Shown piece by piece: positions 1-64,000 of a stretch of 64,000 nt of DNA. A program made the translations under genes and the position numbers. The notes beneath the pieces were generated by a model that ran no database searches, was not told the DNA's origin, and saw only the letters and a list, made by a program, of their open reading frames with translations. Within the stretch, counting starts at the first letter, position 1. The number at the start of each line of letters is the position of its first letter. Source of the stretch: Squalus acanthias (Eukaryota); assembly GCA_030390025.1 (NCBI GenBank), contig JASTWF010000034.1:682001-746000 (forward strand), in the 5' to 3' direction.

Positions 1-590
1 TGCGTGACTGGTCCTGTCTCTTTAAAAAGCCGTTGTGACTGGACCTGTCTCGTTAAAAAGTCGTTGTGACTGGTCCTGTCTCTTCAAAAAGCCTGTGTGA
101 GTGGCCGTCTCTTCAAAAAGCCTGTGTGACTGGTCCTGTCTCTTTCAAAAGCCTGTGTGACTGGTCCTGTCTCTTTAAAAAGCCTGTGTGACTGGTGCTG
201 TCTCTTCAAAAGCCAGTGTCAGTGGTCCTGTCTCTTTAAAAAGCCTGTGTCAGTGGCCCTGTCTCTTTAAACAGCCTGTGTGACTGGTCCTGTCTCTTCA
301 AAAAGACTGTGTGACTGATCTTGTCTCTTCAAAAAGCCTGTGTGAAAAATTCTCTCTCTTCAAAAAGCCTGTGTGACTGGTCCTGTCTCTTCAAAAAGCC
401 TGTGTGACTGGTCCTGTCTCTTTGAAAAGCCTGTGTGACTGGTCCTGTCTCTTTGAAAAGCCTGTGTGACTGGTCCTGTCTCTTCAAAAAGCCTGTGTGT
501 CTGGTCCTGTCTCTTCAAAACGCCTGTGTGACTGGTCCTGTCTCTTTCAAAAGCCTGTGTGACATGTCCAGTCTCTCTAAAAAGCCTTTG
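1..590. repeat. 31-bp tandem minisatellite (AAAAAGCCTGTGTGACTGGTCCTGTCTCTTC), about 19 copies, runs off the window start
   Basis: caaaaagcc recurs at 361 and 392 (period 31); units are nearly identical with no spacers. Confidence 0.95.
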
Positions 591-1496
591 TGAATGTTTT
601 TTGTCACTGCCTGTGGCTCCGGCCCCTTGTTTAGGTGTTCATCGCATGTTATACAATTAATAGGAGTTGGAATGGATGTTTTTTTTTTTAAACAGGGGAC
701 CATGGATTTTGGTGCCACAGGGGTGTTGATGGTGCAGGATTACTGAGACTATTTCTTTGACACTGAAGTGACTTCACTGAGTTACGGAGAAAGCTTTGCT
801 GGAAAAGTAGTGTGAAGAATTGAAGTCCAAGGCCTAGAAACCCGTCATTGAGTGCAGTGGAACTGAATATCAGACGCTGCGTGTCACGGGCGCCCGATCC
901 GATACCACCCGTTTAACCCACGCCCGAGACACATTTCTCGGCTCCTGTCAGTAGACATCGGCAAATATCAAATGTCACAGTGTGCTGGTGAATTGGACTA
1001 AGACTTTTCCTCTCAAAGGCTCGGCTTGAAACCATTCAGAGACATTTGTTATCATCCGAGACAGATTGCTCGAGGGGTGGGGAGATATAAGAGTTGTATC
1101 TAAAATTAATTACAAGCATTTCTGTCTCATCCGAAACTCTGCTGTCCGTGTCCTAACTCGCATCAAGTCCCGTTCATCCATCACCCCTGTGCTCGCTGAC
1201 CTACATTGGCTCCCGGTCCGGCAATGCTTTGATTTTATAATTATCATCCCCGTGTTGAGCCCCAACACATTGCCAAGTGTCCAGTAAAGGATTTGCATCC
1301 CGAAAATGCCATACGTCACTTTGTTTAGTATTTAGTATTTTACCATAAGTATGTCTCATCCCCAGGGTCAAAGGTGAATTTCTACTATTTGCATCAAGGG
1401 GCACAGGGAGGGGGTAGAGTTCGGCTCGGACTGTCGCACAAAACACCATCATAACCAAGCTCCAACTTCATGTCACTCACCATCCAGGCTGGAACA

Positions 1497-1890
1497 ATTT
1501 TTTATTCATTCATGGGATGTGGGCGTCGCTGGCAAGGCCACATTTATTGCCCATTCCTAATTGCCCTTGAGAAGGTGGTGGGGAGACACTTATAAAACTA
1601 AATGGCTTGCTCGGCCATTTCAGAGGGCAGTTAAAAGTTAATCACATTGCTCTGGGTCTGGAGTCACATTTCGGCCAGACTGGGTAAGGACGGCAGATTT
1701 CCTTCCCAGATAGGTTTTTATAAAAATCCTGTAGTTTCATGGTCACCATTCTTGATATTAGCTTTTCATTCCAGATTTGTTTAATTAATTGAATTTAAAT
1801 TCCCCAGCTGGTGGGACTTGAACTCTGGATCATTTGTCCAGTCATCTGGTTTACTAGTCCAGCAACATTACCACTATGCTTCCGTACCCT
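1497..1890 (-). mobile_element. tRNA-derived SINE with CR1-type 3' tail
   Basis: Minus-strand head has box A-like TAGTGG and box B-like GTTCAAGTCC; the tail matches the LINE 3' end at about 10840-10930; it interrupts a block that is uninterrupted at 48355-48895. Confidence 0.7.
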
Positions 1891-2039
1891 TCAAATATAT
1901 CGCCGTTCCTTCATCGTCACTGGGTCAAAAGCCTGACATTCCTTCCATAATAGTATTGTGGGAGCACCTTCACCACAGGGGCTGCAGTGGCTCAATTTGA
2001 AGGCCGACCATTTTCTCACGGGTAACTAGGGATGGGCAA

Positions 2040-4212
2040 GAATACGGGAGGAGGCCATTTGGCCCATTGTGTCTTCCGTGGTCGAAATAGAGCTCTGCAC
2101 CCTAATCCCACTTTCCAGCTCTTGATCCTTAGCCCTGTAGGTTACAGCACTTCAAGTGCATATCCAAGTACGTTTTAAACGTGATGAGGGTTTCTGCCTC
2201 GACCACACTTTCAGGCCGTGAGTTTCAGACCCCCACACCCCTCTGGGTGAAAACATTTCTCCCCATCACCCCTCTAATCCTTCTACCAATTAATTTAAAT
2301 CTATGACCCCCGGTTATTGACCTCCCTGTCAGGGCAAATAGTTCCTCCCTATCGACTCCAGCTAGGCCTCTCATAATTTTATACACCTCAATTAAATCTT
2401 CCCTCAGCCTCCTCTGTTCCAAAGTAAACAACCCCAGGCTATCCAATCTTTCCTCATAGCTAAAATTATCCAGTCCTGGCAACATCCACGTAAATCTCCG
2501 CTATAATGTCTCTCGTGCAATCACATCGTTCCTGTAATGTGGTGACCAGAACTTTACACAGTATTCTAGCAGTGGCCTAACTAGTGTTTTATACAGTTCT
2601 AACATAACCTCCCTGCTTTTATATCCTATGCCTCGGATATTAAAGCAAAGTATCCCACATGCCTACTTAACCACCCTATCTATATGTCCTGATATATTTA
2701 TAGATATGTGGAAATGTACTCCAAGTTCCCTCTGTTCCTACCATTTACTGTGTATGCCCTCTTTTTTAGTCCTCCACCAATCCATTACCTCACACTTCTC
2801 CGAATTGAAGTCAATTTGCCATTGTTCTGCCCACCGGACCAGTCCATTGATATCTTCTTGCAGTCTACAGCTTTCTTCCTCACTATCAACCACACGGCCA
2901 ATTTTGTATCATGAGCAAACTTCTTCATCATGGCCCTAGCATTGAAGTCTAAATCATTAATATATACCACAAATAGCAGGGGACCTAGTACTGAGCCCTG
3001 TGGAACCCCACTGGAAACAGCCTTCCATTCACAAAGAACACCCGTTGACCATTACCCTTTGCTTCCTGCCACTGAGCCAATTTTGGATCCAACTTGCCAC
3101 TTTCCCTTGGATCCAATGACCAACCTGTCATGTGGGACCTTGTCAAAGGCCTTTCTAATATCTATGTGCACTACATCAAATGCACTCCCCTCATCGACCC
3201 TCCTCATTACCTCCTCAAAAAATTCAATCCTGTGAGTCAGACACGACCTTCCCTTAATATTACCATGCTGACTGTCCTTGATTAATCTGTGCCTTTCTAA
3301 ATGCCGATTAATACTGCCCCTCAGAATCTTTCAATATTTTTTTCCACCACCAAGGTTAGACTGACTGCCCTGTAATTACTCGGTCTATCCCTTTCTCCCT
3401 TTTGAAACAATGGTACAACGTTAGCAGTCCTCCAGTCCTCTGGCATCACGCCTGTAGCCAGAGAGGATTGGAAAATGATGGTCTGAGCCTCCGCTATTTC
3501 CTCCTCTGCCTCTCGTAAAAGCCTGGGATACATTTCATCCGAGCCTCGTGATTTATCTAATTTCAAAGATGCTAAACACCTTAATGTTTCTTCTCTCACT
3601 ATGTTTGTCTCATCTAATATTTTCACACTCCTCCTCCTTAACTACAATGTCTGCATCGTCTCACTCTTCTGTGAAGACAGACACAAAGTATTTATTAAGA
3701 ACCATATCCACGTCTTCCGCCTCCACACACAGATTAACTTTTTGGTCTATAATAGGCCAGACTCTTTCCTTAGTTATCCTCTTGCTCTTGATGTATGTAT
3801 AAAACATCTTTCGGTTTTCCTTGCCAATACTTTTTCATGCCCTCTGTTTGCTTTCCTAATTTCCTTTTTAATTTCACCCCTGTACTTTCTATACCCCTCT
3901 CGGCTTTCTGTAGTATTGAGCTCTCGGTATCTGACAAAAGCTTCCCTTTTTGTTCCCTTATCCTACCTTGTATTCCCCTTGACAACTAGGGGATTCTACA
4001 TTTTGAAGTCCCATCCTTTATCTTTGTGGGAATATATTTGCTCTGAGCCCTCACTATCACCCCGTTGAATGCATCCCACAGCTCTGACACTGTTTTCCAA
4101 TTAAGAAGCTGTTTCCAGTCCACTTTTGCTAAATCACATCTCAGCTTAGTAAAATGGACCTTTCCCCAATTGAAAACATTTACACCTGGTCTTTCTTTGT
4201 CCTTTTCCATTA
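2040..4212 (-). mobile_element. CR1 LINE, 5'-truncated and degenerate (ORF2 RT region plus 3' end)
   Basis: Minus-strand ORF fragments PEDWRTANVVPLFQKG, YINDLD...KFAHDTKL, LEQRRLREDLIEVYKIM. Confidence 0.9.
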
Positions 4213-4779
4213 GGGGATATTTAATATAGATGTTCCAGATTGTAACGGGTTTTGACAGAGTAAGTAAGTCGGTTTCCAGAGGCAGAATTGTGGATAACCA
4301 CAGGAAACAAATTTAAAGTAATTGGCAAAAGAACCAGAGGAGAGATGAGAATTTTCTTTACGCAGTGAGATGTGATCTAGAATGCACTGACTGAGAACGT
4401 GGTGGAAGCAGATTCAATAGTAAATTTCGAAAGGGAATGGGGCAATTAGATGAAGGGGAACTTTTATGGGGCTCTGATTAAAGAGTAGGACTGTGAATTG
4501 ATAATTCTTTCAAAGAGACGGCACCGACACGATGGGCCGAATGCCCTCCGTCTGTGATGTACCGTTCAATGATTCTATGAGCGTGAGACAGAGAGAGAGA
4601 GAGAGGAGGGAGAGAGAAGAGGGGGAGATAGAGAAAGGGAGAAAGAGTGAAATAAAAATAGAGACTGAAAGACAGGGAGAGGTACAGAGGGAAAGTAATG
4701 AACTTTAAAAGGGGAATTGGATAAATACCTGAAGGGAAACAATTTGCAGGACTATGGGAAAAGAGCAAGGGAATGGGAA

Positions 4780-5277
4780 TAATCTGAGGGGTGAGGCCAT
4801 GGTGGGATTTGAACATGAGGAGAAGAATATTTAAATCGAGTTGTCGCCGGATCGGCAGCCAATGTTGTTAAGTGATCATCGGGGTGACGGGTGAACGGGA
4901 CATGATGTGTGTTAGGATATGGGCAGCAGAGTTTTGGATGAGCTCTGGTTTATGGAGGCTTGTTACTGGGAGGCCGGCCAGGAGAGTATTGGAATAGTCG
5001 AGTCTGGATTTAACAAAGGCATGGATGAGGGTTTATGCAGTGGAAGGCCTGAGGTGGAGCGGAGATGGGTGAAATTTTGGCGGTGGTAGTCGGCAGGCCT
5101 GGTGATTCAGAAGATATATGTGTTCAGAACTCAGCTCAGGGACAAAGAGATCGCAGAGGTTGCAAACAGCCTGGTTCAGCCTCAGACATTGACCAGGGAG
5201 GGGGCCTGAATCGGGAGATAGAGAATGGAGTTTGTGACGAGGACCGAAGACAATGGCTTCGCTCTTCCCAAGATTTA
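4780..5277 (-). mobile_element. L2 LINE fragment
   Basis: Minus ORF LNLGKSEAIVFGPRHKL, typical of shark L2 ORF2 C-terminal part. Confidence 0.75.
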
Positions 5278-5526
5278 AATGCAAAAAATAATAGCACAGT
5301 GAAACATGGTTTACAGATTTAATGGCTGGATATAGAGAGTTACCAGGGACACCAACAGCAGCAACGAATGAAGAATAGTAATACAGTTAGCAAAGGTTTG
5401 CAGGGTTAATAGCTGGATAGAGAGACTTACCTGGAGCAACAACTGCAGCAAGGAGGGGAGAGTAAATGACAAGAACAGTAATACAGTAAAACATGGTTAA
5501 CAGAATAGCTGGATAGAGAGACTTAC

Positions 5527-5791
5527 CAGGAACACCAACAGCAGCAAGGAGCGGATAGTAAATGTATTGAACAATCAGAAGTGCGAAATAGATCCGATCG
5601 TCTAATGATAGCCAATCATAATATTCTGAAAGAAAGTCAAACTCCCAGCTGAAACTCCTGCCCATTGTTGTAGCATTCCAATCTACTGTTCTCAGATTCT
5701 GATCCATTGTTGTAGCATTCCAATCTACTGTTCTCAGATTCTGATCCATTGTTGTAGCATTCCAATCTACTGTTCTCAGATTCTGATCCAT
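5527..5791 (-). CDS. Exon 1 of GPR139/GPR142-like class A GPCR (paralog A); exon 2 lies outside the window
   Basis: ATG at 5791; 88 codons +1 nt: (MDQNLRTVDWNATT)x3-MGRSFSWEF...IYYPLLAAVGVP, then phase-1 donor G|GTAAGT at 5527/5526; clear paralog of exon 1 at 51694-51916. Confidence 0.85.
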
Positions 5792-5920
5792 TGTTGTAAC
5801 ATTCCAATCTACTGTTCTCAGATTCCGACTCCCTCTCTGTGGAGCAGCGCGCTGATCCCTGTCAGTGCCGGAGGTGATGCTCTCACTGACACTATGGGAT
5901 AACACATTGAAAGGAGTCCC

Positions 5921-6065
5921 TTATTAATAGAAGAGGGAAACACTGCACTGATACAATCAGAGTCCATGGAGACAGACATTAATTACAGTCACGAAACAAA
6001 CATCTTCAGTTAACCCATGGAGACTGACATTAATTACAGTCACTGAACAAACAGCTTCAGTTAAC
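5921..6065 (-). promoter_or_regulatory. Putative promoter of paralog A: TATA-like TATTAATAA plus duplicated 51-bp element containing TAATTAAT
   Basis: TTATTAATA on + at 5921-5929; ttcagttaac at 6005 and 6056 (period 51); near-identical inverted copy upstream of paralog B. Confidence 0.55.
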
Positions 6066-6269
6066 CCCTTTCAATCCAACACTTTTTGTACCACAGTAAA
6101 GTAGAACATTTACCTGGTCCGGATGGGATGTATGAGGGTTGCAGAGGGAAGGAATGGTGAAGTAGCACAGGCTCTGGCCAGAATCTTTCAATTCTCCTCG
6201 GATATGGGAATGGTGCCAGAGGAGTAATACTAGAGGTGGAAGTGTAACCATATTAGATAGGGACAGACT

Positions 6270-7860
6270 AAAAGACTACGAAAAATTCCAAAATGGTTTT
6301 AGAATGCATGTACGTAAACGCACAAAGTGTGGTGAATAAGTTTGGTGAGCAACAAGCACAATTAGTCGTGTGGCAATATGATGTTGTGGCAATAACGGAA
6401 ACGTGGCTTAAAAAGGATGAGAATTGGGCAATTAATGTTCAAGGGTACAAGGTGTTCAGAAAAGATAGGGAATGTAAAAAGGGAAGTGGGGTGGCAGTGC
6501 TGATGAAGGAAGACATTGTAGTGTTGGAAAGGGAGGATGTTCTTGAGGGGACAAGGGCAGAATCCATTTGGTTAGAGTTGAGGCGCACAAAGGGTATGAT
6601 CACGCTATTGGGGGTATTCTACAGACCTGCAAATAGTGAGAGGGAGGTAGAGGAGCAAATCTGCAGGGAAATCACAGGGATAAGCAAGAGCTATAGAGTG
6701 TTGATATTGGGGGACTTTAATTACGCAAATATCGATTGGGATAATGCTAGGGTAAAGGGAAAGGAAGGGGAGGAATTTCTGAAATGTGTTCAGGAGAACT
6801 TCCTTGACCCGTATATTCCTGACCCAACTTGGAAGGAGGCATTGCTGGATCTGGTGCTGGGGAATGAGGTGGGCCAGGTCGACCAAGTGTCTGTGGAAGA
6901 ACATTTGGATACGAGTGATCATCGTATCATAAGATTTATATTAGCAATGGAGAGGAGCAAGGAACAATCTAGAGTGGAACTTCTAAACGGGAATAGGGCT
7001 AACTTCAAAAGGATGCGAAAGGATCTAGCCAGAGTAAAATGGAACCAAAGACTGACAGGAAAAACTGTAACGGAACAATGGGTGATCTTTAAGGAGAAGA
7101 TGTTCTAAGTGCATGCTAGGTACATTCCAACAATTGGGAAGGGTAAGGGAACCAAATCAAGGGCTCCTTCAATGAAGAGGGAGATAGAGAAGTCGATGAA
7201 ACAAAAAAAAGAGAGTGTATGATGAATGTCAGGTGAATTCTTCAAGGGAGAACCAGAACAAATACAATAAGCTGAGAGGGGAAGTGAAGATGAAAATAAG
7301 ATTGGCAAAGAGAGAATATGAGAGTAGAATGGCGGTTAACATAAAAGGGAACCCACAAATCTTCTACCAGCATGTATACAGTAAGCGGGTAGTAGGAGGC
7401 GGGGTAGGGCCGATCAGGGTCAAAGAAGTTGATATATGCATTGAGGCGCAAGGCAAGGCTAGAATACTCAATGCGTACTTTGTATCAGTGTTTAATAAGG
7501 AGGTGGATGCGGACAAAATATCAGTAGAAGTGGAAAATGCTGAAGCAATGGAAGGGGTGAAAATTGATAGACAGGATGTACTAGAAAGGTTGGTTATGCT
7601 TAGAGTGGATAAGTCGCCTGGTCCAGAAGGTTTGCATCCCAGTTTGCTAAGGGAATTGGGAGATGAGATAGCGGAAGCTGTTGCCATAACTTTCCAATCT
7701 TCCATAGGATGGCGCCCGAGGATTGGAAAGTGGCAAATGTGGCACCATTGTTCAAGAAAGGGTGCAAGGATAATCCCAGTAACGGCAGGCCGGTCAGATT
7801 AAAATTAGTGGTGGGTAAAGTTTTCGAAACAATATTCAAGGAAAAAAGTTACGGGCACCT
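6270..7860 (+). mobile_element. CR1 LINE ORF2 5' part (APE endonuclease into linker), degenerate
   Basis: ORF 6293-7108 has YVNAQS, AITETWL, ILGDFN, LDLVL and SDH endonuclease motifs; ORF 7215-7802 has KSPGPEGLHP. Confidence 0.92.
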
Positions 7861-10800
7861 GGAGAGGTTATCTCATTGAAGCATACAAAATTATTACAGG
7901 GCTTGATACGGTGGATGCTGGGAGAATGTTTCCTTTGGCTGAGGAGTCTAGAACTAGGGGCCACAGCCTCAGAATAAAGGAGAGGCCATTCAGGACTGAG
8001 ATGAGAAGACATTTCTTCAAACAATGGGTGGTGAATCTTTGGAAGTCTCTACCCTAGAGGTCTGTGGAGGCTCAGTCATTGGGTATATTCAAAACAGAAG
8101 TCGATAAATTTTTTGACTAGTGAGGGCATCAAGGGATATGGCGATAAGGCCGGGGAATGGAGTTGAGGCAGAAGTTCAGCCATGATCTTATTGAATGGTG
8201 GAGCAGGCTCGAAGGGCCGAATGGCCTACTCCTGCAGGAATGACATATGAGACGACATTGGGTCGATTGGGCTTATACACGCTGGAGTATAGAAGAATGA
8301 GAGGGGATCTCATCGAAACATATAAAATTCTGACAGCTCTGGACAAACGAGATGCAGAAAGAATGTTCCCGATGGTCGGAGAGTCCAGAACCAGGGGTAA
8401 TAATCTAAGGATAAGGGGTAAGCCATTTAGGACAGAAATGAGGAAGAATTTATTCACCCAGAGAGTGGTGAACCTGTGGAATTCTCTACCACAGAAGGTA
8501 GTTGAGGCTAAGTCATTAAATATATTCAAGAATGAGTTAGATATATTTCTTAAAGCTAAAGGTATCAAGGGATATGGGGAGAAGGCAGGTACAGGGTACT
8601 GAGTTTGGATGATCAGCCATGATCTCAGCGAATGGCGGAGCAGGCTCGAGGGGCCGAATGGCCTACTTCTGCTCCTATCTTCTATGTTTCTATTTCTTAT
8701 GTTCTTATGCTTACGCTAATTATGGAGAACCAACATGGATTTGTAAAAGGTAGATCGTGTCTCACGAAACTAATTGAATTTTTTGATGAAGTAACAGGGA
8801 GGATTGATGAAGGGAATGCAATGGATGTTGCCTACATGGATTTTCGCAAGGCGTTTGACAAAGTATCACATAGAATGCTGGTTAACAAAATTGAGGCCCA
8901 TCGAATAGGTTGGTCAGTGGCAGCTTGGATAAGGAATTGGCTTAAGGACAGAAAACAGCGAGTTGTGGTAAATGTCTGTTTTTCAGACTGGAGGATGGTA
9001 GACAGTGGCGTTCCCCGAGGGTCAGTGCTGGGGCCACTAATTTTGTTGATACATTTAAATGACCTGGATATTGGAATACAAAGTAGAATTTCTAAATTTG
9101 CCGATGACACCAAACTTGGGGGTGTGGCAAACAGTGATGATACCAATTGACTGCAACAGGACATAGAAAGTCTAGCAGAATTGGCAGAGAAGCGGCAGAT
9201 GGAATTTAATACAGAGAAGTGAGGTGATGCATTTTGGCAAAAGGAACAGGGAGAGGCATTATACACTTAATGGCACAATTTTAAAGAGTGTGCAGGGACA
9301 GAGGGACCTGGCGGTTAATGTGAATAGGTCCCTGAAGGTGGCGGGACATATTGAGAGAGTGGTTAACAAAGCATATGGGATCTTGGGTTTCATAAATAGA
9401 GGCAATGAGTACAAAAGTAGATAAGTTATGCTGAATCTTTATAAAGCGCTGGTTCGGCCACAACTGGAGTATTGCGTCCAGTTCTGGTCACCACACTTTA
9501 GGAAGGATGTGGAGTCCTTTGAGAGGGTGCAGAGGAGATTTACCAGAATGGTTCCGGGGATGGGGGCTCTTAGCTACAAGGACAGGTTGGAGAATCTGGA
9601 TTTGTTTTCATTAGAGCAAAGAAGGTTGAGGTGTGATTTGATAGAGGTGTACAAGATTATGACAGGTTTGGATAGGCTAGACGGGGAAAGTCTGTTTCCA
9701 CTAGTTGATGGTACAAGGACTAGGGGACACAGATGTATCTTTTTTTGGCAAGAGATACAGGAGGAATGTGAGAAAAAACTTTACGCAGCGAGTGGTGAGT
9801 ACCTGGAACTCGCTGCCGATGGAAGTGGTGGAAGCAGAGACACTCAATGTTTTCAAGGGGAGACTGGATAGGCACTAGAGCGAAATAAACTTGCAGGGAT
9901 ATGGGGATAGAGCGGGGGAAATGAGAATGACTGGATTGCTCTGCAGAGAGCTGGCACGAACTCGTTGGGCCAACTGGCCTCCTTCTGTGCCGTTTTGACT
10001 TTATGACTCTATGACCTTCCTTCCATCATATGTAGAAGTGGGGATGTTCGCTGATGATAGCTCAGTGTTCAGTTCCATTCCCAACTCCTCAGATAATGAA
10101 GCAGTTCATGCCCGCATGCAGCAAGACCTGGATGACATTCAAGTTTAGGCTGATAAGTGGCGAGAGAAAATCACACCACACAATTGCCAGGCAATGACTA
10201 TCTCCAACAAGAGCCATATCCCCTTGACATTCAATGCGATGATCATCACCAATTCCCCCACCATCAATATCCTGGGGGTTACCATTAACCAGAATCTTCA
10301 CTGGACCAGCCACATAAATACTGTGGCTAAAAGAGCAAGTCAAGGCTGGGTATTCTGCGGCAAGTGTCTCACCTCCTGACTCCCCAAAGCCTTTCCACCA
10401 TCTACAAGGCACAAGTCAGGAGTGTGATGGAATACTCTCCACTTGCCTGGATGAGTGCAGCTGCAACAACACTTAAGAAGCTCGGCATCATCCAGGACAA
10501 ATCAGCCCGCTTGATTGGCACCCAATCCACCATATTAAAAATTCACTCCCTCCACCACCGGCGCACCGTGGCTGCAGTGTGTACCATCTAAAAGATGCAC
10601 TGCAGCAACTCGCCAAAGCTTCTTTGGCAGCACTTCCCAGACCCGCGATCTTCCAACTAGACACGGGCAGCAGGAGTATGGGAACACCACCACCTGTAAG
10701 CTTCCCTCCAAGTCACATACGATCCTGACTTGGAAGTATATCGCCAATCCTACATCATCGCTGGGTCAAAATCCTGCAACTCCCTCCCGAACAGCACTGT

Positions 10801-12445
10801 GGGAGCACCCTCACCACACGGGCTGCAGCGGTTCAAGGATGCGGCTCACCACCACCTTCTGAAGGGCTATTAGGAATGGGCAAGAAATGCTGGCCTTGCC
10901 AGCGGTGGCTATATTCCATGAATGAATAAAAAGAAAAACAAGACAGATGACAGATGAAATTCCATAAATTCCATAGATTCTAGAATGGTTCCCGCAGATT
11001 GGAATATCACAAATCTAACACCACTATTTAAGAAACGAGGGAGAGAGAAAACGGGGACTACGGACCAGTTATCCTGACATCAGTAGCAGGGAAAATGCTT
11101 GAATATATTATTAAGGACGCGGTAACAGGGCAGTTAGAAAATTATAATAGGATTGGGCAGAGTCAACACGGATTTATGAAAGCGAAATTGGGTTTGACGA
11201 ATCTGTTAGAGTTTTTAGAGGTTGTAACTAGCAGAATAGATAAGGGGGAGCCAGTAGATGTGGTGGATTAGGATTGTCAGAAGGCATTCGATAAGAGCCA
11301 CACACGAGGTTATTAAACAAAATTAGGGCTTATGGGATTAGGGGTAATACACTAGCATGGGTTGAGTATTGGTTAACGGACAGAAAACAGAGAGCAGCAA
11401 TAAACGGGTCATTTTCGTGTTGGCAGGCTGTAACTAGTGGGGTACCGCAAGAATCAGTGCTTGGGCCTCAGCCATTCACAATCTACATCAATGATTTGGA
11501 TGAGGGGACCAAAAGTAATATATACAAGTTTGCTGATGATACAAAGCTGGGTGGGAATGTAAGTTGTGAGGAGGATGCAAGGAGGCTTCAAGGAGATACA
11601 GACAGGCTAAGTGAGTGGGCAAGAACATTGCAAATGGAATATAATGTGGAGAAATGTGAAGTTAGGAAAAATAGTAAAGCAGAGTATTTTTAAAATAGTG
11701 AGAGATTGGGAAATGTTGGTGTTCAGATGGACCTGGGTGTACTTGTACGTGAATCACTGAAATTTAACATGCAAGTACAGCAAGCAATTAGGAAAGCAAA
11801 TGGTATGTTGGCCTTTATTGCAAGAGGATTTGAGCATAAGAGTAAAGACATCTTACTGCAATTATACAAGGCCCTGGTGAGACCACACCTGGAGTATTGT
11901 GTACAGTTTTGGTCTCCTTACCTGAGGAAGGATATACTTTCCAAAGAGGGAGTGCAACGAAGGTTCACCAGACTGGGTCCTGGGATGGGGCGGAGGTTTT
12001 TCCTATGAGGACAGATTGAGTAGACTAGGCCTATATTCTCCAGAGTTTAGAAGAATGAGAGGTGATCTCATTGTAACAAACAAAATTCTTCCAGGGTCCA
12101 TGTTAGATGCAGGGAGGATGTTTCCACTGGCTGGGGAGTGTAGAACCAGGGGTCACACTCGCAGAATAAGGGGTCGGACAGCTAGGTCTGAGATGAGGAG
12201 AAATTTCTTCACTCCGAGGGTGGGGATCTTTGGAAATCTCTACCTCTGAGGGCTGTGGTCGTTGAGTATATTCAAGACAGAGATCGATAGATTTTTGGAT
12301 ATTAAGTGAATCAAGGGATATTGGGATAGTTCAGGAAAGTGGAGTTGAGGTAGAAGACCAGCCATGATCTTATAGAATGGTGCAGCAGGCTCAATGGGCC
12401 GAATGGCCTACTGCTGCTCCTATTTCTTATCTTCCTATGTTCTAA
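7860..12445 (+). mobile_element. Tandem mosaic of at least five CR1-clade 3' fragments
   Basis: Repeated RT/3'-end segments (QHGFVKGRSCLT, GVPRGSVLGP, FADDTKL, RPQLEYCVQFW, RRMRGDLIE); 3' tails near 8235, 8710, 10010, 10930 and 12440. Confidence 0.88.
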
Positions 12446-12479
12446 CTCTCACTATCTATCCCCATCATTCTCTTTACCG

Positions 12480-12705
12480 CTGTATACCTCTGCCTCTCTC
12501 TCTCTCTGTTTATATCTCTCTATGCCGTCTCTCTTTGTTTCTCTTTCTCTCTCTTTTTCATTGACTGTCTCTCTCACTCTATCTTTGCCCTCTCTCCCTC
12601 TCAATCTCCCCCTCAATGTCTCTCCCCCTCAATCTCCCTCCCCTTCAATCTCTCTCCCCCTCAATCTCCCTCCCCCTCAATCTCCCTTCCCCTCAATCTC
12701 CCTCT
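12480..12705. repeat. Pyrimidine-rich (CT)n and short CCCTCAATCTC repeats
   Basis: Visible low-complexity run directly before the satellite. Confidence 0.85.
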
Positions 12706-15700
12706 GTATACAGTGGAGGTCCCCAGGTTTCAGAAGCCGGGGCTGGAGGGAGGTATACAGTGGAGTTCCCCAGTGTTCAGTACTGGTGGGTGGTATCCAC
12801 TGGAGTTCCCCAGGGTTCAGTACTGGTGTCTCGAGGGAGGTATACAGTGGAGCTTCCCAGGGTTCAGTACTGGGGCTGGAGAGAGGTATACAGTGGAGTT
12901 CCCCAGTGTTCAGTACTGGTGGGTGGTATCCATTGGAGTTCCCCAGGGTTCAGTACTGTTGTCTGGAGGGAGGTATACAGTGGAGTTCCCCAGGGTTCAG
13001 TACTGTTGTCTGGAGGGGGGTATATAGTGGAGTTCCCCAGGGTTCAGTACTGTTGTCTGGAGGGAGGTATACAGTGGAGTTTCCCAGGGTTCAGTACTGG
13101 GGTCTGGAGGGAGGTATACAGTGGAGTTCCCCAGGGTTCAGTACTGGGGTCTGGAGGGAGGTATACAGTGGAGTTCCCCAGGGTTCAGTACTGTTGTCTG
13201 GAGGGGGGTATGTAGTGGAGTTCCCCAGGGTTCAGTACTGTTGTCTGGAGGGAGGTATACAGTGGAGTTCCCCAGGGTTCAGTACTGGGGTCTGGAGGGA
13301 GGTATACAGTGGAGTTCCCCAGGGTTCAGTACTGGGGTCTGGAGGGAGGTATACAGTGGAGTTCCCCAGGGTTCAGTACCGGGGGCTAGAGGGAGGAATA
13401 CAGTGGAGTTCCCCAGGGTTCAGTACTGGGGTCTGGAGGGAGGTACACAGTGGAGTTCCCCAGTGTTCAGTGGTGGTGTCTGGGGTGAGGTATACAGTGG
13501 ATTTCCCCAGGGTTTAGAACAGGGGGCTGGAGGTAGGCAAACACTGGACATACCCAGGACGCTGTACTTGGGGCTAAGAGGGAGGAATACAGTGGAGTTC
13601 CCCAGGGTTCAGTACTGTTGTCTGGAGGGAGGTATACAGTGGAGTTCCCCAGGGTTCAGTACTGTTGTCTGGAGGGAGGTGTACAGTGGAGTTCCCCAGG
13701 GTTCAGTAGAGTTCCCCAGGGTTCAGTACTGGGGTCTGGAGGGAGGTATACAGTGGCGTTCCCCACAGTTCAGTACTGGGGGCTGGAGGGAGGTAAATAG
13801 TGGAGTCACCAGGGTTCAGTACTGGGGTCTGGAGGAAGGTATACAGTGTAATTCCCCAGGGTATAGTACTGGGGGCTGGAGAGTGGTATACAGTGGAGTT
13901 CCCCAGGGTTCAGTACTGGGGTCTGGAGGGAGGTATACAGTGGAGTTGCCCCAGGTCCAATACTGGGGGCTGGAGGGAGGTACACAGTGGAGTTCCCCAG
14001 GGTTCAGTAGCAGGGGCTGGAGGGAGGTATACAGTGGAGTTCCCCAGGGTCGAGTACTGGTGTCTGCGGGGAGGTATACACTGGAGTTCCTCAGGGATCA
14101 TTACTGGGGGCTGGAGGGAGGTATACTGGTGTCTGGAGGGGGTTATACAGTGGAGTTTCCCAGGGTTCAGTACTGGTGTCTGGGGTGAGGTATACAGTGG
14201 AGTTCCCCAGGGTTCAGAAGCCGGGGCTGGAGGGAGGTATACAGTGGAGTTCCCCAGGTTTCAGTACTGTTGTCTGGAGGGGGGTATACAGTGGAGTTCC
14301 CCTAGGTTCAGTACTGGGGGTCTGGAGGGAGGTATACAGTGTAATTCCACAGGGTTCAGTACTGGGGGTCGGGAGGGAGGTACACAGTGGAGTTTCCCAG
14401 GGTTCAGTACTGGTGTCTGGAGGAAGATATACAGTGGATTTCCTCAGGGTTCAGTACAGGGGAATGGAGGGAGGTATACAGTGCAGTTCCCCAGGGTTCA
14501 GTGCTGGGGTTTGGAGGGTGGTATTCAGTGGAGTTCCCCAGGGTTCCGTTCTGGGGGCTGGCGATAGGTATGCTGTGGAGTTCCCCAGGGTTCAGTACAG
14601 GGATCTGGAGAGGAAATACAGTGGAGTTCCCCAGGGTTCAGACGCAGGGGCTGGAGGGAAGTATACAGTGGAGTTCCCCAGGGTTCAGTTCTGGAGTCTG
14701 GAGGGAGGAAAACTGTGGAGATGCCCAGGGTTCAGCACTGAGGGCTGGAAGGGTGTATACAGTGAGTTCCACAGTGGTCAGTCCTAGGGACTGGAGGTAG
14801 GTATACAGTGAGTTCTACAGGGTTCAGTACTGTGGGCTGGAGGGAGTTATACAATTAAGTTCCCCAGTGTCCAGTGCTGGGGGCTGGAGGGAGGTATACA
14901 GTGGAGTTCCCCAGGGTTCAGTACTGGGGGCTGGAGGGATGTATACAGTGGAATTCTCCAGGGTTCAGTACTGGGGGCTGGAGGGATGTATACAGTGGAG
15001 TTCTCCAGGGTTCAGTGCTGGGGGCATGAGGGAGATATATAGTGGAGGTCCCGAGGGTTCATACTGGGGGCTGGAGGGAGATATACAGTGGAGGATCCCA
15101 GGTTTCAGTACTGCGGGCTGGAGGGAGGTATATAATGCAATTCCCCAGGGTTCCGTATTGGGGGCTTGAGGGAGCTACACAGTGCTGTGCCGCAGGGTTC
15201 CGTAGTAGGGGATGGAGGGAGGTATACAGTGGAGTTCCCCAGTGTTCAGTACTGGGGGTTGGAGGGAGGTATACAGTGGAGTTCCTCAGTGTTCAGTACT
15301 GGGGGTTGGAGGGAGGTATACAGTGGAGTTCCCCAGTGTTCAGTTCTGGGGGCTGGAGGGAGTTATACATGGGAGTTCCCCAGGTTTCAGTACTGGGGGC
15401 TGGAGGGAGATATATAGTGTAGTTCTCCAGAGTTCAATACTGGGGTCTGGAGGGAGGTACTCTGTGGAGATCCCCAGTATTCAGTACTGTGTGCTGGAGG
15501 GAGGAATACAGTTATGTTCCCCAGGGATCAGTAATGTTGTCTGCGGGGAGGTGTACATTGAAGCTCCCCAGGGTTCAATACTGTGGGCTGGAGGGAGGTA
15601 TACAGTGGAGATCCCGAGGGTTCAGTACTCTGGGTTGGAGGGCGGGATATAGTCGAGTTCCCCAGGGTTCAGGACTGGTGTCTGCGGGGAGAAATACAAT

Positions 15701-18700
15701 GGAGTTCCCAAGTATTCAGTACTGGGGGCTGAAGGGAGGTACACAGTAGCGTTCCCCAGGTTTCAGTACTGGGGGTTGGATGGAGGTATACAGTGGAGTT
15801 CCCCAAGGTTCAGTACTGAGGGCTACTGGGAGGAATACAGTGGAGTTCCCCAGGGTTCAGTACTGGTATCTGGTGGGAGGTATACAGTGGAGTTCCCCAG
15901 GGTTCAGAACTAGTGTCTGAGCGGAGATATACCGTGGTGTTACCTAGGATTCAGTACTGGAGCCTGGAGCGAGGTATACAGTACAGTTCCCTAGGTATCA
16001 GTACTGGGGGATGGAGGGCGTTTTACAATGGTGTTCCCCAGGTTTCAGTATTGGTTTCTGGGGGGAGGAGTACATTGGAGTTTCCCAGGATTCAGTACTG
16101 CTGTCTGGGGGGAGGTATACAGTGGAGTTCCCCAGGGTTCAGTCCTGGGGGCTGGACGGAGGTATACAGTGGAGTTCCTCACGGTTCAGCACTTAAGGTA
16201 TTGAGGGAGGTATACATTGGACTTCCCCAAGGTACAGTACTGGAAGCTGGTGGGAGTTATACAGTGGAGTTCAGTACAATGGGCTGGAGGGAGGTATAGA
16301 GTGGAGTTCCCCAGGGTTCAATACTGGGGGTTGGAGGGAGGTATACAGTGGGGTTTCTCAGGGTTCAGTACTGGATGTTGGTGGGTGGTGTACAGTGGAG
16401 TTCCCCAGGGTTCAGTACTGGAGGCTGGAGGGAGGTATACAGTAGAGTTCCCCAGGGTTCAGTACTTGGGCCAGTAGGGAGATATACAGAGGTGTTCCCC
16501 AGGGATCAGTACTGGGCTCTGGAGGGTGGAGTACAGTGAAGTTCCCCCAGGTTCAGTCCTGGGGTCTGGAGGGATGTATACAGTGGAGATCCCCAGAGTT
16601 CAGTTTTGGGGGCTGGAGGGAGATAAACAGTGGATTTCCCCAGGGTTCATTACTAGGGGCTGGAGGGAGCTATATAGTGGAGTTCCCCAGGCTTCATTAC
16701 TGGCGTCTGGAGGGAGGTATACTGTGGAGATCCCCAAGGTTCAATACTGATGTCTGGAGGTAGGTATACAGTGCTGTTCCCCAGGGTTCAGTACTGGGGT
16801 CTGGAGGTAGTAGACAGTGCTGTTCCCCAGGGTTCAGTACTGGGGTCTGGGGTGAGGTATACAGTGGAGTTCCCCACGGTTCGGTACTGTGGGCTGGAGG
16901 TAGACATACAGTGGTGTTCCGCATTGTTCAGTACTCGTGTCTGCAGGGAGCTATACAGTGGAGTTCCGCAGGTTTCAGTACTGGGGTCTGGGGGGAGGTA
17001 TACAGTGGAGTTCCCCAGGGGTCAGTACTGGGGTCTGGGGGGAGATATACAGTGGAGAGCCCCAGGGTTCTGTCCTGGGGTCTGGAGGGACGAATACAGT
17101 GTTGGTCCCCAGGATTCAGTACTGGGGAATGGAGGGAGGTATACAGTAGTGTTTCCCAGTGTTCAGTACTGGTGTGTGGGAGGAGATATACAGTGGAGTT
17201 CGCCATCGTTCAGTACTCGGGGCTGGAGGGAGGGATACAGTGGAGTTCCCCAGGGATCAGTACTGGTGTCTGGGGGAGGTTTACAGTGGAGTTTCCCAGG
17301 GTTCAGTACTGGTGTCTGGGGCGAGATATACTGTGTAGTTCCCCAGTGTTCAGGACTGGTGTCTGGGGGGAGATATAGTTTGGAGTTGCCCAGGGTTCAG
17401 TACGGGGGGCTGGAGGGAATTTATACAGTGGAGTTCCCCCGCATCCAGTACTGGGGGGCTGGAGGGAGGTGGGCAATGGAGTTGCTCAGCGTTCAGTACT
17501 GGGGTCTGGAGGGTGGTACGCAGTGGAGTTTCCCAGGGTTCAGTACTGGGGTCTGGACGGAGGTATACAGTGGAGTTTCGCAGGGTTCAGTGTTGGGGTC
17601 TGGAGGGACGTATACAGTGGTTTTCCCCAGGGTTCAGTACTGAGGGCTGGAGGGAGGTATACAGTGGAGTTCCCCAGGGTTCAATACTAGGGGCTAGAGG
17701 GATGTATACTGTGGAGATCCCCAGAGTTCATTACTGGGATCTGGAGGGAGGTATACAGTGGCGATCCCCAGGGTTCAGTACTGTGGGCTGGAGGGAGATA
17801 TACAATGGATTTCCCCAGGGTTCAGTACTGTGGGCTGGAGGGAAGTATACATTGGAGTTCCCTAATGTTCAATACTGGAGGCTGGAGAGTGGTATACAGT
17901 GGAGTTCCCCAGGGTTCAGTACTGGAGGCTGGAGGGAGGTATACAGTAGAGTTCCCCAGGGTTCAGTACTTGGGCCAGTAGGGAGATATACAGAGGTGTT
18001 CCCCAGGGATCAGTACTGGGCTCTGGAGGGTGGAGTACAGTGAAGTTCCCCCAGGTTCAGTCCTGGGGTCTGGAGGGATGTATACAGTGGAGATCCCCAG
18101 AGTTCAGTTTTGGGGGCTGGAGGGAGATAAACAGTGGATTTCCCCAGGGTTCATTACTAGGGGCTGGAGGGAGCTATATAGTGGAGTTCCCCAGGCTTCA
18201 TTACTGGCGTCTGGAGGGAGGTATACTGTGGAGATCCCCAAGGTTCAATACTGATGTCTGGAGGTAGGTATACAGTGCTGTTCCCCAGGGTTCAGTACTG
18301 GGGTCTGGAGGTAGTAGACAGTGCTGTTCCCCAGGGTTCAGTACTGGGGTCTGGGGTGAGGTATACAGTGGAGTTCCCCACGGTTCGGTACTGTGGGCTG
18401 GAGGTAGACATACAGTGGTGTTCCGCATTGTTCAGTACTCGTGTCTGCAGGGAGCTATACAGTGGAGTTCCGCAGGTTTCAGTACTGGGGTCTGGGGGGA
18501 GGTATACAGTGGAGTTCCCCAGGGGTCAGTACTGGGGTCTGGGGGGAGATATACAGTGGAGAGCCCCAGGGTTCTGTCCTGGGGTCTGGAGGGACGAATA
18601 CAGTGTTGGTCCCCAGGATTCAGTACTGGGGAATGGAGGGAGGTATACAGTGGTGTTTCCCAGTGTTCAGTACTGGTGTGTGGGAGGAGATATACAGTGG

Positions 18701-21372
18701 AGTTCGCCATCGTTCAGTACTCGGGGCTGGAGGGAGGGATACAGTGGAGTTCCCCAGGGATCAGTACTGGTGTCTGGGGGAGGTTTACAGTGGAGTTTCC
18801 CAGGGTTCAGTACTGGTGTCTGGGGCGAGATATACTGTGTAGTTCCCCAGTGTTCAGGACTGGTGTCTGGGGGGAGATATAGTTTGGAGTTGCCCAGGGT
18901 TCAGTACGGGGGGCTGGAGGGAATTTATACAGTGGAGTTCCCCCGCATCCAGTACTGGGGGGCTGGAGGGAGGTGGGCAATGGAGTTGCTCAGCGTTCAG
19001 TACTGGGGTCTGGAGGGTGGTACGCAGTGGAGTTTCCCAGGGTTCAGTACTGGGGTCTGGACGGAGGTATACAGTGGAGTTTCGCAGGGTTCAGTGTTGG
19101 GGTCTGGAGGGACGTATACAGTGGTTTTCCCCAGGGTTCAGTACTGAGGGCTGGAGGGAGGTATACAGTGGAGTTCCCCAGGGTTCAATACTAGGGGCTA
19201 GAGGGATGTATACTGTGGAGATCCCCAGAGTTCATTACTGGAATCTGGAGGGAGGTATACAGTGGCGATCCCCAGGGTTCAGTACTGTGGGCTGGAGGGA
19301 GATATACAATGGATTTCCCCAGGGTTCAGTACTGTGGGCTGGAGGGAAGTATACATTGGAGTTCCCTAATGTTCAATACTGGAGGCTGGAGAGTGGTATA
19401 CAGTGGAGTTCCCCAGTGTTCAGTACTGGTGTCTGGGGGTAGGTGTTCATTGGAGTTGCCCAGGGTTCAGTACTGTGGGCTGGAGGGAGGTATAGAGTGG
19501 AGGTCCCAAGAGATCAGTACTGGCGTCTGGGTGGTGAGGTGTACAGTGGATTTCTCTGGGTCCAGTACTGGTGTTGGGGGGAGGTGTACAGTGGAGCTCC
19601 CCAGGGTTAAGGACTGATGTCTGGGGGGAGATATACAGTGGAGTTCCCCAGGGTTCACTACTGGTGTCTGGGGGCAGGTGTACAGTGGAGCTCCCCAGGG
19701 TTATGGAATGGTGTCTAGGGGGAGGTATACAGTGGAGTTCCCCAGGTTTCAGTACTGGGGTCTGGGGGGAGGTGTACAGTGGAGTTTCCCAGGGTTCAGT
19801 ACTGGGGTCTGGAGGGAGATATACAGTGGAGTTCCCCAGGGTTCAGTACTGGGATCTAGGGGGAGATATACAGTGGAGAGCCCCAGGGTTCTGTCCTGGG
19901 GTCTAGAGGAACGAATACAGTGGAGGTCCCCAGGATTCAGTACTGGGGAATGGAGGGAGGTATACAGTGGTGTTTCCCAGTGTTCAGTACTGGTGTGTGG
20001 GAGGAGATATACAGTGGAGTTCGCCATCGTTCAGTACTCGGGGCTGGAGGGTGGGATACAGTGGAGTTCCCCAGGGAGAAGTACTGGTGTCTGGGGGAGG
20101 TTTACAGTGGAGTTTCGCAGGGTTCAGTTCTGTTGTCTGGGGCGAGATATACAGTGTAGTTCCCCAGTGTTCAGGACTGGTGTCTGGGGGGAGATATAGT
20201 TTGGAGTTGCCCAGGGTTCACTCCGGGGAGCTGGAGGGAATTTATACAGTGGAGATCCCCCGGATCCAGTACTGGGGGGCTGGAGGGAGGTGTGCAATGG
20301 AGTTGCTCAGCGTTCAGTACTGGGATCTGGAGGGTGGTACGCAGTGGAGTTCCCCAGGGTTCAGTACTGGGGTCTGGACGGAGGTATACAGTGGAGTTTC
20401 GCAGGGTTCAGTGTTGGGGTCTGGAGGGACGTATACAGTGGTTTTCCCCAGGGTTCAGTACTGAGGGCTGGAGGGAGGTATACAGTGTAGTTCCCCAGGG
20501 TTCAATACTAGGGGCTAGGGGGATGTATACTGTGGAGATCCCCAGAGTTCATTGCTGGGATCTGGAGGGAGGTATACAGTGGCGATCCCCAGGGTTCAGT
20601 ACTGTGGGCTGGAGGGAGATATACAGTGGATTTCCCCAGGGTTCAGTACTGTGGGCTAGAGGGAAGTATACATTGGAGTTCCCTAATGTTCAATACTGGA
20701 GGCTGGAGAGTGGTATACAGTGGAGTTCCCCAGTGTTCAGTACTGGTGTCTGGGGGTAGGTGTTTATTGGAGTTGCCCAGGGTTCAGTACTGTGGGCTGG
20801 AGGGAGGTATAGAGTGGAGTTCCCAAGGGATCAGTACTGGCGTCTGTGTGGTGAGGTGTACAGTGGATTTCTCTGGGTCCAGTACTGGTGTTGGGGGGAG
20901 GTGTACAGTGGAGCTCCCCAGGGTTAAGGACTGTTGTCTGGGGGGAGATATACAGTGGAGTTCCCCAGGGTTCACTACTGGTGTCTGGGGGGAGGTGTAC
21001 AGTGGAGCTCCCCAGGGTTAAGGAATGGTGTCTGGGGGGAGATATACAGTGGAGTTACCCAGGGTTCAGTACTGGGGTCTGTAGGGAGGTATACAGTGGA
21101 GATCCCCAGGTTTCAGTACTGGGTTCTGGAGGGAGATATACAGTGGAGTTCTCCAGTGTTCATTCCTGGGGTCTGGAGGGAGGTATGCAGTGGAGTTCCC
21201 CAGGGTTCAGTACTGGGGTCTGTAGGGAGGTATACAGTGGAGATCCCCAGGGTTCAGTACTGGGTTCTGGAGGGAGGTATACTGGGAAGTTCTCCAGTTT
21301 TCATTCCTGGGGTATGGAGGGAGGTATACAATGGAGTTACCCAGGGTTCAGTACTGGGAGCTGGAGGGATAT
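12706..21372 (+). repeat. 47-bp satellite array (about 180 monomers; consensus CTGGAGGGAGGTATACAGTGGAGTTCCCCAGGGTTCAGTACTGGGGT), CR1-RT derived, with higher-order repeats
   Basis: ctggaggg at 13104 and 13151 (period 47); translates to WREVYSGVPQGSVLG; identical ORFs recur at a 1504-bp offset. Confidence 0.95.
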
Positions 21373-21374
21373 AT

Positions 21375-24300
21375 AAATATAGAAACATAGAAGATAGGCG
21401 CAGGAGTAGGCCATTCGGCCCCTCGAGCCTGCTCCGCCATTCGATGAGATCTTGGCTGACCATCCAAACTCAGTAAACTGTACCTGCCTTCTCCCCATAT
21501 CCCTTGCTACCTTTAGCTTTAAGAAATATATCTAACTCATTCTTGAATATATTTAATGATTTGCCTCAACTACCTTCTGTGGTAGAGAATTCCACAGGTT
21601 CACCACTCTCTGGTTGAAGAAATTCTTCCTCATTTCTGTCCTAAAGGGCTTACCCCTTATGCTTAGATTATGACCCCTGGTTCTGGACTCTCCGGCCATC
21701 GGGAACATTCTTCCTGCATCTAGTTTGACCAGACCTGTCAGAATTTTAAATGTTTCGATGAGATCCCCTCTCATTCTTCTATACTCCAGCGAGTATAAGT
21801 CCAATCGACCCAATTTCTCCTCATATTTCATTCCTGCCTCCCAGGTATCAGCTTTGTGAATCTTCGCTGAACTCCTTCCATGGCAAGAACATCCTTCCTC
21901 AGATAAGGCGACCAAAACTGCACACAGTACTCAAGGTGTGGTCTCACCAAGGCTCTGTACAACTGCAGCAGGACATCCCTGTTCCTATACTCAAACCCTT
22001 TCGCTATGAAGGCCAACATACCATTTGCCTTCTTTACCGCCTGCTGCACCTGCATGCTTACCTTCAAGCAACTGGTGCACAAGGTCTCGTTGCACTTCCC
22101 CTTTTCCCAATCTATTGCCGTTCAGATAATAATCTTTCTTCCTGTTTTTGCCACCAAAGTGGATAACCTCACATTTATCCACATTTCATGAATCTGCCAT
22201 GCATCTGCCCAATCACCAAACCTGTCCAAATCATACTGGAGTTTCTCTGCATCCTCCTGACAGCACACACGCCCACCCAGCTTTTGTCGACTGCAAGGAG
22301 ATATTACATCTAGTTCCCTCGTCTAGATCATTAATATATATTGTGAATAGCTGGGGTCCTAGCACCGATCCCTGCGGTATCCCACTAGTCACTGCCTGCC
22401 ACTCGGAAAAAGACCCATTTATTCCAACTCTTTGCTTCCTGTCTGCCAACCAGTTCTCTATCCAAGTCAGTACCTTACCTCGAATCCCATGTGCTTTAAA
22501 TGTGCACGCTAATCTCTTATGTGGGACCTTATCGAAAGCCTTCTGAAAGTCCAGATACACCACTCTCACTGGTTCTCCCTTATCTATTCTACCAGTTGCA
22601 TCATCAAAAAATTCCAGTAGATTAGTCAAGCACGATTTACCTTTTGTAAATCCATGTTGACTTTGTCCGATCCTGTCACTGTTTTCCAAGTGCTCTGCTA
22701 TTACATCTTGTATAATGGACTCTAGCATTTTCCCCACTACCGATGTCAGGCTTACCGGTCTGTAATTCACCGTTTTCTCTCTCCCACCTTTTTTAAATAG
22801 TGGGGTTACATTAGCTACCCTCCAATTCATGGGAACTGTTCCAGAGTCTATAGAATTTTGGACGATGACCAGCAATGCATCTACTATTTCTAGCTATTAC
22901 TTCCTTAAGTACCCTAGGATGTAGATTATCAGGCCCTGGGGATTTATCGGACTTCAATCCCGTCAATTTCCCTAACATCATTTCCCTACAAATACTGATT
23001 TCATTCAGTTCCTCCCTCTCATTAGATCCTATGTACTCCGACATCTCTGGGAGGATATTTGTGTCCTCCTCACAGAATCACAGAATCCCCACAGTGCAGA
23101 TAGAGGCCATTTCGGCCCATCGAGCCTGCACCGACACATATCCCACCCTATCCCCGTAACCCCACGTATTTAATCCCCCTAACACTAAGGGTCAATTTAT
23201 CATAGCCAAATCAACATAACCCGCACATCTTTGGACTGTGGGAGGAAACCGGAGCACCCGGAGGAAACCCACGCAGACACGGGGAGAATGTACAAACTCC
23301 ACACAGACAGTCACCCGGGGCCGGATTCGAACCCGGGTCCCTGCCGCTGTGAGGCAACAGTGCTAACCACTATGCCACCGTGTTGCCCCTTTGTGAACAC
23401 AGAACCAAAGTATGTATTTAATTCGTCATCCATTTCAGTGTTCCCCATTATAAATTCCCCTGATTCTGACTGTAATGGACCTACGCTTGACTTCACCAAT
23501 CTTTTTCTCTTCACATAGCTATAGAAGCTATTACAGTCAGTTTTTATGTTTCCCGCAAGCTTACTCTCATACTCTATTTTCCGCCTCTTAATTAATCCCT
23601 TTGTCCTCCTTTTCTGAATAATAAACTGCTCCCAATCCTCAGGTTTTCTGCTTTTTCTGGCCAATTTATATGTCCTCTCCTTGGATTTTATGCTATTCCT
23701 AATTTCCCTTGTTAGGTCGGTTGAGTCACCTTTTTTGTTTTATTTTTACGCCAAACAGGGATGAACAAATTCTGCAGTTCATCCATGCGATCTTTACATG
23801 TTTGCCATTGCCTATCACCGTCAACCTTTTAAGTAACATTCCTCAATCCAACTCGCGCCTCATACCATCGTAGTTTCCTTTATTTAACTTCAGGACCCTA
23901 GTCGCAGAGTCAACTAATTCACTCTCCATCTTAATGAAAAATTCTATCATATTATGATCGCTCCTCCCCAAGGGGTCTCGCACAACAAGACTGCTAATTA
24001 ATCCTTTTTCATTACATAATACCCACTCTAAGATGGCCTGATCTCCAGTTGGTTCCTCGACATTTTGGTCCAGGAAACCATCCCGTATACACTCTAGGAA
24101 TTCCTCCTCCACAGTATTGTTACTAATTTGGTTAGCCCAATCTATATGTAGATTAAAGTCACCCATGAAACTGGTGTGCCCTTATTGCACGCATCCCTAA
24201 TTTCCCGTTTAATGCCATCCCCAACCTTAGCATTACTATTTGATGGTCTGTATACAACTCCGTTTTCTGCCCCATGGTATTTCTCAGCTCTGCCCATACA

Positions 24301-25040
24301 GATTCCACATCATCAGAGCTAATTTCCTTCCTTACTTGGAGTAAGCCATACATTATTACCTTTGAGGTTTTGCTCTTTAACTTCATCCTATGCTCCTGAA
24401 TCTCTGCGTGAAGGACCTCAACCACTTTTCTACTTACTTTGTTTCCAAAATGAAACATGAATTCCGGCTGCTGCCTTCCCCACTCAAAATGTTCTGCAGC
24501 TGCTCAGTGACGTCCTTCACCCTGGTAGCAGGCAGGCAACACACCATGATGGACTCACGTCAGCGATTGCTGAAACCCCTGTCTGTTCCCCTGACTAGTG
24601 AGTTCCCCATGACCACTGCATTTCTACACTTTGCTGTGCCCGCTGTGGTATGGATGTACTCTAGTCTGCAGTCCCCGAGGTGTCGTCACCCTCACTGGTA
24701 TTCAGCAAAGGACAGCGCTTTGAGTGCCACACTCCCGGAGGACTCCTGCACTGCCTGCCTCTTCCTACCCTGCCAGCTGGCCACCCACTTACTATCCTCC
24801 TGTACTCTCTGTAGCTGCGGGGTGACCAGCTCCTAGAACGTGTGTTCCAGGAAATTCTCAGCCTCCAGTCTGCCCTGCAGTGACTCCAGCCGCTGATCAA
24901 GCTCAGACACCCTGAGCTCGAGTTCGAGCAGCTGTAGGCACTTCCTGCACACGTGGTTATCCAGGACAGATGACGCGTCCTGGAGTTCCCACATGGCTCA
25001 GGAATTGCAGGCAACGGGTTTCAGCTGTCCCATCATTTTA
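21375..25040 (-). mobile_element. Near full-length degenerate CR1 LINE (ORF1 zinc-finger/coiled-coil and esterase remnants, ORF2 APE and RT, 3' microsatellite tail)
   Basis: Minus translation near 25035: MMGQLKPVACNS*AMWELQ...HVCRKCLQLLELELRVSEL; VVMGNSLVRGTDR...VCCLPATRVKDV; ORFs 23843-24166 (GDFN, SDH) and 22231-22875 (RT); tail atagaaacatagaa at about 21379. Confidence 0.92.
23071..23389 (-). mobile_element. V-SINE (HE1-like) inserted in the CR1
   Basis: Minus strand: tRNA-like head GGTGGCATAGTGGTTAGC...GGTTCGAATCC, then V-domain GTCTGTGTGGAGTTTG...GTGGGTTTCCTCCGGGTGCTCCGGTTTCCTCCCACA, then CR1-like tail. Confidence 0.85.
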
Positions 25041-25299
25041 CTTCAAAGTCCATCTGCTTATGGTATAGATATATGTTTTCAGTTTAGTATCCCCTTACTC
25101 CTATTGAATATTTAATCATTTATGTATAACCGATTTTTATTTAATGTAATTCAGAGCCCTTTTAATGTTCGTATCCTCTACTTAGTTAATTGTAATTATC
25201 CTCTTAGATCTAACTAAATACTCTAATTATTTACCATTTTACTGTTGCCCCTTGTTTTAAATTACTCAGCACCTCTTCCCCCTCTGCATCGAATTCCCA

Positions 25300-25870
25300 C
25301 CTTCCATCATTCCTGCATAAAAATATGTCCTCATCTCGCCTCTGGTTCTTTTGTCAATCACCTTACATCTGTGTTCTCTGGTTACTGACCCTTCTGCCTT
25401 TGGAAACAGTTTCTCCTTAATTACTCTATCAAAAGTTTTCATGATTTTAAACACCTCTATCAAATCTCCCCTTTACCTTCTCTGCTCTAAGGAGAACAAT
25501 CCCAGCTTCTCCACGTAGCTGAAGTCTTTCATCCCTGGTGCCATTCTGGTAAATCTCCTCTGCACCATCTCCAAGGCCTGGACATTCTTCCTGAAGTGTG
25601 GTGCCCAGAATTGCACACAATACTCCATCTGGGGCCTAACCAGTGTTTTATAGAGGTTCAGCATAACTTCCTTGCTTTTGTACTCGATGCCTCTAATTAT
25701 AAAGCCAAAGATTCTGTATACCTTTTTAACAATCTTCTCAACTTGGGAGTGTTTGTTCGCAACAAGCACCCCCAGGTCACCCTGTTTCTGCACCCCCTTT
25801 AAAATTGTACCTTTAGATTATATTACCTTTCCTCGTTCTTCCTACCAAAATGAATCACATCACACTTCAG
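25300..25870 (-). mobile_element. CR1 3' fragment
   Basis: ORF 25473-25793 LYKTLVRPQMEYCVQFWAP. Confidence 0.85.
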
Positions 25871-26321
25871 TCGAATATATTGAAACTATTGAGAGTCAAA
25901 TGTCGGACTGATATCAGCAAGTTCTTTACATGAAGAGTAATCAGTTCAATGGAATGGAATGGAATGAGTCGAGTCGTGGAGGCAAACATCCCAGAATTAT
26001 TGGAGAAACTTAGATGCTGTGGCTTGGGGAGAGGAATTGTCGGCTCTTTCTGGATGAATGAACTAAGATCAGTGGAGGTCTTTATTTACATGTATCTGGT
26101 GTAGTATCTCCTGGGCGGGGGTCTCCATTATCGCCACAATGAACCAGTTACCACAAGTTGTGCAACATGACCTGGGAACAATGCTCCCCATGATTCCCTT
26201 TCACCTCCTCTCCAAACACGAAGCACCTGCTCTTCCCGGAGCCCTTATCTGCCTCTTCTCTGAAAAATGATGTTCTTTCTGGGGCTGTGCACATCATTCA
26301 ATAAAAACTTTAGACTATTAC

Positions 26322-26482
26322 CAGTGAGTCGCAAGTCTCCGCTTTCTTCTGCACTTTCCCAGATTTCTTCATTCAGTTCAGCCTCTTCTTTTCGATAGCT
26401 CCTGTCCAATCTAAGAAGGGATCCTCGTCACTGTCGTAGCCATCCTCGGCCTCCCAGTGTTTAGATTTTCACTTCCGAGAAA
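26322..26482 (-). pseudogene. SLC4A1AP: Isolated pseudo-exon of kanadaptin (SLC4A1AP)
   Basis: 161-nt segment between AG acceptor and GT donor reads SRK*KSKHWEAEDGYDSDEDPFLDWTGAIEKKRLN*MKKSGKVQKKAETCDSL; matches my recollection of kanadaptin SRKRKAKNWEDEDFYDSDDDTFLDRTGLIEKKRLNRMKKAGKIDEKPETFESL; two TGA stops at Arg positions. Confidence 0.85.
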
Positions 26483-26639
26483 CTAGTAAGAAAGCAAATT
26501 GTGAGGCTGTTAGTCTTAGTTTTGGAGCACAAAACAACTACACAACTTTCTACTAATGATGAAAGTTCCTCCCTCTTAATCGATGTTACTAAAGTTCGTG
26601 TCATTGTGAGTGTGGGCTTGTGTGTATTGCTACAGTGAT

Positions 26640-28495
26640 TTCAAAGGCCTCCATCCCCTATCTCCAGCTTCACATCCCTCCGAGAACTCTGCGCACCTCG
26701 AATTCTGGCCTCTTTAGCATCTCCGATTTTAATCGCTCCACCATTGGTGGCTGTGCCTTCAGCTGCCCTAAGCTCTGTAATTCCCTCCCTAAACCTGTCC
26801 GCCTTTCTACCTCTCTCTCCTCCTTTAAGACTTTGCTTAAAACCTACCGTTGACCGAGGTTTTGATCATCGGCCCTAATATCACTTATAGATTCATAGAA
26901 TGGTTACATCATGGAAAAAGGCCATTCGGCCCGTCAAGCCCGTGCCGACTCTCAGCTAGTCCCACTCCCGTCCCTTTCGCCGTAGCCCTGCATTTTTTTT
27001 GGTTTCAGATACATATCCAACTCTCTTTTGAAAGATAAGATTGAGTCTGCTTCCACCACCCTTTCAGGCAGTGCATTCCAGACCCTAACCACACGCTGCA
27101 TAAAAAAGTATTTTCTTACATCACTTTTAGTTCTTTTGCCAATTACCTTAAATCTGTGTCCTCTGGTTGTTGACGCTTCTGCCAATGGGAACAGTTTCTC
27201 TCTATCTACTCTGTCCAGACCCCTCATGATTTTGAACACCTCTATCAAATCTCCTCTCAACCATCTCTGCTCCAAGGAGAACAACCCCAGCTTCTACAGA
27301 CTATCAAGTTACTGAAGTCCTTCGTTCCAGGAATCATTCTCGTAAATCTTTTCTGCACATTCTCTAAGACCTTCACATCCTCCCTAATGTGCGGTGCCCA
27401 GAATTGGACACAGTACTCCAGTTGGGGCCGATCCAGTGTTTTATACAGGTTCATCATAATTCCGAAACTTTTGTACTCTATACCTCTATTGATGAAGGCC
27501 ATCATCCAGTAAGCCTTTTTAACTGCTTTCTCTACGTGCCCTGCCACCTTCAACGATTTGTGTACTTATACCCATGGATCTCTCTGTTCTTGCACTCCCT
27601 TTAGGATGGTAACATTTAGTTTATATGTTCTCTCCTCATTCTTTCTACCAAGATGTATCAATTCACACGTTCCTGCATTAAATTTCATCTGCCACATGTC
27701 CGCCCATTTCACCAGCCTCTTTATGTCTTCCTGAATTCTATCACTATCCTCCTCACTGCTCACTATACTTCCAAGTTTATTTCATTTGCAAATTTTGAAA
27801 TTGTGCCCTGTACACTCACGTCCTAGTCATTAATATATATCAAGAAAAGCAGTGTTCCTAGAACCGACCCCTGGGGAACACCATTGTATAACGTTGTACC
27901 TTTTTCCAGTCCGAAAAAGAACCGTTCACCACTACTCTCTGTTTCCTGTCACTTAGCCAATTTCGTATCCCGCTGCCACTGTCCCTTTTATTCCATGGGC
28001 TTCAACTTTGCTGGCGAGCCTATTATGTGGCACTTTGTCGAACTCCTTTTGGAAATCCATGTACACTACCTCAACCGCATTACCCTCATCAACCCTCTCT
28101 GTTACCTCATCAAAGAATCTGGATCAAGTTGGTTAAACACGATTTGCATTCAACAAATCCGTGCTTGCTTTCCTTAATTAATCCACACCTATCCAAGTGA
28201 CTGCTAATTGTGTCCCTGATTACTGTTTCTTAAAGCTTCCCCACTACCGAGGTTAAACTGACTGACCTGTACTTGCTGGGTTTATCTTTACACCCTTTTT
28301 GGAACAATGGCGTAACGTTTGCAATTCTCCGGTCCTCTGGCACCACCCCCTGTATCTATGGAGGATTGGAATATTATGGGCAATACCCCCGCGATTTCTG
28401 CCCCTAATTCCCTCAGCATCCTAGGATGCCTCCCATCCGCTCCTGGTGATTAATCTACTTTAGGTACAACCGCCATTCTAATGCCTCATCTTTAT
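26640..28495. mobile_element. L2 3' fragment (+, about 26640-26885) abutting a CR1 fragment (-, about 26886-28495)
   Basis: PPRTLRTSNSGLF...TSLSSFKTLLKTY on +; EQRWLRGDLIEVFKIM and RPQLEYCVQFW on -. Confidence 0.85.
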
Positions 28496-29379
28496 GCTGG
28501 ACTTACCACATCACGTCAATTAATAAAAAATCTTGTTATTCATCTTTGGGATAGGTGACAGGACGTTTATTTTTTTTTCCATTAAATGTTTGTTCCTATG
28601 TCAGAGAAGTACCTGTAGAAGATAAAGGGGCAGAATATTCATGGGGCAACCGCCCTCCAGGGATTGACTGAAACAACCAGATTTTGGGCAGAATCCATCT
28701 TAAAATCCCACAGATCTTTGTGTCAATAATCCAAGAGGAATGTGTGCGGTAAAACAGGTTTTTCTATCAGGAATGGAGGTGGAATAATGAGGAAAATAAG
28801 ATGTTCGTAATTCAAAGGGAATGGAATCTGCTTCGCTCTAGAGTTTGGGTGCTTGGTTTCTCTGCCTCATAGAGTGATTAAAGTGTTGGTCCAATCTATG
28901 TATAGCAGCCTGACACCATCTACGGGGCTGGAGGCATCTGGCTGCTGTTTCCAGACAGCCTCAAAGATGTAATGGACTAGTGTGGGGAGAAAATGTCTAT
29001 TTACCGTTTTATCCTCCTTCACTTTATTTACAGTCCCTCTCAGAACCCCCGACCAGAGGGGCACAGCTACAAGGGTTACTGACAGATTCTTCATACACCC
29101 TTCAAAATGGGACACCACCTGGAGAAACATCAACTGGGAGACACCGTTAGCTCACTCCCCCTAATTTCCCTGCCATTACAATATCCTGGGCTTTTTCTAG
29201 GCGCAGATGCTCCAACCCACTTCCCCAGGGGAAACCTTGGGAATCCTAGGGATGGAGGGACAGCATCACATGTCTCCACCTCGTTTTCCATAACTTTGCA
29301 CCTGGGGCAAGAAATCTCCAGACGCAAAGAGGAATTCAGGGGCCTGAATCACACCCAACGATTCTTCCTCCTGCCCATG

Positions 29380-30280
29380 TATGACGCAATCCTGGGCATT
29401 GACTATCATTCACTGATCATTATATAAACATGGTATCCCTCTGTGACATCATCAGGAATCATGTGACCAGCTTCCCAGTGCAGCCAACCACACTCTCCGC
29501 CTCCACAACTGACCCCATTTTGTTCCCACTCTTCAACTGACTGTCCAACAGTGAAATATTGATGTGATAAAAGCCAGCCCAGATAAATGGCGGGCTACTG
29601 AAGCCGTCCTCTTTGACTCCCTCAAGCACCATCGCAATATCAGCATTGACTCGATCAGTCTCCCCACTGCAACCTGAGGCTAAGCCAGATGTGTGGAGCC
29701 TTTGTGTCCTTCTCGAGAGAACAACTTCCTCCCCCCACACCCAATCCATTACCAGCCTGTTAGCTCTCACCTCCAAAACATTGCCTGCTCCCTCTCTGCT
29801 GCCAATACCCCAATGCAGCCTTCAGACTCTCAATGCCCAACCTCTACAGTGCTCTCCCTGCGAACCTCCCCACTACTGCCCTCCACAAACTAAAAGGTAT
29901 CCCGAATGGCACTGTGCAAGGCCTGCCCTGGATAACGTCATGGCCCCTGTTTTCTGCCTTCATGTGAAGTCCCACTCGCTCCATGTGCTCTAGTGAATTG
30001 ATCTGAAGATGATTTCCCAACCCTTCCAATTCCTTCGTGCCTGACTTCCTCACTATCTCTGCGATCTCCTCCAGCCTCATATCACTGTACTTACTCTCCA
30101 TCCCTCTCCCTGCTCCTGTGGTACAGCATTACTCCTCAGTACCCGCTCCGCTGTCTCTGCCATTGGCAGACGTTGTTCAAGGACAGGCACCCAGAGCATC
30201 TGGAACACCCGCACACAACCTGTCACCTCTCGACCTTCATTAAAAACCCTCCTCAAAAACCCCCTCTCTCTCACAAGGCA
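29380..30280 (+). mobile_element. Old, heavily decayed L2 ORF2 fragment
   Basis: Scattered frames give TEAVLFDS (cf. TEAIVFGP), HSLHVL**IDLKM (cf. HWLPVRQRIDFKI) and PHYLCDLLQP (cf. PPYLCNLLQP) in the expected order. Confidence 0.55.
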
Positions 30281-31426
30281 CTCAACACCCTACCCCACTT
30301 TACCCTTTCGCACATCTGCTTGGCGCCAGTCGGTGCGCCCTACCACGTATAAGGTTCTGTGCCAGCTCTCTTGGTTTGTGCGCAGTCTGTGCTCCCTGCC
30401 CTGTAGAGTCTTCTGAGACGCCTTTAATACAAGTTGTCATGGTAGAAGTGGGTGGCCAGTTTGATGAAGGACGATAGTGCGTTGATTGTTCACACCGTGC
30501 CGTGGCTGGCCCTCGTTTCACGCCTTACCCTCCTAATCGCACAGTAAGCCGTAATGGCAAGTTGCTTCCCCAGATGAGGGGAGGAACCATCACAGGCCGA
30601 TAAATACTGGGCAGCTGGCCTACAACTTCGAGGCGCCGGGAAGAGTTGGAATCTTTATCTGGGATACAATAGAACTATTCTAGTGACTCTGATTATATTT
30701 AATTTCACTACGTTTGTAATTAATAACATTTGATTGAATTATTTTAACATTAAACTGTTCTTTTCTGTCCTTTCCCCCGTGTGCATGGACTAAACTCACT
30801 CACAGTGTCCGCTGCCAACTCCAGCTCCTGCCCACGTTAACGACAACTGATTAATTGTAACCAGGGGCTAAAACCTGTCTTCAGCTGACATCACAAAGGG
30901 AGCCAGCATCCAATCACACAGTAACCAGCGCAGGCCCCGCCCACTGGCGGTATGACAGGGTCACATGGCCAGGCTCTGCTCCTGCTGCCGTCTCACTGGA
31001 CTGGAGCACAGGTTGCAGGATCTGTCCAGTTGTGTTATGGCCCTATCTCTGACACAGGCTTCTGTCTAACGACGTCCCAGCCACAGGGCACAGACCCTAA
31101 TAATAGGTTTTGTGAATCTTGTGTCCCGACCTCGTATTGCAAAGTCTCACTATTCAATGCCCGTGCACCACTCATCTGCATCCTCCATCATCAAACCGAA
31201 GATCCGGCAAGTTGATGTTTTTGAGGCAGAATGCGGTAAAGAGATATTCGGCTCCTGAATTAGGAAAATGTCCCAAGGGCAGTGTTGGTGACCGAACATT
31301 GATGAGCAAGATGGACGTTGAAATTGTGACTGGTCATGCCCTACCTCTTTGGCATCACTCTCTTGTCTTTTGTAAATCCTGCAAATGTGGTGTCAGGAAA
31401 CTCATGTCTTCCGGAGGCCAGACAAT

Positions 31427-31648
31427 GGCCTTGAATTTCCGATCGGAGGCTTCCTGCGGGCGGATGCCACCGAACAGAAAAAATTCTACGAACCTACCTG
31501 CTGTTTCCGTAGATACCCAGGCTTGCGATACTGGGCCCCTCCTCTTGGAAATGCGCAGAGGCCCACGTATCCCAGGTGCGCATGCGGTTTGCAAGCACCC
31601 CTGGGATCACGTGAGCCAGCTCAATCAATTGAAGTAGGTAATCCCCCT
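31427..31648. mobile_element. Possible end of a Harbinger-like DNA element, truncated by a CR1 insertion
   Basis: Starts GGCCTTGAATTTCC, resembling the TIR of the MITE at 58913; CpG-rich; the other end was not found. Confidence 0.35.
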
Positions 31649-34600
31649 TCATAAGAACATAAGGACAGAAGAAGAATATCAGGATTAGGCCATTGGCTGA
31701 TCATCGACCTCATCACCACTTTCCCGCCCGATCTCCATATCCCTTGATTCCCCTAGAGTCCAAAAATCTACCAATCTTAGCCTTGAATATACTCAAAGAT
31801 TCAGCATTTACAGCCCTCTGGGACAGAGAATTCCAAAGATTCACAACACTCCAAGGGAAAAAATTCCTCCTAATCTCAGTCTTAAATGGCCTACCTCTTA
31901 TCCGGAGACTAGGCTCCCTAGTTCTAGACACTTCAGCCAGGGTAAACACCTCTCAGCATCTACCCTGTCAATCCCCTTCAGAATCTTGTATGTTTCAATG
32001 AGATCACCTCTCATTCTTCTAAACTCCAGAGGGTATAGGCCCATTCTACACAATCTCTCTTCATAGGACAGGTCTCTCATCCCAGGAATCAATCTAGTGA
32101 AACTTTGTTGCACCGCCTCCAAGGGAAATATATCCTTCCTTAGATAAGGGACCAAAACTGTGCAGAGTACTCCAGGTGTGGTCTCACCAAGGCCATGTAC
32201 AATTGAAGCAAGACTTCCTTACTCTTATACTACAACCCCCTTGCAATAAAGGCCAACATGCCATTTGCCTTCCTTGTTGCTTGCTGTACCTGCATGCTAG
32301 CTTTCTGTGTTTCTTGCATGAGGACAACCACATCTCTCTGAACACCAACATTTAAAAATTCTCACCATTTAAAAATATTCTGTTTTTCTATTCTTCCTAC
32401 CAAGGTGAATAACCTCACATTTCCCGACATTATACTCCATCTGCCACCTTACTGCCCACTCACTTAGTCTATCTATATCACTTTGCAGACTCTTTGTGTT
32501 CTCCTCACAGCTTACTGTCACACCTAACTTTGTACCATCAGCAAACTTTGATACATTACACTCGGTCTCTTCATCTAGGACATTAAATTAGATTGTAAAT
32601 AGCTGAGGCCCCCAACACTGATCCTTGCGGCACACCACTAGTTACAGCCTGCCAACCTTTTATCCTTACTCTGTGTTTTCTGCCCATTAACCAATCCTCT
32701 ATCCATGCAACTATATTACCCCAAGCCCATGAGCCCTAATCTTGTGTAATAAGCTTTTATGTGGCCAGTTACATCCTCAAAAAACTAATACATTTGTCAA
32801 ACATGATTTCCCTTTCATAAAATCATGTTGACTCTACCTAATCATGTCATGATTTTCTAAGTGACTTGATACCGCTTCCTTAACAATGGCTTCCAGCATT
32901 TTCCCGACGACTGCTGTCAGGCTAACTGGCCTGTAGTTCCCTGGTTTTTCTCTCCCTCCTATCTTGAATAGCGGTGTTAGATTTGCGACCTTCCAATCCG
33001 CTGGGACCATTCCAGAATCTAGGGAATTTTGGAAGATCAAAACCAATGCGTCCACTATCTCTTCAGCCACCGCTTTTAGAACCCTAGGATGTAGGCCATC
33101 AGGTCCAGGGGATTTGTCGGCTTTTAGTCCCATTAGTTTCTCTAGTACTTTTTCTCTACTTATATTAATTACATTAAGTTCCACACGCTCATTAGATCCT
33201 TGGTTCCCCACCACTTTTGGTATGCTTTTTGTGTCTTCTACTGTGAAGATAGATACAAAATATTTGTTTAACGTTTCTGCCATTTCCTTATTCTCCATAA
33301 TAATTTCTCCTGTCTCAGCCTCTAAGGGACCAACGTTTACTTTTGCAACTTTTTTCCTTTTTACATACTGTAGAACTCTTACAATCTGCTTTTATTTTTT
33401 CTTATCAGTTTTCTCCCATATTCTATTTTTTCCCTTTTCATCAATTTTTTGGTCAACCTTTGCTGGTTTCTGAAACTTTCCCAATCCTCCGGTTTACTAT
33501 TATTCTTTGCAACATTATAAGCTTCTTATTTCAATCTAATGCTATCCTTAACTTAATTAGTTAGCCACGGTTGGATCACATTTCCCTTGGAGTTAATGTT
33601 TCTCAATGGAATTTATTTTTGTTGAGAATTATGAAATATTTCTTTAAATGCTAGCCACTGCTTATCTACCGCCATACCTTTTAATCTATTTTTCCAATCT
33701 ACCTTAGCTAACTCGCCCCTCATACCTATGTAATTGGCTTCATTTAAGTTTAAGACTCTAGTTTCAGACTTAGGCAAGTCACTCTCAAAATTAATGTAAA
33801 ATTCTATCATATTATGATGACTCTGGCCCAGAGGATCCTTTACTATGAGATTGCTAATTAACCCTTTCTTATTTGACAATACAAGATCTAAAATAGCCTC
33901 GTCCCTCGTTGGTTCCATGACATTTTGTTCTAGGAATCTTTCCCGAATGCATTCCATGAACACGTCCTCCAGACTACCTTTGCCAATTTTATTTGTCCAG
34001 TCTATATGAAGATTAAAGTCCCCCAAGATTATTGCCTTACATTTGTTGCAAGCTCCTGCTATTTTTTGATTAATATTCTGTTCAACGGTGTAGCTACTGT
34101 TAGGGGGCCTATATAAGATGCCTATCAGTATTTTCTGCCCCTTGTTATTCCTTATCTCCAGCCATACTTATTCTATTTCCTGATCTTCCGAGCCGAGTTC
34201 CTTTCTCGCTACTGTCCTTACGTCATCCTTTATTATCAGCGCTACTCCCCTCCTTTTCCATTCTGCCTCTCTTTTCGAAACGTCTAGTACCCTGGAACAT
34301 TTAGTCCCCAACCTTGGCCACCTTGCAACCATGTCTCTGTAATGGCTATTAGAGCAAACCCATTTATCTCTATGTCTGCCACTAGTTCATCTATCTTGTT
34401 ACGAATGCTTCGTGTATTCAGATAAAAAGCCTTTAATTTAAATTTATAACCATTATTCCCTGCTTTGACCTTATTCTCTGCTGCACTGCTACCATTCAAC
34501 TCTCTGTCCCTTCCTGTCACTCTCTGCTTATTTTTACCCAAATCGCTACACTGCTGTAGTGCCTTGACCTTTCTCTTTAGATTTCTAAATTTCCCCTCAC

Positions 34601-35520
34601 CTGACCCCTCCCCCCTTTTTTAGTTTAAAGCTCTATCTATAGCCCTCGTTATTCAATTCGCCAGGACGCTGGTTCCAGCCCGGTTTAAGTGGAGCCCATC
34701 CCGATGGAACAGCTCCCTCTTTCCCCAGTACTGGTACCAGTGCCCCATGAAATGGAACCCCTTTTTTCCACAGCACTCTTTGAGGCACGCATTTAACTCT
34801 CTGATCTGCTTGAACCTATGCCAATTTGCAAGTGGCTCAGGTAGTAATCCTGAGATTATTACCCTTGTGGTTCTGCTTATTAATTTAGACCCTAGCTCAT
34901 CAAACTACCTCATTCTTAGTTCTACCAATGTCGTTGGTTCCAACATGGAACACGACAACTGAATCCTTCCCCGCCTACTCCAAGTTCTTCTCCAGCTGCG
35001 AGGAGATATCCTAAACGCAGGATCCGGGCAGGCAACACAGCCTTTGGGACTCTCTTTCACGGCAGCAGAGAAGTGTATCTATCCCGCTGACTATACTCTC
35101 CCCTACTACTACCACATTCCTTCCTTCTCCCCCAACTTGGATGTCCCCCTATACCACAGTACTGTGGTCAGTTTGCCCATCCTCCCTGCAGTCCTTTTCC
35201 TCATCCACACAGGTAGAAAGTACCTCGTACCTGTTGGACAAGATCCAGGGCTGATGCTCCTCCATCACTACATCCTGGCTCCGTGTGCCTTCCTGACTCT
35301 CAGTCACACCCTCCTATCCCTGACCACTGACGAACTCTAAAGTACTACTTATCCTAAAGGGTGAGACTGCCTCCTGGAACAAAGTATCCCCCTCCCTGAT
35401 GTATCGCAAGGTTTGCAGCTCGTACTCCAGCTCAACAATTCTGAGCCGAAGTTCCTCGAGTTACAGACACTTACTGCAGATGTGGTTGCTCGGGATCGCG
35501 ATGCTGTCCACAGTCTCCCA
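31649..35520 (-). mobile_element. Near full-length degenerate CR1 LINE
   Basis: 3' tail cataagaacataag at 31650; RT-region ORF 32834-33298; APE ORFs 33613-34026 and 34284-34541 (AITETWL); ORF1 esterase (RDGLHLN) and zinc-finger remnants near 34700 and 35480. Confidence 0.9.
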
Positions 35521-36040
35521 CAGGGAGAGAGACAGAGAGGGCGAGAGAGAGATGGAGAGAGTCAGAAAGAGAGACAGGGAGAGGTAGATTCAGAGGGGGA
35601 GCAATAGAGGGAGGCATAGAGAGACAGAAAGCCAGAAATAGAGAGACTGAGTGAGAGAGAGAGAGAGAAAGGCAGAGCGACTGAGTGTTAAAGGGAGATA
35701 GATAGAGTGACAGAGAGAGCTACAGCGAAAAAGACGGAGAGAGAGAGCGAGAGTAAACATACAGTGACTGAGAGAGGGCAGAGGGATAGATGGACAGGTG
35801 TACAGAGTGAGACACAGACTGATTGAGAATGGCAGAGAGAGAGAGAGAGACAGAGTCAGAGATAGAAGGCGACATCGAGACTGAAACAAAGAGACAGGGA
35901 GAAACAGCAGTGAGAGAGAGAGAGACAAGGGGAGAGAGAGCTAGAGAAAGTGAGAAAGATAGAGATAGAGGGAGACAGAGAGAGAGTGCGGCAGACAGAG
36001 AGACTGAGATACATAGAGGGATGGTGAGAGAGAGTGAGAC

Positions 36041-36089
<49 letters not shown>

Positions 36090-39000
36090 AGGAGACAGAG
36101 AGAGAGAGACAGACAAAGAGAGAGACAGCGAAGAGACTGATATAGAGAGGCAGAAAGAGAGACCAAGATGGAGACAGAGACAGGGGGAAGCATAAAGACA
36201 GATCTAGAAAGGGAAATGGGAGACAGTGAGAAACAGAGTCTGAGAGAGAGAGAGGCAATGAGAAGGAGAGAAGGAAAGAAGAGGAGAGAGAGACAAAAAA
36301 ACAGTGAGAAAATGAAAGAGAGAGACTGAGAGACAGAGGTAGAGAGTGAGGGAAACACAGAGACAGAGAAGAGCAGAAAGAGAGGGAGAGAGACAGAGAT
36401 GAGGAGACAACATTATATTGAAAGATAGAGAGAGAGAAAGTGAGACAATGAGAGAAAAATAGAGAGAAACGCAAAGAGATAGGCAGGAACAGACAAAAAG
36501 ATTGACAGAGCCAGAGTGTGCGAGCCAGATGGGGAGAGTCAAAGGGGGAGATCTAGAGGGGGAGAGCCAGAGGGGGAGAGCCAGACGGGGAGAGCCAGAG
36601 GGACGGACGCAGGACAGAAAGAGGGTGGATAAAAGAGAGACTGAAGGAGAGACAGAGAGAGCAAGGGAGGGGGAATGGAAGAGAGACAAGGAGAAACAAA
36701 CAGATTGGGAGAGACAGAAAGATTCAGAGTGAGAGACAGGGACAGATACAGAGAGATGGACAGAAACAGAGAGAGAGAGTAAGAAATGAGAGTATGATAG
36801 ACAGAGTGCGGGAGGGCGAAAACAGTGAGAAAGAAAGAGTGACAGATAGCGAGTGAGAGGCAGTTAGTAAGAGAGGGAGGGAGAAAAAGAGAGAAAATGG
36901 GGGATAGAAATGTAGAAAGAGAATAGCGAGAGCGACACAGAAAGGGAGGGAGAGAAGAGGAATTATGCAGTGCGTGAGCGATAGGCAGAGCAATAGATAC
37001 AGAGAGAGAGATACAGAGTGGGACAGAGAGCGAGAGAGACAGAGAGAGAGAGGCAGAGAGAGAGTGACAGAGCAAGAAGGAGACAGAGAGAGAGAGAAAG
37101 AGACAGATACAGTGATGTGGGGAGAAACAGAGAGACAGAAAGGAAGACAGGGAGAGACAGCGAGATAAAGAGAGTCAGGGGAGGAGGTTCAGGGGAGATG
37201 GGGCAGATGGGGGCGGGGAAGACGGGGGGAGGGGGTGAGAGACGCATATTGGGAGTGAACAATAGAGACAGACATAGAGAAACTGCGAGAGAGAGAAATA
37301 GAAATAGTGTTAGAGGGAGGCGGAGCTGGAGAGGGAGGGACAGACAAGATGGAGGGACACAAGGATAGTGAGAGAGACAGAGACCGAGCCAAGAGGAAAC
37401 GTGCGAGACGGGGGGGGGGGGGGGGGGGCAGACAGACAGATAAACAGAGATTATGGCTAGAGAAAGTGACCAACAGAGACAGAGAGGGGCAGAGGGAGAG
37501 AGACAAACAGAGACAAACATTCAGAGAGACAGATAGTCAGAAAGAGAGAGAGAGAGACATACATACATACAGCCAGATAGATGGAGACAGAGAGCGACAG
37601 AGAGAGAGAGAGAGAGACATAGACAGAGACAGAGGAAAGCGAGGGAGACAGGGAGAGAGATACATTCAGAGACAGGGAAAGACAGCTCGGAGTGAGAAAG
37701 ACAGAGACACAGAGAAAGAATGCTGGAGACAGAGAAATAGAGGAGGAGAGACTGGGGCAGAGAGACATTGTCACAGAAAGGCAGTGAGGGAGACAGGAAC
37801 AGGGGGAGGGAGGGAGGGAGAGACAGACAGAGATAAGTAGGATCAGAGGGGGAGTAATAGACAGGGGCATAGAGAGACAGAAATCGATAGACAGAGAGAG
37901 TGAGAGTGAGAGAGAGGGAATGGCAGAGCGACTGAGAGTTAGAGGGAGAGAGATACAGCGACAAAGATGGAGAGAGAAAGAGAGAAAGATAGAGTAAATA
38001 TACAGTGACAGGGAGAGAGATAGATGGAGCGATGTACAGTGTGAGACACAGACTGATTGTGAGTGGCAGAGAGAGAGAGACAGAGATAGAAGGGGACATA
38101 GAGATTGAAATAAAGAGACAGAGGGAGAAACAGAGAGAGAGAGAGCAAGAGAAAGTGAGACAGCTAGAGATAGAGAGTGAGACACAGAGAGAGAACGACA
38201 GAAAAAGAGAGAGAGACAGGAGAGAGACTGAGATACAGAGCAGAGACAAAGAGAGACAGAGAGTGATGGAGAGAGAGAGAGTGTGACAGATAGATTGAGA
38301 GAGATAGAAGAGGAGACTGAGAGAGAGAGACAGACAGAGAGAGAGAGAGAGCGAAGAGTCTGACACCGAGATGTAGAAAGAGAGAGACCAAGATGGAGAC
38401 AGAGACAGAGGGAGGCATAAAGACAGAGCTAGAAAGGGAAATGGAAGGCAGAGAGAAACAGAGGCTGAGAGAGACAGAGGCAGGGAGAGAGAGAGAATGA
38501 AAGAAGAGAAGAGAGTGATCAAATGAATGAGTGAGACTGAGAGACAGGGAAGAGCAGAAAGAGAATAAGATGACAGAGATGAGAAGAGAAAAGTACATTG
38601 AAAGATAGAGAGAGGAAAAGTGAGACAATGACAGAAAGATAGAGAGAAACACAGAGAGATGGGCAGAACAGACAAGAAGATTGACAGAGTCAGAGAGGGA
38701 GAACCAGAGAGAGAGACAGAGACAGAAAAAGAAGGGGAGAGAGGAAGAAAGAGACCGAGACAGATAGAGGGGCCGAGAGAGAGAAACAGAATGAGAGATA
38801 GAGCGAGAGCGGGTGAATAAAAGAGAGATGAGGAGAAACAAACAGATTGATTCAGAGGGATTCAGAACGAGAGACAGGGATAGATATAGAGAGATGGACA
38901 GAAACACAGAGAGAGAGAGAGAGAGTAAGACATGAGAGTAAGACTGAGTGCTGAGAAACAGAGAGAGAGAAAGAAGGAGTGACAGACAGAGAGAGTGAGA

Positions 39001-39647
39001 CAGGGAGGGAGAGAAAGAGAGAGAAAACGAGAGTTAGAGATGTAGGCAGAGAATAAAAAGAGCGACAGAGAAGGGGAGAGAGAGGTAGACAGAGGGAGAG
39101 AAGAGCAAATATGCAGTGTGAGAGCGATAGGCGGAGTAATAAATAGTGAGAGAGATACAGGGTGGGACAGGAGAGAGTGAGGGAGACAGAGAGAGAGAGA
39201 CAGGCTGAGAGAGAGAGACAGAGAGAGGCAGACAGGGAGAGAAATTGCGAGATAAGGGGAGTCGGGGGAAGGGGAGTCGGGGTAAGGGCGAGTTAACTTG
39301 GGGCAGGCAGATTAGGGGCAGATGGGGAGGGGGCGAGAGATGCATATTGGGAGTAAATAATAGAGACAGACAGACAGAGACTGCGAGAGAGAAAAAATGA
39401 AATGTTAGAGGGAGCCGCAGCTCGAGAAGGAGGGACATACAAGATGGGACACGGGATAGTGAGAGCGACAGAGACCAATACAAGAGGAAATGTGCGAGAA
39501 GGGGAGACAGAGACAGGCACAGACAGATAAACAGAGATTGTGGGCAAAGAAAGAGACCAACAGAGACAGAGAGGGACAGAGTGAGAGAGAGAAAAACAGA
39601 CAGATATTCAGAAAGAGACAGACTGACAACCATACAAACAGCCAGAC

Positions 39648-39698
<51 letters not shown>

Positions 39699-42600
39699 GC
39701 GAGAGACAGAGAGAGAGAGAGAGAGAGAAAGAGTGACACAGGAAAGCGAGAGAAACAGAGAGAGCGATGCATACAGAGACAGAGACAGACATTGACACAG
39801 AGAGAAAGACAGCTCCGGGTGAGAGAGATAGAGAGAGAAAGCAAGCTGCAGACAGAGAAAAATAAAGGAGGAGAGACTGGGGCAGAGAAACAGAGAGACA
39901 TTGACACAGAAAGGCTGAGAGAGACAAGAACAGAGAGACAGGGAGGGAAGGAGGGAGAGAGGGAGGGAGGGAGAGAGGGAGAGAGTAGGAGAGAGGGAGA
40001 GAGAGACAGAGATAAGTTGAATCAGAGGAGGAGCGAATGAGGGAGGCATAGAGAGACAGAAAGAGAGAAATAGAGAGAGAGAGAGAGAAAGGCAGAGCGA
40101 CCGAGAGATAGATGGAGTGAGATACAGAGACAGAGAGAGCTACAGCGATAAAGACGGAATGCGAGAAAGACGGAGAGAGAGAGACAGAGTAAACATACAG
40201 TGGCAGGGAGAGAGATAGATGGGAAGCTGTACAGAGTGAGAGACAGACTGATTGAGAATGGCAGAGAGAGAGAGAGACAGAGACAGAGATAGAAGGGGAC
40301 ATAGAGACTGAAAGAGAGAGACAGGGAGAAACACAGTGAGAGAGGGACAAAGAGAGAGAGAAAGCTAGTGAAAGTGAGACAGAAAGAGATAGAGAGAGAG
40401 ACAGAGGGGGAAAAAGAGGGAGAAACAGAGAGAAAGAGCGGCAGAGAAAGAGTGAGAGACAGGAGACAGACTGAGATACAGAGGCAGAGACAGAGAGACA
40501 GGGAGGGATGGAGAGAGAGTGAGACCAGATATATATAGAGAGATAGAAGAGGAGACAGAGAGAGACAAAGAGAGAGACGGTGAAGAGACTGATATAGAGA
40601 GGCAGAAAGAGAGACCAAGATGGAGACAGAGACAGAGGGAGGCATAGAATGGGAAATTGGAGACAGAGAGAAACAGAGGATGAGAGACAGAGGCAGCGAA
40701 AGAGAGAAGGGGTGAAGAGAAGAGAGAGAGACAAACACACAGAGATCAAATGAAAGAGGGAGACTGAGAGACAGAGAGGGAGAGAGCGAGGGAGACACAG
40801 AAGAGCAGAAAGAGAGGGAGAGAGACAGAGATGAGGAGACAAATTCACATTGAAAGATAGAGAGAGGGAAAGTGAGACAATGAGAGAAAGATAGAGAGCA
40901 ACGCAGTGAGATAGGCAAGAACAGACAAAAAGACTCACAGAGTCAGAGCGGGAGAGACAGAGAGAGAGAGAGAGACAGAGGGGGAGAGAAGAAGAGAGAC
41001 CGAGATGGAACGAGAAAGAGAAAGAGAGACAGGACGAGAGACATAACGAGTGAGAGATAGAAAGACATTGAGAGATACAGGAAGAGGGAAGCAGGACAGA
41101 GAGTGGGTGGATAAAAAAGAGAGAGGGACAGAGAGAGAGAGAGATGAGGGAGCGAGCGAGAGCGGGGGAATAAAAGAGAGACAAGGAGAAACAAACAGAT
41201 TGGGAGAGTCAGAGATTCAGAGCGAGAGACAGGGACAGATGCAGAGAGTTGGACAGAAACAGAGAGAGAGTAACAAATGACAGTAAGAGAGACAGAGTGG
41301 TGGAGAGGCAGAAACAGAGAGAAAGAAGGGGTGACAGATAGAGAGCGAGAGGGGCAGAGAGGGAGACAAAAAAGAGAGAGAAAATAGGAGACAGAAAGGT
41401 AGACAGAGAAAAGAGAGAGCGACAGAGAAAGGGAGAGGCAGGTAGCTGGAGCGAGAGTAGAGGAAATAAACAGTGTCAGAGTGATAGACGAAGTAATAGA
41501 TATATAGAGAGAGATACAGAGTGGGACAGAGAGAGCGAGGGAGACAGGAAGAGAGAGGCAGAGGCAGAGAGAGAGAATGACAGAGAGCAAGAACGAGACA
41601 GAGACCGAGAGAAAGAGACAGATACAGTGATATGGGGAGAGATGGAAGTGGGAGAGAAACAGAGAGAGGCAGACAGGGAGAGACCGAGCGAGATAAAGAG
41701 AGACAGAGAAGGAGATTCCAGGGGGAGGGTCAGAACAGGGGTTCGGGGGAGGAGGTTCGGTGGAGGATGGTCGGAGAAGGGTCGGGTAGGGGGGTCGAGG
41801 GAGGAGGGTCAGGGGAGGAGGGTCGGGAGGGGGATCAGGGGAGGAGGATCGGGGAGGAGGGTCGGGTGGGGGGTCGGAGGATGGGGCTCGTAGTTGGAGG
41901 GTCGGGGGAGGAGGTACGGTGGAGGTGTTTTGGGGGAGTACGGTCGGGATTTGGGCCGGGGAAGGCAGGTCGGTGTAGGAGGGTCAGGGGAGGAGTGTCG
42001 GGAGGGGGTTCGGGGGAGTACGGTTGGGAGGGGGACCGGGAGAGGATTGTCCGGGGAGGGGGGTTAGAGGTGAAGGGTTGAGAAAGGAGGGTCGGGGTAG
42101 GAAGGGTCGGGGGTAGGGGTCGGGTCAGGAGGGGTTTGGGGAGGAGGGTCGGCGTGGGAGGGTCGGCGTAGGAGGGTCGGGTCTGGAGGGTCAGGGGTGT
42201 CGGGAGTGTCGGGTCAGATCAGGTAGGTTGGGGAGGAGGGTCGGGGATGTATGGGTCGGGGAGTGGGTAGGGGGAGGACGGGAGTGTGGGTCGGGGTTGG
42301 AGTGGTCGTGGGGAGGAGGGACGCGGGAGGGGGTCGGAGGATCGGGGGAGCAGTGTCGGGGGAGGGGGTTGGGGGTCGGAGTGGTTGCGGGGAGGGGCGG
42401 AGGAGTTCGGAGGAGGAGGGACGGAGGGGAGGGGAGGGGCAGGGGGTCGGGGGAGGGTGTTCGCGGAATGTGGGTCAGGGGGAGGGGGCTCGTGAGGGGG
42501 GCCGGGAGGGGGTTTGGGGGAGGAGGGTCGGGAGGGTGATTTGGGTCAGGGGGAGGGGGATCGGCGGAGTGAGCGTCGGGAATAGGAGGTCGGGAGGGGG

Positions 42601-45600
42601 GTCGTGAGGGGATTCGGGGGAGGATTGTCGGGAGGCGGGTCGCGTTCGGTTGGTTGGGGAGGAGGGTCGGGGGAGGTGTGTCGGGGAGGGAGGCCAGGGG
42701 AGGAGTGTCGGGACGGAGGTCGGGGGAGGATTGTCGGGAGGGGGGGCGCGGTTGCGGGGTTGGGGGAGGAGGGTCTGGAGGGGGGTCGCGTTCGCGGGGT
42801 TGGGTTGAGGAGTGTCGGGGCAGGGAGGTCGGGGGTGGAGTGTCGGGTGGGGGGTCGGGGGAGGGTGGTCGGGGGAGGAGGGTCGGGGAGGAGAGTCGGG
42901 GAGGGGGTTCGGGGGAGGAGGGTCTGGAGGCGGTTCGAGATCGGGGGATCGGTGGAGGATGGTCGGGAGGCGGGTCACGGTCGGGGGGTTAGTGAAACAG
43001 GGTCGGGGGAGGAGGGTCGGGGAGGCGGGTCGGGAGGCGGGTCCCATTCGTGTGGTCGGGACAGGTGTGTCGGGTGAGGAGGGAAGGGGAGGGGGGAGGG
43101 ATTCGGAGGGTCCGGTAGGGGCTTTGGAGGAGGGTCGGGGTGATGGTTCGTGGGGTGGAGGAACGGGGATGGGGGAGTGGGGAGGGTGAGGGTGGTTTCG
43201 GGGAGGAGCCTTGGGGTGTAGTCGGGGGTGGAGTGGTCGTGGGCAGGAGGGTCGGGGGAGCGGGGAGGGGGGACGGGGTCGGAGGGTCGGGGAGGGGGGA
43301 GAGATTCGGAGGGTTCGGCGAAGGGCTTTGGAGGAGGGTCGAGGCGGATGGTCGTGGGGTGGAGGAACGGGGATGGGTGAAGGGGGAGGGAAAGGGTGGT
43401 CACAGGGAGGAGCCTTGGGGTGGAGGCGGGGGTGGTGTGGTCGTGGGCAGGAGGGTCGGGAGAGCGGGGAGGGGAGAGGGGGAGGAGGGATCGGCGGGTC
43501 GGGGGTTGGGGTGATGGAGGATTGGGGCAGGTGGGACGGGGGAGGACGGTCGGGGGAGGAGAGTCGGAGCAGAGGATCGTCGGAGGTGGGAGGGTTGGGG
43601 GAGGGTATAGGGTCGGGGGAGGAGTTCGGGGGAGGATGTTCGGTGGGAGGAGAATCGTAAGTCGGGGATCGGGGGGTGCAGGGTCAGGGGAGGCGGTTGG
43701 GTGAGGAGGGTCGGGGGCAGGAAGTTAAGGGAAGGGGGTCAGGGGGAGAGTCAATGGAACGGTTCGGGGGAGGATTGTCGGGGTGAATAGGGTGTGGGGA
43801 GGAGGTTTGGATGAGGAGGGTCGGGGGAGGTGTGTTGTGTTCGGGGGTCGGGGGAGGAGGGTCGTTGTCCGGTGTTCTGGGGAGGAGGGTTGGGTTGAGG
43901 AGGGTCGTGGGTGGAGTGTCGGGGGGAGTAGGTTTGAGTGAGGAGGGTCGGGGGGTAGTGTGTTGTGGTCGGGGGTCGGGCGAGGATGGTCCTGGTCGGG
44001 TGCTCTGCGGAGGAGGGTTGGGGAGAGGAGGATCGTGGGTGGAGGTTCGGGGGTATAAGGGTCGGGGGGAAGGAGAGTCTTGGGAGTTGGGTCGGAAGTT
44101 GGAGGGTCGTGGGGGAGGGTCGAGAGTTGGAGGAACTGAGGGAGGACGGTCGGTGGAGGAGAGTCAGGGGAGGGAGGGTCGGGGAGTAGGGTCGGGGGGA
44201 GAGTCGGGGGGTTGAGGGTTCGGGGAGTAGTGTCGGGAGCCGAGGGTCGAGGTGGGAGGTACAGGGGAGGGAGGGTTGGTGGGAGGGGGGTCGGGGTTGG
44301 AGCATCGGGTGTGAGGATTGGAGGGTGGAGGGTCGGGAAGGAGGGTCGGTTGGAGGAGGGTAGGGGAGGAGGGTCAGGGGTGGCCGGTTGGGGTCGGGAG
44401 GGTCGGGGGTTGGCTCGTGGGGGAGGGTCGGGGGTGGAGTGTTGATGGGTGGAGTTTCGAGGGAGGAGGGTCGGGGAAGGAGGGTCGTGGGTGGGAGGGT
44501 GGGGGGCGAGTGTCGGGGGGAGGAGAGCCGGAGGGAGAGTCGGGGAGGCGACGGTCGTGGGAGGGAGGCTGGGACGGCGGGTCGGGTGTATTAGAGTCGG
44601 GGGTGGAGGGTCAGATGGAGGGGGGTTGCGGAAGGGCGGGTCTGGGTTGCAGGGTCGGACGGTGGAGGGTTGCAGGAGGGAGGTTCTGGAGTGGAGGGTC
44701 GTGGCGTGGAGGGTCGATGGAGGGGGAAGGGGAGGATGGGTCATGGGGTGCGGGTTGGGGTAAGTGGGGATCGGGGCAGGTGGAACGGGGGAGGAGGGTC
44801 GGGGGAGGAGAGTTGGCGGAGAGGATCGGTGGTGAGGGTTGGGGCAGGGGGTCGGGGGATAGAGTGTCGGGGAGATGTGGCCGGGTGAGGTGGTCGGGGA
44901 GGAGTGTCGTAGGTAGGAGGGTCATGGTCGGCGGGTCGGGGGAGCATGGTCAGGGGAGAGGGTCGGGTGAGGAGTGTCGGGGACAGTAGGCTTAGGGGAG
45001 GGGGTCGGGTTCGGGTCAGGAGGACAGGTCGAGGGAGGATTGTCGAGGTGTGTAGGGTCGGGGGCAGGAGGTTTGAGTGAGGAGGGTCGGGGGGAGGAGT
45101 GTCGTTGTTTGGGGGCGGGCGGGGAGGGTCGTTGTCGGGTGATCTGGGGAGGAGGGTTGGGGCGAGGAGGATCGGGGGATGTGGGTCGGGGGGTTGATGG
45201 TTGTGGGAGGGGAGTCGGGGGATGTGGGTCGTGGTATAAGGGCAGGCAGGGAGGGTTGGGGGAGGGCAGGTCTTGGGAAGTGGGTCGGGGAAGGAGGGTT
45301 GGCAAGGCGGGTCGGGGGTTGGAGCGTCTGTGGGGGGATGGTCGGGGGAGGGTTGGGGGAAGACTGGTCTTGGGAAGTGGGTCGGGGGAGGAGGGTTGGC
45401 GCAGAGGGTCGCTGGAGGGAGGGTCGGAGGGCGGAGGGTCGTGGTTGAGGGTCGCGGGAGGAGTGTCGGGGGAAGGAGGGAAGGGGGAGGAGAGTCGTGG
45501 GAGGCCGGTCGGGGGACGGAGGGTCGGGGGGTGGGTCGTGGGGGAGGGTCGGGGGTGGAGAGTCGGGGGCAGGTTGGGTCGAGGCGAGGAGGGTCGGGGG

Positions 45601-47050
45601 ACGAGCGTCGGGGGGTGGAGAGTCGGGGGGAGGGTCGCGGGGAGGACGGTCGGGGGAGGGAGGGTGGGGTGAAGAGTCTGGGGGAGTCTCGGGGGAAGGA
45701 GGGTCGTGGGGGAGGGTCGGGTGGCAGGCTCGGGGGGTGGAGGGTTGGGGGGAGGGAGGGTCGTGGGGGAGGGTAGGGGGTTGCAGAGTCGGGGGGAGGG
45801 TCGCGGGGTGGACGGTTGGGGGAGGGAGGGTGGGGTGGAGAGTCGGGGGGAGTCTCGGGGGAAGGAGGGTCGTGGGGGAGGGTCAGTTGGAAGTCTCGGG
45901 GGGTGGAGTGTCAGGTGGAGGGAGGGTCGTGGGGTGGAGAGTCGGGGGGAGGAGGTTCAGGGTAGGGAGGTTCGGGAGAGTCGGCGGAGGAGGGTTCGGG
46001 TGGCCGGGGGGGGGGTTGGGTCGGGGGAGCCGGGGAGGTCTGACGGGGTGAAAGGATCGGGGGAGTCGGAGGAGGAGGTTTCGGATGGAGGTTGGTCGGC
46101 GGAGTGGGGAGTAGGTGCGGGGAAGAGTAACGGGGGAGAAGGATTCAGGAGATTCGGGGAGGAGGTTTCGAGGGGAGGGGGTCCGGGGGGAGAGGTTCGG
46201 GGGTAGGGGGGTCTTTGGAGGGGGGAGGGGCTGGGCGGATGGAGTGCGAGGGAAGAGTGACGGGGATGAAGGGTCCGGAGAGTCGGAGAGGAGGGTTGGG
46301 GAGAGTGGGAGCTGGGGAGGAGAGTCGGGGTTTGGGGGTCAGGTGACGGGGGTGGAGGGTCGGGGGAACGGGCAGACAAATGGAAGGTCAGACAAAGGGA
46401 GGCAGTGAGAGACGCATATTGGGAGTGAACAATAGAGACAGACTGGGAGAGAGAGAAATAGAAATAGTGTTAGAGGGAGGCGGAACTGGAGAGGGAGGGA
46501 CAGACAAGATGGAGGGACACAGATAGTGAGAGAGACAGAGACCGAGACACGAGGAAAAGTGCGAGAGGGGGAGACAGAGACAGACAGATAAACAGAGATT
46601 ATGTGCAGAGAAAAAGACCCACAGAGATAGAGAGGGACAGAGGGAGAGAAAGACAGAGAAAGATAGTCAGAGAGACAGACAGTCAGAAAGAGAGAGAGAG
46701 AGAGACAGCCTTACATACAGCCAGCCAGACAGAGAGAGAGACACAGAGAGCCAGAAAGAGAGTGACAGAGACAGAGAGAGAGACAGAGACGGCGAGAGAG
46801 ACAGAGATGGCGACAGAGACAGACGGCTAGAGATACAGAGACGGCGAGAGAGACAGAGACGGTAAGAGGGAGACAGAGAGAGGGAGAGGGACAGAGAGAA
46901 GGGGACAAACAGAGGGGGACCGAGAGAGGGGATCAGAGAGAATGGGTCAGAGAAAGAGGGACAGAGAGAGAGACAGAGAGAGAGAGAGTGAGGGACAGAA
47001 AGGGGGTGAGACGGTGAGCTGGAGTGGGGGAGAAGGGAAGTGCTGGAGAG
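35521..47050. repeat. GA-rich low-complexity macro-repeat (about 2.2-kb unit, 3 copies; the third is split by a G-rich expansion)
   Basis: Anchors recur: ggcatagagagacagaaa at about 35613, 37867 and 40045; accaagatggagacagagacag at about 36162, 38387 and 40614; gcatattgggagt at about 37244, 39342 and 46414. Confidence 0.85.
41715..46400 (+). repeat. 4.7-kb degenerate G-rich simple repeat (GGGTCGGGGGAGGA-like), dense G-quadruplex potential
   Basis: Hundreds of G3-G6 runs with short spacers on one strand. Confidence 0.9.
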
Positions 47051-47059
47051 GGGGGAGGT

Positions 47060-47825
47060 AACTCTGTATGGAAGCCGTGCTGCACCTGCCTTGGGAGAGT
47101 TTGTTGGGACAGTGTAGAGGGAGATTTACTCTGCATCTAAACCGTGCTGTACCTGCCCTGAGAGTGCTGGATGGGACAGTGTAGAGAGAGCTTTACTTTG
47201 AATCTAACCCGTGCTGTACCTGCCTTGGGAATGTTTGATGCGACAGTGTAGAGGGAGCTATACTCTGTATCTAACCCGTGCTGTACCTGCCCTGCGATTG
47301 TTTGATGAAACAGTGTAGAGGGAGCTTTACTCTGTATCTAACCCATGCTGCACTTGCCCTGGGAGTTTTTGGTAAAAGAGTGTAGTTGGAGCTAAACACT
47401 GTATCTAACCCATGGTGTACCTGTCCTGGGAATGTTTGATGGGACAGTGTAGATAAAGTTTACTCTGTATCTACCCTGTGCTGCACCTGCTCTGGGAGTG
47501 CTTGATGCGACAGTGTAGATGGAGCTTTACACTGTATCTAACCCGTGTTGTACCTGCCCTGGGATTGTTTGATGGGACACTGTAGAGGGAGCTTTACTCT
47601 GTATCTAACCCGGCTGTACCTGCCCTGGAATTGTTTGATGGGACAGTGTAGAGGGAGCTTTACTCTGTATCTTACCCGGCTGTACCTGCCCTGGGAATGT
47701 TTGATGGGACAGTGTTGAGGGAGATTTACCCTGTATCTAACGCGTGCTGTACTTACCCTGGGAGTGTTTGATGGGACAACGTAGAGGGAGATTTACTCTG
47801 TATCTAACCCGTGCTGTACCTGCCG
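47060..47825. repeat. 67-bp tandem minisatellite (GGGAGTGTTTGATGGGACAGTGTAGAGGGAGCTTTACTCTGTATCTAACCCGTGCTGTACCTGCCCT), about 11 copies
   Basis: agtgtagag at 47111 and 47178 (period 67). Confidence 0.93.
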
Positions 47826-48019
47826 GGGGAACAGTTTAAACTTTCATGGTTTATATTCCCCACGCCTCACATTGAGAGCATTAATCTCAGAGACAGTGTT
47901 TGTGTTGGACAGTCCTGCTATTACTAACGTCTTTCTGATCACCCAGAAGGCTCTGCCTCTCGCTGAGTTCAGGTTCCTCAGGTAGTTCCTTCATGGGTCA
48001 GTGCTGAACATTGCTATTC

Positions 48020-48490
48020 AACCAAAGGTGTTTTCACGGCCAGTTCCCATCGTGATCTCCCTCAACAGGTCCCAGCCACTAACTCCATCCCTCTGCTCGG
48101 CCACTGTCTGAGGCTGAACCCGACTGTTCACAAACTCGGGCTCGTATTTGACCCTGAGCATAGCTCCCGACCCCATATCCTCTCCATCACCAAGACCGCT
48201 ACGGTCCTCTCCAGAATATCGCCCGACTTCGCCCCTGCCTGAGCTCATCTTCTGCTGAAACCCTCATCCATGCCTTGGTTACCTCTCCAAACGACTATTC
48301 CAATACCCTCCTGGCAGACCTCCCACGTTGCAGCCTGCGTAAACTTGTGGTCAACCAAACCTCGGCTGCCCGTGACCTAACTCGCACCAAGTCCCGTTCA
48401 ACAAGTCCCGTTCACCCATCACCCCTGTGCTCGCTGACCTACATTTGCTCCAGGTTTGTCAGTGCCTTGATTTTAAAATTCCCATCCTCG
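48020..48490 (+). mobile_element. L2 LINE fragment
   Basis: ETLIHALVTS..DYSNTLLADLP..., ITPVLADLH. Confidence 0.8.
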
Positions 48491-49039
48491 TGTTCAGCCC
48501 CAACTCATTGCCAAGTGCCCAGTAAAGGAATTGTATCCCCAAAATGCCAAACGTTAACTTGTGTTTAGTATTTTACCGTAAGTACTGTTCAACCCAGGAT
48601 AACAGTTTGATTCCTACAATTGGCATCAAGGGGACAATAGGCACAGGGCAGCGGGTAGAATTCGGCCCGGCCTGTCGCACAAAACACCATTAGCTCCAAA
48701 TCCCCCCACCTCCACTCCAATTCACAGACCATCCAGACTTGGACATATATCACCATTCCTACATCGTCACTGGGTCAAAAGCCTGAAATTCCTTCAGTAA
48801 CAGTATTGTGAGAGAACCTTCACCACACGGACTGCAGCGGCTCAAGATGAAGGCCCACCATTTTCTCATGGGTAACTAGGGATGGGCAAGTAATAGCGGC
48901 CTTGACAGCGTTACACATACCCGGAGAATAAATAGATAGAAATAATAAAATAGGAATAACATCAATGATTTTTAATTCACCGATTGAATCCAGGCGAGGC
49001 CTGTGATCAGAGCGGGGCCTCATGCTCCGCTAAGCAAAT

Positions 49040-51372
49040 TACAAAGAATGTACAGAACAGAAACAGGCCATTCAGCCCAACTGCTCCGTGCCCGCCTTTA
49101 TGCTCCACGTGAGCCTCCTATCTCCCCTATTCATCTAACTCGATCAGCGTAACCATCTATTCCTTTCTCCTTCATCTGTTTATCTCACTTCCCCTGAAAT
49201 GCATCTATGCTATTCGCCTCCACTACTCCCTGTGGTAGTGAGTTCTCAACACTCTCTGGGTGCAGAAGTTTCTCCTGAATTCCCGCTTGGATTTATTGGT
49301 GACTATCTTATATTCATGGCCCCAACTTTTGGTCTCATAATTATTTCATGATTTCAGTTTTTTTAAATCTATTTTTAAAATTGTTAACACACCTTGTCTC
49401 ACCATCCCATTGTGTTTGCTTTTCTGCTGTAGCCTTTATCAGAGTACAAGTAACGATTAGAATCTGGCTCAAAAACTGCGGAACGTCGATTCTACATATG
49501 AGACGAGGACTCAATGGCTTCTGTTATCACAGATTCACAGAATCATGCAACACAGAAGGAGGCCATTGTGCCTATGCCGGCTCTTTGAAAGAGCTATTCA
49601 ATTAGTCCCACTCCCCTGTTCTTTTCCCATAGCCTTCCAAATCCCTCACTTTCAGTATTGATCCCGTTCCCTTTTTGAAAGTTATTATTGAATCTGCTTC
49701 TATTACCTTTTCAGGCAGTGCATTCCAGATCACAACAACTCGCTGCGTAAAACTCATTCTCCTTATTTTTCCTCTGATTCTTTTGCCAATTATCTTAAAT
49801 CTGTGCCTTCTGGTCACCACCCCTTCTGTCACTGGAAACAGTTTATCATTATTTACTCTATCCAAACCCTTGAACACCCCCATTAAATGTCCCCTTAACC
49901 TTCTCTGCACGAAGGGGAAAAATCTCAGCTTGTCCAGTCTCTCCATATAACTGAAATATTTCATCTCTGGTACCATTCTAGTAAATCCCCTCTGCGCCTC
50001 CTCCAAGGCCTTGACATCCTTCATCACGTGCGGTGCCCAGAATTGGACACAATACTCCAGCTCAGGCCTAACCGGTCATTTATAAAGGTTTAGAATAACT
50101 TCCTTGCTTTTGTACTCTATGCCTCTATTTATAAAGCCAAAGATCCTGTTTGTGTTTTTAACAATCTTAGCTACTTGTCCTGCCACCTTCAAAGATGTGT
50201 GCACACAAACTCCCAGGTCTCTTTGTACCTGCAGTACATTTAAAATGGTGCCATTTAGTTTATATTGCCTCTCCTCATGTTTCCTCCCAAACTGTATCAC
50301 TTCTCACTTCACTGTGTTAAATTTTATCTGCTATGTGTCTGCCCATTTCACCAGTCTGTCTATGTGCTACTGAAGTCTACTACTCCCCTCACTGTTTACT
50401 ACAATTGTGAGTTCCGTGCCATCTCCAGACTTTGAAATTATGCCTTTAGACTTTAGTCCAGGCCATTCATGTCTATCAAAAAGAGCACTGGCCCTAATAT
50501 CGACACCTGGGGAACACCACTGTACACTCCCCTTCCGTTTGAAAAACACCCGTTCACCACTACTCTCTGTTATCTGTCCCTCAGCCAATGTTGTTTCCAC
50601 GCAGCCACTGCCCCTTTAATCCTATGGGTTTCCGTTTCCCTATCAATCTATTAAGTTGCACTTTATCAAACGCCATTTGAAAGTCCATATACACAACATA
50701 TAACTGTACTACGGTCATCAACCCTCCTCGTTACTTCATGAAAGAACTCAATCAGGTATGTCAGACAGACTTTGTATTTAAAACAATCGTTGCTGATTGT
50801 CACTTATTCATCCACGTTTTTCCAAATGACATATAATTTTGTTCCGGAATATGGCCTCTTGAAGTTTCCCCACCACCGACATTAGGCTGACGGGCCTGTA
50901 GTTACAGGCCTCTAATTCTGCCCTCTTGAGCATCCCTGATTATAATCGCTCAACCTTTGGTGGCCGTGCCTTCTGTTGCCTCGGCCCTTAGCTCTGCAAT
51001 TTCCAGCCTAAACTCATCCACCTCGCGACCTCTCTTTGCTCCTTTAAGACGCTCATTAAAACCTACCTCTTTGACCAAGCTTTTAGTCACCTGCCCTAAT
51101 TTATCCTAATGTGAATCGGTGTCAAAGTTGTGCCTTAAAATACTCCTCTGCAGCGCCTTGAGAAGTTTTACGACGTTAAATGCGCTATATAAATGAAAGT
51201 TGTTGTTGATTTATCCCTCTCTCCTTTTTTAAACAGGCTGTAACATTTGCAACCCTCCAGTCCTCTGGCAACACTCCCACATCCAAGGAGGGTTGAAAGA
51301 TTCTGGCCAGAGCCTGCGCTATTTCCACCATTCCTTCCCTGAGCAACCCTCAGACATCCCATCCGGACCAGG
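49040..51372. mobile_element. CR1 fragments (-) with an L2 3' fragment (+, about 50905-51210)
   Basis: ORFs 49602-50027 and 50076-50300 are CR1 RT C-terminus; L2 tail ending GCGCTATATAAATG at about 51190. Confidence 0.8.
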
Positions 51373-51419
51373 TAAATGTTCTACTTTACTGTGGTACAAA
51401 GAGTGCTGGATTGAAAGGA

Positions 51420-51600
51420 GTTAACTGAAGCTGTTTGTTCAGTGACTGTAATTAATGTCAGTCTCCACGGGTTAACTGAAGTTGTTTGTTTAGTGACTGT
51501 AATTAATGTCAGTCTCCATGGACTCTAATTGTATCAGTACAGGGTTTCCCTCTTCTATTAATAAGGGACTCCTTTCAATGTGATATCCCATAGTGTCAGT
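51420..51600 (+). promoter_or_regulatory. Putative promoter of paralog B: two copies of a 51-bp element (TGTTTGTT, TAATTAAT), TATA-like TATTAATAA at 51556-51564, Inr-like TCAGT near 51596
   Basis: gttaactgaa at 51420 and 51471; TATA-like box 130 nt upstream of the first ATG; conserved in paralog A. Confidence 0.55.
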
Positions 51601-51693
51601 GAGAGCATCACCTCCGGCACTGACAGGTATCAGCGCGCTGCTCCACAGGGAGGGAGTCGGAATCTGAGAACAGTAGATTGGAATGTTACAACA

Positions 51694-51916
51694 ATGGATC
51701 AGAATCTGAGAAAAGTAGATTGGAATGCTACAACAACGGGTCGGAATCTGAGAACAGTGGATAGGAATGTTACAACAATGGGCAGGAGTTTCAGCTCGAA
51801 TATTAACTTTCGTTCAGTATTTTATGATAGACTATCATTAAACTATCGGATAAAGTTGGCACTTCAGATTACTCAAATGATTTACTATCCCCTCATTGCT
51901 GCTGTTGGGGTTCCTG
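51694..51916 (+). CDS. Exon 1 of GPR139/GPR142-like class A GPCR (paralog B)
   Basis: ATG 51694 (ACAATGG); 74 codons +1 nt ending IYYPLIAAVGVP, donor G|GTAAGT at 51916/51917; joins exon 2 in frame to give GVPVNLVTIVIL. Confidence 0.88.
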
Positions 51917-52064
51917 GTAAGTCTCTCTATCCAGCTATTCTGTTAACCATGTTTTACTGTATTACTGTTCTTGTCATTTACTCTCCCCTCCTTGCTGCGG
52001 TTGTTGTTCCAGGTCAATCTTTAGAAACATGTTGTTCTTGTTCTAGTTCTAGTTTCAGGCAATA

Positions 52065-52625
52065 GAGAAATGAACTGGGAATTGAATTCCAGGACTGAGG
52101 CGGGAGCAGTCTAATTTAGGCATCTCTGGGAATGAAATTCCTGGATTCAGGCGGGAGCATTTTAATCTAGGCAGCCCTGGGAATGAAATTCCTGGACTGA
52201 GATGGGAGCAGTGTAATCTAGGCAAACCCGGGAATGAAATTCCTGGACTGAGATGGGAGCACTGTAATCTAGGCAGCCCTGGGAATGAAATTCCTGGACT
52301 GAGGCGGGAGCAGTGTAATCTAGGCAGCCCTGGGAACGAAATTCCTGGACTGAGATGGGAGCAGTGTAATTTAGACAGCACCGGGAATGAAATTCCTGGA
52401 CTGAGATAGGAGCAGTGTAATCTAGGCAGCCCTGGGAATGAAATTCCTGGACTGAGATGGGATCAATGTAATCTAGGCAGCCCTGGGAATGGAATTCCTG
52501 GACTGAGATGGGAGCAATGTAAACTAGGCAGCCCTGGGAATGAAATTCCTGGACTGAGATGACAGCAGCGTAAACTAGGCAGCCCTGGGAATAAAATGCC
52601 TCGATTGAGGCGGGAGCAGTGTCAC
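52065..52625. repeat. 51-bp intronic tandem repeat (GGGAATGAAATTCCTGGACTGAGATGGGAGCAGTGTAATCTAGGCAGCCCT), about 11 copies
   Basis: 17-aa periodicity in minus ORF 52055-52381; direct inspection. Confidence 0.93.
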
Positions 52626-52685
52626 GTAGGCGAGTCCCATCACTGGGATCATCTCTCGGATCCTGCCGTTTAGGACCATTTATAC

Positions 52686-55250
52686 GAACAAACGAACATA
52701 CGAATTAGGAGCAGGAATAGGCCAATCGGCCCTTCGAGCCTGCTCCGCCATTCAATAAGATCATGGCTGATCTGATTACTCCACATTCCCGTCTACCTCA
52801 GATAACTTTTCACCCTCTTGCTTACCAAGAATCTATCTACCTCTGCCTTAAAAATATTAAAACACTCTACTTCTACCGCCCTCTGAGGAAGAGAGTTCCA
52901 AAGACTCACGATCCTCTGTGAAAAAACATTCTCCTCATATCTGTCTTAAATGGGCGACACCTTAATTTTAAACAGTGACCCCTAGTTCTACATTCTCCCA
53001 CAAGAGGAAACATCCTCTCCACATCCACTCTGTCCAGACCCCTCAGGATCTTATATGTTTCAATCAAGTCACCTCTTATTCTTCTAAACTCCAACGGATA
53101 CAAGCCTAGACTGTCCAACCTTTCCTCATAAGAATACCCACCCATTGCCGGTATTAATCGAGTAAACCTTCTCTGAACTGTTCCAACGCATTTACATCCT
53201 TCCTTAAATAAGGAGTCCAATACGGTACACAGTACTCCAGATGTGGTCTCACCAATGCCCTGTATAACTGAAGCATAACCTTGCTACTTTTGTATTTACT
53301 TCCCCCCGCAATAAACGATAACATTCTATTAGCTTTCCTAATTATTTGCTGTACCTGCATAGTAACCTTTTGCGATTCATGCACTGGGACATCCAGATCC
53401 CTCTGCATCTCAGAGCTCTGTAATCTCTCACCATTTAGATAATATGCTTTTTTATTCTTCCTGCCAAAATGGACAACTTCACATTTTCCCACATTATACA
53501 CCATTTGCAAGATCTTTGCCCATTCACTTAACTTATCTATATCTCTTGGGAGCCTCCTTATGTCCTTTTCACAATTTGCTTTCCTACCTATCTTTGTGTC
53601 ATTAGCAAATTTAGCAACCATACCTTCGGTCCCTTCATCCAAGACATTTATATAAATTGTAAAATGTTGAGGCCCCAGCACTGATCCCTGTGACACACCA
53701 CTCGTTACATCTTGCCAATTAGAAAATGACCCATTTATTCCTACTCTCTGTTTACTGTTAGCTAGCCAATCTTCTATCCATGCCAATATGTTACCCCCTA
53801 CACCATGAACTTTTATTTTCTCAATAACCTTTGATGTGGCACCTTATCAAATGCCTTCGCGAAATCTAAGTACAGTACATCCATCGGTTCCCCTTTATCC
53901 ACAGCACCTGTTACTTCCTCAAAGAACTCCAATAAATTGGTTAAATATGATTTCCGTTGCACAAAACCATGTTGACTCTACCTGATTACTTTGAGCTTTT
54001 CTAAATGCCTGCTATAATGTCTTTAATAATAGCCTATGACAGATGTTAAGCTAACTAGCCTGTAATTTCCTGCTTTCCGTCTCCCTCCCTTTTTTGAATA
54101 AAGGAATTACATTCGCTATATTCCAATCTAATGGAACCTTACCCGAATCTAGGAAATTTTGGAAAATGTAAACCAACGCATCAACTATCTCACTAGCCAC
54201 TTCTTTTAAGACCCTCGGATGAAGTCCATCAGGACCCGGGGACTTTTCAGCCCGCAGCTCCAACAATTTTCTCAATGCCACTTCCCTGGTGATAATAATG
54301 TTCTTGAGTTCCTCCGTCCCTTCCACTTCCTGATTTATAGCTAGTTCTGGGATGTTACTTGTATCCTCAAAATGAAGACCGATGCAAAATACCTGTTCAA
54401 TTCAACTGCCATCGCCTTATTTTCCATCATTAATTCCCCAGACTCACTTTTTATAGGACCAACGCTCACTTTGTTGACACTTTTCTTTTTAAAATATCTA
54501 TAGAAACTCTTACTATCTGTTTTTATATTTTTGCTAGCTGCTTTCTCTCGTACTCTAATTTTTCTCTCCTCATTAATCTTTTAGTCATTCTGTGCTGTTT
54601 TTCATATTCTGTCCGATCTTCTGATCTGCCAGCCATCTTTGCGCAATTATATGCTTTTTCTTTAAGTTGAATATTATCTTTAACTTTTTTAGTTAACCAC
54701 GGATGGTGGGTCCTCCCCTTGGAATTTGTTCTTTCTTATTGGAATGTATATATTCTGTGTATTCTGAAATATCCCCTTAAATGTCTGCCACTGCAACTCT
54801 ATTCACCTATCCCTTAAACAAATTTGCCAGTTCACTTTAGCTAGCTCTGCTATCATGCCCTCATAATTGCCCGTATTTAAGTTTAAAATACTCGCCTTGG
54901 ACCCACTCTGTTCTGTCTCTCAAATTGAATGTAAAATGCAATCATTTTATCGCTGCTACCTAGGGGCACCTTCACTATGAGGTTATTAATTAATCCTATC
55001 TCTTTGCACAATAACAGGTCGAGTTTCGCTCCAGAACGTGATGTTGTAAGAAACTATCCCGAAAACAATCCATGAACTCCTCATCTATGCTGCATTTGCC
55101 CATCTGATTTTTCCAGTCTATATGCAGATTAAAATCCCCCATGATTAATTAAGAGAGCCACCCTTCCACCTTTTCCCACCTGCCTGTCCTTCCTAAATGT
55201 TATTTACCCTTCAATATTCAGGTCCCAATCATTGTCATCCTGCAGCAATA
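52686..55250 (-). mobile_element. CR1 LINE (APE C-terminal part to 3' end), degenerate
   Basis: ORF 53154-53786 SGVSQGSVLGP...FANDTK...RPHLEYC; ORF 54051-54326 KSPGPDGLHP. Confidence 0.9.
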
Positions 55251-56475
55251 TAAAAGAAAATAAAGGAAGGAGGAGAGAGCGGGAGGAGCGGCCGGTGATA
55301 AAGGAGGGCGAGAGAATCCGGACCATAAAGAGAAGAAATGGTCAATAGATGATGATTTTTTTAAATATTGAGTTGAATTTTGTTAAGTTAGTTAATAGTC
55401 TATTAAATAGAGGCATGGCAGGGCACCTCAGTCCGGTGGAATGTACATCTTGTGCCTTGTGGGATCTCCAGGACACTGCCCACGGATTTCGGAGATTGAG
55501 CAGCAGCGGGCGTCACTGCGGTGCATCCGTGAGGCTGAGAGTTACGTGGATAGCACGTTTCAGGAGGTGCTCACCCCGCAGCATAAGAGTGAGCGGGCAG
55601 AGAGGGAATGGATGAGCGCCAGACAGACAAGGAGGACTATGCAGTTAGTGCAGGAGTGTACTGAGTGCATCTCACTCTCTAATGTTCGATGTTCCCTCTG
55701 GGGAGTGCAGCCCAAGCCAAATCCACGGCACCACGCGGGGCTCAGTTGTAGGTCGGGGGAGGAGGAAGATCGGGAAAGCAACAATGATAGGACATTCGAT
55801 TAGTTAGGAGAACAGACAAGCCTTTCTCCGGCCACAGAAGTGACTCCAAGACGATATGTAGCCTCCCTGGTGCCAGGGTCAAGGATGTCACTTAGTGGCT
55901 GCAGGACATTCTGAGGGGGGAGGTATCGGTATCAACAACATAGGTAGAGAGAGGGATGTGATCCTGCGGGCAGATTATAGGGAGCTAGGAAAGAAATTAA
56001 GAAGCAGGACCTCGACGGTAGTAATCTCCAGATTACTCCCGGTGCCACCAGCTGGTGATTATAGAAATAGAAGGATAGAGCAGATGATTGTGTGGCTGGA
56101 GATATGGTGCAGGAGGGAAGGCTTTAGATTCTTGGGACATTGGGACAGGTTCTGGGGGAGATGGGACCTGTAGAGGCCGGTCGGATGGCACCTCAACAGA
56201 GCTGGGAGCAATATCCTCATGGGGGCGGGGAGGTTTGCTAATACTGTTGGGGAGGGTTTAAACTAATCTGCCAGGGGAATGGGCACCAGGATGTGGCATT
56301 AGAAAGGAGAAACAAGGTGCACAAAGGATTGGGAGAGACAGATAACAGTTGATTAAGGAAAAGTACGGTGTTAGGTGGAGTCAGAATAAGAGAGAATCCA
56401 AGAAGGTCTAAGATAGAAACAGAAAATGCTGGAAACACTCAGTAGGTCAGGCAGCATCCGTGGAGAGAGAATCAG

Positions 56476-56512
56476 AGTTAATGTTTCAGGTCTGTGACCC
56501 TTCGTCAGAACT
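56476..56512 (-). ncRNA. Second hammerhead motif in the inverted arm (palindrome mutated to ACAU)
   Basis: Minus strand AGUU-CUGACGA-A-GGGUC(ACA)GACCU-GAAA-CAUU-AACU. Confidence 0.55.
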
Positions 56513-56878
56513 GGAAAAAGTTAGAGATGCAACAGATTTTAACCAGGTGCAGGGGCAGTGAAAGGAGGGAGGGGAGGAAATAACAAAAGGGTGGAAGGCA
56601 GGAGTGGTTAAATGTTGCAAATAGGGATGGCAGAATCATCAACAGCTGCCGCCTGAGCTGCAGTCAGAGTGGGAGTGGAGCGGAGAATTAAAGTGACAAG
56701 CGCTCCACTCCCACTCTGACCTCTCTGTCCTCGGCCTCTTACAACGTAAGCTCGAGGAACAACACCTCATCTTTCTATTCACAGGCCGACCCTTTTATTA
56801 TTTCCTCTCCCCACCCCCCCGCCCGCCTTACCCTGCCCCTACACCTGCTTAAAACCTGTTACCTCTCTAAACTTCTCC

Positions 56879-56915
56879 AGTTCTGACGAAGGGTCATCGA
56901 TCTGAAACGTTAACT
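56879..56915 (+). ncRNA. Minimal type I hammerhead ribozyme motif in the Penelope-like repeat
   Basis: AGUU-CUGACGA-A-GGGUC(AUC)GAUCU-GAAA-CGUU-AACU: core boxes, stem II, palindromic ACGU and stem I AGUU/AACU. Confidence 0.65.
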
Positions 56916-57027
56916 CTGTTTGTCTCTCCACGAATGCTGCCTGACCTGCTGAGTTTTTCCAGCATTTTCTGTTGTTATTTCAGATTTTCAGCATCCGCAG
57001 TGTTTTGCTATTGTAAGGTCTAAGATA

Positions 57028-57488
57028 AAAGAAAAACTTACATTTATACAGCGCCTTTCACGATCACCAGACATCTCGAAGCGTTTTACAGTCAATGAAT
57101 ACTTTTGGAGTGTAGTCATTGTTGTAATATGAGAAATGCCGCAGGCAATTTGCGGAAAGCAAACTCCTATAAACAGCAATGTGATAATGATCAGATAAAC
57201 TGTTTTTGTTATGTTGATTGAGGGATAAATATTGGCCAGGATACCGGGGATAACTCCACTACTTTTCTTCAAACTAGTGCAATGGGATATTTTACGTCCA
57301 CCTGAGAGAGCAGACGGGGCCACGGTTTAACATCTCATCTGAAAGACGGCACCTCTGACAGTGCAGCACTCCCTCAGTACTGCACGGGAGTGTCAGCCTA
57401 GATTTATGGGCTCAAGTCCCTGGAGCTTGGAACCCACAACCTCTGACTGAGAGGCGAGTGTGCTACCTACTGAGCCACAGCTGACACT
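57028..57488 (-). mobile_element. Deu-domain tRNA SINE (SacSINE1-like), full length
   Basis: Minus head GTGTCAGCTGTGGCTCAGTAGGTAGCAC...GGGTTCCAAG; central GGAGTGCTGCACTGTCAGAGGTGCCGTCTTTCAGATGAGATGTTAAACCG; L2-like tail AGGCGCTGTATAAATG. Confidence 0.8.
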
Positions 57489-58912
57489 GTCAGATAGGTT
57501 TACAATGCATGTGTGTAAACGCACGAAGAGTGGTAAATAAGGTTGGTGAGCTGCAGGCGCAAATAGCGACATAGGCAAATGATGTTGTGGCAATAACAGA
57601 GACTTGGCTCAAAAAGGGCAGGATTGGGTACTAAATATTCCTGGATATAAGATGTTCGGGAAAGATAGGGAAGGAAACAAAGGAGGTGGGTTTGCAATAT
57701 TGATTAAGGAGAATATTACAGTGCTGTAGAGAGAGGGTGTCTTGGAGGGGTCAAGGACACAATCTATTTGGTTAGAGTTAAAGAACAATAGAGGTACCAG
57801 TACACCGCTGGGTGTATTCTATATGCCACCAACTAGGAGGAAGGATATAGAGGAGCAAATCTGCAGGGGAATTACAGTGTGGTGGAAGAAATATAGAGTA
57901 GCAATAATGGGGGACTTCAATTGACCTAATATTCACTGAGATAGCAATAGTTTAAAGGGCAGAGAGGGGGACGAATTTCTGAAGTGAGTTCAAGAGAACT
58001 TTCCTGATTGGTGCATTTCTGGCCCAAAGAGAAGGATCCAGTTCTGTGGAGTGGGGTAGCTAAAGTGGAGCAAGTGTCAGTAAGGGTACATTTAGGGAAG
58101 AGTGATCATTGTATCATATGGTTCAGATTAGCTATGGAAAAGGACAGGGAGCAATCTAGAGTAAAAATACTTAAAAGGAAGAGGGCCAATTTCAGTGGGT
58201 TGAAAACGGAGCTGGCCTGTGTAAATTGGAATCAAAGATTGGCAGGCAAAATTGTAATCGAACAATGGGCTGCCTTTACAGAAGAGATGATTGAGGTACA
58301 ATCGAGGGACATTCCCACGGGGGGGGGGGATATGGTAGTGCAGCCAAAGCCAGAGCTCACTGGATGACGAAACAAATCGTGGAAGTTGGAGGTGAGAAGA
58401 AGCAAGAATAGGGGGCGTATGACAGACGTCAAGTTCAGTACACAAGTGAGAACATGGCTGAATATAGAAAGTTCAGAGAGGAAGTGAAAAAGGAAATAAG
58501 AGGGGGAAAGAGAGAGTATTAGAATAGATTGGCAGCTAACATAAAATGGAATCCAAAAGTCTTCTATATTCATATAAATATTAAACGGGCAGCAAGAGGA
58601 GGGATGGGGCCGTTTAAGGACCAAAAAGGAGACCTACGAATGGAGGCCGAGGGCATGGCTGAGATACCAAATGAATGCTTTGCATCTGTCTTTACCAAGG
58701 AAGAAGCTGCTGCCAAAGTCATAGTGAAAGAGGAGGTAGTTGAGATACTGGATGGGCTAAAAATTGATAGAGAAGGTACTAGAAAGGCTGGCTGTACTTA
58801 AAGTAGATAAGTCACCAGGAGCGGATAGAATGCATCCTCGGATGCTGAGGGAGGTAAGGGTAGAAACCGCGGAGTTACTGGCCATAATCTTCCAATCTTC
58901 CTTAGATGCGAT

Positions 58913-59660
58913 GGCCCAGAAATTAAACATGGCTGGTTCCCGCGGGGGTAAGGATTCCCCGCGATATCGCACTCCGCGCCTACCTTTTTGCTCCGGGCCC
59001 ACACGAACTTTAGTTTCAAAGGCTCTCTCTGTTGGAACCGTGCAGTGCTTGCGTGTCCCAGAGGCGCAATTAGTTCGTGCGAGCTCTGCGATCACGTGAT
59101 TCAGGTGGAGCCAATGGCAGCACTCCATCTTTCATTCATAGTTTTGACGGCAAGAGCTGTCAAAGCTATGAATACTACACACCCCCAAAAGAACAGCTAA
59201 ACCTCAATTAAATTTTAAAAAGCCATCACATTAATAAAATAAGTATATTTAAATAAATTAATCACTTTAAACAAAAAATTAAATTTTTGAAAAAATTTAA
59301 AATCTTTTTAAAAGTTATAAAAATAAACTTACCTTTCTTAAAGTCTCTAAAAAAGATAAACCTGTTGAAAAAAATTTAAAATAATACTTAATTAACTACT
59401 TACCTTGTTAAAAGGGGGTCGTACGCCTGCTTTCTTTGTGTGTAAAATCGTCACCACTTACCTGCGCGTTCAAAGCTGAAAAAAAACTAAGTGCACTGCG
59501 TGCGCACAGCCTGTAGTTCACTTAGGAACAACCCCTTTGCAATTCACGAAGTACCGGTTTCCCACGCACGCGCAGTGCATGCAGGAAACCGGCAATTCGG
59601 GATCGAATACGCGAGAGTACACAGTGCGTACTCTCGCGTATTAGGTTTAATTTTCGGGCC
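58913..59660. mobile_element. Non-autonomous DNA transposon (MITE), PIF/Harbinger-like
   Basis: TIRs GGCCCAGAAATTAAAC / GTTTAATTTTCGGGCC; 3-bp TSD GAT at 58910-58912 and 59661-59663; AT-rich core; cleanly interrupts the CR1. Confidence 0.82.
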
Positions 59661-59755
59661 GATTTGTTGCCAGAGGACTGGAGAATTGCAATAGTTACAC
59701 CCTCGTTTAAAAAGGGTGTAATGATAAACCCGGCAACTATAAGCCAGCCAGTTTC

Positions 59756-60392
59756 ACATAGAAACATAGAAACATAGAAGATAGGAGCAGGAGTAGGCCA
59801 TTCGGCCCCTCGAGCCTGTTCCGCCATTTAATGAGATCGTGGCTGATCATACAAATTCAGTACCCTGTCCCTATTTTCTCCCCATATCCCGTGATCCCTT
59901 TAACCTCAACAAATATATCTAACTGCTTCTTGAGATTATTTAATGATTTGGCCTAAACTGCCTTCTGTGAGAGAAATCCACAGGTTCACCACTCTCTGTG
60001 TGAAGACATTCCTCCTCATCTCAGTCCTAAATGGGTTACCCCTTATCCTTAGACTGTGACCCCTGGTTCTGGACTCCCCCGCCATCGGGAACATCCTTCC
60101 TGCATCTAGTCTGTCCAGTCCTGTTAGAATTTTATAAGTTTCAATGAGATACTCTCTCATTCTTCTAAACTCTAGCGAATATAAGCCTAATCGAACCAAT
60201 CTCTTTTTAAACGTCATTCCTGCCATCCCTGGTATCAGCGTGGTGAATCTTCGCTGCACTCTCTCCATGGCAAGAACCTCCTTCCTCAGTTAAGGTGACC
60301 AAAACTGCACACAATACTCAAGGTGTGATCGCAGCAAGACCCTGTACACCTGCAGCAAGACATCCTTGATCCTGTATTCGAATCCTCTCGCT
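59756..60392 (-). mobile_element. CR1 3' fragment, same subfamily as 8235-8710 and 21375-21900
   Basis: (catagaaa)n tail; ORF 59936-60268. Confidence 0.88.
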
Positions 60393-60733
60393 GTGGGTCA
60401 ATTTCGCGAGCAGCGTTAAAATAGTCGCTCTCGGGCGCTAAATATGTAGCGCCCCATTACACCTCCCCCCCCCCCGAAGGTGCTGAGGGGAGGTGCTAAC
60501 CCACCGACTTTCCCCCCCCCATGTTTTACTGGGTTTCTCTCTTTGTCGTTCCCCATCCCATCCGCGCTGCTGTCAGCTATTGATTCTGAAGATGATTTCA
60601 CGTTTCCAAGACTCAAATGTAAATTTATTGGAGGTGACTCTTTATTTAACGAATTTCAGTCTGCTACCGACACTGAACATTAGTGACAGATCAGAAGAAT
60701 GCTGTCTTGGTTTAGGAGACGTTTCACCTAATG

Positions 60734-60866
60734 GCGAAAGGCCATCGACCCGAAACTTTAACTCTGTTTCTCTCTCTCTCCACAGATGCTGCCTGACCCG
60801 CTGAGTATTTCCATCATTTTCTGTTTTCATTTCAGATTTCCAGTATCCGCAGTATTTTGTGTTTGT
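60734..60866 (+). mobile_element. 5'-truncated Penelope-like terminal repeat with 12-bp TSD
   Basis: TTTCACCTAATG at 60722-60733 and 60867-60878; body matches 56887-57010. Confidence 0.8.
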
Positions 60867-62180
60867 TTTCACCTAATGCTCGATATGGTTACTTACAGAG
60901 TCACAGGAACAAATCCTGGCAGATCACATCCACATCTTTAAATGTCTGAAATATCCGCTAATCATTCAGCTCCAGTCAGTGTCTCCTTTCCCACCCTCTC
61001 CAGTTCTGCATTATTGGCACTGCTTCTGATGGTTAAAGTAAGATTACAAGGATAATTTACATTCTCACAAAACGTTAATTCAGCCAAATTTCGTTCCATT
61101 TCTTTCTAATCATTGTTTTGAATTTACAATTGGATCCCATGCCCGTCTGACACAGTTCAGTGGATCTGTCAGTGAGACCCAGAGTGATTCTCTATTGCCT
61201 CCTGCTGCACTTCAGGATAAACAATCCCAGCTGATTCTAACTGAAGTACTGAGGATAAGAAAATCCTTTGATATCTTCCCGTCTAATATTCTCTGCACAG
61301 GTTGGAAACAACAGGTAAAAAAGTACAAGGAGGAAATCTCTTCCATTTGTGTTCAGATACTTTACAACAGCATTCGGCAGCACTTTGCCTGTGGGATAAA
61401 ATGTCTGATTTCGATACTGATAAATGCATTTAGTGGGACATTAGCTGGTCAATCATCACTGATTACTTTAATTCAGAGTCCATTATTTGCAAGTTACTTG
61501 GCAAATCTTCCTTTCAATGAGCTAGAATTTGAGTATTTCAACAAAAATGCAGTACACTCAATCTCCAAAACATATCTGATAGCCCAGTTATCTTTATAAC
61601 TGCAGTGCACTTGCATTTATTATCTTAGCATTGTCATATAACATCTGTACATTTTACATAAAATTGCCTGTAATTATTGCATGCCAAGGTTGGAGTTTCT
61701 GTATTTTGCTGTTGCATTCATTTTCAGTTCTAAATAGAATGGATATTCTGACCAGGAGCAGGAATCCAAGCGGGATTTCCCCTCCCTAACACAATGGCAC
61801 AGAAGCGAATTGCACCGCTCCAAATGCTGACTGAACCCGGGACACGAAGGCTTCCTGAGAGGGTTTGGTCATTTGTGTCTCTGGTACCTCGGGCGGTGCT
61901 TTTGTCTGCTGGGCTAAATTTAGATCGATCATTTAATCTCTCCTTGATCAAACATCTGTTACTTTCATGTTGTATTTATTCCCATTTCACTTATTGATTC
62001 CACAATATATTCCCGTATATTCTTGCAATAAGCCCTGTATTGAGCGCCATAGTTAATAGGATTATATTATATCATTCAATGTCGCTCGTGAGTTGCAGAT
62101 TTCACCCCGAATTCCATCAAACTGCTGCTTTTGCTCCCAGCCTGATGAATAATTTCCCTGTTTATTTCCCTTCCTCACAG

Positions 62181-63082
62181 TGAACTTAGTGACGATTGTG
62201 ATCCTTTCTCGGGGAAAGTGTGGACTATCCAAATGTGTCACTCGCTACCTGGTGGCCATGGCAGCGGCGGATCTACTGGTCGTTATCCTCGACGTGATAT
62301 TGAGGCACATTCCCATTGTTTATTGGGAACAGTTTGATTTCGTGTATTTCATCCCCGTGTGTAATATCCACGCTGTCCTGCTGTTCACAGCCACAGACTG
62401 TTCTGTCTGGTTCACCGTCACTTTCACATTTGATCGATTTGTGGCCATTTGTTGCCAGAAGCTGAAAACTAAATATTGCTCCGATCAAACGGCAGCTGTG
62501 GTTCTGGGAACAGTGACTGTGCTGAGCGGTTTAAAGAACATCACCTGGTATTTTATGTTCACAGGTCGGTATTGGCTTCAGAACAGCCCCTGGTTTTGTG
62601 ATGTCACAAAGGATGTTCAGTATTCACGGGTCTGGGGAACAATCGAGCTCCTTCATTATATTCTCACCCCGTGTGTCCCATTTGTGGTGATTGTGCTGCT
62701 CAATGCTGTCACCGTCAGACACATTTTAGTGGCCAGCAGAGCCCGCAGGAGACTCCGGGGTCCCAGCAGTGGGGAGAGTTCCAGAGACCCAGAGATGGAG
62801 AGCCGCAGGAAATCCATCATTTTACTGCTTGTTATCTCCGGCAATTTCATCCTGTTATGGGCAGTGTTTATGGTGTATTCTATATGGGGCCGGTGGTGGT
62901 ATTTGGGGTATAATTCTGTATTTCTACCTGATTATGTAATGGAACTGGGATTCATGCTGCAGCTGCTGAGTTGCTGCACAAACACTGGGATTTACGCCGT
63001 GACCCAGACTAAGTTCAGAGAGCAGTTGAAGAATGTGGGGAAATATCCCTTTACACTGATTGTAAAACTCATTAAAGGATGA
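62181..63082 (+). CDS. Exon 2 of GPR139/GPR142-like class A GPCR (paralog B), TM1 end to stop
   Basis: Polypyrimidine tract plus CAG acceptor at 62180; uninterrupted frame with AMAAADLL (TM2), CNIH, FDRFVAIC (TM3), ECL2 Cys, FILLW (TM6), CCTNTGIY (TM7); TGA at 63080-63082. Confidence 0.93.
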
Positions 63083-63139
63083 GAAGAAACGGAGACTTTG
63101 CAGCCCAAGAGTTGACAGTTCCCTGGGCCTGATATTCTT

Positions 63140-64000
63140 GTGCCCCGCACAAAGATGGCGGCTCTGGGGCCCCGCACAAAAATGGCGGCTCTGGGTCGCA
63201 GCACAAAAATGGCGTCTCCGGGGCCCCGCAGAAAGATGGCGGCTCCGGGGGTCCGCACAAAGATGGCGGCACCGGCGCTCCGCTCAAAGATCGCGGCTCC
63301 GGGGCCCCGCACAAAGATGGCGGCTCCGGGGCTCCGCACAAAGATGGCGGTTCCGGGGCCCCGCACAAAGATGTCGACTCCAGGGCACAGCACAAAGATG
63401 GCGGCTCCGGGGCCCCGCACAAAAATGTCGGCGCTGGTGTCCCGCACAAAAATGGAGGCTCCGGGACACAGCACAAAGATGGCGGCTCCGGGGCCCCAAA
63501 CAAAAGTGCGGCACTGGTGCACAGCACAAAGATGGCGGCTCTCGGGCACAGCAAAAAGATGGCGGCTCTCGGGCACAGCAAAAAGATGGCGGCTGCGGGG
63601 AAAAGCACAAATATGGCGGCTCCGGGGCCCCGCATAAAGAAGGTGGCTCTGATTGCAGCACACAAATGACGGATCTGGGGCTCCGCACAAAGTTGGCGGC
63701 TCTGGGGCCCCGCACAATGTTGGCGGCACCGGAGCACAGCACAAAGATGGCGACTCCGGGGCACAGCACAATATTGGCGGCTCCGGGTTCCCGCACAAAG
63801 GTGGCGGCTATGGTGCCCCTCACAAAAATCGCGGCTCTGGTTGCCACACAAAAATGGCGGCTCCGTGGCACCGCACAAAAATTGCGACTCTCGGGCACTG
63901 CACAAAGATGGCGGCTCCGGGGCCCAGCACAAAGATGGCGACTCTGGTTCCCGCTCAAAAATGGCGGCTCTGGGGCCCCGCACAAAGATGGCGGCTCTGG
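63140..64000. repeat. 27-bp GC/CpG-rich minisatellite (GGGGCCCCGCACAAAGATGGCGGCTCC), more than 30 copies, runs off the window end
   Basis: 9-aa periodicity GPRTKMAAP in ORF 63140-63637; direct inspection. Confidence 0.95.

Follow-up and report, generated by a model that had tools for sequence, protein, structure and literature searches.

A large GPR139-related receptor family of sharks and rays may be an unrecognised sensing repertoire

Introduction

GPR139 and GPR142 act in the brain, islets and gut. The OR, TAAR, V1R/ORA, T2R, V2R/OlfC, FPR and MRGPR receptors form clustered multigene families with a variable pocket and a conserved cytoplasmic face. The immune and nociceptor families among them (FPR and MRGPR) carry the same diversification signature as the shark family described here.

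The gene for GPR139 consists of two exons and its human and zebrafish orthologues are 70% identical (available part of PMC7318219), and the receptor is grouped with the sex-peptide/MIP, proctolin and FMRFamide receptors in the available part of PMC12208981. Passages of PMC8455134 and PMC10116579 portray the cartilaginous fishes as having few GPCRs and few olfactory receptors; MAS1 and its relatives are given as absent (PMC8455134, in part), and all neurons of the catshark nose as Go/TRPC2 neurons with small known receptor repertoires (PMC10116579, in part).

The 64-kb window analysed here, the whole stretch of Squalus acanthias DNA, contains one complete receptor gene, B, and the start of a related one, A. 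A literature search outside the subscription journals found no description of an expansion of their family in sharks. In the main texts of PMC11979771, 10.1101/2025.06.08.657570, PMC13100897, 10.1101/2025.02.19.638963 and PMC8455134 term searches turned up no passage on it, and there was no match to the family in the supplements of PMC5278576, PMC13188829 and PMC10529500 or in the searched parts of those of PMC11372145 and PMC8455134.

Results

Gene B, on the forward strand, reads as an intact two-exon class A GPCR gene of 374 codons plus TGA (CDS 1125 nt), and its frame and motifs verify the preliminary description of an intact paralogue of about 374 residues with DRF and NTxxY. Coding exon 1 (51694..51916, +; ATG at 51694; 74 codons plus 1 nt) encodes two 14-residue repeats with N-A-T and N-V-T sequons, the ectodomain and TM1 as far as G-V-P. 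The repeats were rejected as UTR since they are in frame, have a good start context and occur in 65 of 120 homologues under a loose pattern. The phase-1 intron (51917..62180, +; 10,264 nt, GT..AG), for which splicing is deduced from homologues and not from RNA, has the donor GTAAGT and the acceptor TTCCTCACAG, with a junction codon (G then TG) directly after G-V-P and ahead of N1.50. It contains a degenerate copy of the exon end 96 nt past the donor, a 51-nt minisatellite at 52075-52622 and LINE fragments; the intron sequence, too, is multi-copy. Exon 2 (62181..63082, +) encodes the remainder of TM1 to TM7, helix 8 and the stop, and includes 7tm_1, the sole Pfam domain in the gene (E=1.3e-19; cut-off E<=0.1).

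The predicted structure (pLDDT 90) has seven helices and H8. The activation switches are present, namely D30 (D2.50), DRF, P166-V75-F222, W226 (W6.48), N267 (N7.49) and Y271 (Y7.53), as is the TM3-ECL2 disulfide (C60/C139); P6.50 and P7.50 are absent, the latter within NTxxY. By domain, fold and switches gene B is a class A (rhodopsin-like) GPCR.

Gene A lies on the reverse strand. Its coding exon 1 (5527..5791, -; ATG at 5791; 88 codons plus 1 nt) encodes three 14-residue repeats, each with an N-A-T sequon, a unique ectodomain and the first half of TM1, which ends in G-V-P and is followed by the same phase-1 donor as in gene B. The donor thus directly follows G-V-P in both genes, as the earlier claim of a phase-1 intron in TM1 after G-x-P had it. 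The coding repeat of 42 nt (5662..5825, -; 3.9 copies, 99% matches) is also seen at the start of many homologues. The 5' end of the intron (5276..5526, -) carries the exon-1 end and donor twice more in degenerate form, the first copy 96 nt downstream and in frame. In searches with nine family proteins (tblastn) and a six-frame HMM scan, the single exon 2 in the 64-kb window was that of gene B and there was none for gene A. Gene A is therefore represented in the window by its first exon, exon 2 lying outside it.

The block upstream of gene A (5792..6223, -) is co-duplicated with that upstream of gene B (51261..51693, +), its inverted homologue; over 5830-6110 their identity reaches 95%, with a 51-nt unit present twice. 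Over the longer span 5423-6223 against 52020-51261 the identity is 87% across 802 nt (E=0), which bears out the inverted homologous block noted before. A fragment at 6111-6223 (-) is 90% identical to 51261-51373, so the two genes do share it, although its assignment as CR1-type was made by eye against other LINE frames and not by a library search. The head-to-head orientation and the spacing of about 46 kb also stand, with the reservation that gene A is an exon 1 only. LINE and minisatellite DNA fills the 46 kb between the two starts, a distance on which a shared bidirectional promoter was rejected; retrocopies were rejected since intron and promoter are co-duplicated.

The ectodomains of A and B differ at 22% of replacement sites, compared with 3-5% in the flanks. 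The 33 ectodomain codons carry 17 replacement changes and 2 silent ones, against 16 differences in 381 nt of flank (p 2e-6), and the ectodomain also exceeds the CR1-like fragment in divergence (p 0.023). The dN/dS of 2.6 is by itself not significant (p 0.23), and gene conversion from a third paralogue over a short tract would look the same. Relaxed constraint alone is insufficient, because the replacement sites diverge faster than the adjoining non-coding DNA.

A search with the exon 2 protein of gene B returned 2,526 protein clusters (90% identity) at E<=0.001 among 3,724 candidates, so the pair in the window is not a local oddity. These are clusters in databases, not genomic copies in Squalus acanthias. 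The best 120 of the 2,526 are all from sharks (63 Heterodontus, 38 Heptranchias, 18 Pristiophorus and 1 Stegostoma), and by hand count 14 of the 38 Heptranchias members sit on one 142.7-Mb contig. Lineage expansion and clustering, as first suggested, are strongly supported, on a scale far beyond that first guess. Among the clade representatives looked up, 22 of 23 are chondrichthyan, from 13 genera, and the remaining one carries no name. In a tree that left out canonical GPR139 and GPR142 the clade (support 97/93) also contains rays, skates and a chimaera, Callorhinchus being nested within it. The family numbers at least dozens of members per genome and probably hundreds. From 55% of one DNA run, 3,550 contigs matched 61500-63110 at 85% likeness, which fits many copies but gives no copy number. 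Many database models of the homologues are partial or have wrong first exons.

Over 83 family members the switch and cytoplasmic motifs hardly vary. The outer helix halves, pocket columns and loops of the family are hypervariable, the G-protein side being conserved. Column identity in outer versus inner helix halves is 0.36 versus 0.64 in 48 diverse members (50%-cluster representatives picked for divergence, which may include pseudogenes) and 0.74 versus 0.86 in 117 close members, the gene B subfamily. The values are 0.87 versus 0.81 in 20 amphibian single-copy orphans and 0.67 versus 0.69 in 24 of a second single-copy lineage. The single-copy relatives show none of this asymmetry. Tests on the difference of the differences set the family apart from them (p 7e-7 and 7e-12); the close members compared with the second lineage give p 0.097. 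All p values of the column comparisons, including those that follow, are optimistic since neither columns nor sequences are independent. Across the wide family, 17 columns that correspond to GPR139 contacts have an identity of 0.27, against 0.38 in other outer columns (p 0.04); in the amphibians the figures are 0.97 and 0.85. Within the gene B subfamily the variability of the contact columns does not exceed that of the other outer columns (0.72 versus 0.74, p 0.38). The family is thus clustered and multigene, with a variable pocket and a conserved cytoplasmic face, as in the expanded sensor families (OR, TAAR, V1R/ORA, T2R, V2R/OlfC, FPR and MRGPR), of none of which it is a member by sequence. 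Together with the A versus B ectodomain, this pattern is, on sequence comparisons, characteristic of a sensor repertoire that is diversifying. Membership in OR, TAAR, V1R, T2R or V2R was rejected: 7tm_1 is the only Pfam domain at E<=0.1, and none of the five is among the best 60 PDB matches.

GPR139 is the best PDB sequence match, at 39 bits with the gene B protein and 83 bits with the family profile, the next receptor scoring 59 with the profile and GPR142 being absent from the matches. It would thus be the nearest mammalian receptor among PDB chains. The preliminary description as GPR139/GPR142-like holds for GPR139 as nearest human relative, but two non-mammalian orphan lineages score much closer to gene B (118 and 111 bits). 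By Foldseek GPR139 ranks 13 (TM 0.71) among matches that are mostly peptide receptors, and the scores fail to tell class A receptors apart; the ESM Atlas returned automatically named clusters only. Human GPR139 (PDB 7VUG-7VUJ, 9M42) resembles gene B in its two exons, F3.33, H5.42 and W6.48, and in having N at 5.58 and no P7.50; since it too is without P7.50 and Y5.58 in the alignment, these absences are not peculiar to gene B. It differs in E3.32, R6.51, N7.39 and P6.50, all replaced in gene B, and is without the C3.25-ECL2 cysteine pair and the longer ICL3 of gene B. Mapped by sequence alignment, not superposition, three of the six residues of its Trp/Phe pocket are kept in gene B (F109, H187 and W241), whereas the polar E108, R244 and N271 have L67, F229 and F257 as their counterparts, which weakens the earlier suggestion of amino-acid sensing like that of GPR139. 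The 117 close members have at these three positions L (112), F (61) or L (48), and F (101), and the wide family keeps W6.48 alone of the pocket. Given an identity of about 23% (structural alignment), this altered pocket, and a multi-copy, variable family as against a single, conserved gene, gene B does not appear to be a GPR139 orthologue.

The nearest relatives outside the sharks are two apparently single-copy orphans of jawed vertebrates. One is found in amphibians and sturgeon (XP_069092602.1, 19 other amphibian clusters and Acipenser EOD39_13109). It is sister to the shark family in the tree (94/89), a placement that is favoured but not proven, the alternative having a p-AU of 0.24. Both share D-x-E in ICL3 (21/21 and 47/48), and the next-best matches of the orphan are four shark-family proteins. 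The identity is about 30%, and unlike the shark family the orphan has one cluster per species and a nearly invariant pocket. The second lineage (Latimeria XP_005988539.1, teleosts, amphibians and reptiles) scores 111 bits with gene B, resembles it in TM1, helix 8 and a TQ-x-x-FR motif and differs in ERF, a missing W6.48 and a conserved pocket. It is a paralogue lineage, because it has shark orthologues of its own at 60-66%, and may correspond to the 'GPR210A/B' of PMC6504862, going by the available part of that paper. Two of its records are labelled TMEM183A, which suggests a neighbour gene.

Contigs from three presumed-RNA runs, compared with 61500-63110 at 85% likeness, cover the gene B intron and cross the acceptor unspliced, with no spliced end at 62181 among those listed. 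The divergence pattern fits the chemosensory role proposed earlier, for or against which these unspliced contigs say nothing.

Discussion

Genes A and B would belong to a multigene family of class A GPCRs in chondrichthyans, derived in an early jawed vertebrate from a single orphan of the GPR139/GPR142-related clade. That orphan would have been kept as a single copy in amphibians and sturgeon; in sharks, rays and chimaeras it would have multiplied as segments with the promoter and both exons were duplicated. The family members are predicted to bind many different external ligands and to feed one common G-protein output, with subfamilies that differ in the deep pocket. That of the gene B subfamily would be polar (D2.57, R2.61, H3.28, D3.37, E5.39, H5.42, R6.59 and E7.36), and a variable rim above it would suit peptides or derivatives of amino acids that share a core. 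The family is very probably a diversified sensor repertoire. That it is chemosensory is a tentative suggestion, the expressing cells being guessed as microvillous olfactory neurons, taste buds or solitary chemosensory cells. The fuller prediction is rather doubtful: an unrecognised family of vertebrate chemoreceptors, confined to cartilaginous fishes, larger than their V2R repertoire, derived from a neuropeptide-type orphan and sparse in cells of the nose, taste organs and skin. If true, it would explain the keen chemosensation of sharks despite their near absence of ORs.

A repertoire for immune or barrier surveillance, FPR/MRGPR-like and carried by granulocytes, mast-like cells or sensory nerve endings, would be tuned to peptides from microbes, parasites or damage and would show the same diversification of pocket and ectodomain. 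We consider it somewhat unlikely. Rapid ectodomain change and variable glycan repeats would suit an arms race, and the lack of MAS1 relatives in cartilaginous fishes (PMC8455134, in part) would leave such a role vacant. Chemoattractant receptors, however, have no phylogenetic link to the family, and the missing 'receptor 139' label in a partial bamboo-shark immune single-cell marker supplement (NCBI descriptions) argues weakly against it. Receptors of endogenous or social peptides that evolve fast, in the reproductive tract, in sperm or as pheromone receptors, would match the invertebrate relatives of the clade (sex-peptide/MIP, proctolin and FMRFamide receptors), the FMRFamide-receptor-like clusters among look-alikes of the frog gene, and the mostly peptide-receptor fold matches. 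The fold scores do not separate class A receptors, though, and we know of no expanded ligand family to match the receptors; this reading is very improbable.

Aromatic amino-acid or nutrient sensors of gut, islets or brain, like GPR139/GPR142 and multiplied for the sake of dose or fine tuning, would accord with GPR139 as best solved-structure match and with the F3.33, H5.42 and W6.48 of gene B; the amphibian gene keeps F3.33, W6.48, K6.51 and N7.39, and D2.57/R2.61 might form an alternative clamp. They are improbable given L, F and F in gene B for E108, R244 and N271 and the retention of W6.48 alone in the wide family, and two ligands would not need hundreds of different pockets. Passive amplification in duplication-prone, repeat-rich DNA, with most copies silent and the outer halves under relaxed constraint, is as hard to credit. 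The window is rich in LINEs and minisatellites, the intron is multi-copy as well, and faulty database models are expected with little transcript support; but gene B is intact, the switch and cytoplasmic motifs hold over 83 members in a clade that includes a chimaera, and ectodomain replacement sites outpace adjoining non-coding DNA.

Whatever tissue uses it, the family would show a class A orphan turning, independently of other cases, into a diversified repertoire, and it may serve sharks and rays for sensing in a way not recognised so far. Automatic annotation has kept the large family labelled 'probable GPR139', and surveys restricted to the four classical olfactory families miss it. The single-copy counterpart in Xenopus tropicalis shows the ancestral state; in RefSeq the amphibian and sturgeon orphan is likewise labelled 'probable GPR139'.

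Genes A and B

Gene B, which forms with gene A a divergent pair of paralogous class A GPCR genes whose starts lie about 46 kb apart, is intact, as the preliminary description had proposed. Its two forward-strand exons (ATG at 51694 to 51916, and 62181-63082) encode a complete product of 374 amino acids and are separated by a 10,264-nt GT..AG intron of phase 1, the phase previously assigned; we infer the splice from homologues that read G-V-P-V-N-L through the exon junction. Exon 2 matches Pfam 7tm_1 (E 1.3e-19) and its product is confidently predicted to contain seven helices (pLDDT 90). The window's DNA is elasmobranch, its nearest proteins being from sharks (72-81% identity).

A second exon 2 was absent across the window, so gene A is represented here by its first exon only (5791-5527, reverse strand). 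The inverted homologous block reported between the paralogues was recovered as 802 nt of 87% identity, made up of exon 1 with the DNA upstream of it and 100 nt of the intron; LINE fragments and minisatellites occupy the DNA between the genes. The N-terminus opens with a 14-residue tandem repeat bearing an N-x-T sequon, present three times in A and twice in B; a loose pattern search found one to five copies in 65 of 120 homologues.

Both introns hold degenerate copies of the exon 1 end and donor (two within 5276-5526 in A, one at 51969-52016 in B); in each gene a copy lies in frame and 96 nt downstream, and its use would insert a 32-residue hydrophobic stretch. The feature is old, because a Heptranchias model (P0063) begins in the equivalent copy. 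Some 200 nt before the start codon of either gene (5964-6067 in A, 51420-51518 in B), a doubled 51-nt unit is embedded in a 95%-conserved upstream block, each copy having a TAATTA core that we take to be a homeodomain-type site; an A/T-rich TATA-like word comes after.

An expanded receptor family in cartilaginous fishes

With exon 2 of gene B as query, 2,526 of 3,724 candidates, clustered at 90% identity, reached E<=0.001, and those ranked lower may include non-shark proteins; the proposed lineage-expanded family is real, and larger than first supposed. Species make-up was taken from the best 120 of these clusters, which by hand count comprise 63 from Heterodontus, 38 from Heptranchias, 18 from Pristiophorus and one from Stegostoma, with 14 Heptranchias rows on a single 142.7-Mb contig and nine Heterodontus rows on a single 90.1-Mb contig; 119 of the 120 are labelled 'probable GPR139'. 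At 50% identity, 118 representatives scored E<=1e-30. The taxon was checked for 30 of the 150 listed representatives: 23 lie inside the shark-family clade and 22 of those are chondrichthyan, from 13 genera including sharks, skates, rays and Callorhinchus. This clade unites 41 family rows of a 61-row tree (support 97/93) and Callorhinchus is nested within it (99/87), so diversification predates the chimaera-shark split.

Many database models of the family (P0132-P0165 and others) either have false first exons built of LINE or unrelated sequence or go under vasopressin V2, capa or tachykinin receptor-like names, and the family is hidden in name-based surveys as a result. Its genes are already in RefSeq under an automatic name. 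No account of the expansion turned up in the literature searched, which included shark genome papers and sets of supplementary files; it may be mentioned in further supplements, in figure labels or in subscription papers.

Among PDB entries, gene B matches human GPR139 best, yet remotely (39 bits, 23% identity), whereas true GPR139 orthologues are given as sharing about 70% identity between human and zebrafish (PMC7318219). The earlier description as GPR139/GPR142-like holds only in that GPR139 is the nearest human relative; the family is not GPR139. Two apparently single-copy orphan lineages, also labelled 'probable GPR139', are closer to it than is human GPR139. One has a single cluster per genus in 20 amphibian genera, covering all three orders, plus sturgeon; among its 25 matches, four shark-family proteins follow its own group and none is from a teleost or amniote. 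It carries N at position 2.50, its near-invariant pocket retains K6.51 and N7.39, and it is a candidate for deorphanisation in Xenopus. The other comprises coelacanth, teleosts, amphibians, reptiles and its own shark orthologues, and the best 120 of its 145 matches include neither mammals nor birds; its pocket is invariant (E2.61/R3.28/D3.29/R6.51/D7.36), and TMEM183A is fused into some records. The tree, built without true GPR139 and GPR142 and with three outgroup proteins, pairs the shark family with the amphibian orphan (94/89), the alternative arrangement not being rejected (p-AU 0.24). An ICL3 D-x-E motif is common to the shark family and the amphibian orphan. Extra fish subtypes near GPR139/142 are named GPR210A/B in a survey that covered no sharks (PMC6504862).

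Conserved and variable faces of the receptor

Gene B encodes a switch-complete receptor of a large family in which the output face is conserved and the input face is variable. Mean column identity of the outer versus inner helix halves was 0.36 versus 0.64 in 48 diverse members, a non-independent set picked for divergence and perhaps including pseudogenes, and 0.74 versus 0.86 in 117 close members (after removal of three of the 120 whose models were aberrant, duplicated or fused). The single-copy lineages gave 0.87 versus 0.81 (amphibian) and 0.67 versus 0.69 (second). Switches and cytoplasmic motifs are near-invariant in the shark family. The 17 columns corresponding to GPR139 ligand contacts vary most of all in the wide family (0.27 versus 0.38 for other outer columns, p 0.04), are the most conserved in the amphibian orphan (0.97 versus 0.85, p 0.005) and are average in gene B's subfamily (0.72 versus 0.74), where variability is shifted to the rim (ECL1, ECL2, ECL3, 6.58, 7.32 and 7.35).

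Over 33 ectodomain codons, 17 replacement and two silent changes separate A from B; flanking differences are 13/281 and 3/100 nt, and those of a CR1-like segment 11/112. The ectodomain dN/dS of 2.6 is by itself not significant (p 0.23), and positive selection and exchange with a third paralogue fit the pattern alike.

Ligand pocket and possible function

The Trp/Phe site of GPR139 is described as F109, H187, W241, E108, R244 and N271 (PMC7318219, PMC8807744). In a profile alignment, gene B retains the first three as F68, H158 and W226 and replaces the others by L67, F229 and F257, and the 117 close members largely match it at these positions; amino-acid binding as in GPR139, raised earlier, is therefore unsupported, and nutrient sensing of that kind seems improbable. 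The amphibian gene, by comparison, retains F, W, K and N of this site. A related ligand is possible, given the aromatic cage and the conserved D2.57/R2.61 pair in the sequence.

Many ligands would feed one signalling route, putatively of Gq/Gi type by analogy with GPR139. Expression in chemosensory cells is our guess, and a tentative one; the catshark nose is reported to consist of Go/TRPC2 neurons with small known repertoires (PMC10116579), which leaves room for such a role. An immune or barrier role, for which the reported absence of MAS-related receptors from cartilaginous fishes (PMC8455134) leaves room, appears rather unlikely. Passive amplification of gene copies has little probability, and a family of social or reproductive peptide receptors slightly less.

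Tandem repeats

An 8.7-kb minisatellite (12706-21369; about 185 copies of a 47-nt unit) translates to a repeated 'SGVPQGSVLG', a motif also present in the window's CR1-type reverse-transcriptase frames, and apparently arose from the coding part of a LINE; the array holds an extra duplicated stretch of about 1.5 kb with identical ORFs at 16678 and 18182. Further arrays (4-593, 35590-47824, 52075-52622 and 63142-63997) have 31-nt, AG/CT-rich, 14-nt G-rich, 67-nt, 51-nt and 27-nt GC-rich units, the last beginning 60 nt past the gene B stop codon. A direct homology of 78% between 1127-1449, in the gene A intron, and 48351-48690, upstream of B, extends further by eye and is probably a composite repeat.

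Follow-up and report, generated by a model that had tools for sequence, protein, structure and literature searches.

A very large elasmobranch family of class A G-protein-coupled receptors with diversifying selection on its outward-facing residues and a putative chemosensory role

The window analysed here, a stretch of 64,000 nucleotides from Squalus acanthias, holds gene B and the first coding exon of gene A, two members of a family of orphan GPCRs (G-protein-coupled receptors) of class A with about 2,000 motif copies in the assembly. We are highly confident that diversifying selection acts on the outward-facing residues of this family, and it very probably acts on ligand recognition. Omega exceeds 1 on the N-terminus, ECL1, ECL2, ECL3 and the helix tops, while the transmembrane core and the inner face are under purifying selection. 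The whole explanation that we propose, in which the selected rim belongs to a likely chemosensory repertoire, has in our estimate a probability of about 0.5. The kind of evolution is known, and the very large family itself is apparently undescribed so far: a literature search covering mostly journals outside subscription, and including passages of PMC12294341, yielded no account of this expansion or its selection.

The genes of the window and the size of the family

Gene B has two coding exons (51694–51916 and 62181–63082) joined by a predicted splice junction; its features are given in Table 1 with those of gene A and the tandem arrays of the window. The helices assigned to the exon 1 core come from the predicted model of a homolog with a mean pLDDT of 60. 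The original prediction counted the leader among the non-coding flanks; part of it is likely coding, as the 42-nt repeats are in frame and also lie within gene models of other sharks (P0004, P0006, P0009). Each repeat of gene B has one N-glycosylation sequon; family-wide, a sequon is found in 141 of 158 units, and a gene has from 1 to 7 units. Allele counts (N, amino-acid-changing; S, silent) were 21 N and 8 S in the repeat and 25 N and 5 S in the unit preceding the ATG, numbers too small to judge purifying selection. The repeats (51683–51777) also bear an out-of-frame ATG whose context is weaker and which first occurs 11 nt ahead of the in-frame start.

Table 1. Positions of receptor gene features and tandem arrays in the window
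Feature	Positions	Strand	Remarks
Tandem array, 31 nt	4-593
Gene A, first 96 intron bases	5431..5526	-
Gene A, coding exon 1	5527..5791	-	Three 42-nt repeats + 139-nt core
Gene A, TATA-like element (putative function)	5918..5930	-	13-mer identical to that of gene B
Tandem array, 67 nt	47061-47824
Gene B, TATA-like element (putative function)	51555..51567	+	13-mer shared with gene A
Gene B, first in-frame ATG and two 42-nt (14-aa) N-terminal repeats	51694..51777	+	Likely coding; open, in frame
Gene B, exon 1 core	51778..51916	+	N-terminal ectodomain and first part of TM1; GT donor at end
Gene B, hypervariable segment, codons 7-34	51796..51879	+	piN/piS 2.12, CI 1.38-3.50
Gene B, first 96 intron bases, non-coding	51917..52012	+	End in a degenerate repeat of the exon 1 terminus, with a second donor-like site
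Gene B, intron, 10,264 nt	51917..62180	+	GT-AG; joins exons 1 and 2 in frame; predicted splicing
Tandem array, 51 nt	52075-52622
Gene B, exon 2, from the end of TM1 to the C-terminus	62181..63082	+	299 aa open; PF00001 E=1.4e-19
Gene B, TM2 top + ECL1	62300..62365	+	4 selected sites
Gene B, TM4 top + ECL2 + TM5 top	62540..62641	+	13 selected sites
Gene B, TM6 top + ECL3 + TM7 top	62876..62947	+	8 selected sites
Tandem array, 27 nt	63142-63997

The second exon of gene A lies outside the window, about 30 kb away at G000:C2671:651594 (-), with no further family exon between it and exon 1. It has one +1 and one -1 indel and reaches a stop after 60 codons, so that gene A is probably a pseudogene, or is misassembled at exon 2. 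A twin at C2671:443609 differs by one residue in the exon 1 core and has an open exon 2; therefore, exon 1 of gene A stands for a live lineage. For gene B, the closest exon 1 (G000:C48:135223) is separated by six amino-acid changes, four of which raise the charge in B, and one silent change.

A 98% duplicate of the window from 53299 onward, that is, starting inside the intron of gene B, occupies G000:C2671:3270001-3290314 (L199-L201). Its exon 2 differs from that of B by 3 nt, all amino-acid-changing, and the 48 kb examined upstream of it contain no exon 1. Such a copy could illustrate a route of exon reassortment. Besides the arrays in Table 1, the window includes a 47-nt satellite of 185 copies (12706–21369), whose translation repeats SGVPQGSVLG; this peptide resembles a motif in the LINE reverse-transcriptase fragments of the window, and the satellite may derive from a LINE segment. 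Upstream of A and B, no 26-nt array reaches a score of 200.

The size of the family was estimated with a degenerate TM3-motif pattern, which gave 2,043 matches in the 3.7-Gb assembly and none for the control, a count that takes in pseudogenes and probably also allelic duplicates, since 14 of the 20 closest exon 2 pairs lie on different contigs. The first 100 matches listed are mostly clustered and on large contigs. Exact searches of the assembly found the exon 1 donor motif 346 times, part of these being intronic repeat copies, and two exon 2 43-mers 150 and 28 times. The sequences analysed below sample one subfamily and were picked either for resembling B or through exact motif matches. Out of 80 donor matches, 66 were real exon 1 cores (61 unique after removal of five identical copies) and 14 were set aside as intronic repeat copies or non-matching starts. 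Out of 113 exon 2 matches, 102 fell into the subfamily, the other 11 being divergent or partial; 89 of the 102 were open and 85 open and ungapped, the 17 removed comprising 13 broken copies and 4 with in-frame indels. Clusters, segmental duplicates and the broken exons (13 of 102) characterise a large multigene family with birth and death.

The family also extends beyond this genome. At E<=0.001, 2,526 proteins match it; the 120 matches listed all come from sharks, and 119 of them are labelled “probable G-protein coupled receptor 139”. Labelled elasmobranch genera in NCBI/UniRef are Heptranchias, Heterodontus, Pristiophorus, Stegostoma, Scyliorhinus, Leucoraja and Narcine, and family members were found in sharks, a skate and rays. 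In the supplementary files searched of PMC10770119 and PMC10115646, the GPR139 label did not occur.

Diversifying selection on the outward-facing residues

The original prediction offered diversifying selection as one reading of the fast-changing ectodomain and named family-wide dN/dS above 1 in the N-terminus and extracellular loops as its support; both the site models and the piN/piS ratios bear this out, and we take diversifying selection as the main cause of the pattern. In exon 1, piN/piS is 2.12 in codons 7–34 and 0.19 in codons 35–46. In exon 2, the extracellular parts, whose borders were set after the variation had been seen and rest on a low-confidence model, have a piN/piS of 1.81 (1.27–2.59) against 0.44 for the remainder; ECL1 taken alone gives 1.18, which is not significant. 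Variable sites in exon 1 codons 7–34 show helical spacing (periodicity p=0.003), and no significant periodicity was seen at the tops of TM5 and TM6.

For the site models we used a GY94 implementation of our own; the topologies came from FastTree, and their branch lengths were scaled by a single factor. Among the 61 exon 1 paralogs, 27% of sites have an omega of 4.5 (2dL 129 for M1a vs M2a and 119 for M8a vs M8), and 13 sites have a posterior above 0.5. Among the 85 exon 2 paralogs, 9% of sites have an omega of about 8.6 with a 2dL of 1331, with 27 sites selected; when exon 2 was divided into three segments, each with its own tree, 2dL was 207, 560 and 251. Selected sites carry up to 13 residues at a single codon, and 25 of the 27 in exon 2 fall within the 80 extracellular codons out of 298 (p=5e-14).

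The same picture is obtained without trees. In the loops of the 20 disjoint closest exon 2 pairs we counted 69.5 N vs 3.5 S changes (omega 5.8, p=1e-4), and outside the loops of the same pairs 47 N vs 32 S (omega 0.51). For 31 pairs chosen by intron likeness alone, pN was 0.079 vs a pS of 0.032, and for 12 exon 1 pairs chosen by flank likeness these values were 0.152 and 0.067.

Flanks, exchange between paralogs and non-adaptive change

The comparison of the two genes of the window, from which the original prediction started, was reproduced: B (51778–51916, +) and A (5665–5527, -) differ at 25 of 139 nt. Of these differences, 22 lie in codons that change the amino acid (16 codons, 15 of them within codons 7–34) and 3 in silent ones, and two sites differ in the first 96 bases of the intron. 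The reported switch from acidic to basic in codons 7–34 is also there (net charge -5 in A and +3 in B), but it is peculiar to B, since 56 of the 61 exon 1 copies are acidic and B is the most basic of all. Averaged over pathways, the pair is separated by 21 N changes on 104 sites and 4 S changes on 34 sites, and its dN/dS of 1.8 is not significant on its own (Fisher p=0.32), so that we rejected the pairwise value as a proof of selection. The excess of coding differences over the intron is significant (p=3e-5).

As to the promoter and leader, the count of three differences is correct for about 145 nt before the first in-frame ATG, but it leaves out the 84 nt adjoining the exon 1 core, in which the two genes differ at 7 sites and in the copy number of the 42-nt repeat; over 390 aligned columns upstream there are 23 differences. 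The idea that the flanks are specially conserved has to be given up. Among 38 paralogs with enough flank, the 25 exon differences of A and B stand at the 90th percentile (median 20) and their flank difference of 14/360 at the 34th (median 4.7%), which is ordinary for the family. Across paralogs, the median flank divergence is 0.05–0.075, a figure biased low because many exon 1 copies were recovered via intron sequence, and the silent divergence of exon 2 is 0.07; in the 12 usable of 16 copies chosen without intron sequence, the first 96 intron bases differ by 0.22. Homogenisation of the flanks beyond the neutral level is not supported, their divergence being like that of silent sites, and the contrast thus reflects a protein that changes fast against a background that is young or homogenised rather than “frozen” flanks.

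In most copies a second donor-like site lies 95 or 96 nt downstream of the exon 1 end. This spacing does not keep the frame; therefore, the first 96 intron bases are non-coding, and read-through to the second donor was rejected as a coding variant. In gene A, too, the intron opens with a degenerate copy of the exon 1 end and a second donor-like site; a third such site is present in gene A and several paralogs.

Gene conversion, the other process named in the original prediction, receives divided support, and segment exchange between paralogs may be called partly shown. Across 228 silent sites, r2 declines as the distance between them grows (p=0.0005), nearest-neighbour paralogs switch between loops, and the ECL1-ECL2 correlation (0.155) is below all 40 simulations without recombination, although this is the sole one of three loop comparisons to indicate shuffling. 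By contrast, a PHI-like recombination test was negative, nearby sites being more incompatible than distant ones, and the 28 discordant pairs among 151 near-identical loop pairs are inside the range of the no-recombination simulations (1–82). Intron-matched pairs fall into two groups, with at most 9 or at least 21 loop changes.

These observations bear on the view that there is no adaptive diversification at all, and that gene conversion homogenising the flanks and core, relaxed constraint, local hypermutation of the loops, or assembly and polishing errors produced the pattern. Pairs with near-identical introns and 25–29 amino-acid-changing loop substitutions could be expected under it, as could the decay of r2, the higher piS in the loops (0.10 vs 0.06 elsewhere) and the position of both indels of gene A in variable loops. 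However, it predicts an omega near 1, far from the 5.8 observed in the closest pairs. Neutral simulations on seven segment trees, which imitate recombination, reached a 2dL of only 19–37 and an omega below 2 in all three runs, against the observed 1331; recombination inflates the site test, but not sufficiently for the observed values. AID-like hotspot mutation was rejected, as variable bases are not enriched in WRC/GYW motifs (p=0.19). The flanks, moreover, equal silent diversity, and the identical columns vary in 62 proteins from independent assemblies of other sharks (Spearman 0.69). These data largely refute the non-adaptive view, which we regard as highly improbable.

Relatives of the family and its putative role

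Membership in class A is plain: PF00001 scores above its cut-off, the 7TM fold matches, and D2.50, C3.25 with the ECL2 cysteine, R3.50, W6.48, N7.49 and Y7.53 are each present in 85 of 85 exon 2 copies (P5.50 in 82). At E<=0.001 only PF00001 (7tm_1) was found, and the profile of the OR type was not matched. By sequence, the best solved structure is GPR139 (PDB 7VUG, 39 bits); a fold search singled out no relative, 7VUG being third with a model of pLDDT 60. The genome has its own single-copy GPR139 on C18 (541 bits to 7VUG) and likely GPR142, a name given for 57% identity. A clade of the family plus GPR139 was rejected (p-AU 4e-35), so the family members are not GPR139 orthologs. The name “GPR139” is wrong for the thousands of database entries that bear it and represents a best-hit name only.

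The trees, built from 50 and 24 proteins, show the family as one group, sister to a salamander gene (P0241, P0271; support 100/100) and then to a clade of L215 and coelacanth sequences. The family, the coelacanth P0246 clade and L216 are separated from GPR139/142 and unnamed outgroups with 100/98 support in trees read as unrooted. L215 (C17) and L216 (C9) are further conserved relatives in this genome. Matches to the L215 clade come from sharks, bony fish, amphibians and reptiles, and no bird or mammal name occurs among the 120 of 145 matches listed. L218, L219 and L223, which were not included in the trees, form a small cluster on C12 scoring high against both the coelacanth orphan and GPR139. 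The salamander genes P0241, P0271 and P0274 are sister to the whole elasmobranch expansion, and this low-copy sister offers a natural model for deorphanisation.

The constant part of the receptor gives some indication of its ligands. Activation of GPR139 by Trp and Phe needs F3x33, H5x43, W6x48, N7x38 and R6x51 (PMC5430874). By an alignment to GPR139 at 28% identity, three of these five residues are kept in the 85 exon 2 copies (F3x33 as F or Y in 84, H5x43 as H in 83, W6x48 as W in 85), and the equivalents of the polar R6x51 and N7x38 are F in 83; free amino acids are thus probably not bound as in GPR139. Related receptors respond to peptides with aromatic C-termini (PMC8557429). Across copies there is hardly any variation in the inner face and core, which makes one signalling route for all of them likely.

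Repeated segmental duplication has yielded many copies, some of which have died. For the receptor itself we suppose the following mechanism. A constant aromatic deep pocket may hold an anchor group shared by the ligands, and the variable rim (N-terminal helix, TM1 extension and three loops) would read the rest of the ligand; positive selection on this rim would retune what each copy binds, all copies presumably signalling through the same G protein. The family as a whole may serve chemosensation, as a repertoire for external cues that are varied and probably peptide-like.

The size of the repertoire, given how few receptors are known in sharks, points to chemosensation. Current papers attribute to cartilaginous fishes a keen sense of smell served by a very small set of receptors (PMC10116579, PMC11979771). 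Canonical ORs number 2 and V2Rs about 34 in the catshark, and the elephant has 1,948 ORs (PMC11979771, PMC10116579), a size like the 2,043 motif copies found here. The V2R co-receptor of the catshark is described as expressed only at “moderate frequency”. A GPCR family so large, mislabelled and strongly selected on its ligand face readily suggests itself as a candidate for the missing diversity. A putative chemosensory role has about even odds, and we propose, somewhat more tentatively, that sharks and rays possess a further unrecognised vertebrate chemoreceptor family of up to ~2,000 GPR210-like receptors. If the role is chemosensory, the repertoire would match in size the largest odorant-receptor repertoires of mammals and would overturn the view of a shark nose with a few dozen V2Rs. 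Against this role, the V2R-type machinery, Go and TRPC2, is expressed in every olfactory neuron of the catshark (PMC10116579), which fits V2Rs alone. Contigs of the runs presumed to be RNA are unspliced across the exon 2 acceptor in three cases out of three and are thus uninformative on expression; in one other run, the core has a high and the loops a low summed contig depth, which in view of the identity filter and the limits of the depth measure carries no weight as evidence.

The strength of selection is a second point against a chemosensory role: omega values of 4.5–8.6 are typical of host-pathogen conflict rather than of odorant receptors. It is possible, though less probable than chemosensation, that the same family under the same selection consists of innate immune sensors on leukocytes or barrier epithelia, engaged in an arms race with microbial or parasite peptides, by analogy with formyl-peptide or MRGPRX receptors. 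The very high omega at sites with many alleles would agree with this, as would the selection still strong among the youngest pairs and the glycan-repeat stalk of variable length. On the other hand, the relatives of the lineage are GPR139/142 and neuropeptide receptors, with GPR139 as the best solved-structure match by sequence, and immune GPCR families of vertebrates are not known to approach 2,000 copies. Should the family be immune, its members would make up a germline repertoire for sensing peptides whose size is not known from other vertebrates.

Rather unlikely, in our opinion, is a function outside the classical sense organs, in which the receptors read fast-evolving endogenous or conspecific peptides (reproductive, gamete or kin-recognition). 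The peptide-receptor ancestry (PMC8557429) and the constant deep pocket below a variable rim would suit it, and shark V2Rs and ORs are found also in testis and other organs (PMC11979771); however, the size of the repertoire is hard to reconcile with self ligands. The closest known systems are the following.

GPR139 and GPR142, which are activated by Trp/Phe and by peptides, share with the family the position of the intron, just before the TM1 Asn as judged from open frames, and GPR139 has in common with it the three pocket residues named above, while E3x29 and E3x32, as well as R6x51 and N7x38, are not kept. Beside these two receptors, Rinne et al. (2019) placed the “GPR210” orphans of coelacanth, gar and teleosts, with three subtypes (PMC6504862), and our trees likewise give three non-GPR139 lineages (L216; the L215/P0246 clade; the family with the salamander gene). 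The lineage of the family may correspond to GPR210. Unlike the shark family, the GPR210 genes are low-copy, in passages of that paper that deal with other vertebrates than sharks (PMC6504862).

The ancestry of the family, for which Pfam gives only 7tm_1, differs from that of the OR, TAAR, V1R/ORA and V2R/OlfC receptors and probably from that of the expanded immune GPCRs FPR and MRGPRX. It resembles the former, and probably also the latter, in being a large clustered repertoire with birth-and-death evolution, a variable ligand face and a constant signalling face.
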